A stretch of DNA of 60,987 nucleotides, filler included, from Globobulimina sp. (taxonomy: Eukaryota): assembly GCA_003354225.1 (NCBI GenBank). It is 12 parts of 12 records of this genome, joined end to end, with 100 filler letters (N's around TTAATTAATTAA, not from the genome) between each part and the next. Parts side by side here need not be neighbours in the genome. Positions count along the whole stretch, not along the records: positions 1 to 5,001 come from PIVH01000783.1; positions 5,102 to 10,098 come from PIVH01000784.1; positions 10,199 to 15,194 come from PIVH01000785.1; positions 15,295 to 20,289 come from PIVH01000786.1; positions 20,390 to 25,382 come from PIVH01000787.1; positions 25,483 to 30,475 come from PIVH01000788.1; positions 30,576 to 35,566 come from PIVH01000789.1; positions 35,667 to 40,655 come from PIVH01000790.1; 4 more parts are not named here. One strand, written 5' to 3'. A model generated the notes under the pieces. That model did no database searches and had not been told where the DNA came from. It saw only the letters and a program-made list of their open reading frames with translations. The stretch's first letter is position 1; every line of letters starts with the position of its first letter. Shown piece by piece: positions 1-60,987 of this stretch. A program made the position numbers and the translations under genes.

Positions 1-2903
1 TTGGCACTCAACCAACCCACGAATAATATTAAGTGGCGGCGACGACCGAACAATTCGATTATGGCGATTGTATCCACATAATTCATTATATCAATCCAGT
101 AACAGCAACAACAAAAACCAGCAACACTCCAATATAACAACACCAAAACTCAACGCAGTTAGCACCAAAATAAAAGCAACAGCATCTTCCTCCGACAATA
201 ATGACTCTGAAGATTCTGTAGAATTAAGATATGACCAACAACAACAACATTTGTCTGATGATGACGACCCAACTAATTTCATCACAGACTTTGATCCATC
301 CATCCAACCAATGTCGCATTTACTCTCTATGCCCGCTTCTGGCGAAGTTAAAGGGATTTGCATGTCGCCATATAATGGTATGATATTATGTTTATATCCT
401 GGCACATACGACATATTCTATACTCAGGCGAGATTTTAGCAGCAATATCCTCGCGACTGTTCAATCAGAAATCCTCGTTAGATATATTTTGCATTCCTCA
501 TTGGACATGGAATTATTCATCGAGGCAACGAGTACCATATAAAATGCAACTGCGGCAACAGGAAAAGCATAAAATGCAACTACAAGAATTGGATCTAAGT
601 ATGGCAGACAACAATGTGGACACTGTCACGGATGGTATCAATTTAGCGATAAACAGTTTAGACGATGAGTTGGAAAAAGATGAAGAGGACACAAAGACTA
701 ATCCTTTTATAGAGAATCAGCGAAATAAAGAATCGTTGGATTTTGTCAACCGTCCCAGCGTTATACCGCTGCCATATGGCGCTCGAGAAAGATGTATCAC
801 ATTCTCACCATCGCAAGATATCGTATTTGTTGGTATGTGGTTTTGTATGTGCTTTGCCTGTGATTTTTATGTTAAAATGTGTATATTTAAGGTTTGTTGA
901 GTTGCAGGAAGCAGCATCAACGACGTTATTGTTGTTTGATGGCTTGCAATATATTGAATGGTGCGAGCAGAGCTTGTAAGAAAATTAATGCTTTGTTGCA
1001 TAGAAAAGAATGTATATATTCGATACAATTAACGTCTACGAATGTGAATAATGCTCATTGTGATGATGAGAAGCAAGAAAGTGAAGATAAGCATAAGTCA
1101 GCAAACAAAAAAAATATATACAGACTAGCATTGGGGACCAATTTGGGCCGTTTGATTGTTGTTACATTGAAACAAAATCTGTCATGGAGTAATACTCGAA
1201 AATCATTTGTTACTCAATTTACGATTGCTTTTAAAAAAGATCCCGTCATTGCTGAGAAGCATAAAACTAAAAATAATAATTTGAACGGGGAGTCCAAATT
1301 AAGGTATTGCAGTAACAAAGCAATTGTGCAATATCTTTGAAAATGGAAACAGTTTGTCATGATATGAATATTTTTGACCATTCAGCTTTTTGCAAAAACC
1401 TACGAAATGTTATGGGAATTTCCTGTGTAAATCTAGTTCAATGACATTTAAATAAATATTTTTTTATACTGCTAACCGCTAAAATGCATATTTGATGACC
1501 GAATGTCATAGCATTGAATGACAAAATTTGAATGTGATTGCAATTAGACAGGGATTTACATAGCATTTCATAGAATGTTTTAGGATTTGCTACACTTTGA
1601 AATTATTGCATTGCACAATTGTTTGTTTACTGCAACAGTTCGAATAAAAATTCATCAAAATCAAAAATTGGGATATTTGAGCAAAAAAAAAAGAACAAAC
1701 ATCATAGAAAGACGTCATCGCGCAATGCAAAATATTCAGTATTGACGTCGCGGGAAAGATGTTTTCGTGAAATGTCGGATCCAATCACTGTAATGATAAC
1801 GTACGAGTCAATGAAGAAATATTTATGGAATCAATCCTCACAAATTGACGAAAATGATATCCACGAATTCTTTGAATTTATGCAACCAAACAAGAAAAAT
1901 CAAGTAACATTCACACAATTTGTGAAAAAAGTGGACGAGGATGGCGATTTTATGAGAGCTTTTGAACAGTTTTGCTTGACAGGCTCATCACGCACGGATA
2001 GGAGAGCTTGGATGGACAGAAACGATGAGGGGCACAGCAGTCAAAGTGAGGCAGATGAAAAGAAGGAGAAAAAAGAAGATGATGACAGTGATTGGGAGTT
2101 TGCAATGTTGAATCATCGCAGCAATGAGGTATTGAGGGGTAACAGCGCAATAACGGCCATTGCGTGGAGCAAATATGATAATTGGATCATTACTGGACAC
2201 CAAGATGGCGACATTCAGTTTTGGTCAAAGGAATGGTATGGAAATGGATATCATTTATCGCGGAAACAAAATAAATATTTGAAACTATCTTCATTTTATT
2301 ATGTTATACGAGGTTCAATGAAGCGGCATTGTGATAGCATTACGTGTTTAACATTAAGTGGCACATATTTAGGTATGATATCACAGTATTTTTGAATCAA
2401 AATAATGCATTTGAGCCAAATATACTGTACAAAATATGTTAGTGTCATCGAGCTGTGACGGGAATATATTAATATGGCATTTAGATTTTTTATTGCCGTC
2501 GGTGTCGTTACCAATGAATATAACATCATTGTCGTCGCGTGGAATTATTCAATTATTAGCGACAATATCTTCGGCGCATTTAGGTGATGAAATATGTGAT
2601 GTTAAGTTGTCGTCATTATGTGGTGATATTTCCTATTGTATACCGAATGCATTGTATTTATTATCCTGTGGAGCGGATGAAAATATTCGATGTAGAGATG
2701 TTATGGAAATATTAAGACAACAATTAACGTTACGGATTTTAGCTGAATCACAAGAACAGGAACACGATGAATCAAATGATATTATCAACAATGATGTTTA
2801 TGGCTATCCATCAATGAGTAGAAAGCAATCAGCAATACATGATAATAATAATAATATGGACGAGTCTGATGGATCTGACTTTGGTGCTACTGAATATAAT
2901 TAA
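1..2903 (+). CDS. WD40-repeat protein with EF-hand-like segment, 5'-truncated; introns 378-427, 833-891, 1304-1638, 2373-2442
   Basis: Frame open from base 2 (WHSTNPRIILSGGDDRTIRLW, a WD40 repeat). Further repeats ITAIAWSKYDNWIITGHQDGDIQFW and HCDSITCLTLSGTYL-V-SSSCDGNILIW. GT-AG introns join ORFs 68/388/894/1619/2436 in frame. EF-hand-like DIHEFFEFMQPNKKNQVTFTQF. Confidence 0.8.
1304..1638 (+). mobile_element. Spliceosomal intron with terminal inverted repeats (introner/MITE-like)
   Basis: GT at 1304, CAG at 1636-1638, phase restores the ORF. 5' end GTA-TTGCAGTAACAAAGCAATTGTGCAAT versus reverse complement of the 3' end CTG-TTGCAGTAAACAAACAATTGTGCAAT. Second internal IR pair at about 1392-1432 / 1543-1590. 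Confidence 0.65.
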
Positions 2904-3129
2904 ATTTTATTTGCCATTGTACTGTAAATTTATATGCTGTTATTTGTGCGACGAATTAAGTTTTTTGTTGTTGTTTTTGTTGTTTTATTTATTATAGAAT
3001 ATCAGATATGTCATTGTTTTGTCATGACTTTTTTGTTTCCTTGTCACATCACCCTTTCGCTTAAATCCGACATGGGTGTTTCAGCAATTTTTGACCTACC
3101 AGTTATTTCTTACGTTTTGGTTTTCAAAC

Positions 3130-4776
3130 ATGTCGCTCTCACAATATACACAAACATATGTTTTTATTTTATTCATTACGCGAATTGGATTATTAGTTGA
3201 AAGTCAATCCTGTAACATTGCTTACGAATGTGTGGGTACTGAATGGACATTATCTGATAGTATTTCTGGTGCTGGATATAAAAGTTTATTTGGATCAAAC
3301 ACATCAATCATCGGTACCTATACCTGGGGAAATATACAGTGTAGCGGAGCATATTCATGCACAGAGATATCATTCATATTAAGTCAGTATACTGTAATGT
3401 GTTATGGCAGTCATTCATGTTCAAATATAGCGGGTCCATCGTATATTGATACATCTGATGATGTTTATTGTTATGGTTCAAATTCATGTACAAATAGCAA
3501 CATCAGAGCAAATAATGTTTATTGTTCTGGAGATCAAAGTTGTAATTATGCAAATATTTCGGCACTCAGAGTTACGGCGGATGCGGCTTATTCATTATAT
3601 GGAGCAACAATTGACAGTAAAAATATTACAGGTGAATTATTCGTCTATTTATGGGGATATCAATCAGGTTTTGGAGCAAATATAATCTGCCGATCTGGTG
3701 ATGTGTGTAACATTTTTTGTTATTATAATGGCTGTCAAATGTTATATTTATTGTGTGAAGATGATACAAATTGTAATCTGATAATGTCATCCAACGATCC
3801 GACCATTACCAGTACGCCAATCCAAAAACTGGCTGACTTTGATGCAAATTTCTATGATATGAAATATATGAATCATGACTCTAATGCACTTTGTAATAAT
3901 TCATCCGAAATTGTAGCATATGATAATTATCAACAGCAACAAGTAGCATATGATACTTATAATGGCGGAGTGTGTTGCCGTGGTTCACAATCATGTCAAT
4001 TAGCGTACACCATTCAGGTTACTGCATACGTACAATCACCAGATATTATTGTATGTAGTGGTTATTGGTCGTGTGCCACAACAATTATTACTACCACAGG
4101 ACCGACATTTTGCGAAGGTCATAAATCCTGTTATTCAGCAACTATCAATGGATCTGATAATGTCTATTGTTTAGGGGCTATGCCTGTGATCAAAGTGTAA
4201 TTACCGGCTCTAAAAATGTATATTGCTCTGCTCCCAAGTCCTGTTGGAATGGTCGAATCCAAAGCAACGGAAATGACACAAATATATATTTATTGGGTCA
4301 CAATGCAGGAGCTGGATTGCAGATTCATTGCAAAGTAGGCGATGAATGTAATGTAACGTGTGGTGCATTGGGATCCTGTTTATCAAATACATTATTATTT
4401 TGCAATGATAATTGTTTGGTGTATTGCAACGATGACACGGGATGTCCAGTTGGTACTTATTCATCAATACAGTTACGATCACCCACAGGTATAAAAAACA
4501 AAAATGTGAGCAATATAGAATCCAAATAATATGTGCCAAATCACATTATTTGTATTCTATCTAAATTGTATTATATTATATATTGCAGTGAATCCCAGCC
4601 AATCACCAAGTCAATCACCAACAGATCCAAGCAAATCACCAACACTTAATCCGAGCTCATTAACTAATACAACTACAATTACTGCAGTTACTACACGTGT
4701 TGCTAATGATTCCCATGTATTCAGCTTTGTTTATAGTGTATTTGTAGTTCTTTTATGTTATATTTGGGTAATGTGA
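3130..4776 (+). CDS. Secreted/surface Cys-rich repeat protein (C-x-G-x-x-S-C repeats), Ser/Pro/Thr stalk, C-terminal hydrophobic anchor; apparent frameshift at GGGG 4174-4177; intron 4489-4588
   Basis: Signal-peptide-like N-terminus; repeats CSGAYSC, CYGSHSC, CYGSNSC, CSGDQSC, CRGSQSC. ORF 4167 continues the repeat pattern in another frame. SPSQSPT stalk and hydrophobic tail. Confidence 0.7.
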
Positions 4777-4900
4777 ATATAAAAAAATGTTTAATTACTC
4801 ACTTGTTATATATATAATAATAATTTTTTTTTCATTTGTTTGTTTTGTGCTTGCTATATCTGATGGGATTTATGGGTGGGTGTGAGTTATCTGAATTGAA

Positions 4901-4951
4901 TAAAAGTGGAATGAAAAAGTGGAATTTAAAAGTGGAATTTAAAAGTGGAAT
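4901..4951. repeat. 13-bp tandem repeat (AAAAGTGGAATTT) x4
   Basis: taaaagtggaatg aaaaagtggaattt aaaagtggaattt aaaagtggaat read directly. Confidence 0.8.
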
Positions 4952-5001
4952 AATGGTATTATATTATAAAAAATAGCATAATTGTTGAATTTACGAACTT
5001 T

Positions 5002-5101
5002 NNNNNNNNNNNNNNNNNNNNNNNNNNNNNNNNNNNNNNNNNNNNTTAATTAATTAANNNNNNNNNNNNNNNNNNNNNNNNNNNNNNNNNNNNNNNNNNN
5101 N
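5002..5101. other. Artificial contig linker N44-TTAATTAATTAA-N44 (also 10099-10198, 15195-15294, 20290-20389, 25383-25482, 30476-30575, 35567-35666, 40656-40755, 45742-45841, 50825-50924, 55907-56006)
   Basis: Same 100-nt spacer with six-frame stops occurs 11 times; flanking contig lengths decrease or tie in order. Confidence 0.98.
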
Positions 5102-5119
5102 AAAATATTTTTTTTTTGC

Positions 5120-5282
5120 ATTGAGAAACGTTTCTGAAATTTCAAAAACGTTTTTGGGACTAAATGGAATATACAGAGGCTGTATGAGGTCGACGAGCGA
5201 TGTGAAAGAATTGATTCCGGAGTTTTATTACATGACAGATTTCCTGATCAACAAAGACAAATTGGATCTGGGCGTCAAGCAA
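5120..5282 (+). pseudogene. 163-bp copy of BEACH-gene intron/exon segment 8825-8987
   Basis: Matches 8825-8987 with two visible mismatches, then diverges and stops at 5303. Confidence 0.85.
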
Positions 5283-5437
5283 TCACTTTCTACTAAACCA
5301 TGATATGCGTTTTCGCGGAGTAAGCAAGTCATCTTTTTACACTACGACTACATACATATGATACTAAACTATAACCATTCAACAAAAAAGAGTGTTATAT
5401 TAACTTATATATTTAAATCATTATTAATATTTATGTG

Positions 5438-6652
5438 TTATTTAGATACAATTAACGCAATTTCAGCTTTAGCAAGAGCATAAATTTCCGACTGTTTATT
5501 CTTTTTGTCCGATGATAGGAAACAATAAAAACAACAATAACAGCAGCCACAACATGTACTGTCATGCCACGTTAATGCCATTGTTTTAATACACGGAAAA
5601 CAGCATTTTGTACATTGATTGCCATAGCAATATTTATCAAAATGCGTTTTAGAAAATCTAAATGTAAAATATAAACAATACATATGGACCAATATTCCCA
5701 ACGCAAATCCCATCACTAACAAATGTCGCATTGATGCGATAATAATGGCAACCTGAGAGGTAATAACAGTTATAATTAATAGCATAACTAAGCGAGACAT
5801 TAATAAAATTATTGAGTTATGTTTACTAGTTTTAGCATGAAAGCAGCTCAAATCTGACATTTGTACATCCTGTTTTTTATCGTTTCCGTGTGTATTTACA
5901 ATCAGAACGCATAATTTTGATAATAATAAATAAACCGCAAGAACATTGAAAATAATTTCAATAAAAATGGCTGTAGAAAATATTAAAAGTATAGCACCGA
6001 CATTTGCTGTGTATACTTTACACCGTCCTCCAATATTTGTATAGTGTATCACCTCAAATTTAAATTTACTCTGTAAATATACTGTGGGAATGATCATAAA
6101 TAAAGAGATAAAAATAGCAAATCCAATAAGGGAATATATAGTTACTTTCTTGTACGGATCTGCAGTGGCTTTGAATGTGTCATAGGCAGTCAACATAAAA
6201 AAAACAATGGTCGCAGTACGTTCGGTGAAATAAAATATTGTGGGCAATATATACATGAAATAGCACCAATTGGTATCGTTAGTAAACACAGTCCATAAAT
6301 AAATGTTGTTCAAAATCTGAATTAAAAACCATAATAACGATGATGTAACGGATAATAATAGAAACGTTTTCGTTAATATTGGAATGTTAATGGTTTGCCT
6401 GGATTTTGTTTGAGATCTTGTTGACTCACTGGATGATGAGTCGACGCCATATCTTGGCGATGAATTGACGCTGTTGTTGGAACTAGTCGACCTTACAGAA
6501 TTTAAACGAATATGTCTCCTCCCAAACCATACATTAGCAATAATAAAATATGCTGGACATAGTGATGCCAAGACAAACAATATGAGACATATAGTGAATA
6601 TTACATGCAATCCAATGTCTACTGATCCTATCTCTGCCACATCAGATGACAT
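5438..6652 (-). CDS. Seven-TM GPCR-like membrane protein
   Basis: About 7 hydrophobic segments, extracellular Cys in loops 1 and 2, Cys-rich C-tail; likely ATG 6652 (MSSDVAEIG). Confidence 0.65.
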   Translation of the reverse strand: MSSDVAEIGSVDIGLHVIFTICLILFVLASLCPAYFIIANVWFGRRHIRLNSVRSTSSNNSVNSSPRYGVDSSSSESTRSQTKSRQTINIPILTKTFLLLSVTSSLLWFLIQILNNIYLWTVFTNDTNWCYFMYILPTIFYFTERTATIVFFMLTAYDTFKATADPYKKVTIYSLIGFAIFISLFMIIPTVYLQSKFKFEVIHYTNIGGRCKVYTANVGAILLIFSTAIFIEIIFNVLAVYLLLSKLCVLIVNTHGNDKKQDVQMSDLSCFHAKTSKHNSIILLMSRLVMLLIITVITSQVAIIIASMRHLLVMGFALGILVHMYCLYFTFRFSKTHFDKYCYGNQCTKCCFPCIKTMALTWHDSTCCGCCYCCFYCFLSSDKKNKQSEIYALAKAEIALIVSK

Positions 6653-6706
6653 TTTCAACGATATCTTTTCATATAAAAACAAGTGAAAACTTCAGTTAAA
6701 TTAAAT

Positions 6707-9700
6707 ATGAATCATGGCGGGCACCACTATTACAACAATAATTACAAAACCGCAGACGCAATGAACATCCCACTTCCATCCTCAGGTCACCATCATAATA
6801 ACCATTTATCATTACAACAATCTAAATCCGCACCATCACATTTTGGCACAGAATGTTCGCACATTTTAGGCTCACTAAAACACGAAACCTTGGATGACTT
6901 TCAAATACAATTATTCCAATTACTGCAAAATGCATCGACTCAAAGCGTCAGCTCCTATTTTCAAAAAAAATCCAATATATTATACAGATTCATCATCACA
7001 TTATACATTTGTTCATTGGATAAATCCCACCCAATCCGCAAAAATACCCATAATGAGTTGCAAACATTCAATGAATTCCATAACGCATTCACCAAATCAC
7101 AACATCACCAACAATCATCCACCTGTTCCTCCAACAATTCATTGACAAATTATGATCAACCACAGCCTCCCATGGCCTTCTTCAGTCCGACGATGAAAAT
7201 AAAATCTATGCCGGTCAGCTCAAAGGCAAAGTCATACTCACAGTCACAGTCACTCTCACATTCACATAACACGCCCACTGAGTCAGCGGCACCATCGATA
7301 TCATCCGAACCCAATCTAACCGCCGCATTGACAAAGCAAAGCTCCTCGCAGTCAGACTCCAGCAACTCATCGACGCAAGAACTGAATACTAACAATAGTT
7401 ACAATACAACATTCCAAGCACCAAATACCAACAATATATCCTTTGGAGTGTCTAAAAACGCCCAGCCACCAACAAAAAATGCACGCAAACAATATAATAA
7501 GAAACAGAGATCGCACAATAGTTTGAATAATGTGTTGTCGTCACCCAATAACAGAGCCAATCGGCCCTCCTTTGCAAGGCAAATAAGCAGCAAATCGGCA
7601 CTGGCTTTGAAGAATGTGGTCAATAAAAAGAAGAGAAAAATGAAGGGATTGCCTGAAATTGAGGAGGAAAAAGAAAAGGAGAGAATTATTTTTGTAGAAA
7701 CAGGTATTTCATTATACGCAAATTCGCACAAATTCTTGAGAACGTTTCAGATTTCTGTGCAAAAAACTCGTTGCTGCAAAATAGTGCATTTTGTATCTGA
7801 TTGTTTTGTCACAACACAGCGGAAATTATCGCACCAATGACTAGCGTTCATGGCAAGATCCGCATTACCAACAAAAGCATATCATTTATGCCAGACATTG
7901 AGCAAAAAGCAGACAACACATCCAATAACGGCTACAATTTGGCATTAAATCCGCCAAATTTGCAGCAAATGGATGCCAATGAACAGATATCTTTTGTGCG
8001 GGCGGACAATGAGTTTAAATCCACGCGCGGCGAAGATGACAAATATTGGGTGGCTGTCAACGTCGCCTCCTCCTACGAACAAGTCGGCGGTACGCGATAC
8101 AAATTGATGAACGCCAAAAACATATGGAATATCACCGAAGTCACCGAAATATATTACAGACGCTATCAAGCACGAAACTGTGCGTTTGAGTTATTCTTCA
8201 ACGATGACACTTCGTTCCTATTCAATGTATTTACAGAGAAACACCGCGACAATGCATTCAATGCAATCATTGACAGCAAATATGCCATCAATCTGATAGA
8301 CGAAAGCTCGGTGTTTAAAAACCCTAAAAAAGCCATAAAATCCAGCAAAATCCACCATAAATGGTGCACGCGGGAGATCACTAATTTTGAGTACATTATG
8401 AGGATAAATCTATTGGCTGGCCGCACATTCAATGATTTGGAGCAATATCCCGTGGTTCCATGGATCATCAAAGACTATGTCAGCAACGAAATTGATTTGA
8501 AGAATCCGAAGATTTACAGAGATTTAAGAAAACCCATTGGAGCCTGCAATGTGGATCGGTTGAAGAAGTTTGTCGAACGGTATGAGTGCATGGCGGATGA
8601 CCCCAATAATAGGTTCATGTACGGCACGCATTATTCCACCAAAGCCATTGTGCTGTTCTTCCTCATTCGAATGGAGCCGTTTACAACGTACAATAAGTTG
8701 TTTCAAGGCGGAAAATTTGATACTGCCGACCGACTGTTTGACAGTATTCAGAAAACATTTAGGTACAAACTGCTCTGCTTTCCATCAGAAACGTTTCTGA
8801 AAACTCAAAAACGTTTCTGAAAATATTGAGAAACGTTTCTGAAATTTCAAAAACGTTTTGGGGACTAAATGGAATATACAGAGGCTGTATGAGGTCGACG
8901 AGCGATGTGAAAGAATTGATTCCGGAGTTTTATTACATGACAGATTTCCTGATCAACAAAGACAAATTGGATCTGGGTGTCAAGCAACACAGCGATACAA
9001 AGGAGCGCGTGAACCACGCAATATTGCCGCCGTGGGCTGGAGGGTCGTATGAATTGTTCACGAAAACGATGAGAAATGCGTTTGAATCTGAATATGTATC
9101 ACGGAATTTACATCATTGGATTGATCTGATATTTTGCTATAAACAGTCGGGTAAAGATGCAGAATTAGCACATAATATATTCCATCCCTATACGTATCAG
9201 GAAAATGTGGATTTGGATGCTATCACTAATGAGAATGAGAAAGAAGTGATATTGCAAATTATATCGGAATTCGGACAGACGCCGATGAAGATATTTAAGA
9301 AGCCGCATCGTGTGCGCTTGAAAGGGACGCAAGTGGTTCAAAACATATATAAAGCAAAGTCGATAAAGTATTACGGCTCGTTTGTATGTGTGGAAGGCGG
9401 ACATATTGGGATATCTTATATGGCGATGAGGAGTAAAGGGGATAAAAATGATAAAAAAAATATAATCACCATCTCTACGGATAATACAGTGGATGTACAT
9501 AAATTTGATGAGAAAACGTTTACGATTACAAAGGACGAGAAAAAGAAATCATCGCTGAATGTATTATTTCATCGCAATAATAACAAGCAATGGAACCATT
9601 ATCATGGCGGTGTGGTGAAGAATCAAATTATAAAAAAACAATCCAATAATCTATTTCTGAAAAACTTATGTTTCGCAATTACACAGGATGGCAATTATTT

Positions 9701-10098
9701 GTTTGCCTGCGGATTCGAAGATTGTTCCTTTATACAATATGTTATCAGTCAAGAAAAAATCGAACAGGAATATCATAATCATAGGTTTGTTACATTCACC
9801 ATTTTAAACATTATCAGTACAGGTTTATTGCAAGGTCTTTAAAGCTGACATGTTGTCATAGTCATAGTGATTTAATGTTTTTTTGAGTGAGCATTAGCTT
9901 AACCATGACAACCATGCAAAGCTTAATTTACTTGAATAAGTGTTGATAATTCATGAGACACAGTTTAAATCTTAGTTTTTTCAAAACAAAATAGTAATAT
10001 CGTCTCATGTTTAGCATTGGATGAGAATGAAAGGAAGAATAAGATAATATTAGTGACCGGTTCCTATGACAAAACCATTATTGTATGGAAAGGCAAAC
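6707..10098 (+). CDS. PH-BEACH-WD40 protein (neurobeachin/LRBA/LYST family), 3'-truncated; introns 7704-7819, 8763-8881, 9785-9994
   Basis: BEACH motifs WCTREITNFEYIMRINLLAGRTFNDLEQYPVVPW, YGTHYS, DVKELIPEF, SEYVSRNLHHWIDLIF, FGQTP. PH-like RRYQARNCAFELFF. WD40 HSNIVSCL...VTGSYDKTIIVW after splicing. Start codon uncertain. Confidence 0.92.
8785..8861. repeat. Intronic array of four ~20-bp units, each carrying the palindrome TCAGAAACGTTTCTGA or a variant
   Basis: tcagaaacgtttctga / tcaaaaacgtttctga / tgagaaacgtttctga / tcaaaaacgttttgg inside intron 8763-8881. Confidence 0.85.
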
Positions 10099-10236
10099 NN
10101 NNNNNNNNNNNNNNNNNNNNNNNNNNNNNNNNNNNNNNNNNNTTAATTAATTAANNNNNNNNNNNNNNNNNNNNNNNNNNNNNNNNNNNNNNNNNNNNAT
10201 CCTTTTGCAACATAGAATTTTGATTTCCAACAATTA

Positions 10237-10397
10237 GGGAATGTTCTAGTAATTAGAATTGATCCTAGGTCCTAGGTACAATTCTAATTACGTAATACTA
10301 GAACATTCCCGTATGGATCTTAGTTTTGAAGAACAATTTCCAGCAAAATCACATCAATAAATATGTCAAATTTTTATTCAAAACTAAGATTCCATAC
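10237..10397. repeat. Two abutting hairpins (10237-10310 and 10311-10397)
   Basis: gggaatgttctagtaattagaattg...caattctaatta(cgtaa)tactagaacattccc; gtatggatcttagttttgaa...ttcaaaactaagattccatac. Confidence 0.8.
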
Positions 10398-10434
10398 AGA
10401 AGATTCTGCATTTAACTTTTTTGGCTTGTTTTCA

Positions 10435-11503
10435 ACTTAACGATATATTCAAAAAGATAACCCCCCGGCCCTGGTCGATAAGTTGTATACATTTTATCTT
10501 AGAAACGCTTTGCAAATCCAGAAACGGTTTGCTATAGGTTTGTCTTGAGTTTGTTCTGTTGCCGAGAACAAAGTCGTGCTGGGAGTATATTTAGTTATCC
10601 TAGCAAAATGTTCCAATACATACAAATGTTTTTGTGTGAAAGTATAGAAATGTGCAAGGATATATATACAAAAATATTTCGCAACTTAAGCAAAAAGGCA
10701 TAAAACTAATTATATGATTAATTACAAACACATTGACAACAAAATATAATAAAAAACACAAATATTAAAAATATATCAAATATATATTAAAAAAAATAAT
10801 ACTGTAAAATAATTATTTTTGTTGACAGCGAAAACACAAAAAGTCGATCACTCCTCAACAACAAAAATATTACTCAAACACATTGTAAATTAAAAGATAA
10901 TAGTTTTGAATTATAAAAAAAATGTAATTTATGAACACATAACAAAGAATATGTCCGTATCCCATTTTAATGGTCAAGCATAGCACCAAATAGCATGGGC
11001 AGCTCATCTTAGCATAATTAAATATGTCACTTATTAATGTTCAATCTGGCATTACTATCATCTCTGCGGGCGATGGTGCGTCAAAGATATAACCAATGTA
11101 TCAACGACAGTTAATTAATTTTCCTGTGAATACACGTCAATTAGAAATAGAATTTCATGCATCAGCATTTCTTAACTAATAATATATGCCTTTGACAATC
11201 TAATCCAATAATAATTTCACCTAAAAAAAATCACAAGGATTTTGTTGTTTCAATGTAAGCTGCGACTCGATATAATACAGCGATTTATTTGGCCGGTTAT
11301 ATAATTAAAATTATTAAAAACCACAATTTAATCAGTTGCGAAAAGGGAGGATTAATTGTTTACAAAAAAGATAAGTTTTGAAGGTTTTTTGTTTGAAGTT
11401 TTTCTAACAAATCGCAAATCCAGAACAAATTTATAATTGAATTTTCGGTATACAAAGGGGAGTTATACAAAGGGGAGTTATCTCTTGGAATATATCGTTT
11501 AGT
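10435..11503. mobile_element. Non-autonomous TIR element (~1.07 kb), with an extra inverted terminal copy at 11520-11620
   Basis: Left end ACTTAACGATATATTCAAAAAGATAACCCC versus right-end reverse complement ACTAAACGATATATTCCAAGAGATAACTCCCC. 11520-11620 is an inverted ~100-bp copy of 10441-10552. Both end types recur at 29633-29833. Confidence 0.7.
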
Positions 11504-11824
11504 GACACTTACAATGGTTGAAACCCAAGACAAACAGTTTCTGGATTTGCAAAGCGTTTCTCAGATAATTGAATAAAATGTATACAAGTTATCGACCAGG
11601 GGGTATCTTTTGGAATATATAGCGCCAAATCAATATTCAACCGTACAATGTATATGTTGTTCATCAATGATATTAAAATGGCAAAACAATCATATACTTA
11701 ATAATAAAAAAATGTATTTTTATTTTTTTTGTTTGTGCTTGTTTGTTTATGTTGCGTGCTTTTGTTTTGTATATTTGGGTTCATTTTTGTATATTTGTAG
11801 GGCAATCACTGCAGACACACCACG

Positions 11825-11924
11825 GCAGTCACAACTATTGAGCTAATTTTAATTTTGGTGATCGGATTTCAACTTTTGCAGTTGATCGCTCACCACAATA
11901 AATTAGCTCAATAGTTGTGTCTGC
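11825..11924. repeat. 100-nt foldback with 24/25-bp arms, followed by CACTGCAGACAC repeats
   Basis: gcagtcacaactattgagctaattt ... aaattagctcaatagttgtgtctgc, with further inner pairing (tggtga/tcacca, caact/agttg). Confidence 0.85.
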
Positions 11925-12492
11925 ACTCTGCAGTGCACTGCAGACACACACACTGCAGACACATCGGTCACTGCAGTGAGTTGCATGCGTGGTATCATGC
12001 TATTTTGTAACAAATTGATTAATTACTCGTCGGTTACTATTTGCGTTTCATTTGGAGTAAACACGAATATTATGGAGACACTCACAAGTGGTAGTTTTCC
12101 ATTACGAAACAATAAAATACTCGCTATCTTCGAAATTATTAAAAATAAGCAGCACTTATAATACACATAACCAACAACTGACATTGCTCCAACTGGATGG
12201 ATGTAATATAATGCAACACAATAACCAATGACACCAATATTTCATTATATCTTTTCGCGTCCATTGTAATGCATAAATCATGATATTTTTTGTCAAGTAG
12301 CGCCAGATTCTGTGGATCCAGTTCCTAGATGAAGGGACAACTGATATCTGACGTTTGTTTGACAAAGCTTGGTTCACATCTATGCTTTTGAGGTGATGGT
12401 TTCACATTCAAGTTTAGATGGTTTCAATCCTGACATAGTATGTGTCTGCTCACTTTCCAAGTTTTGGTAACAAGATACTTACATCACATAAC

Positions 12493-13152
12493 ATGGCATC
12501 GCAAAAAACTCAGGAAGAAAAATCACAGCATAAAGAAGAAAACATTCTCATTTCAGCATCTTCAGCAATTCGTAACAATTATAAATCGATGGGAGTTGAG
12601 AATTATTATGTTTTGCATGGGAAAGATTATAGAAATCCTCACGAAATAAAGATAAATGTTGCTTTGGATAAGTTGTTATTCAACAATAACAACAAATGGA
12701 TCAAACAAATAGATTTTTCATACATTTTAGATTTGTGCTGCGGTTCTGGTGAAATGACGGTGTATTTACAAAAGTATGTAAAGAAAAAAAAGAATATGAA
12801 AATAGATGCGATTGATCCTTATACAAATATGGCATACTTGAAACGAACCGGAATAACTGCATTCAAATATAATTTCGACGACATTCAAAATGGCATTTTA
12901 TGGCAAATAATAGAATCTCATTCAAAATGCTATTCATTAATTGTTTGTTGCTATGCATTGCATTTATGCGAATTATCGAGGTTATTATCGGTCTGTTATT
13001 GTTTGAGTATGGTTGGGAAGCACTTATTAATTATCACACCACATAAAAGACCGATTATTGATGCAAAGATGGGATGGAATTTATTGTATCAAAATGTGGA
13101 ACAAAAAGTGAGAATACGACTGTACCAATCCATTTATTTCACAAATCAATGA
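12493..13152 (+). CDS. Class I SAM-dependent methyltransferase-like protein
   Basis: Motif I ILDLCCGSGE, AIDPYT, LIVCCYALHL, IITPHKRP; alternative start at 12442. Confidence 0.75.
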   Translation: MASQKTQEEKSQHKEENILISASSAIRNNYKSMGVENYYVLHGKDYRNPHEIKINVALDKLLFNNNNKWIKQIDFSYILDLCCGSGEMTVYLQKYVKKKKNMKIDAIDPYTNMAYLKRTGITAFKYNFDDIQNGILWQIIESHSKCYSLIVCCYALHLCELSRLLSVCYCLSMVGKHLLIITPHKRPIIDAKMGWNLLYQNVEQKVRIRLYQSIYFTNQ

Positions 13153-13461
13153 TTCAATTCATTCATCAGTGTGTCATGAAAATAGTACCAATCGAATACT
13201 GTGCGCTTAATCAAAGTACATTGGAATAAATATTTATTAAAATGGCAAAACGTGTGCTTAATAATAGAAAATGTAATGTTGCAATTGTGTGTCCTTAATT
13301 TTGTTTGAATTATAACATTCATAATTATAACATTCATTTTATTGTACTTTTAGACCCAATTATGATTTTATTGTACTTTTAAGTTTTAAATAAAACTCAC
13401 TTCAAAAAAAGTTCTTTACCATCCCACCAATCGATCCGATCAAACCCACGTTTCTCTGATC

Positions 13462-14718
13462 ATGTTTTCCAAAATGATGCGATCGCAAATGAAATCCATA
13501 ATGTCCAATGTTCGCAGTTACAAAGATCATCAGCAATCACGACACATTTTAGCGACATCGGCATTAGCTCTCTCTCTCTCTGCCTATTACACTCAATATA
13601 ACAAATCGCATAATATCTCCACCTTAAACGAAAACGTAACGGCAATTAACAAAAGCAACAAAATCAAATTAAAAGCGCTCGAAACCTTATATGACGATTC
13701 AAATTACTTCAAACCATCAAAGCCATATTTCACGTTAACAAAAAAAGAAATCAATGAGCAGCCCAAAGCCATCTCGAAAGCACTGCAATTCGGCGCCGCT
13801 TTCTCTTACGGCGACTACGGCGATGAAGTCGCATTAAACGGCTTATCTTCGAACATCAAATCCGTGCAAGACATCAAAGACCTCATCATTACCGGCTGTG
13901 GCACCTCATTCAACGCAGGCTTATACGCACAAAAATTGATGCAATACGTCAAATCTTTCGATACCATTCGTGTCATGGATTCCACCCTGCAATCCCTGCA
14001 AATCGCGGCTGTGACCAATACGCGTGGCCCTCCCTTGGACGCCGCCGGTTTATTAGCCATATCGTCGGCGGATAATGGTAGCGGTCACGAAGTGGCCGTA
14101 GTGACCGCAGAGCATCAGCAACATCACACATTCACCTCTCAAGTGACCGTATTGTCTTTGATGGCGGCCTGGTTCAGTCAGTTGAACAACGTCGACCGTA
14201 CGCGGGCGAAGCAGCTAACCGATTCATTGCATAAATTGCGTTCTTACGTTGGTGGCGTAATTCGCCATACAAAAGCACAGTGTATACAAATCGCGAACTT
14301 ATTTGACGAGTTGGAGGCGGAGAACATAGTTATTTTAGGCCAAGGCTTTGGTGAATGCATAGCGTACGAGGCGGCGCTGAAAATGAAAGAGATTACGCAT
14401 ATACACGCGGAAGGGCATAATGGTGTGGCTGAGATGGATATGGCTGCGGATGGAGTGGTGATTATGATTGTGTTGGATGATGAATTTGGCGGTGTTATGG
14501 TAGAAAATGCGCAGGAAATTGAAGCCCGAGGAGGTAAAGTGGTGTATATTACGGATAATAAGGAGCTGTTAAGTGGATTGTCGCAGGAGGCCATTATTGA
14601 AATTCCTGGCAATGGGCCGTTGACTGCGTTGTTAGCGGTGGTTCCGCTACAAATGATTGCATATTATATTGCTATGGCTAAAGGTGTAATGATTGAGGAA
14701 ATTAATGAGGAATTGTGA
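13462..14718 (+). CDS. Degenerate GFAT/GlmS-derived double-SIS-domain protein lacking the glutaminase domain
   Basis: KEINEQP, GCGTSFNAG, FTSQVTVL, ILGQG...IAYEAALKMKEITHIHAEG, EIEARGG, LLAVVPLQMIAY match the GlmS isomerase domain. SQSGET, KHGP and the PRNLAKSVT tail are absent. Confidence 0.8.
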   Translation: MFSKMMRSQMKSIMSNVRSYKDHQQSRHILATSALALSLSAYYTQYNKSHNISTLNENVTAINKSNKIKLKALETLYDDSNYFKPSKPYFTLTKKEINEQPKAISKALQFGAAFSYGDYGDEVALNGLSSNIKSVQDIKDLIITGCGTSFNAGLYAQKLMQYVKSFDTIRVMDSTLQSLQIAAVTNTRGPPLDAAGLLAISSADNGSGHEVAVVTAEHQQHHTFTSQVTVLSLMAAWFSQLNNVDRTRAKQLTDSLHKLRSYVGGVIRHTKAQCIQIANLFDELEAENIVILGQGFGECIAYEAALKMKEITHIHAEGHNGVAEMDMAADGVVIMIVLDDEFGGVMVENAQEIEARGGKVVYITDNKELLSGLSQEAIIEIPGNGPLTALLAVVPLQMIAYYIAMAKGVMIEEINEEL

Positions 14719-15294
14719 GGGTTAATTAATTGCGGGATATAATTATGCTTTTTGTCATATTTAATTTTTTCGATCTTTTAAATTAAATTTATTTTTTTCC
14801 GTCTTTGCTCTCGATTTTAGATTCAAAAATATTTATTTTTACCTTAGAAGTTGTGTCAGTAATTTATACGGTTTGTTTTCATTGTTCTTTCTCTTTGCTT
14901 TTTGTTTGTTTTTTTTCTTCTCTATTTTTAGTATTTCTAATTTTTATTGGTTTCATGTTTTAATTTGCCTTAAAAGTCTTTGGTGAGTTTAAGATATTAA
15001 ATTCAATTTGAACGCATTTATACATATTTTCAAAATCATTGTCGCTCAGTTTCTTTTCATAATCATTGTCGTTTTTTAGGAATTCCAGGACTTTTAGAAC
15101 TTTGCTGGCTGACAAAAACGTTATATAAGGTAACAAATGAAAGAATGTCGAGTCAAAAGCAGCGTCGAATTCGAAACTTTGGAAACACTAAAAANNNNNN
15201 NNNNNNNNNNNNNNNNNNNNNNNNNNNNNNNNNNNNNNTTAATTAATTAANNNNNNNNNNNNNNNNNNNNNNNNNNNNNNNNNNNNNNNNNNNN

Positions 15295-18200
15295 CTTTAT
15301 GTGCATTGCAATACGACGCACAAAGTCCAACAACCACAGCGACACTCCCAAGTTCTCCATGGTATACAAATTCCACCGCGAAGGGATCTTTTCCTTCGAC
15401 AGCTCCGCCACTAACTGTCGCAAATCGTTGGTGGCCTTAATCTCGCCGTCCACAAATTGCGTCAAGTGAGTCAATCCGGAATTGATTAAACGTAGCACTT
15501 TCTTGCCAATGGTAAACTCCCTGCGCATAAATCGAAATAACGGATTGCGAATCGAGTCAGATTTCTCCACCAAACTCTCCATTTTCGCGGGGACCTCCTC
15601 CAGCCATTTGGCGGCCTGATCTCGTAAATCCTTCATCCATTGCGGCACTGCGCCGCCTTTCTCCTCCTCCTCGTCGTCCATAGTGGGATTGGATAAGATT
15701 TCCGTTAACTCCTCCATGGCGTTGCCAGTCTCCACATCTTGCAACAACAATAACTGTCTGCACATATCCTGAGCGCGAGCCGATAATATCATCAGTTCCG
15801 CGCGCGGCGGTAGCCCCACAATGGCCGGATTCGATAGTATCAAATCATCCGTCTCCAAGACCCATTTACGGATATCTTGGTACTTCGTCTTTGGCGGTAC
15901 GATGATCACCGGTCTCTGCAAAATCGATTGTGTCCGGAAATCGCTGTTTAATATCCAATTTTCGGATAGATTTAAATTGATTCGCTTCTTTCCAAACACC
16001 ACATAGGTTTCCAAGAAGACAATCTTTAATTTATTTCCATTTTCGTCCACTTGAACGATGCGGGCCAACATTTCCCGTTCGGTTTTATGATTATTTATGA
16101 TCGGACACACATAGCCGAGTCTGCCCACTATATTGTCGTCCTTTTGTTCCTCGGTCGCCTCGCAAAGCGAAGCCAACGCAAATTTCTCATTAAACGCTTC
16201 CGGGTTAAATAAGTTCTGCACAAAGGCCGTCAATCGCGCCGTGTCATATTTATTATCCACCCGACCTCCGTACACATACTGCACCAACATTTTATGCAAT
16301 GCGTCCCATGGGATCTCATTCGGGTCGATATTGCTGCGCGATTTGGTGATCTTATCAATCCATTCGTCCATCGCATCCATAGCGCAGCCTAAGTCCGTCT
16401 CGCTGAATTCGAAGGCTTTGCTCCATCCAATGGGACAGAACCTCAATCTTTCCAATATCACCGCATGTAACCACGCCAATAATATGTATAACCTCGACCG
16501 TTCCTCAGGTAATCTGTCCACGCGGCCACCATCTATGCCATTGAATGTGCGCTGTAACGATGCTTTAATGCCCAACGGTGGCTCATAAATAATAATCGAC
16601 GACTTCCGCAACAAAGTCACGGGCACTTTTGGATGGATTTCCATAGTCATAAATAACCGGAAAGCAGGGTCTTTCTTTAAACGATGCAGTCTCTTTTCCA
16701 ATGTCTGCAACCATTCCGGCGATAAATGCACATTTTTCAAACACACCCAAGTGCCCTTTTTAGTCGCTTGCGTAATGGCATTATCCGCCTTATCATAATC
16801 TTTGGGTGACCCCAACGCAAAGGATTGATACTTCCGCGACACGGACGCTTCAAACACCTCTGCCGCAATGGCATCGATCTTGGCCGAGGGGTCATTGCCC
16901 GGCGTAGACGCCATCAATATCGGCGTGTCTTCGTCGGTTTGGTCCTCCACAATCTGGCGCAATGTGGCGGAATTGGCATCAAATTCTGCCAAATTCCAAC
17001 CAAACACAGACTCAATAAAGCGTCGGCCAGACCGTATCATTTGATCGGGACGGAATGGTTTCTGTATCACCATTGCTTCCAAAAAGCGTTGATGGTCAGC
17101 TTCCGCACCGCCAGTGGACCAATCGCCAGGTACTTTGGCCTCGGCCGGACCGGATTTATATGCCTTCCATTCGTCTGTATTGTTCTCAATTTCGTCCTTA
17201 ATATTCTCAAAGCCAGACAACGTGTACAATGAACCTAATAACAATGAACCCACCGACGACAATTCCAACTCTCGGGCAATGCCACTTTTTACCGGCCGAC
17301 TGTCTTTATACCCTTTGCCGCGTAACAAATACTGCAAATATTCGTCTTTGATCGTAAACTCAGAGTCGGGATGCGAGTCTAAAAAGACTTGGGCCACACG
17401 CAAGCCCCACGCAGTGTGGTCGTTGACTTTCAATGCTCGCTTAGTACGGATATAAGTCACCCGATGCAAGGCCTTCATCAACGGGATTAAGCGCTGCTTG
17501 TTATCCTTTTCATCATCAATTTCATGTAATTCTTCCAAATTATTCTTCTTGCCATTGACGAGTACAAATTCGCACATAGTCAGAAAATATCGTAAGTCAA
17601 ACTGATACAAAAAGTGCACATTGGCGAGATTCTCCAATGAGAAATATAATTTACTGCAAGCTTTGGCAAATGGAGTGTAGAAATACGACGCTTCCTCGAC
17701 CTGAGCCAATACTTTCTCAGTTTCTTGCGCTTTCTCCGAAATAACCCTCGCTTTCAATTTCAAGTTTTCTAAGGTGCCCATCAACTGTTTATCCTCCAAT
17801 ATGTTGCCAGTGGCACTGTTCAAGGCATCCAATAATTGGTCCTCCAACTCTCGTAATTGAAATTTAAACTCGCCTTGCAATCGTAACTGGTCATTGCGCT
17901 TCTTTTCAATGTCAGGCGCCTCCACTTTCAATATCTTATTCAAACATTGCGACTGCAAACTGGACGGCGTCACACTGAAATTCACAAAGGTGACCCTCGA
18001 GCACAGATCGGGTGTAAACGACGACAATGGATCGCGAGTCACCAAAAACATCGTGAATGTAGGACTGAAATCGATCTCTTTGTTGGCCAACTTCACCAAC
18101 CGGCGACCTCCCACAGTCTGATATTCTTTATTCAACACTGGATTCAATATCGGATCCATATTCTCCACATCTTCAATCAACAACGCATTGCCAAATCGCA

Positions 18201-20289
18201 AGCCCGACTCCAAGTTCTTCGTAAACGCACTGTCTAAAAAGGAGGTCCTCACAATCTTATTCCTCTTATAATTGGCCATTATAAATCGCGTCGCCTGGCC
18301 AGAGGGGTCAATCACCAATGGATAGCGGTTGAATCTCTTCAAAATAATCGCATTCTCCACACACAACTCGTCCTCGGGCAAATATGCGGCTTTCCAGGCA
18401 ATGCGCTCCGACGGCGAAGATAAGTAAACTTGCATCTCCATGTTCTCATTAAAAGGCAGCGAATTATCGGTCAATATCTCCTTCCATTTGGCCATCAATA
18501 TCTGTCTGAAAGTGTGGTTATAAAAACCGATATAAGTCAGAAAGCCGGCAGATAATAAGCAGTCGCCATCCAACGTCGACAACTGTTTCTGGAAGTTTTC
18601 AGTCTCTTGCTGCCACCGACTGTTCTCATCCGACAGGTCCTCCAATAACTTCCTTGCGCGAGCCATAGACTCCTCGACCAGCGCCATCTCGTTCTTTAAC
18701 TCTGTGATCTTTTGCACCATTCGCTGATAGATCTCCTTATATTCATCGATCTTCTTCTCCAGCTCTCTCACCGTCGCAGTCAACTTCTCCGCTTGCTTCT
18801 GTTTCTTTATTAACTTCGATTTCAACTCTTTGATCTCGCGAGTCATTGGCTCCACACTGTCCAATAAATGCGCAAATTTCACCTGCGACCGCACCCATAA
18901 CACCAAAGGACCCGCCACTTTCGACGCTTTATTGACTCGTTCAAAATTAAAATCAGGGTTGCTCAGATATAGTTTATTCAATTTTTTGCGCGTCTTGTCC
19001 CCCACGGCATTCGTATCAAATTTCAAGATGGAAGGAATAAAATCGTTGCCGGCCAACATCTTTTGCACAGACTTCCAATCTTTGATTTTCCGGCCCATTA
19101 AGGTCGCCACTGCGCGCATGGTAATATCCACCATTTTGGGCGGAGTCTTCAACGATTTAATCTCATTCAATTGCTTCTTATTAATGTTACTCACCGCTTT
19201 CTGAGCGGCTTCCAACGCAGGTTTTGCTTCGGCTAATTCTGATTCTACATTGGCAGTACGCTCATTAATTTCCTTCATCTCAATGTCCACCTCTTTACTG
19301 ACACGGATCGCTTCGCTTCGCTTTTTCGACGCATCTTTTTCAGCCACCATCATTTGCTCCAACGTAGCTTTGGCCTTTTTCTGCTCCGATGCCAATTCCT
19401 TGCTTTGTGCATCTAACTCAATCTGCCGTTTGGCCACTTCATCCTCGGTCTCTTTCAGCGCTTTTAAGCCGGTGTTCAAATGCTTTTGTTGGTCCTCTAA
19501 TTGCGTCCGTTTCTCCTCAAACATCGCTACAAAATGATGGATTAAGTCCAAATAATGTCTGGGCGTCACAAACGTCGATCGCACCATTTGATTGGCTAAG
19601 TATTCCATCACTTTCTCCACCATTTGGTGGAACTGCACAATGGTTTGCGACACTGACAAATGTACACCATATATTTCATCATCCTCAAGGTCGTCGTCAT
19701 GCTTTTTCTCCTCCCGAGGCTCCGTACGCAATTCAGGCGGAACGCCGATATTTAAGTCACACGATTCAGTAAATTCTGCCGCGACTTGCAACAATGCGTC
19801 CTGTGGCCAGGTACCCCACCAATTGATGACGCAGCGATTGAACAAAGCAGGCGACGTAGCAGCCCGATCACTGAAATCGCCGCCAGCCGGATTCATAGTG
19901 AATACGATATGCAAGTTATTCTGCACATGCGTCGTAAACATGTTATATAACTCCTCTTCCGTATCGATAATAAGTCCATCTTTGCGGGCGGCTTCGCGTA
20001 GTTTCATAATCAATTGCATATATTCAGCATCCTCAAATAAGCCAGGAACTTCTCCAGAGGCTAACAACGCATTCATTCGTTCTAAAAATGCCGTATCCAA
20101 AATATTAGATTCATCGAATATAAACGTCATTTTTTGCTGTTCCACACCGGATTGAATCAATACTTGTCGCAAATCAATATCGAAATCTTCCGCGCCGTAA
20201 TCTTTATGCACTTTGATTTGAAACGTAGTCATACCATTCAACCACGACACAAATCGACTAAATACGGTCTTACACGCCCCAGAGGCCCC
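15295..20289 (-). CDS. DYNC1H1: Cytoplasmic dynein 1 heavy chain, internal fragment (AAA4-stalk-AAA5-AAA6-C-terminal), truncated at both ends
   Basis: FIFDESN...FLERMNALLASGEVPGLFE, NLHIVFTMNP, ATSPALFNRC, TPRHYLD, RFNRYPLVIDPSGQA, LCSRVTFVNF, WVCLKNVHLSPEWL, GGRVDN. Confidence 0.95.
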
Positions 20290-20389
20290 NNNNNNNNNNN
20301 NNNNNNNNNNNNNNNNNNNNNNNNNNNNNNNNNTTAATTAATTAANNNNNNNNNNNNNNNNNNNNNNNNNNNNNNNNNNNNNNNNNNNN

Positions 20390-20764
20390 AGTGCCGTTTG
20401 TCGGGGGGATTTTCAATGTTGATATGGTATCATTTGGTTGGTTATTGGCATTTGTTTCATAATTTAGCTTTTTGTTGCTTTTCTTATTGGCATTTGTATG
20501 ATAATTTCGCTTTTTGTAACTTTTCTTTATTTTGTTGCTTTTCATTATTTTGTATTGGGTTTGTATTTTATCTTCATAGCCGTGATGTATTTCAATTAGT
20601 TGTTGTTGATTAATTTGGATGATTTTTTTGGTTCGTTTCTTAATTTTTTGTGTGATGTGCTTATTTCTTTCCAATGTACCATATATATCATCTGGATTCA
20701 ACTTTTCACAACAAACAAGCCAGGCACATAGAGATGCATCGTATAGGCACTGTGAAGGAATCAA
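20390..20764 (-). CDS. Hypothetical Lys/Asn-rich ORF running off the contig end
   Basis: Open frame only; no motif recognised. Confidence 0.3.
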
Positions 20765-20892
20765 GAGCGAGGGTATGGTTGCAGTAATAATGTGAAGAGG
20801 GGGAGAACTTGGAAAGTTTTTTTTGTGAGACTAGCAAGTTTTTTATATATACTCAAATCAATGTACAAGTAATTATAATTTATGGTTTTATT

Positions 20893-22503
20893 TTATTCTG
20901 GATTGATGTTTTTATTCTTTAAATGCATTTCCTGCAACCTTTGTATTCTTAAATCAGTCAATAATAATCCCAACTCAGTAAATGCAAATCCAATAAACAC
21001 CGCATACACAAACGTCAACACCAATGTTAACCAATGATTCTCCAAACCAACCAATCCCGTCACTGTATTTTCCAGCGCCAATTGAATAAATGTCTCCCAC
21101 GCAAATGACACAGCCACTGCAAACGCTGCGTTATATGTTTTATGCATCTTGTCATAAAAAATCAAACTCCGCACATTATTCATCAATTTTGCCTCCTTAT
21201 CACTTTCTTCATTTTTAATCTTTTCGATCTTAGAAAATATTTTTTCCTGTCTGCTAAGTCTATATTTTTCGGTCAACACACCAAATATCACAAAGGCTAA
21301 TGTGCCCAACATTGCCCATTTAAATTGCACCCAAACTGCAGTCGCTTGGCCTGGTGTCAACAATGACCAACCAATGCATGCTGCCAATATGTCAAACCAT
21401 AATATACCGACTTCATTCAACCAATTTAGTATAAAAACTAAACATTGATGATAACAACCAGGTGCCTGACGGTTGCCATTGTCAAGCAACTGACGATTAT
21501 GTCTATTATGCACAAACTGATAGCAAGGCACTTTGCATTTTAACTCCATAAACCCCTCCATTACTGCAGCAACAATGGCTAATAACAAACCAAAGATGAT
21601 AATGGGCCATATATTATTCAATATGGAACTCATATGTTGGAATTCTTGCCATCGCACTAATAAATTAACATAGTCATTGATAAACATATAAACCACACAT
21701 TCAATCAGCACAAATCCAATGGGAATTGCCCACATTTGCTGTACTATCATGAATACCGTACACACGAAATTATCCATTTCATCTGAAAGTGTTTCGGCAC
21801 TAAAATCAGAATTGTTGCTGATTAATGCTACCGTTTCTGAGCTAGCTGCGTTATCCGCGAGGTCTAATTTATATAATTTATAGTATTTTCGATATTGTTT
21901 TATCAAATGATCAGTCAATGACTGCTTTAATATAAATATTTTGATCAAAATGATAACTCCGATGGACACGCACGCATAGCCTAATAATATGAAAAACCAA
22001 CTCCATGCACTGTTTGCTGTATCGCTAAAGTATTCGTATTGAATTATTACACATAAATATAACAATCCAACTCCAACTAAATTAGTGCTAAGATGCACTA
22101 AATATATATAATGTGTTGCCGTTGTGAACCGTCTGAGACAATATAATAAAGTCAAACATATGATTGCGATGGTCACTGTAAAGAGGAATAAAGACCATGT
22201 CACTGTTTCAGCTGTGATTTTGCGACGAGTAGCTCGAGTTTCTAAGCCTTGGATGTGTACTTGGACGAAGGTAATGGCCATCATTAATTGTGTTACTTCA
22301 ATGAAATATGTTAATAAAGGGATTTGAATCCATGTTCGTTTGCTGATGCAACTAATATCCAACACAAATATTAATGGATATAAAATGTAATACAGCATTT
22401 TCTGATGGATGTATAGTTTATCATAATGCACCGCTTCTGATATTTGCTGTTTTGGAATTTGTTCTGCTGCATCATTTTGGCTCTTTTGTTCAATATCGGC
22501 CAT
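20893..22503 (-). CDS. Multi-pass membrane protein of unknown family
   Basis: 536-aa intronless ORF with about 10 hydrophobic segments; AVAVSFAWE motif. Confidence 0.7.
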   Translation of the reverse strand: MADIEQKSQNDAAEQIPKQQISEAVHYDKLYIHQKMLYYILYPLIFVLDISCISKRTWIQIPLLTYFIEVTQLMMAITFVQVHIQGLETRATRRKITAETVTWSLFLFTVTIAIICLTLLYCLRRFTTATHYIYLVHLSTNLVGVGLLYLCVIIQYEYFSDTANSAWSWFFILLGYACVSIGVIILIKIFILKQSLTDHLIKQYRKYYKLYKLDLADNAASSETVALISNNSDFSAETLSDEMDNFVCTVFMIVQQMWAIPIGFVLIECVVYMFINDYVNLLVRWQEFQHMSSILNNIWPIIIFGLLLAIVAAVMEGFMELKCKVPCYQFVHNRHNRQLLDNGNRQAPGCYHQCLVFILNWLNEVGILWFDILAACIGWSLLTPGQATAVWVQFKWAMLGTLAFVIFGVLTEKYRLSRQEKIFSKIEKIKNEESDKEAKLMNNVRSLIFYDKMHKTYNAAFAVAVSFAWETFIQLALENTVTGLVGLENHWLTLVLTFVYAVFIGFAFTELGLLLTDLRIQRLQEMHLKNKNINPE

Positions 22504-22539
22504 GCAAAATGAACAAGTTTAGTACGTTACTTCAAAACG

Positions 22540-24168
22540 TTATTTATTATCATTTAATTGTGGTGGAAGTAGTATTGTATTGGCACAATGAATGGACAGT
22601 TCCATGCCTATGTTGACAGCTTTCATAAATAAATTCCCAACTTTATGTATTTGAGAGTGTGTCTTAATTTTCTTAATTAATGTTTTCCAAAATTTATTCA
22701 ATTCATTAAAACATAATGTATCAATGTTACATTCTTTACACAATATTAAATGCTCAATAATACCAAATGCAGCATTCAATAAATTTTCATCTAAATCGAT
22801 TTCCTTTCCATTTATAACATCATCAATATCGTTTTTCTTTTCTTCATCATTTACATTTCCAATAAATATTTTTTCCATAATTATCCCCCAATTTTCAATC
22901 AATTTATATTTTTCAATCATACGCTTTAATTGATCGCCACCGCATTGCTGTATAATATGTGCGAGTGTATAAATAACCGGTCTTCCAACTCGATAATCTT
23001 TAGTTTTACTAATTGCGTTGATCAATGGCCACATAACATCATATACACGCAAACAATCAGCATAACCGAGGGTTTCTACGATCCAACAGGCCCAGCGAAT
23101 GTTTTCTTTGTTGTTATCATTTAACAACACCTTATTTAATTCCGTCAACAAATTAAAATCAAAAATTATTTCATTCTGTAACTTATAATCGCCACATTTA
23201 CTTATTCGATATAATAAGCGCAATGCATATGTTTTAACTCTATGCACAGAATACCCATTAACTAAATCTATTAATCTCTGTAACAATTCATGTGGTAACT
23301 TATCATAAGTACCAAAATAAATAAATACAATGCGAATAATATCACTTGGAACATCTAATTTACTTTCACTCGATTCATTTCGTATATATCCAGTAACCAA
23401 CATAGAATTTTGTGTATTTTTTTTACGATATGTTTTTGTAATAACTGCTTTTGAGCGTTGATAGTTATAAATAAGCATATAAATAATATCCGCATTAGTG
23501 TGTTGATTATTAACTAATTGGATGTATGCTTGTAATACATCAGTAAGTATGCGACTATCTTCATACACAATTAATAAACTTAACCCGTCCAGGACACGGT
23601 TACAAATACCAATAGATCTATCAGTCTCTGCTGATTCCATTCGAGCAATATGAGATAATACAATTAACCCTTTCTTTATAACACCAACATCATTGGATGG
23701 GTTTAAAAATGGTTTTAACTTTTCTAAGATTCTTTCATTTAACGCTATATCTCTGTATTCATCATCTTTTTTAGCTTTATTGCCATATTGGAGTCCATAA
23801 AAATTACTTAATGCATCAGCGTTATCATATGCGTTTGATATTAGTTTTAAAATAGAACTTTGTTTGCTAGTATCACCATTGTGTTTGCATTCTTCTTTAA
23901 TATAAAAAGATCGGATAAAATCATTAATGGTTCTGGGAGAAATTATCATATGTAAAATTGCTCCATGATGCATATTATAATCAAATACTGTGCATTCTTC
24001 ATGTAACCGAACTTTGTTTAACGTTAATTGAAAGCCTACTTTTTTAATATCAGTTCCGCGAATTTTTTGAATTTTGTGAATTTTTTCCTTTATAGTTTTA
24101 ATTGTATCTGTTTTATCCACATTTAACACAAAAGTGTTCCCAAAAGCACTTGTTATGAATAGATCCAT
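22540..24168 (-). CDS. N-terminal ubiquitin-like domain plus ARM-repeat (importin-alpha-like) protein
   Basis: MDLFITSAFGNTFVLNVDKTDTIKTIKEKI...TVFDYNMHHGAILHMI (Ubl); ARM-like YALRLLYRIS, IRWACWIVETL, VIYTLAHI. Confidence 0.7.
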   Translation of the reverse strand: MDLFITSAFGNTFVLNVDKTDTIKTIKEKIHKIQKIRGTDIKKVGFQLTLNKVRLHEECTVFDYNMHHGAILHMIISPRTINDFIRSFYIKEECKHNGDTSKQSSILKLISNAYDNADALSNFYGLQYGNKAKKDDEYRDIALNERILEKLKPFLNPSNDVGVIKKGLIVLSHIARMESAETDRSIGICNRVLDGLSLLIVYEDSRILTDVLQAYIQLVNNQHTNADIIYMLIYNYQRSKAVITKTYRKKNTQNSMLVTGYIRNESSESKLDVPSDIIRIVFIYFGTYDKLPHELLQRLIDLVNGYSVHRVKTYALRLLYRISKCGDYKLQNEIIFDFNLLTELNKVLLNDNNKENIRWACWIVETLGYADCLRVYDVMWPLINAISKTKDYRVGRPVIYTLAHIIQQCGGDQLKRMIEKYKLIENWGIIMEKIFIGNVNDEEKKNDIDDVINGKEIDLDENLLNAAFGIIEHLILCKECNIDTLCFNELNKFWKTLIKKIKTHSQIHKVGNLFMKAVNIGMELSIHCANTILLPPQLNDNK

Positions 24169-24327
24169 GGCTGATTACAAAAAACGCAGCAAAACTGTAA
24201 CTTGCATGTGTATGGGTGCTACTACGTACGCGACTATAAACCAGATTCATGCAATTATAATTCGCGGCCGGCGATGGAATTAATTATGCATTAATCGCTC
24301 TAAATATAGATTCTAAAATACACACTC

Positions 24328-25382
24328 ATGAACTTTTGCAAAGGGTGTTGTAAAAACGAAGACGAATTGGAAGACCCAGCACAACAAAACGTAATTGACA
24401 CAGAAGAGTTACACGAATCAGCTTCTCTTGCATTGGGGTTGGAGAAATGTTGGGAAAATACAGTAAAATCATTCAATGAAAATTTATCATGTGGCAACGC
24501 AGGTATTTTTTCATTAGCCATGAAACAGTCATTAGAATCAGCCATACCGCATTCAATCGCAAGTAATTGGATAATGGTTGGGATTAATTTTGCCGCCACC
24601 ATTTTATTAGCGACTTCTTTTCAGGCATTTCTCAACGTTGATACAATAAAAAATAATTTAGAAATATCAGAAACATACAAACACCGTTCTAGGTCAAGAA
24701 TGCTTACTGTGTTTTTCAGAGATTTGCAAGATTTGGATGCAATAATCGATGCAAAAGAAAGCGAGGAACAAATTGAAAAACAGGAAAAAGATCAGTGGTC
24801 TTTAAAACTCGGGTTTCAGGAACTGTTGCTTGGCACATTCGGTGTTATGACAGCACAACAAACAGATATTGCACTGTACCAATTGTATACTTCCTTGCTG
24901 GGAGATCACATCTCAAATAAGTTTGTAACCAAACTCACATTTGCTATAATTATTACGTTTGTAGCCGTCGCCATTATTGTTCGATTGGCGGGAATGTATT
25001 CCAAGGCAAAGATAACTATATCAGAGAAAGTGGAAAAACAGCCATTATCTGAACTTAGGTGGGACTTACTTTGGTATGCTAAAAGCCAACAATTTATTAT
25101 TTTAAGTAAAATGGTGATATCGTTTGTTGTGGCATGGGCTTGGGGTATAACCGTGCAATTATTTTCACAAAAGGTCGGTGACAATAAAGTTAGCGACTTG
25201 GCGAGATATTGGATTTGTGTCAGTGTGGTTACACTTGCTTTGTCATTTATGCTCGCTATAAGTGATAAATATTATTATCCAAGAAATGCGTAATGCCGAA
25301 TTTTTCAATATTACGTTGTATATGAAACACATGATAATAATGACCGATTATAGAGATTACGAGTATCGATATTATGACAGAT
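24328..25382 (+). CDS. Multi-pass membrane protein, probable intron 25290-25353, 3'-truncated
   Basis: Hydrophobic segments; SFVVAWAW resembles AVSFAW in 20893-22503. A GT-AG intron removes the ORF stop and gives an open frame to the contig end. Confidence 0.6.
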
Positions 25383-25482
25383 NNNNNNNNNNNNNNNNNN
25401 NNNNNNNNNNNNNNNNNNNNNNNNNNTTAATTAATTAANNNNNNNNNNNNNNNNNNNNNNNNNNNNNNNNNNNNNNNNNNNN

Positions 25483-25654
25483 GCACAGAATCAAAACTTT
25501 TCGTTTTATGCATACAAACAGACGGAGATTTTATGGAATATCAAATTTTACGTCCTGTGATACAATACCTTAATCAACAATTCCATGAACAAGACCGTGT
25601 GAACCAAATAGAGAATAAATTCAACCCTTTCTGTTGTGATATACATATTCGTTA
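25483..25654 (+). CDS. 3' end of a hypothetical gene
   Basis: Open frame from the contig start: TESKLFVLCIQTDGDFMEYQILRPVIQYLNQQF...DIHIR*. Confidence 0.35.
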
Positions 25655-25707
25655 ATTATCCTGCTACATATATACCGGTACACAAATATTAGTTTCCTAC
25701 GTTGACC

Positions 25708-25804
25708 TGTAAGTAATGCCGTCGTTACCCATAGACAACAAATGTACACCAGCTTTTTAACCTGTACGTAAGTAATGCCGTCGTTACCCATAGACAACAA
25801 ATGT
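25708..25804. repeat. ~37-bp direct repeat x2 overlapping the predicted start of the next gene
   Basis: gtaagtaatgccgtcgttacccatagacaacaaatgt at about 25708 and 25768. Confidence 0.85.
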
Positions 25805-27625
25805 TTGTATTCTGCTGCAGACCATTATCGACATTACCTACCACAAGAGCTACATTATAATCATGAAACATTAGAACAAGTATTGAACATTAAAAATATA
25901 CAAACATTTCGTTCTCAGCAACTTAACAACAAAAACGAATTATTGTTATATTCAAAATACATATTAACCTTAATTATATGTTGTATATCAATTAATGTAT
26001 ATCCGTGGATGCTTGCATTCATGAAAATAAACTATAATTATCTTATCATATTTACACTGGATGAATTTTATATACTTTTACAAGCATTATTTGCATTAAT
26101 ATTTTGTAAATCGTTTATCCCAAATAATAAATATTGCAAACGATTAGCATTTATAATATGGTTTATCATCAATATATTCATATCAACTCTAATTATTGTC
26201 ATATTACATTACATTGTACATATTCATAATGATGAAAAATATTATGTCCATATAAAATATCTATTTATTGCATTCATAAATCCATCATTTATGCCATTTA
26301 TAACCATAATTACTGTATATGTTTCTACACAATTTGTATTTATTACATATATGTCAGAAACACCAAATAATTATCAATTATTAGTAACAAATCCTATTCA
26401 TGATCCATATTATCGTCATGCATCAAACAATAACAAAAATAATAAGAACTCAACAGAATTAATGCATGTCGATGCTTGTACATATACACCAAATGGGAAA
26501 CACTTAACAATATCAAGTGAGAAATACAGAAACAAATACCATACGAAAAGTAGTTCCTATTTAAGCAGCTGTAAACATAACAATTGTAGCAATATTAATG
26601 ATGAATCGTCAGTATACTTACCATCGATATCGCTTTCAAGTGATTTGAGAACATCATATTCATTTTCTTTATCACAATCAGCAATGTCTGATCATAACAT
26701 AAATGATAGAAATCCATTAAAACATAATCAAGTATCAAATAATAGTAATCCATTAAAACATAATCACTTTATATTTTACCAATTTATATTCTTTTTTGTA
26801 TGGATGATATTATGTTTATTAGTATATGTTTCATTTTATATGTTACCAATCATTGCCAACAATGATTATATGATATGGGAGTATTATTATTTTGTTATAT
26901 TATTTTCAATGATTGCAATCAAATGGTTAATGAAAAAAATTGCTCGTTCGTTGGATGAATGTCAAATTACTGCATCCAAATTAAGATTGTTGTTTAGTTT
27001 GGAATATTTTTTAGAATTCTATTGTTCGGTGGTATATTGGAGCATATTTAGAATGATTATTAGTTATTATATACATTCAAATATTATGTTTTTTATTATT
27101 TCAATGTCACATTTATTTACAGAATTCATTCAAACTTCAATAAGATTTAGCAAGAAATATTTTAAACATTCGGAGTTATTACAATTAAAAGTACAAAAAA
27201 CATATGCTTCTAACTGTAAATGTATAACAAATTGGTTTTATATTAACATATTCAAAGATAACAGCAATATCTACCAATGGAGAATACGGTGTGCTTTAGA
27301 TATTGTGACACGATTTAATGTGGTTATAATAACAGGAATGTTTCAGACAATGTTAAACATTGTTGTTGATAATGATGTTACGCATATTGTTCAGGGAAAT
27401 AAGGGTAATCTTTATAATGGAATCGTTTTTGGGATTGAATTAATTTATTATATATTTGTTGTATTTATTGCAAGTTACTTTATATTTGGTAGTAATATAT
27501 TTGATGGATTTTGTTCTTTGCTTTTATGGCAAAATGATAATACAAAACTTATGATTTTTTCACGTTGCGTTGTAATATCAGTGATTTACATGTTTGGGTT
27601 TTTCGGATTTTTATTAAATAATTAA
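25775..27625 (+). CDS. Multi-pass membrane protein (about 4 TM, Ser/Asn-rich loop, about 7 TM)
   Basis: 616-aa ORF with clustered hydrophobic segments. Confidence 0.65.
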   Translation: MPSLPIDNKCLYSAADHYRHYLPQELHYNHETLEQVLNIKNIQTFRSQQLNNKNELLLYSKYILTLIICCISINVYPWMLAFMKINYNYLIIFTLDEFYILLQALFALIFCKSFIPNNKYCKRLAFIIWFIINIFISTLIIVILHYIVHIHNDEKYYVHIKYLFIAFINPSFMPFITIITVYVSTQFVFITYMSETPNNYQLLVTNPIHDPYYRHASNNNKNNKNSTELMHVDACTYTPNGKHLTISSEKYRNKYHTKSSSYLSSCKHNNCSNINDESSVYLPSISLSSDLRTSYSFSLSQSAMSDHNINDRNPLKHNQVSNNSNPLKHNHFIFYQFIFFFVWMILCLLVYVSFYMLPIIANNDYMIWEYYYFVILFSMIAIKWLMKKIARSLDECQITASKLRLLFSLEYFLEFYCSVVYWSIFRMIISYYIHSNIMFFIISMSHLFTEFIQTSIRFSKKYFKHSELLQLKVQKTYASNCKCITNWFYINIFKDNSNIYQWRIRCALDIVTRFNVVIITGMFQTMLNIVVDNDVTHIVQGNKGNLYNGIVFGIELIYYIFVVFIASYFIFGSNIFDGFCSLLLWQNDNTKLMIFSRCVVISVIYMFGFFGFLLNN

Positions 27626-27711
27626 CATTTCTCCTTTTACTTACAACTTTTGTGATCCTTTAATTTTGTTTACAGATTGTTATAAAAAACCAACGAGAGC
27701 GAAACAGCAGT

Positions 27712-29355
27712 ATGACACAACAAAACGGAGACAAATCATTTGATCTCGCTGTGTTAATTGATTCCGACGATCATTTTAATACAATACTATGCGGACCAAT
27801 TAGATATGAATTAGCTCCGCGATTTATTCACTTTAGCAAATGTAAAAAATATATGACCGGCGATATTATTGCAGTCAAAAAATCTTCGCATTTTGTTCAA
27901 GAAATAGATTCAGAAACATATATAAATGGATATATTAAAAATTCAGATGATGTTACAAATTCATTTAACAATATTACAAAAGTGCGATTATTTAAATTCA
28001 AAGATGAAAATATGTGGCTTAGTTATTTAAACCAACAAAAACATACACACGCCGACCTAATGGTTATTGTAAATAATAAAAATACCCCAATTTATTTATT
28101 ACATGATGTAAATATTAATTTTGTAGCTCAGTCCATCCAATTTAAGTCATTTAATGATTATCAACGGAATGATATTCAAATTTTAGCTATTTATGCAAAA
28201 CAATTCAAAAACTTTCCTATCGACAATGAATGGAAAATGCCATTAACCGCAGACGCAGATAAAATATTTAAAAATGGTGTATGTTATAATTTTAATGATG
28301 ACGAACCAAAAAATGAATTTCTTAATCAATCGTATGATGTCGCATTAATTACAAATGCTGAGAATAAGATTGAATTATTATTATCCGGAATTACATATAT
28401 TTATTCTGAGAATGCGATTACATTTAAGTCAGTGGTGCCGTACAAGAATGGGTATTATGATAAGTTAAGACAGTGTGGAAAACAAATAAAATCATTACAG
28501 ATTAATAATTATCGGTTATATGAGACACACGGAACTTATAAGTTTGATAAAGAATTTGTAGAAAATAAATGTATGTTATTTAATATTTGTAATATTGACG
28601 AATGGGTTGAATTTATATCAAAAGAAACCAGCTCAATGTATGATTTTGGTGTCATTACAAATAATAATGAACATCAAACATATTTTTTAAACAAAACGAT
28701 TGTTAATTGGATGGATAAAGTAATCTCATTTGGTTCTGTCGAAACATTTACTCCCAAACATCACGGATTGGTTACAAAATTTGGGAAATTAGTAAAACAA
28801 ATAAATTTAAAAGATTTTAGTATTGAAGATTTAGAAAATAATGAAATAAGTACTATGTATTTTTATCAATGGGAACTGTACAAAGAGACAGAAAATAAAG
28901 AAGAGATTGCTGATGATCTGAAAAAGAAAAATCGTAAAACAAAGAGTGGAATGCCGTATAACAGAAAACCTAAAAAAGAGAAAAATAAAAATAAAAGAAA
29001 TGGTAAAACAAAAAGTGAGATAAGACCCAAAAGAGACAGTAAAAAGAAAAAAGAAAAAAGAAGAGACTCAACAATTAAACCATCGGCAGCTAAAAAATTA
29101 AAAAATAATAAACCAAAAGAACATAAAAATAATAATTCAGATCCCAATAAAAATAAAGAGAGCGAAGCAGTGTCAAATAATGGTGGTGATGGTGTAGTAA
29201 GTGATTGCAATGAAATATGGGATTTATATGTACAAAAATATGGCATGGCACCAGGTAAAATTGATCATCTTCAGAATTTTGCCAAAAAAAATGATAATAT
29301 TAAACATTTATCGTATAAAGAAGTGCGTGAATTATTTAACGAGAGAGCAAAGTGA
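27712..29355 (+). CDS. Hypothetical protein with internally duplicated ~200-aa region and Lys-rich tail
   Basis: SFDLAVLIDSDD...ILCG versus SYDVALITNAEN...LLSG; DLMVIVNN...IQFKSF versus DFGVITNN...ISFGSV. Confidence 0.65.
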   Translation: MTQQNGDKSFDLAVLIDSDDHFNTILCGPIRYELAPRFIHFSKCKKYMTGDIIAVKKSSHFVQEIDSETYINGYIKNSDDVTNSFNNITKVRLFKFKDENMWLSYLNQQKHTHADLMVIVNNKNTPIYLLHDVNINFVAQSIQFKSFNDYQRNDIQILAIYAKQFKNFPIDNEWKMPLTADADKIFKNGVCYNFNDDEPKNEFLNQSYDVALITNAENKIELLLSGITYIYSENAITFKSVVPYKNGYYDKLRQCGKQIKSLQINNYRLYETHGTYKFDKEFVENKCMLFNICNIDEWVEFISKETSSMYDFGVITNNNEHQTYFLNKTIVNWMDKVISFGSVETFTPKHHGLVTKFGKLVKQINLKDFSIEDLENNEISTMYFYQWELYKETENKEEIADDLKKKNRKTKSGMPYNRKPKKEKNKNKRNGKTKSEIRPKRDSKKKKEKRRDSTIKPSAAKKLKNNKPKEHKNNNSDPNKNKESEAVSNNGGDGVVSDCNEIWDLYVQKYGMAPGKIDHLQNFAKKNDNIKHLSYKEVRELFNERAK

Positions 29356-29632
29356 GTGTATACTGTAGTAATATATAAATATCTTTTGTGAACAGTCTGT
29401 TTTTATTAATATACAGATATATGCGAATTAATTAATATATATATATTTGGCATATCCAAGTGTGATTTTTTTGTGTGTTGGAATTTTCTTTATGTGGAAT
29501 TTTCTTTGTGTGAAATTGTGATTGTTTGTGTATTATTATTATTATAGGAATGCCAACATTCTTCTTCGATTTTGAGTGAAAATTAGGAAAAGTTTCATTG
29601 TGGTATACAAATAATACATACCGCACGCGTAG

Positions 29633-29833
29633 TTAAACGATTTGTATACCGAAAATTCAATTATAAATTTGTTCTGACTTTGTTCTCGATTTGCAAACCC
29701 AACACAAAGTTATAACAAACACAGAACAAATCCAAGACAAATCTATAACTGTTTCAAGCGTTTCTCAGATAAGTGAATTAAATGTATACAACTTATCGAC
29801 CAGGGGGGGTATCTTTTGGAATATATCGTTAAG
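29633..29833. mobile_element. ~200-bp MITE of the same family as 10435-11503, flanked by TAG on both sides
   Basis: 29641-29676 is the exact reverse complement of 11421-11456; 29755-29833 matches 11552-11620 and the inverse of 10435-10510. Confidence 0.75.
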
Positions 29834-29909
29834 TAGAAGTAGCGCGTTACTCAAGCGACACATCATGATAAAAAAGGGAAAATCGAAAAATTACTGTAAA
29901 GCTAAATTG

Positions 29910-30475
29910 TTACAGCTTAGAACCTATAGATCTTGGTTTTAATGATGGAAATTTTCCTGCTCTCACTATTAAATCATGAACGGCTAAGTTATTGTGATAT
30001 AAATACATTTGAATTTTAGTGTATGGTGTTTCCATCGTTTCTATCTTCATATTTTCTATCTTCATAATTTCACCACAAAACGCATTTAACTCTTGATTTG
30101 CGTCATTTATTTCCGATTCATTTTGAACCAATGTCTCAATTTCCATCATATTGTAATTAAAATCAGTAAAATCCAGATCAATCGAATACTTTCTTTGATT
30201 GTAATCAATTTTATATTTTTTTCTGTCGGTAATAAACTCTGCAAAAGGAATCGGTTTATTAAACCAATCATTGTTTGATTCCTCTGTCGATAAAATAGAT
30301 GATATTTTGCTATGCACATTGTGGTAACCTTTGGCTTCATTGTAAATCGATGTACTTGTATTTGGTTTAAATTTGGTTGAATGAGGATGATACTTTAATT
30401 CCCATTCATTGTTTCTTGTTCTTAACCAATAGTCATTTTTCAATAATGTATAATTCTTTGTGTCTTAGAAGAAAT
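29910..30475 (-). CDS. THTPA: Thiamine triphosphatase-like CYTH-domain protein, 5'-truncated
   Basis: DYWLRTR...WELK, FAEFITDRKKY, IDLDFTDFNY...EIETLV, TKIQMYL. Confidence 0.75.
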
Positions 30476-30575
30476 NNNNNNNNNNNNNNNNNNNNNNNNN
30501 NNNNNNNNNNNNNNNNNNNTTAATTAATTAANNNNNNNNNNNNNNNNNNNNNNNNNNNNNNNNNNNNNNNNNNNN

Positions 30576-31981
30576 GATCTGTATTTAACGGATATATATC
30601 ATTTCGAGTAATATAATGTAATCCAAATACACCGCCCTCTTTCAACGAAAACGCGGTGACATTCATATATTCGTCCAACCGCTTTAAATGAACATGTTCC
30701 AACATTCCAATCGAGATTACTCCATCAAAATAATTTTCATAATCGACGTCAAATATTTTTCTATAATCCTTATAAACATATTTTAAATTATCCAAATGAC
30801 CATAACTATCCTCACTATATTTTACCTGATCCTTTGCCAATGTGATGCTAATAACTTCTGCCTCTGAGTCCGATGTGTTTGCGCCAGTAACATTTAAGAA
30901 ATATGATCCCGTGTATCCCCAACCACTGCCAATATCCAATATTTTTGCTTTCTTCATTTTATCATTTTTGATATTCATTTTATTCATCAATATTCTTAAT
31001 GTAGTAAGCAAACAAAACAATAGAATTTATACACTGCACTCAAAAACTCTCAACAAATAATACTATGATTGGCAAGTTTGCTGTACATAATATTCAAAAA
31101 AAGCTAAATGCATAGTATTAGTTTAGGATTTACTGAATTTTATTTAAGTACGTTTGTGTACCGCAAATTATCAAAGCATGGATTGGTTTGTTATGCGGTA
31201 CAAACACACTAACAATCATAGGCACGATATGTTGAACGAATTGTTGGGTCCTGACATACCTTAATTTGTTATCCTGTGAGTCATCCAACGAAGTAATATT
31301 ATGTTCTTCGTCAAAAAAGCCGCAGGAATACATCATAGTGCGCCCTAAATATAATTCGTAAAATGTTGTGTCAATATTATAATTATCGAATATTGTCTCT
31401 TTATGTTCATAATCTGTGAAATTCTTTCTCTTAAACGACGGATGTTCATAATGGAAACTAATGGTTTCAGCATCCTCTTGCAAGGTTTTTTCGGTTCGTA
31501 CTTCTCGTTCATACCAATCCTGCCATTTTGATAAAGATAAACAATCTAAAAACCAGCGTAATGTTCTTCCAATCACGGTTACTTCAAAAGAATTCGGGTC
31601 CCGATTATATGATGACTGCATAAACACTGTTAACACATCACCTAAGTCAGAATCATCGGACTCGGACCAAAATAGATTGAAATAAGCTTCGCCAAATCCG
31701 ATGGACGGATATTGCATTACTAATTTCTCAAAAAATAAGTTTTCATCATGCAATACAATGCTTGCATCGCATTTGGAGCGGGATTCAACACCAAATTTAC
31801 GCGTTGAACCATCTTCGTAAATCACACAAAATACTTTATCATTGTATTTAAATCTCTTACTAAACGTGTTTTCAACCAATGTCTTACAAATGCCATATTT
31901 TAATGCACTAAAATTTAGGATGTATCCTAAACCGATAGCGACAACGCCGACTATAATACTCACAACTTTCAGTAATGACAT
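30576..31981 (-). CDS. cfa: Cyclopropane-fatty-acyl-phospholipid synthase family methyltransferase with N-terminal membrane anchor; intron 30995-31259; 3'-truncated
   Basis: IGFGEAY, FYELYLGRTMMYSCGFF, LDDSQDNKL, ILDIGSGWG, SITLAKDQ, DYR, FDGVISIGMLEHV. Confidence 0.88.
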
Positions 31982-32354
31982 CGTTGTCGTTGATGTAACG
32001 AATTTCCAGTAAATTCCAGTGATAAATTTCCAGTAAATTCCAGTCACCAGCACTGCGACCAAGACTCTTTTTTATTATCTGTTTAATTTTCAGTGACTAA
32101 TAATGTCGTCTTTTGTAAACCCACCGTTTGTATCATTATGTCCTCTGCGATTTCGTTGTGAAGATGTCAAAACTGGACAGTGTAGCTTTCAGCATCCAGA
32201 TCTAGATTGTAAATACGGTCGAAATTGTTGCAAATTAAAAAACGTTTCTGGTCATATTATCATCGATCCAAATGATCATTTCAAAACCACGAAATTACAT
32301 ATCAATGCAAAAAATCATGACAAGAATCAACAAAATAAACTATATTTATCCAAA

Positions 32355-35300
32355 ATGCTTTTGTTGATGCTATGTTTCTCAGTGTTCCTACCGTTAGCAC
32401 AAAGCACAAGATTTTGTCGTAAATACGGTAACTATCCAGAATGCGGCAGCTCAGGAGCTGTAACAGCTGTATGTGGCAGTGGTGGGAATGCCGATTGTAA
32501 TATATGGTGTGGTCAAGGCGGCATCTATCAGGTATTCGATTGTTCATATTCTTGGATGGGCGAATACCAATCATACCCATGGATTGGTTATTCATATGGA
32601 GTCAATAGCGATTGTGGTCCAGGGATGTATGTAGTTGGCATATGTGGTAGTGGTGAAAATGGAGACTGTGTATGTGTTAAATATTATATACATTTTGTAT
32701 AGAAACGGTACATATAAAACCAACGGAAAACATAAAAAACATAAAGAACGGTGCTTATTTTGCAGTTAAATGCGCATCCAAAGCAGATATAACAGTAAGT
32801 GATAATTGTAAGTGGTATGCAGCTAATTATGGTGGCCTTGTAACTTGCAACACAAACTGGGTCGTAACGGGCTATTGTGGCAGTGGTATGAACAGAGATT
32901 GTTCAGGCACTACAATTCGAGTAAAATGTTGTGAAGTATATACGCCGTATGTTATATAACATTAATTAATATATCAACACACCATATGTACTATGCATGT
33001 TGCGTTTTTCCCCCAGATATCCAACTACTTCACCTACACTCACACCTTCAATAGCTCCATCTCTTCCACCTTCTTTAGCACCCACTTTAGCGCCAACAAG
33101 CAATCCTACTCCGGCACCAACGAGCAATCCTACGCCAGCACCCACACAAAATCCTACTCCTGCACCAACGATCAATCCAACGCCATCACCAACGAGTAAT
33201 CCAACGCCAGCACCAACAAGCAATCCTACTCCCGCACCAACTCCAGCTCCAACAAGCAATCCAACGCCAGCACCAACGAGCAATCCTACGCCAGCGCCCA
33301 CACAAAATCCTACTCCATCACCAACAAGCAATCCTACGCCAGCACCAACGAGCAATCCTACTCCCGCACCAACTCCAGCGCCAACAAGCAATCCTACGCC
33401 AGCACCCACACAAAATCCTACGCCAGCACCAACAGGCAATCCTACTCCAGCACCAACTCCAGCGCCAACACGCAATCCTACGCCAGCACCGACAAAAAAT
33501 CCGACACCGGCACCAACGAGCAATCCGACACTTGCGCCAACCAGCAGTCCAACTCCCGCTCCTACACGTAATCCAACACCAGCACCCACCATAAATCCTA
33601 CACCAGCACCCACAATGACACCAACCCAGCCACCCACCTTAGCACCAACCCAATCCCCCACATTAACTCCTTCCCGCTCACCAAGCATAGCACCAAGTAA
33701 TGCACCTACTTTATCTCCTACACTTGCACCATCCCTCGCACCCACACTAGCTCCATCATTAGCTCCCTCATTGGCACCTACTTTGGCGCCCAGTAATGCC
33801 CCATCATTAGCTCCAACTACACCACCTACACTCGCACCTTCTTTAACACCCACTTTAGCACCAACACTGTCTCCATCATTAGGTATACTAGTATTTTACA
33901 CCATAATTTGCAAACACAATATGGACAAATAGCTAGAAACAATATACTGTCAGATAGAAACAATTAATATTATGTGCAGTATATTGTTTCTTGCCATATA
34001 TACATTAATTATTATAAACTGATATACATAGCTCCATCACTCGCACCAACATTAGCTCCATCCTTAGCACCCACTCTTGCACCTTCCTTAGCTCCTTCAT
34101 TAGTTCCCTCATTAGCACCTACATTGGCACCCACTCTTTCACCTTCATTAGTTCCTACATTAGCACCTACATTAGCACCTACTTTAGCTCCCTCATTAGC
34201 GCCGTCATTGGCTCCTTCATTAGCTCCATCTTTGGCTCCGAGTCTTGCGCCTTCGCTGACTCCTTCACTTACACCATCCTTAGCTCCTTCATTGGCTCCA
34301 TCCTTAGCACCGTCAGTTGCCCCATCCTTAGCTCCATCCTTGGCACCATCCTTGGCTCCATCCTTAGCTCCATCCTTAGCACCATCACTTGCACCATCAT
34401 TGGCACCTTCCTTATCACCCACTACACCACCAACAGCAGCACCTAGTTTAGCACCAACCGCATCGCCGACACCGACATGTAATAATGCAAAATATAAATC
34501 ACATATGGTATCATCTGATGTATTATACAGCGGTGAATCATTAACTTCACAAAATTGTCGATTTTTATTGACCATGGAAGGGAATGGCAATTTAGTATTA
34601 ATTGGAACTGTTGGTCGATATGAAGATCCATTTGAAAAAAATGAAAACGGAGATTATGTCAATAATATAAATATTATGACATGGTATGTTGGATGGTTTA
34701 CAAATACATCAATTACTAATACATCCGGCCAATCTGTGGCAAAATTAGTGTTACAAAATGGTGCGTTGGTTGTGTATGAAGAGAGATTTAAAAATGTTCC
34801 TGGAATTCCTGCAATTTTATTATGGCAAAGTACTGATTTTGATGGTGATATAAATGAATTAGTACTGGGACTAACAGATCATGCCTGTATAGTATTAAGT
34901 AGATATAAAAATAATATGCAGCTGGATGATGATTATAAGAATGCTATCTGGTATATTTGCGCTAAATTTATTGATCCAAATCAAAATAATAACAATGGAG
35001 AAACAATCAGATCATTAAATACTACATCAAATATATATTCAGATACTGAAAGTGGAGACGCATTGAATGAAGATCCGAAGAGAAATGAAAAACAATTGTT
35101 GTGGATTTTGTTATTAATAGGAATGGCAATTTTTGCTGTTTTGTTAGTAATTGCGATATACAGTGTGATTAAAACAGTAAAACGAAATTCAATAAATGAG
35201 AAAGAATCGATCTTCACCAATGCCAATAATCCAGGCCATTTTGGTGATTATGATGATGTTTTGGATGATGAGGGGTTGGAAATGGACAATGAAACTACTA

Positions 35301-35383
35301 AACAAATTGAGAAATGGTGTATGGAAACGGATATGGATATGGATAATACACAAATACTAATGAATGAAACAAATGAACAATAA
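32355..35383 (+). CDS. Type I membrane mucin-like protein: signal peptide, three CGSG Cys-rich repeats, PTxN/LAPS stalk, bulb-type lectin-like domain, TM, acidic tail; introns 32670-32746, 32947-33016, 33883-34031
   Basis: MLLLMLCFSVFLPLAQS; AVCGSG..ADC, GICGSG..GDC, GYCGSG..RDC; PT repeats; DVLYSGESLTSQNCRFLLTMEGNGNLVL (B-lectin-like); LLWILLLIGMAIFAVLLVIAI. Confidence 0.8.
33017..34473 (+). repeat. Coding minisatellites (PTSNPTPA and LAPS/LAPT units)
   Basis: 12- and 24-nt periodic units with third-position variation. Confidence 0.9.
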
Positions 35384-35666
35384 TAACAATATTTTTTTAA
35401 GTAAAATATATATTAATATAATAAATTTTTTTAATAATGGACAATGATAATTGTTTTGTAACTGTATAATATATATTAATATAATAAATTTTTTTAAGAT
35501 TGAGTGTGAATAATTATGTTAATTTTTTTTTAAGATTGAGTGTGAATAATTAATTTAATTATAAGTNNNNNNNNNNNNNNNNNNNNNNNNNNNNNNNNNN
35601 NNNNNNNNNNTTAATTAATTAANNNNNNNNNNNNNNNNNNNNNNNNNNNNNNNNNNNNNNNNNNNN

Positions 35667-38600
35667 GATAAATGTGCATAAATTGAAAAAATACCCTTCC
35701 GCTTCATAGCGAGAACCAAACATTTTGCGTAGATGCATTGTACACATATCATAGGTATACTGTTCAATGTATTTATTAATATTTAATAAAACATCCAACT
35801 GTGATTCCTTCAACAATGACTCAATGAGATGTATCACTTTTAATTGTCCCGTAATGAATGATTCATTCAATAAAAACTCCTTTTTGTTATCAATCTTATC
35901 TTCAGCCATTTTCTCGATTTCACGCCGGATTCTACGAAAATAAGAGTCAATATACGGCGAAAATGGAAATAATACTTGGACATCCACATCGACATTAAAA
36001 CAGGTATTCAAACCACTATCCATAGTCATGGTGGAAGCCCGTCTGACTCGCGGATTGTTCTCCAATTCATGCCCTTCGACACTCCATATCCGATCTGTAG
36101 AATGTGTAGATGCAGACAATTGTGGTATGCCTTGGGGTACTTTGTCACTTTGCTGCTTGTTGTCATCTTGAATAATATTGGATTTCGCGCCAATTATATT
36201 TGATTGTTTCAACAAATTTAGCCATGTATCATTCATCCATAATTGATAATAATTTGCTGCGATTTTCTCGGTATTCGGTAGATATAATTTGGAGGAGCCA
36301 TAGTTTAACATTGCAAATAATACTTCAATAAACTCTGATTTCATGCGCGTCGAAATCTGTTTGATAATACATTGTCGAAAGGAGCCACGATCCAATAAAA
36401 TAGCCTTTCGTTCGGAGATATTGTTTAATTTTAGTAACATTTTCTTGATGGTATCAATCGGACCAGATTTAGACGACGATAATACATTTTGTACGCGAGA
36501 TATGATGGCTTGGGTCAATTCGTTCCCTGCTTTTCTTGTGATATTATTGCCATGAATGATCTGTTGCGTTTGTACACCGCTCACCATTTGCTTAATTCTA
36601 TCAATTTCTGGTCTCATTTGAAGGGGAAATCGGATGTGATTTAATGCCAATTCAAACGTAGAAATAATCACAGATTCCGCATGCCGATTGATTCGACTCT
36701 CAAACGTTTGCTTAAGAAAAGGAATATGCAGATTTAAATCAGTCACTTTAATCTCTGATGGCAGCAACGCATCGCAATAAATATGCTGCCATTCTAAATT
36801 AAATATCAATGGGAACTGTTGGGACTGAATATGCTGCGCATTGATGTTGGATGTATTATATTCAGCATGTGATTGTGGGTAACTATAATTATCTGAAATG
36901 GAGGAAAAATCGAGGCGCGACATGTATAATATAACTATAATTTGTTTATTTGGCACTGATTTCTTATTTTCATTTAAAGTTTGCACGGCGGAATGTTTTG
37001 CCTTTTCAATCAAATATTGTACGTGCAAATTATGTAAAAATTCATTGTTGTCATTGTTTGTACATTGAACTACTAATGTTTTGTCAGAATTATTTAATAA
37101 AAATGCATTTAATAAGGCTTCGAATTCCGAGGCGGACACAATTTCATTAATATTGACCAATACAATTTCTTTGGGTTTCCGGCTTTGTTTTGGTTTTTCT
37201 GGCAATGATATTGTATCAAAATCGTCGTCATCGTCATAGCCATCGATCATTGAAATCTGTGGCGTATTTTCTATGATGTGGATATTTTCCATATTTTCCA
37301 ATTCATATTCTAAGAAACGATTTTTTACTGTAAAATGTTTCTGAACATCCGATTTTTGATGAAAATGGTCATGCGTAGTGACTCGAATTAATGTCATTTT
37401 GCTTTCATTTGAATAAACTGCAGTTTTTTTTTGAAAATGATGAATTGCATCGACCAAGGAACTGAACGGAGTGGCTCGGTTAACAATTTTTAATCTATTT
37501 TTCAATGAAATATCGCGATGCGAAATAAAATGCCGTAAATAGCAATTTGTTAATAAAATAGCAATGCCATAATCAATAATGTTCTGATCATCTGCAGAGA
37601 ATCCATCATCATCGTATTTATTTTCCTGTTTTTCTTCTTGCAGCGTTTGCAGTGTTTGTTGTGATACAATATGCTGCGCATAAATCAGTGCAGAAGCAAA
37701 GGTCAACGTTGGTACATATCCAGCAAAGACAGAAAAATAATCAGAAATTTGTTTTGTACTTTGCAGTGCTTTTTGGATTTGTTTCTTAAATTCAATTAAT
37801 AATTCGTCCCAGTTTGAGCTGTGCGAACCTGATAAATTCTTAATGGAAACATATTGTTTCTCCAAACGATTCAAAAAAGCCACCGGAGTATGCTCATTGC
37901 TGTTAGCTGAGGTATGATGCGCCGATGTTATTGGAATGACGATAATAAATCTAAAGGATGGATGAATCTGTACTCGAATGGTTTCATTGCGAATGGAAAT
38001 ATTGCTAAACCTCTTCGTGTCTACTTTTAAATAGCGTTGATTTAAAACATCATACAACGAATCGTACAGTTCATCCAAATGTAACAATACCACCGTATGT
38101 CCTGAAGACATGGCATTTTTTATTTTTTCAATGTTTTGATGCAAATGTAATGAGGAATTCTTATCGTTTTTGAATTTGGAACCAAATATGACTCTCGATG
38201 TATTATGTTGTAATACATTCATATCATAAAGGTATTTCCAAGAAATTTCCGTATCTGAAAGGATTTATATATTATAAATGTAGAGATATAGTGATGTACA
38301 CTTACCTGTAATCAGCATAACATGTCGCATATCATAGCCCATATTATTAGAATTTATAAATTCAATTTGTTTCTGTGACTGAAGGATATTTTGTTTGATT
38401 AAATTAATGGGCGATAATTTCGGATCATTCCAGATCTTATCTTTCATAAATTTGCTGGATTTTAAATCCAACGTTGAAGACATGATTGGAAATAAAAAGG
38501 TATTAAATTGTGATTGTGTGAGGCCGCCGAAATTGCGAAATATTGCTTCGATAATCAATTCTAATATGTCCGTATTGGATTTCTCCGGGAAATAATTACA

Positions 38601-40655
38601 ACAAAATTTCAAATATCCTATCAAATGATAAAAATCTCGTGCTCCATAAAAATTAAATTGATCGCGAAACGTGGATTTGTTGGCTACTTTTTGCGCTTCG
38701 ATTAACTGTTTATAAAATTTCACTAATTTTTCTAAAATATTATTGATTTTGGGTACTGCGGCACCACCGGGACCCTGGTCGGCAATCACCTGCGCAGTCT
38801 TCATCAAATCATTTGGATCCTGATGTATCGGCATAACCTCATGCAACACGGCCCTGTTCATTTTGGCAGAATCCAATGACCAGTTTGACAAACCAATGAA
38901 AGATATTTCTGGATCTTCCAACAATTTATGCAACACTTTGAGTGGTTTTCTATTCGACTGTTCAGCCAAACCCATTTCATCGAGGAATAATACTTGATTT
39001 GGTATTTGAGGCGAACGTGCTCTCAATTTCTGCACTGACAATGCTTTCAAATATTTTGCTTTGATCATTTGTGGCGTGGTCAGTTTACTGCACTGGAAGT
39101 GGTTAACTTGGTAATCTTCGATACCTAATTTGCTCAATTTCCGCGACTTTGTAGCTTTATCTAAATTTGTTTCCAATGTAACCATTGCTAATGTCTTACT
39201 TGAACCGGGACGTCCAACTGACGTAAAATATAATTGATTTGTTGTATTAATAATAATATAATAACATACCTACGATGGTGGGTGTATTGGTAACAATACC
39301 TACTAACATGACAAAGATATTCTCTTTGAATGCTCTGTTTTTAGCAATGCCGATTGGAATATCCAAATCGTCGATATATCGTTTCTGTCCTTGATCCACT
39401 GTATGCGCGAAATAATTACTTATGGTGGTAACGATGGATGGCACATTGGATAATTCGCGATTGATAAATGTATCGTATTTCCTTCGGAATTCAAAAGTTA
39501 ATCGATAATAATAACACTGTGCTAAGGCCATAATCATCGAATGCAATATCCGATTTCTTGGATATTTTAACCATTGCTTTTTGTATTGATTATAAAAGAA
39601 AACAAAGAATTTATTTGCTCTTTGAACATCACGCAATGAGCATATGGATACATCAGACATCCATTTACGTAGATTTTGTTGTGACTGATCAATCAAAGAG
39701 GCAAAAAAAGGTCGAAATTCATCAAATATCGGACCTACGTGTTTCCTATAATTCCTATTCCGATTTGAGGCCAATAAAGGATTCCAATGATTGGCTGTAA
39801 TCACTGCAATATATTGCTTCTCATCGATGGGATTAATATAACCAAAATTCCACACAAAATATTTCATGGACGGTGGTAACGGATACACAGTATATACTAA
39901 CTTAGACATATCGCGCTCAAATTCATTTTTATAAAATGTTTTATTATTTTGTTTGTCTTGATTTTCCTGCAATCTTTTTTCTTCCGTTTTCTTTCGTCGT
40001 CGATACGGATTCAGAGCTCCAATGGTTATTAAATTTTCAGGCAAATGCTCCCCTTTAAAGCAATGATCGCATATTATCTCTTTAAATGACGCGATCTCTT
40101 CCGACGTATTGATTTCATCCAGGAACAATAATACCGTATTCTGCCGATTATTCAGTGCGTGCGCTGATGCTTTGCCCATATCTCGCGACAAGTCCTCAAT
40201 ATTGTAGCCACCGTGGACATCCACAGAAATCATATCTAAATTCAGCACATTGGCCATATATTCCAATAACTTTGTTTTGCCGCAACCAGTCTCACCCTGA
40301 ACAGCAAAATTATATAAAATAAAAAAAGCAATATACAAAATTATAAACACATACCATTATCAGTACCGGCACACCAGATTTAACCCGGAAAAATATAGCA
40401 ACGATCTTCAAGATATTATCAAAGGTCAAGGCATAATCTTTATTTTTTTCATACAAATCCTCCACTAATTTCGCCCGCGCATTTTCATCACGAATGGGCA
40501 CCATTTTTTTATCCCATTTATCAAACTCTTTGTACCCACCGCATAATTTCAATATCAATCTCAATTTAATTTTTTGCTTTTCTTGCGAGTCTGCCTCCAA
40601 CTTTCCTCTCTGTACATTTTGTCGTCGAATTTCATCCTCTTTTCTGAAATTATAT
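35667..40655 (-). CDS. RNF213: RNF213/mysterin-like tandem AAA+ ATPase, internal fragment; introns 40297-40354, 39218-39269, 38255-38305
   Basis: After splicing: PVLIM-GETGCGKT, LFLDEINT, GALNPYR, LVYTVYPLPPSM, SLRDVQR, VVGRPGSSKTLA, LFLDEMGLAE..PLKVLHKLLE, FIGLSNWSLDSAKMNRA, GARDFYHL, LYDSLYDVLNQ, FLNRLEKQ. Confidence 0.88.
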
Positions 40656-40755
40656 NNNNNNNNNNNNNNNNNNNNNNNNNNNNNNNNNNNNNNNNNNNNT
40701 TAATTAATTAANNNNNNNNNNNNNNNNNNNNNNNNNNNNNNNNNNNNNNNNNNNN

Positions 40756-40898
40756 ATAAAAATCAATTGCAAGCTAAAAATGATATTGTTGATACTGACA
40801 TGAATGCAGCGCGATCATTAAATGTTTTGTCTCAGCATGGATTTTATTCGCGGCAAAGTATAAATGGCATTTATGAATTAAAACAGTATTTGCAGTGA
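40756..40898 (+). CDS. 3' end of a hypothetical gene
   Basis: Open frame IKNQLQAKNDIVDTDMNAARSLNVLSQHGFYSRQSINGIYELKQYLQ*. Confidence 0.4.
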
Positions 40899-41249
40899 TA
40901 GCTTATCGTTAACCTCTTTTTGTTTTGGTTTTTCATGTTTTTGTGTAAAATAAGTGCGATCGATCATTTACCAACATTAATTGTAGTATTTTAATTTACC
41001 AACATTTTCTTTTTGTAATTTGGGTTGTTTTGTCTGTATAAAATTATATTTTTGTTATACTTGTGTAAACCAACAGAGTTCATTTCAAAAAGGTAAATCT
41101 GAAGCTAAGCCTTTTTGGATTGCCCAACAACTTCGGCTAGAAAAATAAAAAACATTGTTCACAAATCACAACATTCAAACATTGACAAAAACATTTTTAA
41201 TTTATAATTAAACACATAAAATTAAGAAAAAACTCAACCACCTCTTTGT

Positions 41250-41870
41250 TTAATGGTAATAGTTTCCACGATGATGGTTTCCATGATGATGATGGCTATC
41301 CGTTCCATGGTGATGGCTATCCATTGCATGGTGATGATGATCTCCATGATGGTCTCCATGATGTCTTCCATGATAATGTCCTCCGTTTTCATCCGTTTGT
41401 TGAATATATGGTGTGCCATCATATTGGTCCTCAGAAAAAGACTCAAATTGATCATAAACATTCATTTTTGCATTTAATGATACATTACATTGTGATTGAC
41501 AGCTTATGGCATCACAGGGAATACCATCACACATCATATTTAAACAAATATCACTACAAAATGTATATTCATCCAATTCTACAATCATTTCATTTTCTGG
41601 ACTTAATAACCACAATGAAACAAATGCTGTCTATATATAAAATTAACATATATTTATCACATATATTGCGATTTTGCGTATGGTAAATATATATTAACTC
41701 GCGATGATATCTGTAACAGCATCAACATATTAACAATCAATAAAAATGTAATACAACAGCATGCTCTGCGTGTTTTATGTCGAAATCTTTGCTTTTGTTC
41801 TGTTGTTTTATTACAATGACATATGGGTAGCCGGTAGCATACTGTTCAGATATATACCTTTTGTATACAT
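41250..41870 (-). CDS. Small membrane-anchored protein with 6-Cys domain and His-rich C-terminus; introns 41800-41857, 41631-41698
   Basis: Spliced model MYTKEQKQRFRHKTRRACCCITFLLIVNMLMLLQISSRTAFVSLW...CSDICLNMMCDGIPCDAISCQSQC...HHGDHHGDHHHH. Confidence 0.6.
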
Positions 41871-41970
41871 ATTCAGCTGTATAAGCTACGATAGCTACAA
41901 AGGGGCAATGTCAGGACTCAGGACTGCTTCAGTTTTTTTTCGCAAATATTTTAACATTAAATTTATAATC

Positions 41971-43177
41971 ATGGCATCCGCAACACTGAAACCCCAAAGT
42001 GTACAAATTGAGCCAAAAAATAGGTCGTTGTTGGTGGAATTTCTGCTTGGTGGTGTATCAACATCATGTGCCTGTTTATTCAGTAATCCTTTTGAAGGTA
42101 AAATTGCAATTATTTATTCATTGAAATTTAAAAAATATGACTTAATTTGTCAATGAAAAACATAAGCAAAGTGATCAAGACTAGAATGCAAGTTCAAGGA
42201 GAACAAGGAGCGCAAATCCGTGCATTCCGCAATTCATTGCATGCATTTTATACAATTTGCAGAAATGAAGGAATATATGGCATTCAACGAGGATTACTGC
42301 CCGCCATTGGCTATCAGCTGTGTATGAATGGCACACGTTTGGGCTCATACGGTCCCATCAAAAGACTGATTGGCGCCACACCCGACAGCTCATTCTTTAT
42401 ATTGCGGACAGTAGCAGCTGGTGCAATATCTGGTGGTTTATCCGCCTTTATTGGCTCACCATTTTTTTTAATTAAAGTCCGATTACAAACACAAGCCTCG
42501 GGGCAAACTGTTGCTGTTGGCACACAACATGGTTATAACCAAATGTCTTTCGGTCAGGTTCTGAAATCTATCATAAACGAAGAAGGCATGAAAGGACTGT
42601 ATCGCGGAGTAACCAGTGGAATGTTGAGGGTCAGTGTTGGCAGTGCAGCGCAATTAAGGTATCTATGGAATTATTTCTATGTACGATATATTGTATTTAA
42701 TTTAAACAGTAAATCCAAATAGTTTTTGACATGAAAACACGGTTCAAAATGGTCTCTGACGCTGCAAAATTAATTGTACTGTACTCAAACTATTTGGATT
42801 TTGTGTTATGATTATTTTAATTTGGCAATTTAATTACTGTCAGTTCGTATGATGCCATACGGAGAGAATTGTCAAAGTATGAGTACTTACGGAAACATGA
42901 ATTTGTATCGCGATGTGTAAGTGCATTTGTTGCGGGTTTTGTTGTGGTTACAGCAATGAACCCATTTGATGTGGTTGCCACAAGAATGTATAATCAAAAT
43001 GTTGGTGAAAGATATCGCGGAAACACTGATTGTTTACTACAGATTTTAAAGAAAGAGGGACCATCGGGATTTTTAAAGGGTTGGGTTGCTCACTATGCGC
43101 GATTAGGACCACACACTATTTTAACTTTTGTATTTTGGGAACAAGCCAAAATTATTGCTTCCAACTATGGATATTAA
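41971..43177 (+). CDS. SLC25A35: Mitochondrial carrier, OAC1/SLC25A34-35 type; introns 42098-42171, 42659-42843
   Basis: NPFEVIKTRMQVQGE, GYQLCMNGTRLGSY, GSPFFLIKVRLQ, RVSVGSAAQLSSY, NPFDVVATRMYNQ, YARLGPHTILTFVFWEQ. Confidence 0.88.
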
Positions 43178-43702
43178 TGATAATATTTAATTGTTAATCA
43201 ACTGAGAAGTGTTCATCAATGTAACGTTTGCATTGGGTTTGCAAGCTGTTTTTCTAGTGTCACAGTTTATTTTCTGTGGCAAAAAAGTGTTTCTTCAAAA
43301 CTATAATTTTATTGTTTAAACTCATCGCTCAGTCACTGGCCATAACAAATATACCAAGGCAAAGTGCACCACATTACTTAAACATAACGTGATTATCATT
43401 CGTCAAAAGAAAAACAAAAAATTATTAGGATCGGAAATACGGAAAAACAGAATTAAAAGCAAAAAAAACAAAAAATAAAGTTAATGTAAATTCAACGATC
43501 AGATTTAAAGATAGGACAAATTCGTTAATATTACCTATATATTCGTGCATTCTATTGCCGGATCTTAATACTATATCACATATTTGTATTACTCCCATCA
43601 ACATAACATATACATTATTCACATTGATTACACAATTAAAATAATACCCTAGCAGCATTTTTTCAAACTTGATATTTTTTTTGTTATTTACAATATATCG
43701 CC

Positions 43703-45162
43703 TTAACCTAATAGGCCATAATTATTGTACCCCCAACATTTGAGTATGTATGAGTTGTCATCAATGTATGACAACCTATTCACAGCACAGTACAGCACAG
43801 CATCTGCAGATCAAAAGTGAAACAACGAGTGCGAACATGGAAAACAAGTTGGATGTTAATTACAATTATTATTTATAGTACGACTGTACTGCACGGCACG
43901 GATCAAAGTTGCACATACATGCAATTAGTTACATTCATTGCATATTTCTCATTTATTTGGATCAAATCGTCTCCATTCCACCCATTCAACAATATTCTTC
44001 TTTCCTCATCTACGAATTTTTGTTGCTTGACATGCAAATGCTGTCCCATATGACCGACGTAGCCATTATAAAATAGAGTAGCAGCCATAGTGAAATATCT
44101 ATTCCTGTACTTACAGGCAACACAATGCTCCATTGAGCCTTGATTGGGGTTATCATAAAACTCCTTTATACAATTCTTTATAGACCCTCTCAAATATTTT
44201 ATTCTGCTCAATCCAGGATTAGCACTCCAATGATGAAAACAAACCTCGCTACCAAAGCTATACAAGAAATATTTTAAATGTTTATGATATCCTTCATATG
44301 TCACATTGTACCATTTTCCAATATCTTTCGCAAAGTATCTTCCACCACAAAAATGATCCAGTTTGAGATACGGCGAATGTATTTGATAATTTCTTAACGG
44401 ATGCAATTATAACAAAACATATTTCGGATTTTCAGAGGTTTCGAGAAATACTATATCCAAAGTCTAAACTTCTCAAAATCAAATATTTTTGTTCTCGTTT
44501 ACCTTAAACCGACCATTGAAATGCGCTGTTGTTTCATTTTATTTCCATTAATGTTATGATTAGTTTTTAAAATCGCTAACGAATCTTCGATGAAACCATA
44601 TCTATAAAACTTCCAATCTTTTGTTTTTTCGTTTTTCTCACAAGAACGCAATATGGAAATATAAACAAACCAAACACGAACCGTCTTCGGTTTGAAAAAT
44701 GTATGTTGCGCCGTTACTGTATTTTGTGATTGCATCGTAAATTGATAATATTGTCCGTACATCGACCTTTTCATAAGTGCTATTCCGCGGTGTTGTGGTT
44801 GTAAAAAATTCATAGCCATATTGAGAATATTTTATTTCCATCTGATTGAGTCCAATTATGTCATTGCAGTCATCCATTACTATTTTTCTTTGTAAGCATT
44901 TAAATGTATTGTATTGTTCGAATGAATCAATTGTTTGTGATAATTCATGCCATCTGCCACAACTTATAATCACCAGAATTATGCTATCATTGTACAAACA
45001 TGAATGCTGTTCAATTATTTGATTTATTTCATTTGGTTGGATTTCATCCAGAGAAGTTGTGTGCTGCTCAGTAATGTATACGTTGTATAGTATAAATATC
45101 ATCAATTGATAGATAATTAGTAATAACAACCAGTGTTGGCAATTTTTCCTTTTCTTGGACAT
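43703..45162 (-). CDS. Type II membrane GT-A-fold glycosyltransferase-like protein; introns 44619-44681, 44393-44502, 43776-43918
   Basis: N-terminal signal anchor, ISCGRWHELSQTIDSF, IVMDD, spliced YIFQTEDDWKF, WSANPGLSR, YVGHMG. Confidence 0.75.
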
Positions 45163-45364
45163 CTTGCCGGCTAGAAAACTTTCGTAAGTCTGTTAGTTAT
45201 CTCAGTACAAAACTACTTTAGATTTCTATGAATTCTGCAGCTGACCACAAATGCGACAATTTATTGTTTTCGATTTTAGAAATAAAATTTATACAAAAGA
45301 AAGAAAAACTGAAAAGTAAATATATACAAAACACGTAAACAAAAATAAAAAATAAATGAAAGTG

Positions 45365-45741
45365 TTATATGATTGACACATCTTCATTATCAGTGACAAT
45401 CGCTCCATAAAAACATTCATTAGCACCGTTTAATTGATTTAATAGTTTTGCTTTGCCTCTATAATGTAATACACCAAACACAATAAAAGTAACAAATATT
45501 GCAAACCCAATTACACCGCCAATATAGTAATACAATTGTGTACTGCTAGAATTTGATTTTACATTATCAGGTGGTGGCATATTAGATGCTGCATTATCAG
45601 GAGAGATGTTGTTATTCTTTGTGAACCCAAAAATTGTAGTTTGTAGCGGAATGCTGTGAAATGTATACAAATGGTTTTAACTTCGAGTTCCGAAACATAC
45701 TGTTTCTTTAATATATAATCTTACGTCTTAACTCTGAATCT
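45365..45741 (-). CDS. C-terminal part of a single-pass membrane protein
   Basis: YYYIGGVIGFAIFVTFIVFGVL followed by basic residues. Confidence 0.5.
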
Positions 45742-46097
45742 NNNNNNNNNNNNNNNNNNNNNNNNNNNNNNNNNNNNNNNNNNNNTTAATTAATTAANNN
45801 NNNNNNNNNNNNNNNNNNNNNNNNNNNNNNNNNNNNNNNNNTAATTATTTTTAAAAATCTAGAGGGAACACATAATACTATTAATCAGAATGCACAGCTA
45901 CCAATGTGTCTGTCAGATGATCTGTATCAATCCTACCACCAATGAATCAAGATTTAATTTGCGTGGACGATTGGTGATAGTGATGGATATCCCAGCATTT
46001 CAACCAAATTATGGTTCAAAATGACGAAGGCATTGTTTAAATACTTCAAAGTGTTTGTTTCTAACAGATTGGCAAATGGCAACTGTCAATGTCATAA

Positions 46098-46703
46098 TCA
46101 CTCTTTTTTCGGTTTCTTTTGCTTTTCCATTTGTAGTCGTTTATGTTTATTCCGATAATGTTGTTTAAATTCATGTGTTTTTACTTTAATAACTAATTGT
46201 GATGCATTGTATAGTCCTAATATTAGCGCAATTAATGAAATTAAACATAATGGCAGTGATAATATGACAGTGATAAATAAGCCCGATCTATCAAAATAAT
46301 TTTGATTTGAAAATGTTTCCCAATTATTAAAACACCATTCGTTTATGTATTGAGCACATGATACGATAATAACTGTTTGTTTTAATTAAATGATGAGTAA
46401 AAACAAATGTTCAACACATCATTTACGCTTAACATGTCACAATAAACAGTACAGATTGTACTGCCCAATTTTGTTGAGTATAAATTGTGAATCCAAGAAG
46501 TAATAATTCAAACAATAGCAATGATAGCAACCAGTACTCTGTTCATAATATAACTTATATTTTAGGTATTATTAGACATAAAATGAGATCTAAATACCTG
46601 CCCAGTCAACTGCATTTAGGAATGCATTGGTGTGATCCCAAAATGTCATATCTTTCTGCAAATTCAGCACAATTCGCCTAGCCCAATCTTGGATACTACT
46701 CAT
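46098..46703 (-). CDS. TMEM18: Transmembrane protein 18 homolog (not in the ORF track); introns 46539-46597, 46373-46433
   Basis: Spliced product ...FLNAVDWAEYWLLSLLLF...IVSCAQYINEWCFNNWETFSNQNYFDRSGLFITVILSLPL...KVK plus basic tail, matching TMEM18 hallmarks DW.EPW, CAEYINE, NW..FS..QYFD..G.FI. Confidence 0.85.
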
Positions 46704-47129
46704 ATCTTTTTGATAACTTGAGTCAGGCTGCATTATGTTTTTGCTTGTTTTTTTATTTAACTTTTTTAATTTAACATCTTCTCAAGTCATCATGGCACAG
46801 TCCTAACCTCGGCCAAAGCAATAAACAATACCAACGAGGCAACAAAGCAATGAAACAATTACAACGGTGCTAAGCAATGAACAATACCATCCGTGCAACA
46901 ATGAGCAACTCCACGGTCTTTGACGTGATGGAGGATAGTGGGGCATGAAGGAGTCGTCACGACGGGATAAAGTTATGTTGCATGTACATGTCCTACCCAG
47001 CTTTTGTCTGTTTTTCTTTATGATGAGTGTGGCAGTTATGTCACTTATGTGCTATGACTGGCGCACCGGTTTAGTTTATCACAGTGAATATGTTATATGT
47101 TGTCTTTACAGTTGTCTTTTGGTCACAAA

Positions 47130-47846
47130 TTATTTTTCTTGTTGATTTTTGTCTTGTTGATCTTCAAATAAATTAACAATATTCTTGTGATCAGACATTT
47201 GCTTCGGTGTTTTGCTTTTTTCGTTTTCAATATCAATTGTTGCACCATTTGCTTTCAACAAATTTATAATTTTCGCATAGCCGCAACAAGCAGCAAAATG
47301 CAATGCTGTATTTCCATGTTGATCTTGGGTGTTAATGTCTGCTCCATTACTCAGTAAATATTCGATCAAATTTTCTTTTCCATATAATACTCCGAACGAA
47401 AGAGCTGTTCCTTTGTTGTTATTCGTATGATGTATATCCATTCCTTTGTTGATTAACAATTCTGCGATTTGAAAACTGCCATTCATTGAAGCATATATCA
47501 ATGCATTATTTCCATTGATGTCAGTCGCAGTTAAATCTAGATCTTTTTCACTTTCTAATAATAACTGAGTTGTCGAAAGATAACCATTTTGACACGAAAA
47601 TAACAGTGCAGTCATATTACGATTACCTTTGATATTCAAATCTGCTCCTTTAGATAACAATAATTTGATTATTTCGTCATTTCCTGTTTTGGCTGCAATC
47701 ATTAGCAAAGAATAAGCATCTTGGTCTAATCCATCAATATTGAATTTGGCAGGTTGGTTATTCAATATTTTCTCCAATTCGTCAACCAATCCCAATTCAC
47801 AGGCTTCAAACACATTAAGCGGCGTTGATTTGATCTCTTCAGCCAT
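47130..47846 (-). CDS. Ankyrin-repeat protein (about 6 repeats)
   Basis: LLLSKGADLN, GNNALIYAS, LLSNGADINTQDQHGNTALHFAA. Confidence 0.92.
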   Translation of the reverse strand: MAEEIKSTPLNVFEACELGLVDELEKILNNQPAKFNIDGLDQDAYSLLMIAAKTGNDEIIKLLLSKGADLNIKGNRNMTALLFSCQNGYLSTTQLLLESEKDLDLTATDINGNNALIYASMNGSFQIAELLINKGMDIHHTNNNKGTALSFGVLYGKENLIEYLLSNGADINTQDQHGNTALHFAACCGYAKIINLLKANGATIDIENEKSKTPKQMSDHKNIVNLFEDQQDKNQQEK

Positions 47847-48110
47847 TTTCTGATAAAAAAATTAGTTTTTTCTCTCACTCACTAGACTTCTGAGCAACAC
47901 TTTTTTTTTCTACAATAACAAAAAAAAATAGTATAATATCCTTGCACTCATGATTCAAAACTCATAATTACCAAAAGCGAAAACCACACATAAAGTTTCA
48001 AATGCATCATTTAAATTTATCACATAAAAAATAAGCAAAAAAAAAATTTAACGAAAAAAAAACCAAGATATGAATTATTCAATCTATTATATACTTTGTA
48101 CAGTTTGTGT

Positions 48111-48884
48111 CTATGGATTCTGATTATCATTTTGTTGATTTCCTCGATTTTGATTTGCGGGCTGTCTGCCACCTCGATAATTGCCACCACCTCCACCACC
48201 TCCTCCTCCTCCTCCTCCTCCTCCTCCGCCCCTGTTCCCCCTTCGTGAATAATAGCATCTTATGCAACATCCCACTGCCAATCCAAAGAAACAACAGCCC
48301 AAAATTACAATCACTACCTCCCAAATTAAGAATTGCCACCATTTCATATTCACCCAATAATCATAGGAAGATTGCGTACATTTATATCTCCCAACACATT
48401 GCCTATAATATCTATGGCCGCTAAGTATTCCTGGTCCGGCTCCTTCCAATGAGGCTATGGCACTGCCACTGTATGCATCTGTTCCGGTGCATGGCTCCTT
48501 AGCTACTTCGTAGAAGCCTTGCGGGCATAATACGTCACAGTCAGTCTCACATTGGCCCTCAATCTCGCCATAATATTGTAATCGTGAACAGACTCCGTCC
48601 AAATCATATTCTTGCCATTTTGCCCAGGTTTTGTCGCCACGGCTAGCACATACCACAGCGGCCTCTAATTTAGAGATTGTATATTCTTGCGGCGAGGGTG
48701 GTGGACCTTCTTTAGATACAACTACATTTTCATGTGGATCAGTATCTGTATGTGCTGCTGATATATGTTGAGTATCCCGTTGGTGATCGCGTTGGTGATG
48801 ACGGTGACGTTTCTTTCTTGAAATTGTATCTCCTGTACATAAGGATAAATATGCGATAAGTATGATTAATAATGTTTGCCTCAT
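48111..48884 (-). CDS. Type I membrane protein: signal peptide, Cys-rich ectodomain, TM, poly-Gly tail
   Basis: MRQTLLIILIAYLSLCTG; WWQFLIWEVVIVILGCCFFGLAVGCC; (GGA)n Gly run. Confidence 0.75.
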   Translation of the reverse strand: MRQTLLIILIAYLSLCTGDTISRKKRHRHHQRDHQRDTQHISAAHTDTDPHENVVVSKEGPPPSPQEYTISKLEAAVVCASRGDKTWAKWQEYDLDGVCSRLQYYGEIEGQCETDCDVLCPQGFYEVAKEPCTGTDAYSGSAIASLEGAGPGILSGHRYYRQCVGRYKCTQSSYDYWVNMKWWQFLIWEVVIVILGCCFFGLAVGCCIRCYYSRRGNRGGGGGGGGGGGGGGGGNYRGGRQPANQNRGNQQNDNQNP

Positions 48885-49215
48885 TTCTTTGTAGATTTTA
48901 TATCGTATTTTATAATTTATACGTGGTTTGTATGTTTTATTAACAACTTGCAGCCGCGAAGGTGCTCAGGAAGGATGGTCGGTGTGTTGCATGCACGGCT
49001 TAGTCTTAGCGCAAGTTTGTACAGTTTTGCTTTTGTGAATAGTGTTGCTGTGTGGCTTTGTGGCTATATTGCCTAATTACCAGTGTTTCAATCATGTGCA
49101 AGGATATCTCATATTAAACAATTTGAAAAAAATAAAACGCATTAAATGCAGAATGATTATATAGGTGAATGGATTCATTTTGATTTTGATTTTGATTTAT
49201 TTATTTATTTCGTTG

Positions 49216-49533
49216 TTAACTACAACATTTACTATACATTAAAATACTTGTTCCACATAAACACATTCCAACAATCACAAATCCAAGTTGCCAAATTATA
49301 AATTGCCATAAACGTAAATTTATATGTGATCCAGCAGCCAATGTAAATTCTTCCAATGCAGTATCGTCACTGTCATATTTTTCATTCATTCTTATTTTCG
49401 CTATTCCAATATTTTTAGTATCCGATGATTTTGATTCTGACTCTGTTTCTACTTCATACCAATTATATGCTGTGGATGGTATTACCATCAATACAAAAAG
49501 CATTAATATTATCACTGACGACCTTTTCCCCAT
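49216..49533 (-). CDS. Small signal-peptide plus TM protein related to the neighbouring gene
   Basis: SVIILMLFVLMVIPSTA; LWQFIIWQLGFVIVGMCLCG...KCC. Confidence 0.6.
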   Translation of the reverse strand: MGKRSSVIILMLFVLMVIPSTAYNWYEVETESESKSSDTKNIGIAKIRMNEKYDSDDTALEEFTLAAGSHINLRLWQFIIWQLGFVIVGMCLCGTSILMYSKCCS

Positions 49534-49657
49534 TCTCTTGACAGCGAGGTTTTTTAAAAAAAGAGTTAAGATCAAAATGCAATATAAATGCGCGATTACA
49601 ATATTATTAAAAAATAATTCTACGAATTACTGGCACAAGCAACATTGAACAATTAAT

Positions 49658-50635
49658 TTATATTCCATTGAGGAACTCTCGTAGCTGAATTACATTCATA
49701 TCTTGGTTGATTAACACATTTGTATTTTGTTTATGTCCGCTTATCTTCGAATCAGAAGGAGAAATCTGATATTGTTTGCCAACTGTATTTATATCTGTTC
49801 TTGTATTTGTATTCATATTTGTATTTTTGTTTGTATTTTTATTTATATTCCTCTCCGTATCTCTTGGTTTAACATAAAATTCAAGTGTACCGTTTTTACT
49901 ATGCAATGTTTTGAATAATTTCTTATTTTTTCGTTCCAATTCCGCAATTATATTTTCATAATTTTTCTGCACTTTTTTATGTTGCATTGTTAAATTTGCA
50001 CATTTTGTGCTGTTCTCTTTACATAACTCATTTTTTTGCTGTCTAAATTTATGTATCTCTGCAATTGATATTTGTTTATTTTTTTCACAACAATTCAGCT
50101 TATTTATATAGTTTGCATTTGATGTCTCCAATAACGGTATTTCCTGTTTATACTGCTTCAATCGCACCATCTCTACTTTTAATTTATCATTCTCTCGCAT
50201 TAATTCGTCATATTCTTCCCGTGCCACTGTCATAACTGATATTTTATTGTTATTATTATTATGATTGCTCTCAATTCTACGTTTTTTTATTTTTTGTGTT
50301 TGTCTCACAACTTTTGCGTACTTCCGTTTTCTTTTACGGTTTGTATTTTGTATCTGTTTGTTTGTATTTTGTGCCAATATTTCTTTTTGTATTTCCATTC
50401 TTTTTTGATTTGTATCATTAACATCTGTCTCATAGACAGTTCTTTTGTATTTGTCACTAATGTCACCATCACAACTCTCATTCGAATAAAATAGTTTATC
50501 AAATTGTAGGTCTTCATCAAATAGACATTTTTTCTCAAAATTATTTGTATTATTTTGATTAATTCGTTCTGTTTTTTCCCGTTTTAATGTGTCTCGCTGT
50601 TTCATCGCACATTTGTATTGTTCAAAATTGTCCAT
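49658..50635 (-). CDS. Coiled-coil hypothetical protein with basic NLS-like patches
   Basis: RKRKRK, KIKKRR, heptad-rich region; start uncertain because the upstream part abuts the RNR fragment. Confidence 0.55.
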
Positions 50636-50664
50636 AACAGCTACCTTTCCATTGATTCTTTGCC

Positions 50665-50824
50665 CGCTTTCGATGACATGTATCAGGGGCTGGAAGGGAG
50701 AGGCAAAGGTCGTGTGACAATCAAGGCTCGGCAACTTTGGTTTAAGATTCTTGAGTCCCAGATGGAGACTGGCACTCCGTATATGCTGTACAAAGATGCT
50801 TGCAATCGAAAGTCCAACCAACAA
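50665..50824 (+). CDS. RRM1: Fragment of class I ribonucleotide reductase large subunit at the contig end
   Basis: [41 protein letters not shown] is a conserved eukaryotic R1 segment; no upstream R1 sequence. Confidence 0.85.
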
Positions 50825-50924
50825 NNNNNNNNNNNNNNNNNNNNNNNNNNNNNNNNNNNNNNNNNNNNTTAATTAATTAANNNNNNNNNNNNNNNNNNNN
50901 NNNNNNNNNNNNNNNNNNNNNNNN

Positions 50925-51787
50925 CAATGCATTGTTATTATACACAACGGATTGATAAATCGCTAAATCTTTTTCCTTTTCTTCTTTCTCTCTTTTTCTT
51001 TTTCTTTGTGTTTGAATGTGCGACGATGTGGAGGTCGAAACAAATTTGTTTTGGCCGCTTTTAAATCGATTGATATCATTTAATCGCGGACAGTTTCTCT
51101 GTTTCCGGTCAATTATTTGACAAATTACATCCATATTAATATCATACGAATCGTCCACAGTCCTTTTCTTGTTTAGCTCTGCCATTTTATCCCTTTCTTT
51201 TTCTATTCGTATCGGTGAGATTCGCAGAGTGTGATCCATAAAACAATGAATATTATCCATCATATCCTGGACTGCCATACTTCGCATTCTTTCATTATTA
51301 TTATCGACAAAATATAATTTATTTACATTCTCCGCCTGCTTATAATCACTTATTTTGTCCCTATGGCTTCTTCGTAAAATAAAACAGTTTTTCAATTGGC
51401 ATAAGTTCGCATTCTCGTTTTCTTCGTATTTAATCATCAAATCATTATTTTGTGTTATTATCTTAAAATCTGTTAAGACGCGGTTTAAATTGTAATTAGG
51501 CCCTAAATCTTCATTTAATATGTCATAAAAATTAATATTCACTTTTTTCTCTGCGTTTCTTTCTTTTTCGAACGAGATCCATTTACTATAAATGTCGCAA
51601 ATTATTTTTAACCGTTTCACTGCGTCGGATGTATGCAATGCATTTAATTCTTGCTTTATACTCTTCATTGCATCGCTATCAATGCCCAACATCGCAAATA
51701 CCTCCTTTTGTTTAATTTTGTATTGTTTTTATAATTTGTTTTTGTTGTATATAAACATACATTCGATGATGACTTATGTTCTGTCAT
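50925..51787 (-). CDS. Hypothetical protein, 3'-truncated; intron about 51702-51760
   Basis: MTEHKSSSN|VFAMLGIDSDAMK...CQLKNCFILRRSHR...MDNIHCFMDH; paralogous 5' end at 55681. Confidence 0.65.
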
Positions 51788-51850
51788 CGCAATCGAATAT
51801 GGATGCTAGTATTTCTTGTCTGATCAAGGAAGGATTTTCAGTGCAAGGAT
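51573..51850. repeat. Left arm of ~280-bp inverted duplication (right arm 55618-55906)
   Basis: Reverse-complement match with scattered substitutions and an indel in the intron. Confidence 0.92.
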
Positions 51851-52068
51851 ATCTTTGTAAAACAAATGAGATTAAAGTTTTTGAAAAGTAGATGTGAGAG
51901 TGTGTGATATTCCCAGTTTAACTTCCGTGATATGTATAATTTTGATAAAAAGTAGTGGGGCAGAATTCAATCAGGACGCAATTAAGTCCGATTCCAGACC
52001 CCTCACAGATTGCTCAAACATGCCTTGTGAGACTGGGAGAGAAATTTCTTAGTAAAGGTTTTTGTCTG

Positions 52069-55000
52069 ATGGGTTGTAGTTTGTCAGGCAATGCCGACTT
52101 AATAGAACGCCTAACAGAATCTCCATTTTTCTGCTTAGAAAATGCGGACAATAACAATAACAACGCCACCTCACATCTATCATCATTGTCAAAACGTTTC
52201 ACAAAACGCAGATACGCCGCAAATCAAAGCCTATGGCAAAAAGGAGATATCCAGAGCACATTCAATATAATCATCCAAGGTATGCATATACGCAAAATCG
52301 CAATTAATTTTATATACAGCCCAAAAACACGTACATGTACATATTGAGGCGAAGTACGTTTACAATTCAAAGAAGACTCTGGCAAACAAATGGTGATCAT
52401 CTCGAAAACCAAAGGACAATGTTTCGGTTTCGATGCGTTGCAATACAACAACGACAAAATAGTATACAACAGCATCGCCGTCACAGATTTAATACTTTAC
52501 CAGCTATCATCCTATGACTTACATCGCTATTTTCGACTCAATACCGACAGTTATAACCTCTTCCAAAGCTCGCACATTATCCCAATCTCCAACTACTTGC
52601 AGTCCATCAACGTCTTCTCCTCAATCAACAAACACAACGCCTGCTTATTGGCGTCCATGTTCCGCTGGAAGAAAATCAAGAAAAACCAAATCTTATTCCA
52701 CGAAGGCACGCTCGGCGAAGAGTTCTACGTCGTGGCCAAAGGCAGCGTGGCTGTGGTTGTCACCATCGCAAAATCCGAAAATTATTCCATGAAATTGAAC
52801 GACAACAACGACGAAATCATGCTCGGCGGGGCTCAATTATCCATGTTAGACCCTGAGAAATTGAAAACTATTCGCGACGAAAACGGAAACACCGCGGATT
52901 TGCATACAAATACACACGAAAACGATATAGAACACACTCAGACCGCTGCAAAACAGGACGACACGCGGATTGTTTATGAGTTTAAGAATGGCGATTATTT
53001 CGGCGAGGTGTCGTTAGTGATCAAAATACCGCGGACCGCCACCATCAAAGCCATGCAAGACACGACTTTGTTGGAACTGCGCAAATCGGACTTTCAGAAA
53101 TTTATTCCAGACAACAGCCAAATAAAAATTGAGCTGGAAAAGGTGGCGCATGAACGCATCGCGCAATCTTTCCGAAGATACAAAATCCCGCTGTTCAACG
53201 CCGTGCCGTTGGATATGTTCCACATTTTGTCCCGTTTGTCGCTGATTAAGTATTACAAGAAAGGCGACGTGATTTGCGATGCTCAGAGCAAGCAACGGGC
53301 GCTGTACGTGATTGCTCACGGAAACGTCGGTGTATATGTCACGAAACAGCGTATAACCAAAAAGCAGACAGAAACAGCGCAGATAACCAATATAACGGTG
53401 ACCAACGACGATGCAATCAAAGAGAAACCAGCGCAGAAACGGATATCCAAACATTTGTTGCCGAACAATATACATTTAATTGCGTCCATGGCACAGCGCG
53501 AAAAATTGAATCGCGAATTGATGCGTTTGTCGTTCATATCGCAACAGGCCGTGGATAATAATAAAAATAAAGAGCCGCCGACAGGGAATGATGATGAGGG
53601 CTCATCTTCGTCGCCTTCGCAGTCACCGGTGCCGAATGCAAACAATTTGAGCAAAGTGAAAGCAGCGGAGAACAATCCGATAACTCCGCCGCCAAACGTC
53701 AAAGAAGAGCGCATTGCAAATTTGAATATCAATTTAAACGCAAATACAACGCGGCAACAAAGCAAAACGTCGACACCGTCGCATGTCCGCTTCCACACTG
53801 CGTTGGATACACCGATCCAGAATAAAAAGGCGGTGCGGCCCGACCTTGATACTAAGCGCAGAAACTCGGAGAATATAAACGTGAAAATGTCGAACCTGAA
53901 TATACATTCTCCAATGAGTGCGAACCGAGCGTACCGCATTCATTTTGAACTGGAACGCAAAGAGAAATTTGTGCGCATTGCGGAGCTGATGAAACCGGAT
54001 GAAAATATCGAGAGATTACGGAATCAGTCCCGTCGTACTTCGCGCATTTCAAATTATAGCTTGTTTGATGGAGAGAGTCGTTTTCGCACTGAATCTGTCT
54101 ATTCCATCTCGGGCAAAACCAATAACGATGCGACTAACACTTTGGTGGTGCCGTTGATACAGGAAATGGTGAAATGCGACCCGTCGGATCCCGCTTCGTT
54201 TGGCAATTTCGGCGGAGTGCATTTGCATTCTCGGCGCAATACACACAGTCAGTTGGCGGACATGATTGAGAGACAAGAAAAAGAGCACGAATTGAAAGGG
54301 AGTGCCGGCGGAGAACCGGAGTCATTGATCCAATACCAATCCAGCTCGGAGAAAGCAAGCATTGTTGCCGAGGAATCCGAGGAGAAATCCGATATGAAAC
54401 AGGAAGAAAGGGACGGAATGAAACTGCGGGACTTCAAATCTGCGGATGGCAGCATAACGTACACTGAGATCGAAGTGAGTGTGTTGCAAACGGGCAACTT
54501 CTTCGGAGAGACGAGTTTGATGCAAGAAGCAGACGAGAATGCCAGCCAAGATTCAGCTGGCTATGAAGAATTAGGTCAAAACACGCCAACCGCTCCGGAA
54601 ACACCAGAATCGCCGCAATTGCAGCACAAGCCATCGATTTATGACATATTAAACCAACAGGTTTGTCTGCATTGCGTTGAGTTGACATGCTTTGTCACTG
54701 TTTTTCACTTAAAAATGCACAGAATGGGAGCATGCCAACTAAGATCTCGCGAGCAAAGACGGCGCCTTTAATGACGAGCAAAGGTGGCAGCGGCAATAAG
54801 TTGGACAGTACGCGCATAGCGTACCGGGGCAGCCATACCACCTTTCGTTGTGTGACCGGCTGTGTCATTTATAGCATAGACAAAGAGTCTTTGGACGAGT
54901 TTTTCCGACTCGTTCCGTCGGCGCGCCGCTGGTTCGATATCATGTTAAGTAAATACAACGTGTCATTGGACACCGTGCTGCATATTCCGAGAGCGGCGAG

Positions 55001-55694
55001 ATACTTTACATTATTTTTAGAGTCTGAGTATGCGCAGGAAAATATTCATTATGTTTTGTCTGTGAATGAGTACAAAGAAGCCTTTGATTGCATAGATTAT
55101 GTGTCGAGGGTGGAAATGGCGAACATTATCTGCAAACATTTCATTTCCGTCGACGGCAAACAACAAATCAATGTGTCTTATCGGCAAAGGAAATTGATAT
55201 TGGACAAGATTGCAATGGGCGGCGACGACAATATTCAGAAAAACATGTTTGATCTCACACAGAATGCGATTTATATCCTATTGGAAAGAGATTGTTTTCC
55301 GCGATTTAAACAATCGCATTTTTTTCATGAGTTTTTAAAGGAAGCGGAAAATTTGGCACTTGCTACGAAGGAAGAATACGAAAAGGAAATAAAAGAAGAA
55401 GAGGCATATATCAATATTAAGCACAAAGAATCGCAGTTATTTCATATTAAACACACAAACAATTCACATCAGGCCCAATATAGCAATGGCTATGACCAAT
55501 CACGGTCGTTTAGCAACTCTTTCTTGCTTTCATTGTTCCAATCTCTTTTTTCTTGTTGTTGTTGTTTGTATATTGTTCTTTTTGTTTGGTTAACTTATCC
55601 GAAACAAAAGTCATTTCATCCTTGCACTGAAAATCCTCCCTTGATCAGACAAGAAATACTAGCATCCATTTTCGATTGCGATGACAGAACATAA
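52069..55694 (+). CDS. Putatively N-acylated protein with three cyclic-nucleotide-binding domains and a C-terminal RGS domain; introns 52280-52348, 54661-54722; 3' end uncertain (possible intron 55505-55610)
   Basis: MGCSLS start; CNB motifs GQCFG, FHEGTLGEEFYVVAKGSV...GDYFGEVSLV..PRTATIKA, LYVIAHGNV...GNFFGETSL; RGS YFTLFLESEYAQENIHY...QINVS...FDLTQNAIYILLERDCFPRFKQS. Confidence 0.85.
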
Positions 55695-55906
55695 GTCAGC
55701 ATCGAATGTATGTGTATATATATAATACAATTAAAAAAAACAAATTATAAAAACAATACAAAATTAAACAAAAGGAGGTATTTGCGATGTTGGGCATTGA
55801 TAGCGATGCAATGAAAAGTATAAAGCAAGAATTAAATGCATTAAATACATCCGACGCAGTGAAACGATTAAAAATAATTTGCGACATTTATAGTAAATGC
55901 ATCTCG
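55681..55906 (+). CDS. 5' end of a paralog of 50925-51787; intron 55708 to about 55777
   Basis: MTEHKSASN|VFAMLGIDSDAMKSIKQELNALNTSDAVKRLKIICDIYSKCIS. Confidence 0.7.
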
Positions 55907-56042
55907 NNNNNNNNNNNNNNNNNNNNNNNNNNNNNNNNNNNNNNNNNNNNTTAATTAATTAANNNNNNNNNNNNNNNNNNNNNNNNNNNNNNNNNNNNNN
56001 NNNNNNAACAAGAGAGTCAAATGGCAAAGGGAACGTATGAAG

Positions 56043-56314
56043 TTGAGATGCCCTGAGATGTCATCTCAAAATGGTCTGAGATGGCGTTGAGATGGTCTGA
56101 GATGGTGCTGAGATGGCCTGAGATGCTACTGAGATGCCTTGAGATGCCTTGAGATGTTTGATTGAGATGCGTTGAGATGCGTTGAGATGCGTTGAGATGC
56201 GCAGAGACATTTTGAGATGCGCTGAGATGACATTTTGAGATGCGCTGAGATGCGTTGAGATGCGCTGAGATGCATTTTGAGATGAGTGAGATGCATTGAG
56301 ATGCGTTGAGATGC
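56043..56314. repeat. 10-bp satellite (TGAGATGCGT)n, degenerate, about 25 units
   Basis: TGAGATG core repeated at about 10-11 bp period. Confidence 0.92.
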
Positions 56315-56410
56315 TCAGGGCGTAGCCCTGATATATTGTACATATATACATATATATATATGTATTGTATAAGTAATGTATGTCAGGGCGTAGCCCTGAT
56401 ATATTGTACA
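56315..56410. repeat. 28-bp direct repeat x2 (56315-56342, 56383-56410) containing hairpin TCAGGGC-GTA-GCCCTGA
   Basis: tcagggcgtagccctgatatattgtaca read twice, separated by an AT/TA-rich spacer. Confidence 0.9.
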
Positions 56411-56640
56411 ATACATCCACTCAAGAGGTGGAACAAATGATAAATTCGCGTTTATCTGTTCATCCACGGCCCAAGCATCGAAGGGATAGGGCCGGGGATG
56501 TGTTATTTTACGACGGCGATCGTGTTTCGCTTGTCGATTCAGCCTGGATATTGCGAGAGGCAAAAGATGCCATGTATGAGCATTTAAATGATGGTGTACC
56601 ATTATTAAAGAGTCCGTTCAGCGGTCATGGTCCACTTTGA
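56410..56640 (+). CDS. Probable last exon or fragment of an unknown gene, convergent on the next gene
   Basis: Coding-like open frame NTSTQEVEQMINSRL...SPFSGHGPL* followed by an AT-rich 3' region. Confidence 0.4.
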   Translation, partial: NTSTQEVEQMINSRLSVHPRPKHRRDRAGDVLFYDGDRVSLVDSAWILREAKDAMYEHLNDGVPLLKSPFSGHGPL

Positions 56641-56909
56641 TTTATCGTGCTGTGTGTTTTGTATATTTGTTGCATGTAAATTGGTTGCTTTATTTGATAC
56701 GTATTATAAACTGTGCCTTTTTTTTTTATTTATATAATGTACTGCAGCTTAATTATAAACTGTTACGCCTTTTTTTTTTAATTTATAGTAATTTTATCCA
56801 ATTTACAGTTTGAATTTTTGTGCAAGGATAATTATAACTAGCTAGATATCTGAAAGATTATTATTACAAATCGCACAAAAAAAACATTCGCACAAATAAT
56901 TATAAGATA

Positions 56910-57777
56910 TCATAGGTCATCCCAATCGAAACTTTCATCATCATTTTCTTCGTCTTTTGCATCATCATTTTCTTTCCGAGGTAATACGTATCCTCCAGTC
57001 ATAGCATCCACAAATGTATCAATTGGATTTGGCTTTGCACTGAGATTTTGTGCCAATCTTCGAACCCAATTATAACCCACTTTCAACGCGTCACCTCCAT
57101 ATGGCTCAACCTTCACAAATCCACCGTGTCCATAATTTGGCACATAAGGCTCTGTTACTTGATATGTTTTACTTGTTCGCTCCATCTCGGCCAATAACTC
57201 CCTTCTATCCAACTCATCTCCCGTAAATATGAGCCTGTTACGCAAATTATTTAATCTCTGAATAGTATCAAAATCAATTGGGAGTTTGATATTATTAAAA
57301 TCAATCTGATTTCCATCACCATTACCATTTTTGATCGCTTCCATAGTGGTTGCATATAATTCGAAGGTGGCCTCGCCGGCGTCTAGCGGCCCACAAAGTT
57401 CTTTTTTCGTACGCCCCAAAGAATTTTGGTGGGCTAAAATGAATGATAATACAAAATGAATGATAATACATATATATTATATATAACATGCCTCGTAACA
57501 AATCATCATATTTCATTTTTTGATCAAAACTACGTTTCCGATGTTTGTTTAACGTGTCTCCCTGTCGAAACTGCTTGAAAAGGACGAATCGTCCAACTTT
57601 TTCACATTCATGCGCTGCTTTTTGGGTCAGACGCAGTAAATACGGCTCCTGATCGCTGACCTTGTAATTCTCGCTTAAAGATTGAAGTATTTTCTGATTC
57701 GGTCCAAATGGCCAAAAGCTCGCTTTTTTTTCTAAAGGATAGCTAAACCTTACTTTTGATTGATGTTCGACTGCCAT
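56910..57777 (-). CDS. Orphan protein (~270 aa) downstream of the transposase; GC-AG intron 57434-57491
   Basis: ORFs 57322-57792 and 56910-57419 join in frame via AG|GCATGT...TTTTAG; acidic tail ending SFDWDDL. Confidence 0.6.
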
Positions 57778-57987
57778 TGATATTCGACTCAAAAGATTTC
57801 AAACTGTAAAAACTGGCACAAGATTTCAAACCGTAAAATATTGGATAAAATTAAATTGGATAAAATTAAGTACACAGTTTACGTAAAACAAAAATAAACA
57901 ACAAAATACACCGCATAAGCATAAAATAAACAAAAAACTGCACAATATTAAATAAAAAAGAATGTACCACCCGTATGTCAAAAAAAA

Positions 57988-60987
57988 TCAAATTTCTCCA
58001 TTTTTATATTCATGCAATTCCTCAGATAGGTGTTGATCGAAATCTTGCTTCACCAATAATGTATGTATTATCTTTGCGTGGCCGCATAGAGAGTTAACGA
58101 CTTGATCGTATTTATTCTTGTCCTCTTCGTTATATCTTGAATCACATTTGTTTTTATGATCGATCGCATCCTTTAATCCAAATTTTGTATAAATGATACT
58201 ATCAAATCCATAAGCTGCCGATGATAGATTGCTATGGCGCGAATCCTCGACATCATCATAATTCTTATGTTGTAAATCTTCCGCTTTGGCAAATTTTTGT
58301 ACATGTTCTTGATTAGATGTGCTGAATGCACCAATTGGCATATTTAAATCATTCAGACTTGTCACCATCTTATGCCTAATGACATAATAATGAAATGCTT
58401 CGTATGTGAAATTAAATTCAGGCACGCATTGAAGAATTAATTTGTATTTCCTGCATGATAATCGTTGATATTTCTTATGATCTGCACCATTGACACCGCC
58501 ATCAAATGTATTCTTCTCTATTAAACGTCGCATTTGTTGTGTCAAATGCATTATTTCCAATAAGCACACAAATGTAAAAATACGATTTACTTTCTTAAAA
58601 GCACCAAATAAAATCGTTAATATGTCATACCTATATATATTGTAAATATAAAATTCAGTTTCAAACTGAAAATGCAAACAAACAGATAAGAAACATACCA
58701 AAATCTCAAAATTACTGTGCATTGCTTATTTGTTAATGTGAAGTTATAATTTTTATCATCCAATCCTTTCGTCCATTGCTTTAAAAAACATCCTCTGACT
58801 TTATAATTCTCGTTCATCGCTGTTATTGTTGATTTTTTTAATACCTTATTGTTGAAATGTACTAATCGCTTGGCGGTGAATATGAATATGGTTGTTGGTA
58901 CTCGAAGGGCGTAATGCATCGGGTCGACGAAATATATATTGTACGCAACCCAATCTCTTTGTGGTTGATATACAATGGGGGTTTTCCCTCTTCCTCCATA
59001 TCCTGTCATTAATTCCTCATCTCGTGCTAAGGCCAGTCGTTTTTTGTGTTGGCGTACTTGTTTTGGATCCTTTGAATCGTAGGTATTGGGATCCACATAA
59101 AAATGCTCGTCCAATACATCCAAATCACGTTTGCATTCTTTTTTATATTCCGGGACGGATTGAATGAATCGCCAATGCTTTCCTTGATGGCGTGGTGGTT
59201 TTTTATCATCTTTATCTTGTTTTATTTCGTGCGGGTAATAAAACGGCAAATTTGCCAAAAACAATGTATCATTCAAATGCTGCATGAAATCAAATGTCTT
59301 CTTCTGAGGATCGTAAATAACAACATCGGATATCGCCATCTTCCCAGCGGCTCCTGTTTGACCTTTATCTTTTTTCCCGCCCGCTAAATCAAACACCACT
59401 CCAAATAATATTGTAAATACAATTGATTTCGAATTACCATTTGAATCTTTAAAAAATATCTCCCACGGTTCAGCGTCTTCCTCCGGAGGTTCTCGTTTCC
59501 GATCCACAATCTTTTTCACTGCGTCGTAAAAAAAAGTACCACGTAATGCGAAACATTGCATAGTATTCTCATCATCATTCACATATAATGTTCGCATCAA
59601 TATCCTGGGACTGCCTTCCGTCCCGTCATCCCAGTCGCAAATCTTTAAAGAATGTAATGTTTTTTTTGAATTTGTTGTGTATCCATCGAAATATCCAACC
59701 AATACTAATTGAACCTCAAATTGCGATTCTTCTCTCCCATCATACCTCGATTGGTGATGCCTGAATTTCTTAAATTTCGGATTAGTGACACAATCAGTCA
59801 ATCTCTCCTCGAATAATGCCTCAACATCGACTGTCACACCAATATATTTATCCGGATTTCTCTTTTTACCGCGCCTCCCATCGACTTTCTCATCTTCTTC
59901 ATCTATATTATAATTTTTTTGTTTTTTAACCTCCAGTTAGTTACCTCCAGTTACCCCCGTTACCTCCAGTTTAAAATCAATTTTTTTTGAATTTTTTTTG
60001 AATTTTCGTAGTTTGGTTCAAAAAAATTATAAATATAGATGAGGAAGATGACAAAATCAATTATATACACACCATTATTGTGTGAATTGGCGCCATTGTC
60101 TTGATTCTTTAATTCCTCTTCATCATTATCGTCCTCTTCTTTATCATTATCGTCGGTCTCTTCCTCTTCATCGGTCTCTTCCTCTTCGTCGGTCTCTTGA
60201 CTCTCTTCACTCTCTTCCTCTTCGTCTGTCTCTTCCTCTTCATCTGATCGTGATGCAATTCTCTGACGTAAATCAGCAATTCTTTGTGATACTTCCTCGT
60301 TTTTCTTAATGTGCTTGCGCAATTTTTTATGTCGCACAGCCGTAAACCTCGCAAAATCTGTATCTATCTCGAGAGTATCCCGTAATATTGGCACAAATCC
60401 CGTCCCTGCATCATATCGTTTTAATTCATAGATGTCCAATGCTGTCCATTTCTTATTATCAGTTACCACGCCTCCACCAAATTTAACTCCATCTGCAGTG
60501 TATTTGATAATACTTCGGCCATGGGGTCCCATCACCTTTGTATTAATCATACGGGATCCCCTTTGTTGCCGGTGGTTAACACCTAACGCATATTCAGTGA
60601 TTGCGATTTTAAATATTCTTTCTGGATCGCACTCATCGACCCGAAAGTCATCGTTAATTTGCCTCGTCCATCTCTTTTTCTCTTTTTTTAACTCACCATA
60701 TTCATCTTTCAATATCTGTATCCTGTTAAATTGTTTTATATCATTTTCAGATAAATACATATGTAAACAATCATCCACAATGTTGGCTCTGTAAATGTTT
60801 CCTGTTCGCCCGACTTCGTCTTTACGATGCCCAGGTAATAATCTTCCACCTCTCTGCCATTGTTTTTCCCTCTCTTTGCATCTTTGCCTATCTCTCCTCA
60901 AATAATACAATGACTTGCGTAGTTCGTCGTTTTTCCTTTTCTCCTTTGCGAATTCTGTGCGTGATTGTTGTATTTTACTGGATAAAT
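57988..60987 (-). CDS. RAG1/Transib/Chapaev-like DDE transposase, 5'-truncated; introns 59903-60072, 58631-58698
   Basis: Three ORFs splice in frame. Ordered motifs LVGYFDGY (D at 59685-59687), YVNDDEN, GVVFDLAG (D at 59388-59390), GRGKTPI, VDPMHYALR, LTNKQCTVIL, AFHYYVIRH, PIGAFSTSNQEHVQK (E at 58306-58308). Confidence 0.75.
59928..59972. repeat. Intronic (TACCTCCAGT)-type 10-bp repeat x4
   Basis: aacctccagttagttacctccagttacccccgttacctccagttt. Confidence 0.8.

Follow-up and report, generated by a model that had tools for sequence, protein, structure and literature searches.

The window analysed here is a 60,987-nucleotide stretch of AT-rich eukaryotic DNA from Globobulimina sp., in which 12 unrelated contigs of approx. 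5 kb are joined by N/TTAATTAATTAA spacers; its best named protein match is from the foraminifer Reticulomyxa, with 55% identity. Introns in this DNA are usually 50–68 nt long and lack an inverted repeat. A preliminary description listed 12 introns, the longer ones mostly described as foldbacks, on six contigs; a recount places them on five (contigs 1, 2, 7, 9 and 10). All 12 have GT..AG ends on the strand given in Table 1 and compatible flanking reading frames, and Pfam domains run across some of them, i.e., CMAS (30995–31259), Mito_carr (42659–42843) and BEACH (8763–8881). Four of the 24 introns, all on contig 2, the one contig covered by reads, are verified by RNA and the other 20 are inferred from sequence: spliced RNA-like public contigs skip 8763–8881 and 9785–9994 and brought to light an additional intron (6786–6851), and the splicing of 7704–7819 is indicated by loose ends that resume in the next exon. 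Our enumeration yielded one further long intron (59903–60072). An alternative model of 46373–46433 is a single 225-nt intron, 46373–46597. No gene call covers the two intergenic features of Table 1, the first of which lies 45 nt from a transposon end; the window also contains a genuine transposon family with terminal inverted repeats, and palindromes adjoin the transposon.

Table 1. Introns and intergenic palindromes of the window. Shuffles, number out of 200 dinucleotide shuffles whose folding equals or exceeds that of the real intron.
Position	Strand	Length (nt)	Context	Fold z	Shuffles	Inverted repeat
1304–1638	+	335	inferred; WD40 gene	−4.3	0/200	26-nt arms 1307–1332 / 1610–1635, 3 mismatches, 3 nt from each splice site
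2373–2442	+	70	inferred; WD40 repeat reads through junction	−2.9	1/200	hairpin, 19-nt arms 2383–2401 / 2410–2428, 3 mismatches (16/19 paired)
4489–4588	+	100	inferred; sole candidate fitting frames	−3.4	1/200	compact near-perfect palindrome 4513–4562; flanks 24 + 26 nt
7704–7819	+	116	splicing by loose ends	−0.8	38/200	
8763–8881	+	119	BEACH gene; splicing confirmed (joint 8760>8880)	−5.2	0/200	30-nt arms 8789–8818 / 8829–8858
9785–9994	+	210	splicing confirmed (joint 9780>9991)	−1.1	29/200	
30995–31259	−	265	inferred; splits CMAS methyltransferase domain	−2.0	4/200	perfect 10- and 9-bp pairs
33883–34031	+	149	inferred; Pro/Thr/Ser-repeat gene	−4.4	0/200	perfect 15 bp, arms 33935–33949 / 33977–33991
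42098–42171	+	74	inferred; mitochondrial-carrier signature reads through junction	−1.4	19/200	
42659–42843	+	185	inferred; between Mito_carr repeats	−2.2	6/200	perfect 15-bp arms 42711–42725 / 42787–42801
44393–44502	−	110	inferred	−1.7	12/200	weak 15-nt arms, 2 mismatches
46373–46433	−	61	inferred	−2.7	1/200	perfect 9-bp stem
59903–60072	−	170	inferred; absent from earlier list (feature 59880..60072)			24-nt arms 59886–59909 / 60032–60055, 2 mismatches
6786–6851	+	66	spliced RNA-like contigs only (joint 6782>6849, GT..AG)	−0.8		unstructured
38255–38305, 39218–39269, 40297–40354	−	51, 52, 58	AAA-ATPase gene, 38255..40354; comparison set	−1.8, +1.2, +0.6		unstructured
10233..10392	.	82 + 78	intergenic	−8.1 (tile)		two adjacent strong palindromes
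11822..11927	.	106	intergenic	−8.3 (tile)		foldback, 25-nt arms, 1 mismatch

Thirteen long and 11 short introns were compared by length class with their dinucleotide shuffles, as the preliminary description had proposed. A fold z of −2 or lower was found in 8 of the 13 long introns (mean −2.5), in none of the 11 short ones (mean 0.0) and in 6 of 56 intergenic tiles; long introns fold better than short introns (Mann-Whitney p = 1e-4) and than intergenic tiles (p = 2e-5). The short introns, for which no stem had been claimed, indeed have none, with all 11 z values between −1.8 and +1.2 (mean 0.02). Inverted repeats scoring at least 12 number 9 in 12 long introns (1903 nt; 0.20 expected), 7 in 21 intergenic regions (8119 nt; 1.23 expected), 3 in 51 exons (39213 nt; 2.75 expected) and 0 in 12 short introns. 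As an external control, five intron-like gaps in the BEACH genes of other eukaryotes gave z values of −0.6 to +0.6. The foldback excess in the longer introns is real, and these counts demonstrate that exons and short introns lack it and that palindromes are also present in intergenic DNA. Nevertheless, not every long intron is structured, since 7704–7819, 9785–9994, 42098–42171 and 44393–44502 stay at shuffle level. The foldbacks of the preliminary description are partly confirmed: a strong inverted repeat close to the middle is found in most introns above about 70 bases.

It is very unlikely that chance, ascertainment or assembly produced this excess, i.e., folding of AT-rich sequence, selective picking, or inverted joins from amplification chimeras. 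Such an origin would fit the small sample (24 introns, 20 without RNA verification), the chance-level folding of 4 of the 12 listed introns and the low-complexity A/T repeat 59908–59921 / 60019–60032; likewise, the assembly may have been built from X1, the only DNA run used, which therefore gives no independent support. However, dinucleotide shuffles, intergenic tiles of the same contigs and exons are far less structured, and our enumeration added only the one long intron, so that selection bias is small; furthermore, artefactual inversions should also strike exons, yet these, at 64% of the sequence, stand at expectation.

The repeats take several forms. Over its whole length, intron 1304–1638 is a degenerate palindrome (symmetry-centre offset 0.000), and its inverted repeat starts at the fourth base from both ends, as had been reported; the 15/16 pairing in 4489–4588 and the perfect repeats in 33883–34031 and 42659–42843 were also recovered. 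Partial additional arm copies occur within 4489–4588 and 33883–34031, in the latter as a partial third copy in the loop. Intron 8763–8881 contains a tandem array of four copies of a unit whose core is a 12-nt perfect palindrome, and it folds even better in antisense (z −8.3). In 59903–60072, the 5′ part (60032–60055) is an inverted copy of an arm that spans the 3′ splice site and the first 17 exon bases; the inverted match extends over 37 nt at 92% (E 2e-8). The two inverted-repeat pairs attributed to 30995–31259 exist, but its folding is only marginal. On the other hand, the long degenerate arms described for 9785–9994 form no stem that is significant against shuffles, and the arms of about 30 bp claimed for 44393–44502, which has TTAAG at both boundaries, came down to those in Table 1, indistinguishable from shuffles. 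The stem of 42098–42171 is not significant against dinucleotide shuffles; in 7704–7819 no inverted repeat scoring at least 9 was found, and its foldback is not significant.

In seven of the eight structured introns the repeat is internal, 8–52 nt inside the splice sites; only 1304–1638 has its arms at the intron ends. The flanks outside the internal repeats are not complementary (7/7 z between −1.6 and +1.6). The best repeat lies centrally: its offset is at most 0.11 in 10 of 13 introns, where the null averages about 0.31 (Fisher p = 0.0036). This centring, together with a restriction to long introns (8/13 versus 0/11) at about six times the frequency in intergenic tiles, would be expected if RNA structure were selected, a spliceosome tuned to about 55 nt needing stems that fold away the surplus so that the splice sites stay functionally close. 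We consider such selection improbable. The centring weakens (p = 0.062) when the 8 nt at the start and the 14 nt at the end of the intron are barred to the repeat, and in 12 of 13 introns the end-to-end path of the fold is no shorter than in shuffles (between 5/100 and 82/100 shuffles have a path at most as long as the real one; 1/13 introns at ≤ 0.05). Moreover, the repeats are demonstrably strand-symmetric (mean z −2.68 in sense versus −2.73 in antisense; Wilcoxon p = 0.97), and 145 arm positions comprise 132 Watson-Crick pairs, 1 G-U, 5 A-C and 7 other mismatches. Palindromes of equal strength lie outside genes, and four to five long introns have no significant structure. That the stems give rise to small RNAs (miRNA- or hairpin-siRNA-like) or belong to other intron-hosted non-coding RNAs is the least probable reading of all: central stems of 15–30 bp with loops of 6–60 nt would suit Dicer geometry, but nothing in the window attains the gathering score of any Rfam family, and the stems are near-perfect and strand-symmetric, with similar ones in DNA that looks untranscribed.

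The arm sequences differ between introns, as had been noted: BLAST of intron against intron gave no significant match, and within the 60-kb window no repeat families were visible among the elements and no two of them had sequence in common. No target-site duplication of at least 3 nt was seen by eye beside 14 palindromes. Boundary direct repeats are marginally raised (mean 3.25 versus 2.28 in mismatched intron pairs), reaching at least 4 nt in 5 of 12 introns against 16% expected, and the sequence before long introns tends to be ...TTAAG or ...TTTAG. These boundaries, and the placement of the arms in 1304–1638, would agree with introner-type elements, i.e., foldback transposable elements, in many small families, that insert into exons, are spliced out and thus created introns. 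In line with this, an intron at 8762|8882 is missing from all 80 distant BEACH homologue loci, and the other two intron positions are intronless in all loci with data; this comparison is low-powered, with intron-like breaks in only 5/80 loci, all of them 33–48% identical. Such an origin is nonetheless unlikely as a general one, given the mostly internal repeats with their unpaired flanks, the lack of target-site duplications and the lack of common sequence, under which 13 unrelated elements would imply, by our own estimate, roughly 26 families or more. Of the two mechanisms proposed in the preliminary description, elements with terminal inverted repeats and selected stems, neither is positively supported; the notion that elements invade introns fits, so that the proposal is partly supported.

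DNA-transposon introners, or MITE-derived introns, have examples in algae. These are mentioned in PMC7789003. The terminal-inverted-repeat architecture and GT..AG excision of 1304–1638 resemble such introners (PMC9860276), and the window also holds the real transposon family noted above; unlike such introners, the introns studied here show no target-site duplication and no families, and the other repeats are off the intron ends. In fungi, introner-like elements form a class of introns "longer than regular introns", with GT..AG ends and very "stable predicted secondary structures", and coexist with short unstructured introns, which agrees with the present set; in contrast, they comprise hundreds of similar copies and fold as whole elements (PMC3609843), whereas most stems here are compact internal palindromes. 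In Amoebophrya, a protist with many lineage-specific introns, introner elements carry hairpin-capable inverted repeats with little or no family-specific motif; these repeats (8–20 nt) pair the 5′ and 3′ intron ends, are accompanied by boundary direct repeats of 3–5 nt and lie mostly in non-canonical introns (PMC7789003), which differs from the canonical splice sites and internal repeats of this window. The internally symmetrical (stw)introns of Hypoxylaceae, with terminal inverted repeats of 45–55 nt, recall 1304–1638 in their high symmetry and absence of flanking duplications, but they have sequence-similar "sister" introns and a nested-intron structure (PMC8469720), neither of which was seen here. 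Replication template switching generates reverse-complement copies and hairpins (PMC10710096, 10.1101/2021.04.15.439925, PMC5453318); the palindromes share with these mutations unique near-perfect reverse-complement copies of neighbouring sequence, short spacers, the absence of target-site duplications and, in 59903–60072, an arm putatively copied from the adjacent exon. A concentration of template-switch hairpins in long introns was not found described in the literature searched.

From these results, we give about even odds to a reading in which the palindromes form in the DNA itself and lengthen introns that already exist. We infer a mutational origin combined with a retention filter: inverted duplications of local sequence, such as replication template switching makes, or inserted small foldbacks would arise across non-coding DNA and not be tolerated by exons. 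The excess and its distribution favour this reading, and the equal folding of both strands and the scarcity of G-U among the arm mismatches are taken as signs of formation in DNA. Signs read as a local origin are the exon-start arm of 59903–60072, the extra arm copies, the tandem array of 8763–8881, and the lack of target-site duplications and of common sequence, with families judged from 60 kb only. Some observations count against this origin. Introns hold 6 strong palindromes in 2.6 kb and intergenic DNA 7 in 8.1 kb; this higher density in introns (Poisson p = 0.03; p = 0.001 if the target is only about 55 nt per intron) is not what a uniform mutational process predicts, unless a retention filter is added or transcribed DNA is favoured. 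When the core hairpin is removed, the remaining flanks sum to 50–68 nt in only 2/8 introns, so that a short intron plus one insert is too simple. Likewise, the 3 nt that 1304–1638 leaves on each side give no room for a pre-existing intron, and the transposon family has palindromes beside it. Even so, a palindrome landing in a normal intron of about 50–68 nt may be what lengthens it, and palindromic inserts would probably be retained in introns more readily than unstructured ones because a self-pairing insert stays clear of the 5′ splice site and the branch/3′ region. As a rule such palindromes would not create introns, 1304–1638, where palindrome and intron coincide, being the only possible exception; taken together, the pattern resembles an accumulation of palindromic DNA in non-coding sequence rather than the work of intron-creating transposons.

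A significant inverted repeat, usually central, is present in some two thirds of longer introns in this DNA and in no short one, which partly confirms the proposal of the preliminary description that most longer introns are foldbacks. The intron set was built with a home-made exon-chaining predictor and inspection by eye, and comprises 24 introns, i.e., 13 long introns of 61-335 nt (the twelve listed in that description plus 59903-60072) and 11 short introns of 50-68 nt. Each intron was folded against 200 dinucleotide-preserving shuffles, a negative z meaning that it folds better than these; the intergenic control consisted of 56 tiles of 120 nt from the same contigs, folded with a reduced number of shuffles. 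The long introns have a mean z of -2.50, with z <= -2 in 8/13; the short ones have a mean of 0.02 (range -1.8 to +1.2) and none of the 11 reaches z <= -2, in agreement with the earlier remark that they lack stems; and the intergenic tiles have a median of -0.02, with 6/56 at z <= -2. The long introns differ from the short ones (Mann-Whitney p = 1e-4) as well as from intergenic DNA (p = 2e-5). The contrast between length classes, for which folding against shuffles had been recommended, therefore holds for the group, but four of the twelve listed introns (those starting at 7704, 9785, 42098 and 44393) are individually at chance level. A separate scan for ungapped Watson-Crick inverted repeats scoring at least 12, with the expectation taken from shuffles, detected nine in long introns, distributed over six introns, against 0.20 expected, seven in intergenic DNA (1.23 expected), three in exons (2.75 expected) and none in short introns. 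Outside this DNA, five intron-like gaps (65-344 nt) in the BEACH genes of other eukaryotes served as a control and showed z values of -0.6 to +0.6 and no repeat above 7. From the comparison with shuffles, short introns, intergenic tiles, exons and these outside gaps, it is concluded that the excess in long introns is real and peculiar to this DNA.

Folding (z against dinucleotide shuffles) and repeat structure of the 13 long introns
Intron	z	Repeat structure
1304-1638	-4.3	degenerate palindrome end to end; best-kept arms 26 nt, 3 nt from either splice site
2373-2442	-2.9	compact near-perfect hairpin, small loop
4489-4588	-3.4	compact near-perfect hairpin, small loop
7704-7819	-0.8	
8763-8881	-5.2	four tandem units on a 12-nt palindrome
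9785-9994	-1.1	
30995-31259	-2.0	
33883-34031	-4.4	perfect 15-bp arms, non-palindromic loop
42098-42171	-1.4	
42659-42843	-2.2	perfect 15-bp arms, non-palindromic loop
44393-44502	-1.7	
46373-46433	-2.7	
59903-60072	-0.4	one arm = 3' splice site and first 17 bases of next exon; other arm near intron 5' end

The twelve stretches first listed as introns all have GT..AG ends on the strand assigned to them and all join open frames. GT..AG borders are found in 24/24 introns, with the consensus AG/GTAT...YAG, and Pfam matches continue over three introns: CMAS over 30995-31259 (profile positions 6-51, then 64-171), the Mito_carr repeats over 42659-42843, and BEACH over 8763-8881. Evidence for splicing from public sequencing runs concerns contig 2 only, and 20 of the 24 introns are inferred only. 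Contigs of the runs X2, X6 and X7 lack 8763-8881 and 9785-9994, both with GT..AG borders, revealed an additional intron of 66 nt (6786-6851), and have loose ends at 7703 and 7816, reading on into the next exon. The run X1 retains intron 7704-7819 and thus behaves as DNA; no run is recorded as RNA, and X2, X6 and X7 are taken as RNA-like from the splicing of their contigs. X6 and X7 are ~92% identical to the window and hence come from a relative; they splice at the same junctions, mRNA being silent on whether the genome of this relative has these introns. Other intron candidates were discarded: 4118-4335 and 4169-4335 both bridge a frameshift, 48887-49247 falls between two genes, the downstream one opening with a signal peptide, 40270-40354 had taken in a Walker A motif and was shortened to 40297-40354, and many spurious introns produced by the predictor at a lower intron penalty were ignored. 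The models 833-1008 and 833-891 are ambiguous, and 57434-57605 was left out of the set. At 4161-4200 of contig 1 a Cys-rich repeat gene shifts frame with no plausible intron, which points to an assembly error of one base or to a pseudogene.

Contig 2 shows two further peculiarities. For 7294-7408 there are two alternative X1 DNA contigs, with depths of 4.4 and 3.0, that are six substitutions and a 3-nt gap apart, which suggests a heterozygous diploid source. In addition, its start (5120-5282) is a 99% copy of 8825-8987, i.e., of the 3' half of intron 8763-8881 and ~105 nt of the next exon, past which the copies diverge; 8824 is followed immediately by 5120 in an X1 DNA contig, and 8760 by 5175 in an RNA-like X2 contig. 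Either this duplication represents another allele or a fragment of a paralogue, or the assembly has forked at the palindromic repeat.

The 12 contigs, of 4981-5001 bases each, are ordered longest first and joined by spacers of N around TTAATTAATTAA (5002-5101 and ten more), so that repeats called across spacers are artefacts of contig joining. The genes are eukaryotic: the best named match of the BEACH-domain exon is a Reticulomyxa filosa protein (55% identity), with metagenome proteins reaching 79%, and relatives of the SIS-domain protein are found at 74-78% identity. On this basis the source is tentatively placed as a foraminifer-like rhizarian. The G+C content is 28-38% in ten contigs, 41% in contig 11 and 46% in contig 4. 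The latter (15295-20289) is a single intronless open frame of 1665 codons for the C-terminal portion of a dynein heavy chain; its composition, unlike that of the other contigs, points either to a different source organism within the sample or to a gene of unusual bias. Contig 11 carries inverted repeats (51573-51850 / 55618-55906) of 174 nt (97% complementary) and 135 nt (86%), within which the contig terminates; they flank a comparatively G+C-rich gene of ~3.8 kb whose protein has cNMP-binding and RGS domains. A minisatellite with a 10-nt unit in ~13 copies is located at 56126-56324, with inverted partners at 56061-56073. The putative "RNF213-like" gene of contig 8 (35667-40654), tested in part, has weak AAA-type Pfam matches below the curated cut-offs.

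The repeat structures are heterogeneous among introns. In the seven structured introns other than 1304-1638, flanks of 8-52 nt lie outside the core hairpin, and no complementarity between the two flanks was detected in any of the seven (z -1.6 to +1.6), which rules out a whole-intron palindrome as the general design. A model of a short intron plus one insert gave fitting residual lengths in only 2/8 introns. Intron ends meet element ends in 1304-1638 and do not in the other seven. The earlier statement that arm sequences differ from intron to intron is upheld, given that no intron-to-intron match with E < 0.05 was obtained when the 24 introns were compared with the window by BLAST; likewise, neither this comparison, akin to the all-vs-all clustering that had been advised, nor a repeat search yielded families within these 60 kb. 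The only significant non-self matches were those of the 8763-8881 repeat with its other copy, at the beginning of contig 2, and of the exon-derived arm of 59903-60072. The resemblances of the 8763-8881 unit to a transposon terminal repeat, and of the arms of 2373-2442 to those of 33883-34031, are short and at chance level, and Rfam gave no match in the window.

Several observations bear on the level at which the repeats were formed. The mean z is -2.68 for the sense and -2.73 for the antisense strand (Wilcoxon p = 0.97). Of 145 arm positions in eight introns, 132 are Watson-Crick pairs, one is G-U, five are A-C and seven are other mismatches. The predicted end-to-end distance is not shorter than in shuffles, since 5/100 to 82/100 of these were at least as short, with one intron at 0.05. 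The best repeat is more centred than in shuffles (Fisher p = 0.0036, 13 introns), a result that weakens to p = 0.062 once 8 nt at the 5' end and 14 nt at the 3' end are off-limits, and palindromes at least as strong occur outside gene calls (10233-10392, 11822-11927 and 29664-29734). Taken together, the strand symmetry, the scarcity of G-U pairs, the unshortened end distance, the weakened centring and the gene-free palindromes point to palindromic DNA and not to stems maintained for the transcript. In yeast-type "zipper" stems, which assist splicing, RNA-specific pairing is expected, i.e., tolerated G-U pairs, better folding of the sense strand and covariation; here neither the sense strand nor G-U pairing is favoured. 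Stems selected for splicing are accordingly an unlikely explanation, neither strand preference nor pairing giving an RNA-specific signature. The best explanation, to which we give roughly an even chance, is that palindromes would arise at the DNA level in non-coding DNA and lengthen introns, likely with a retention bias for self-pairing inserts. This DNA-level reading leaves one fact unexplained: the density of palindromes in introns exceeds that of intergenic DNA roughly 3-5-fold (Poisson p from 0.03 to 0.001).

Mobile DNA is present in the window, as revealed by a family with terminal inverted repeats: its ~90-nt ends lie in contig 3 at 10440-10530 and, inverted, at 11537-11625, ~1.1 kb apart and with no long open frame between them, and a third end copy, 82% identical, is located at 29756-29828 (contig 6). 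Two palindromes adjoin copies of this family. The target-site duplication that typifies MITEs was not seen, as inspection by eye of 14 elements found no direct repeat of at least 3 nt just outside the extended arms, the fuzzy ends leaving room for a 2-nt, TA-type one. Direct repeats at intron boundaries have a mean length of 3.25 nt, compared with 2.28 nt for mismatched intron pairs, and reach at least 4 nt in 5/12 introns versus 16% expected; the rise is slight and is largely the AG consensus. The exon end AATTAAG/GTAT is common to three long introns (1297-1309, 31254-31266 and 42652-42664), and (A)TTAAG is present at both boundaries of 30995-31259 and 44393-44502, a marginal co-occurrence (two seen, about 0.5 expected); the shared TTAAG ends may reflect no more than the splice-site consensus in AT-rich DNA, or a target of the TTAA type. 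An introner system, in which transposable elements generate introns, would account for the arms of 1304-1638, next to both splice sites, and its families could be genome-wide, beyond the reach of 60 kb; it is kept mainly for these two reasons. Nevertheless, it is rather improbable in view of the lack of sequence families among these introns, of target-site duplications at the intronic palindromes, and of repeat ends at the splice sites of the other seven structured introns.

Features of the arms themselves are consistent with an origin by local copying. Partial extra arm copies in 33883-34031 and 4489-4588 are suggestive of template switching and, judging from the sequence, the exon-derived arm of 59903-60072 appears to be a clear case of a copy of neighbouring sequence, whose polarity needs an outgroup. 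These arms and the tandem palindromic unit of 8763-8881 are as replication template switching would give, a process described as a source of new hairpins in the available parts of PMC10710096, 10.1101/2021.04.15.439925 and PMC5453318.

For the age of three intron positions, BEACH homologues encoded at 80 metagenome loci were compared (33-48% identity). At 8762/8882 the match is unbroken in 80/80 loci, at 9784/9995 in 48/80 (32 without data) and at 7703/7820 in 9/80 (71 without data). Since intron-like breaks occur anywhere in only 5/80 loci and uninterrupted matches are favoured by the search, the result goes no further than that these three positions are not widely shared among homologues.

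Some described systems resemble these introns. Fungal introner-like elements, according to the available part of PMC3609843, are longer and more stably folded than regular introns, as are the long introns described here, but they exist in hundreds of similar copies, none of which was seen in this 60 kb. In the available part of the report on Amoebophrya introners (PMC7789003), repeats bring the intron's 5' end into pairing with its 3' end, and direct repeats of 3-5 nt mark the boundaries; here terminal pairing is restricted to 1304-1638. Euglenid non-conventional and intermediate introns have non-canonical borders and a stem joining the ends, in contrast to the uniform GT..AG borders and unshortened end-to-end path found here. 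The symmetrical introns of Hypoxylaceae (PMC8469720) and transposon introners (PMC9860276) are, from the portions of these papers available, among the closest described systems. As far as these partial sources go, all four groups (fungal, Amoebophrya, Hypoxylaceae and transposon introners) share a long, structured intron and none is matched on every defining feature. Literature searches turned up no such introns in Rhizaria or Foraminifera, the supplements of introner surveys (PMC9860276, PMC12130899) being places where rhizarians may be listed. The available part of a rhizarian genome paper (PMC13746701) reports no introner signal in its species and a mean intron length of 87 bp in Reticulomyxa.

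Should the pattern not be genome-wide, it would represent ordinary repeat clutter of non-coding DNA. A more speculative picture, which we regard as doubtful, is that of a foraminifer-like rhizarian with a large and diverse population of hairpin-only mobile elements, known by structure and not by sequence, that would create introns (1304-1638) and expand them, self-pairing letting a short-intron spliceosome tolerate them; if true, Rhizaria, a supergroup in which intron evolution is almost unstudied, would have its first introner-like system. If the pattern is genome-wide, it would bear on whether hairpin-containing introns originate from introners, MITEs or replication template switching, intron length in this lineage would be set almost entirely by one type of event, the acquisition of a palindrome, and the genome would serve as a clean natural test of whether the inserts tolerated by a short-intron spliceosome are those that fold on themselves.
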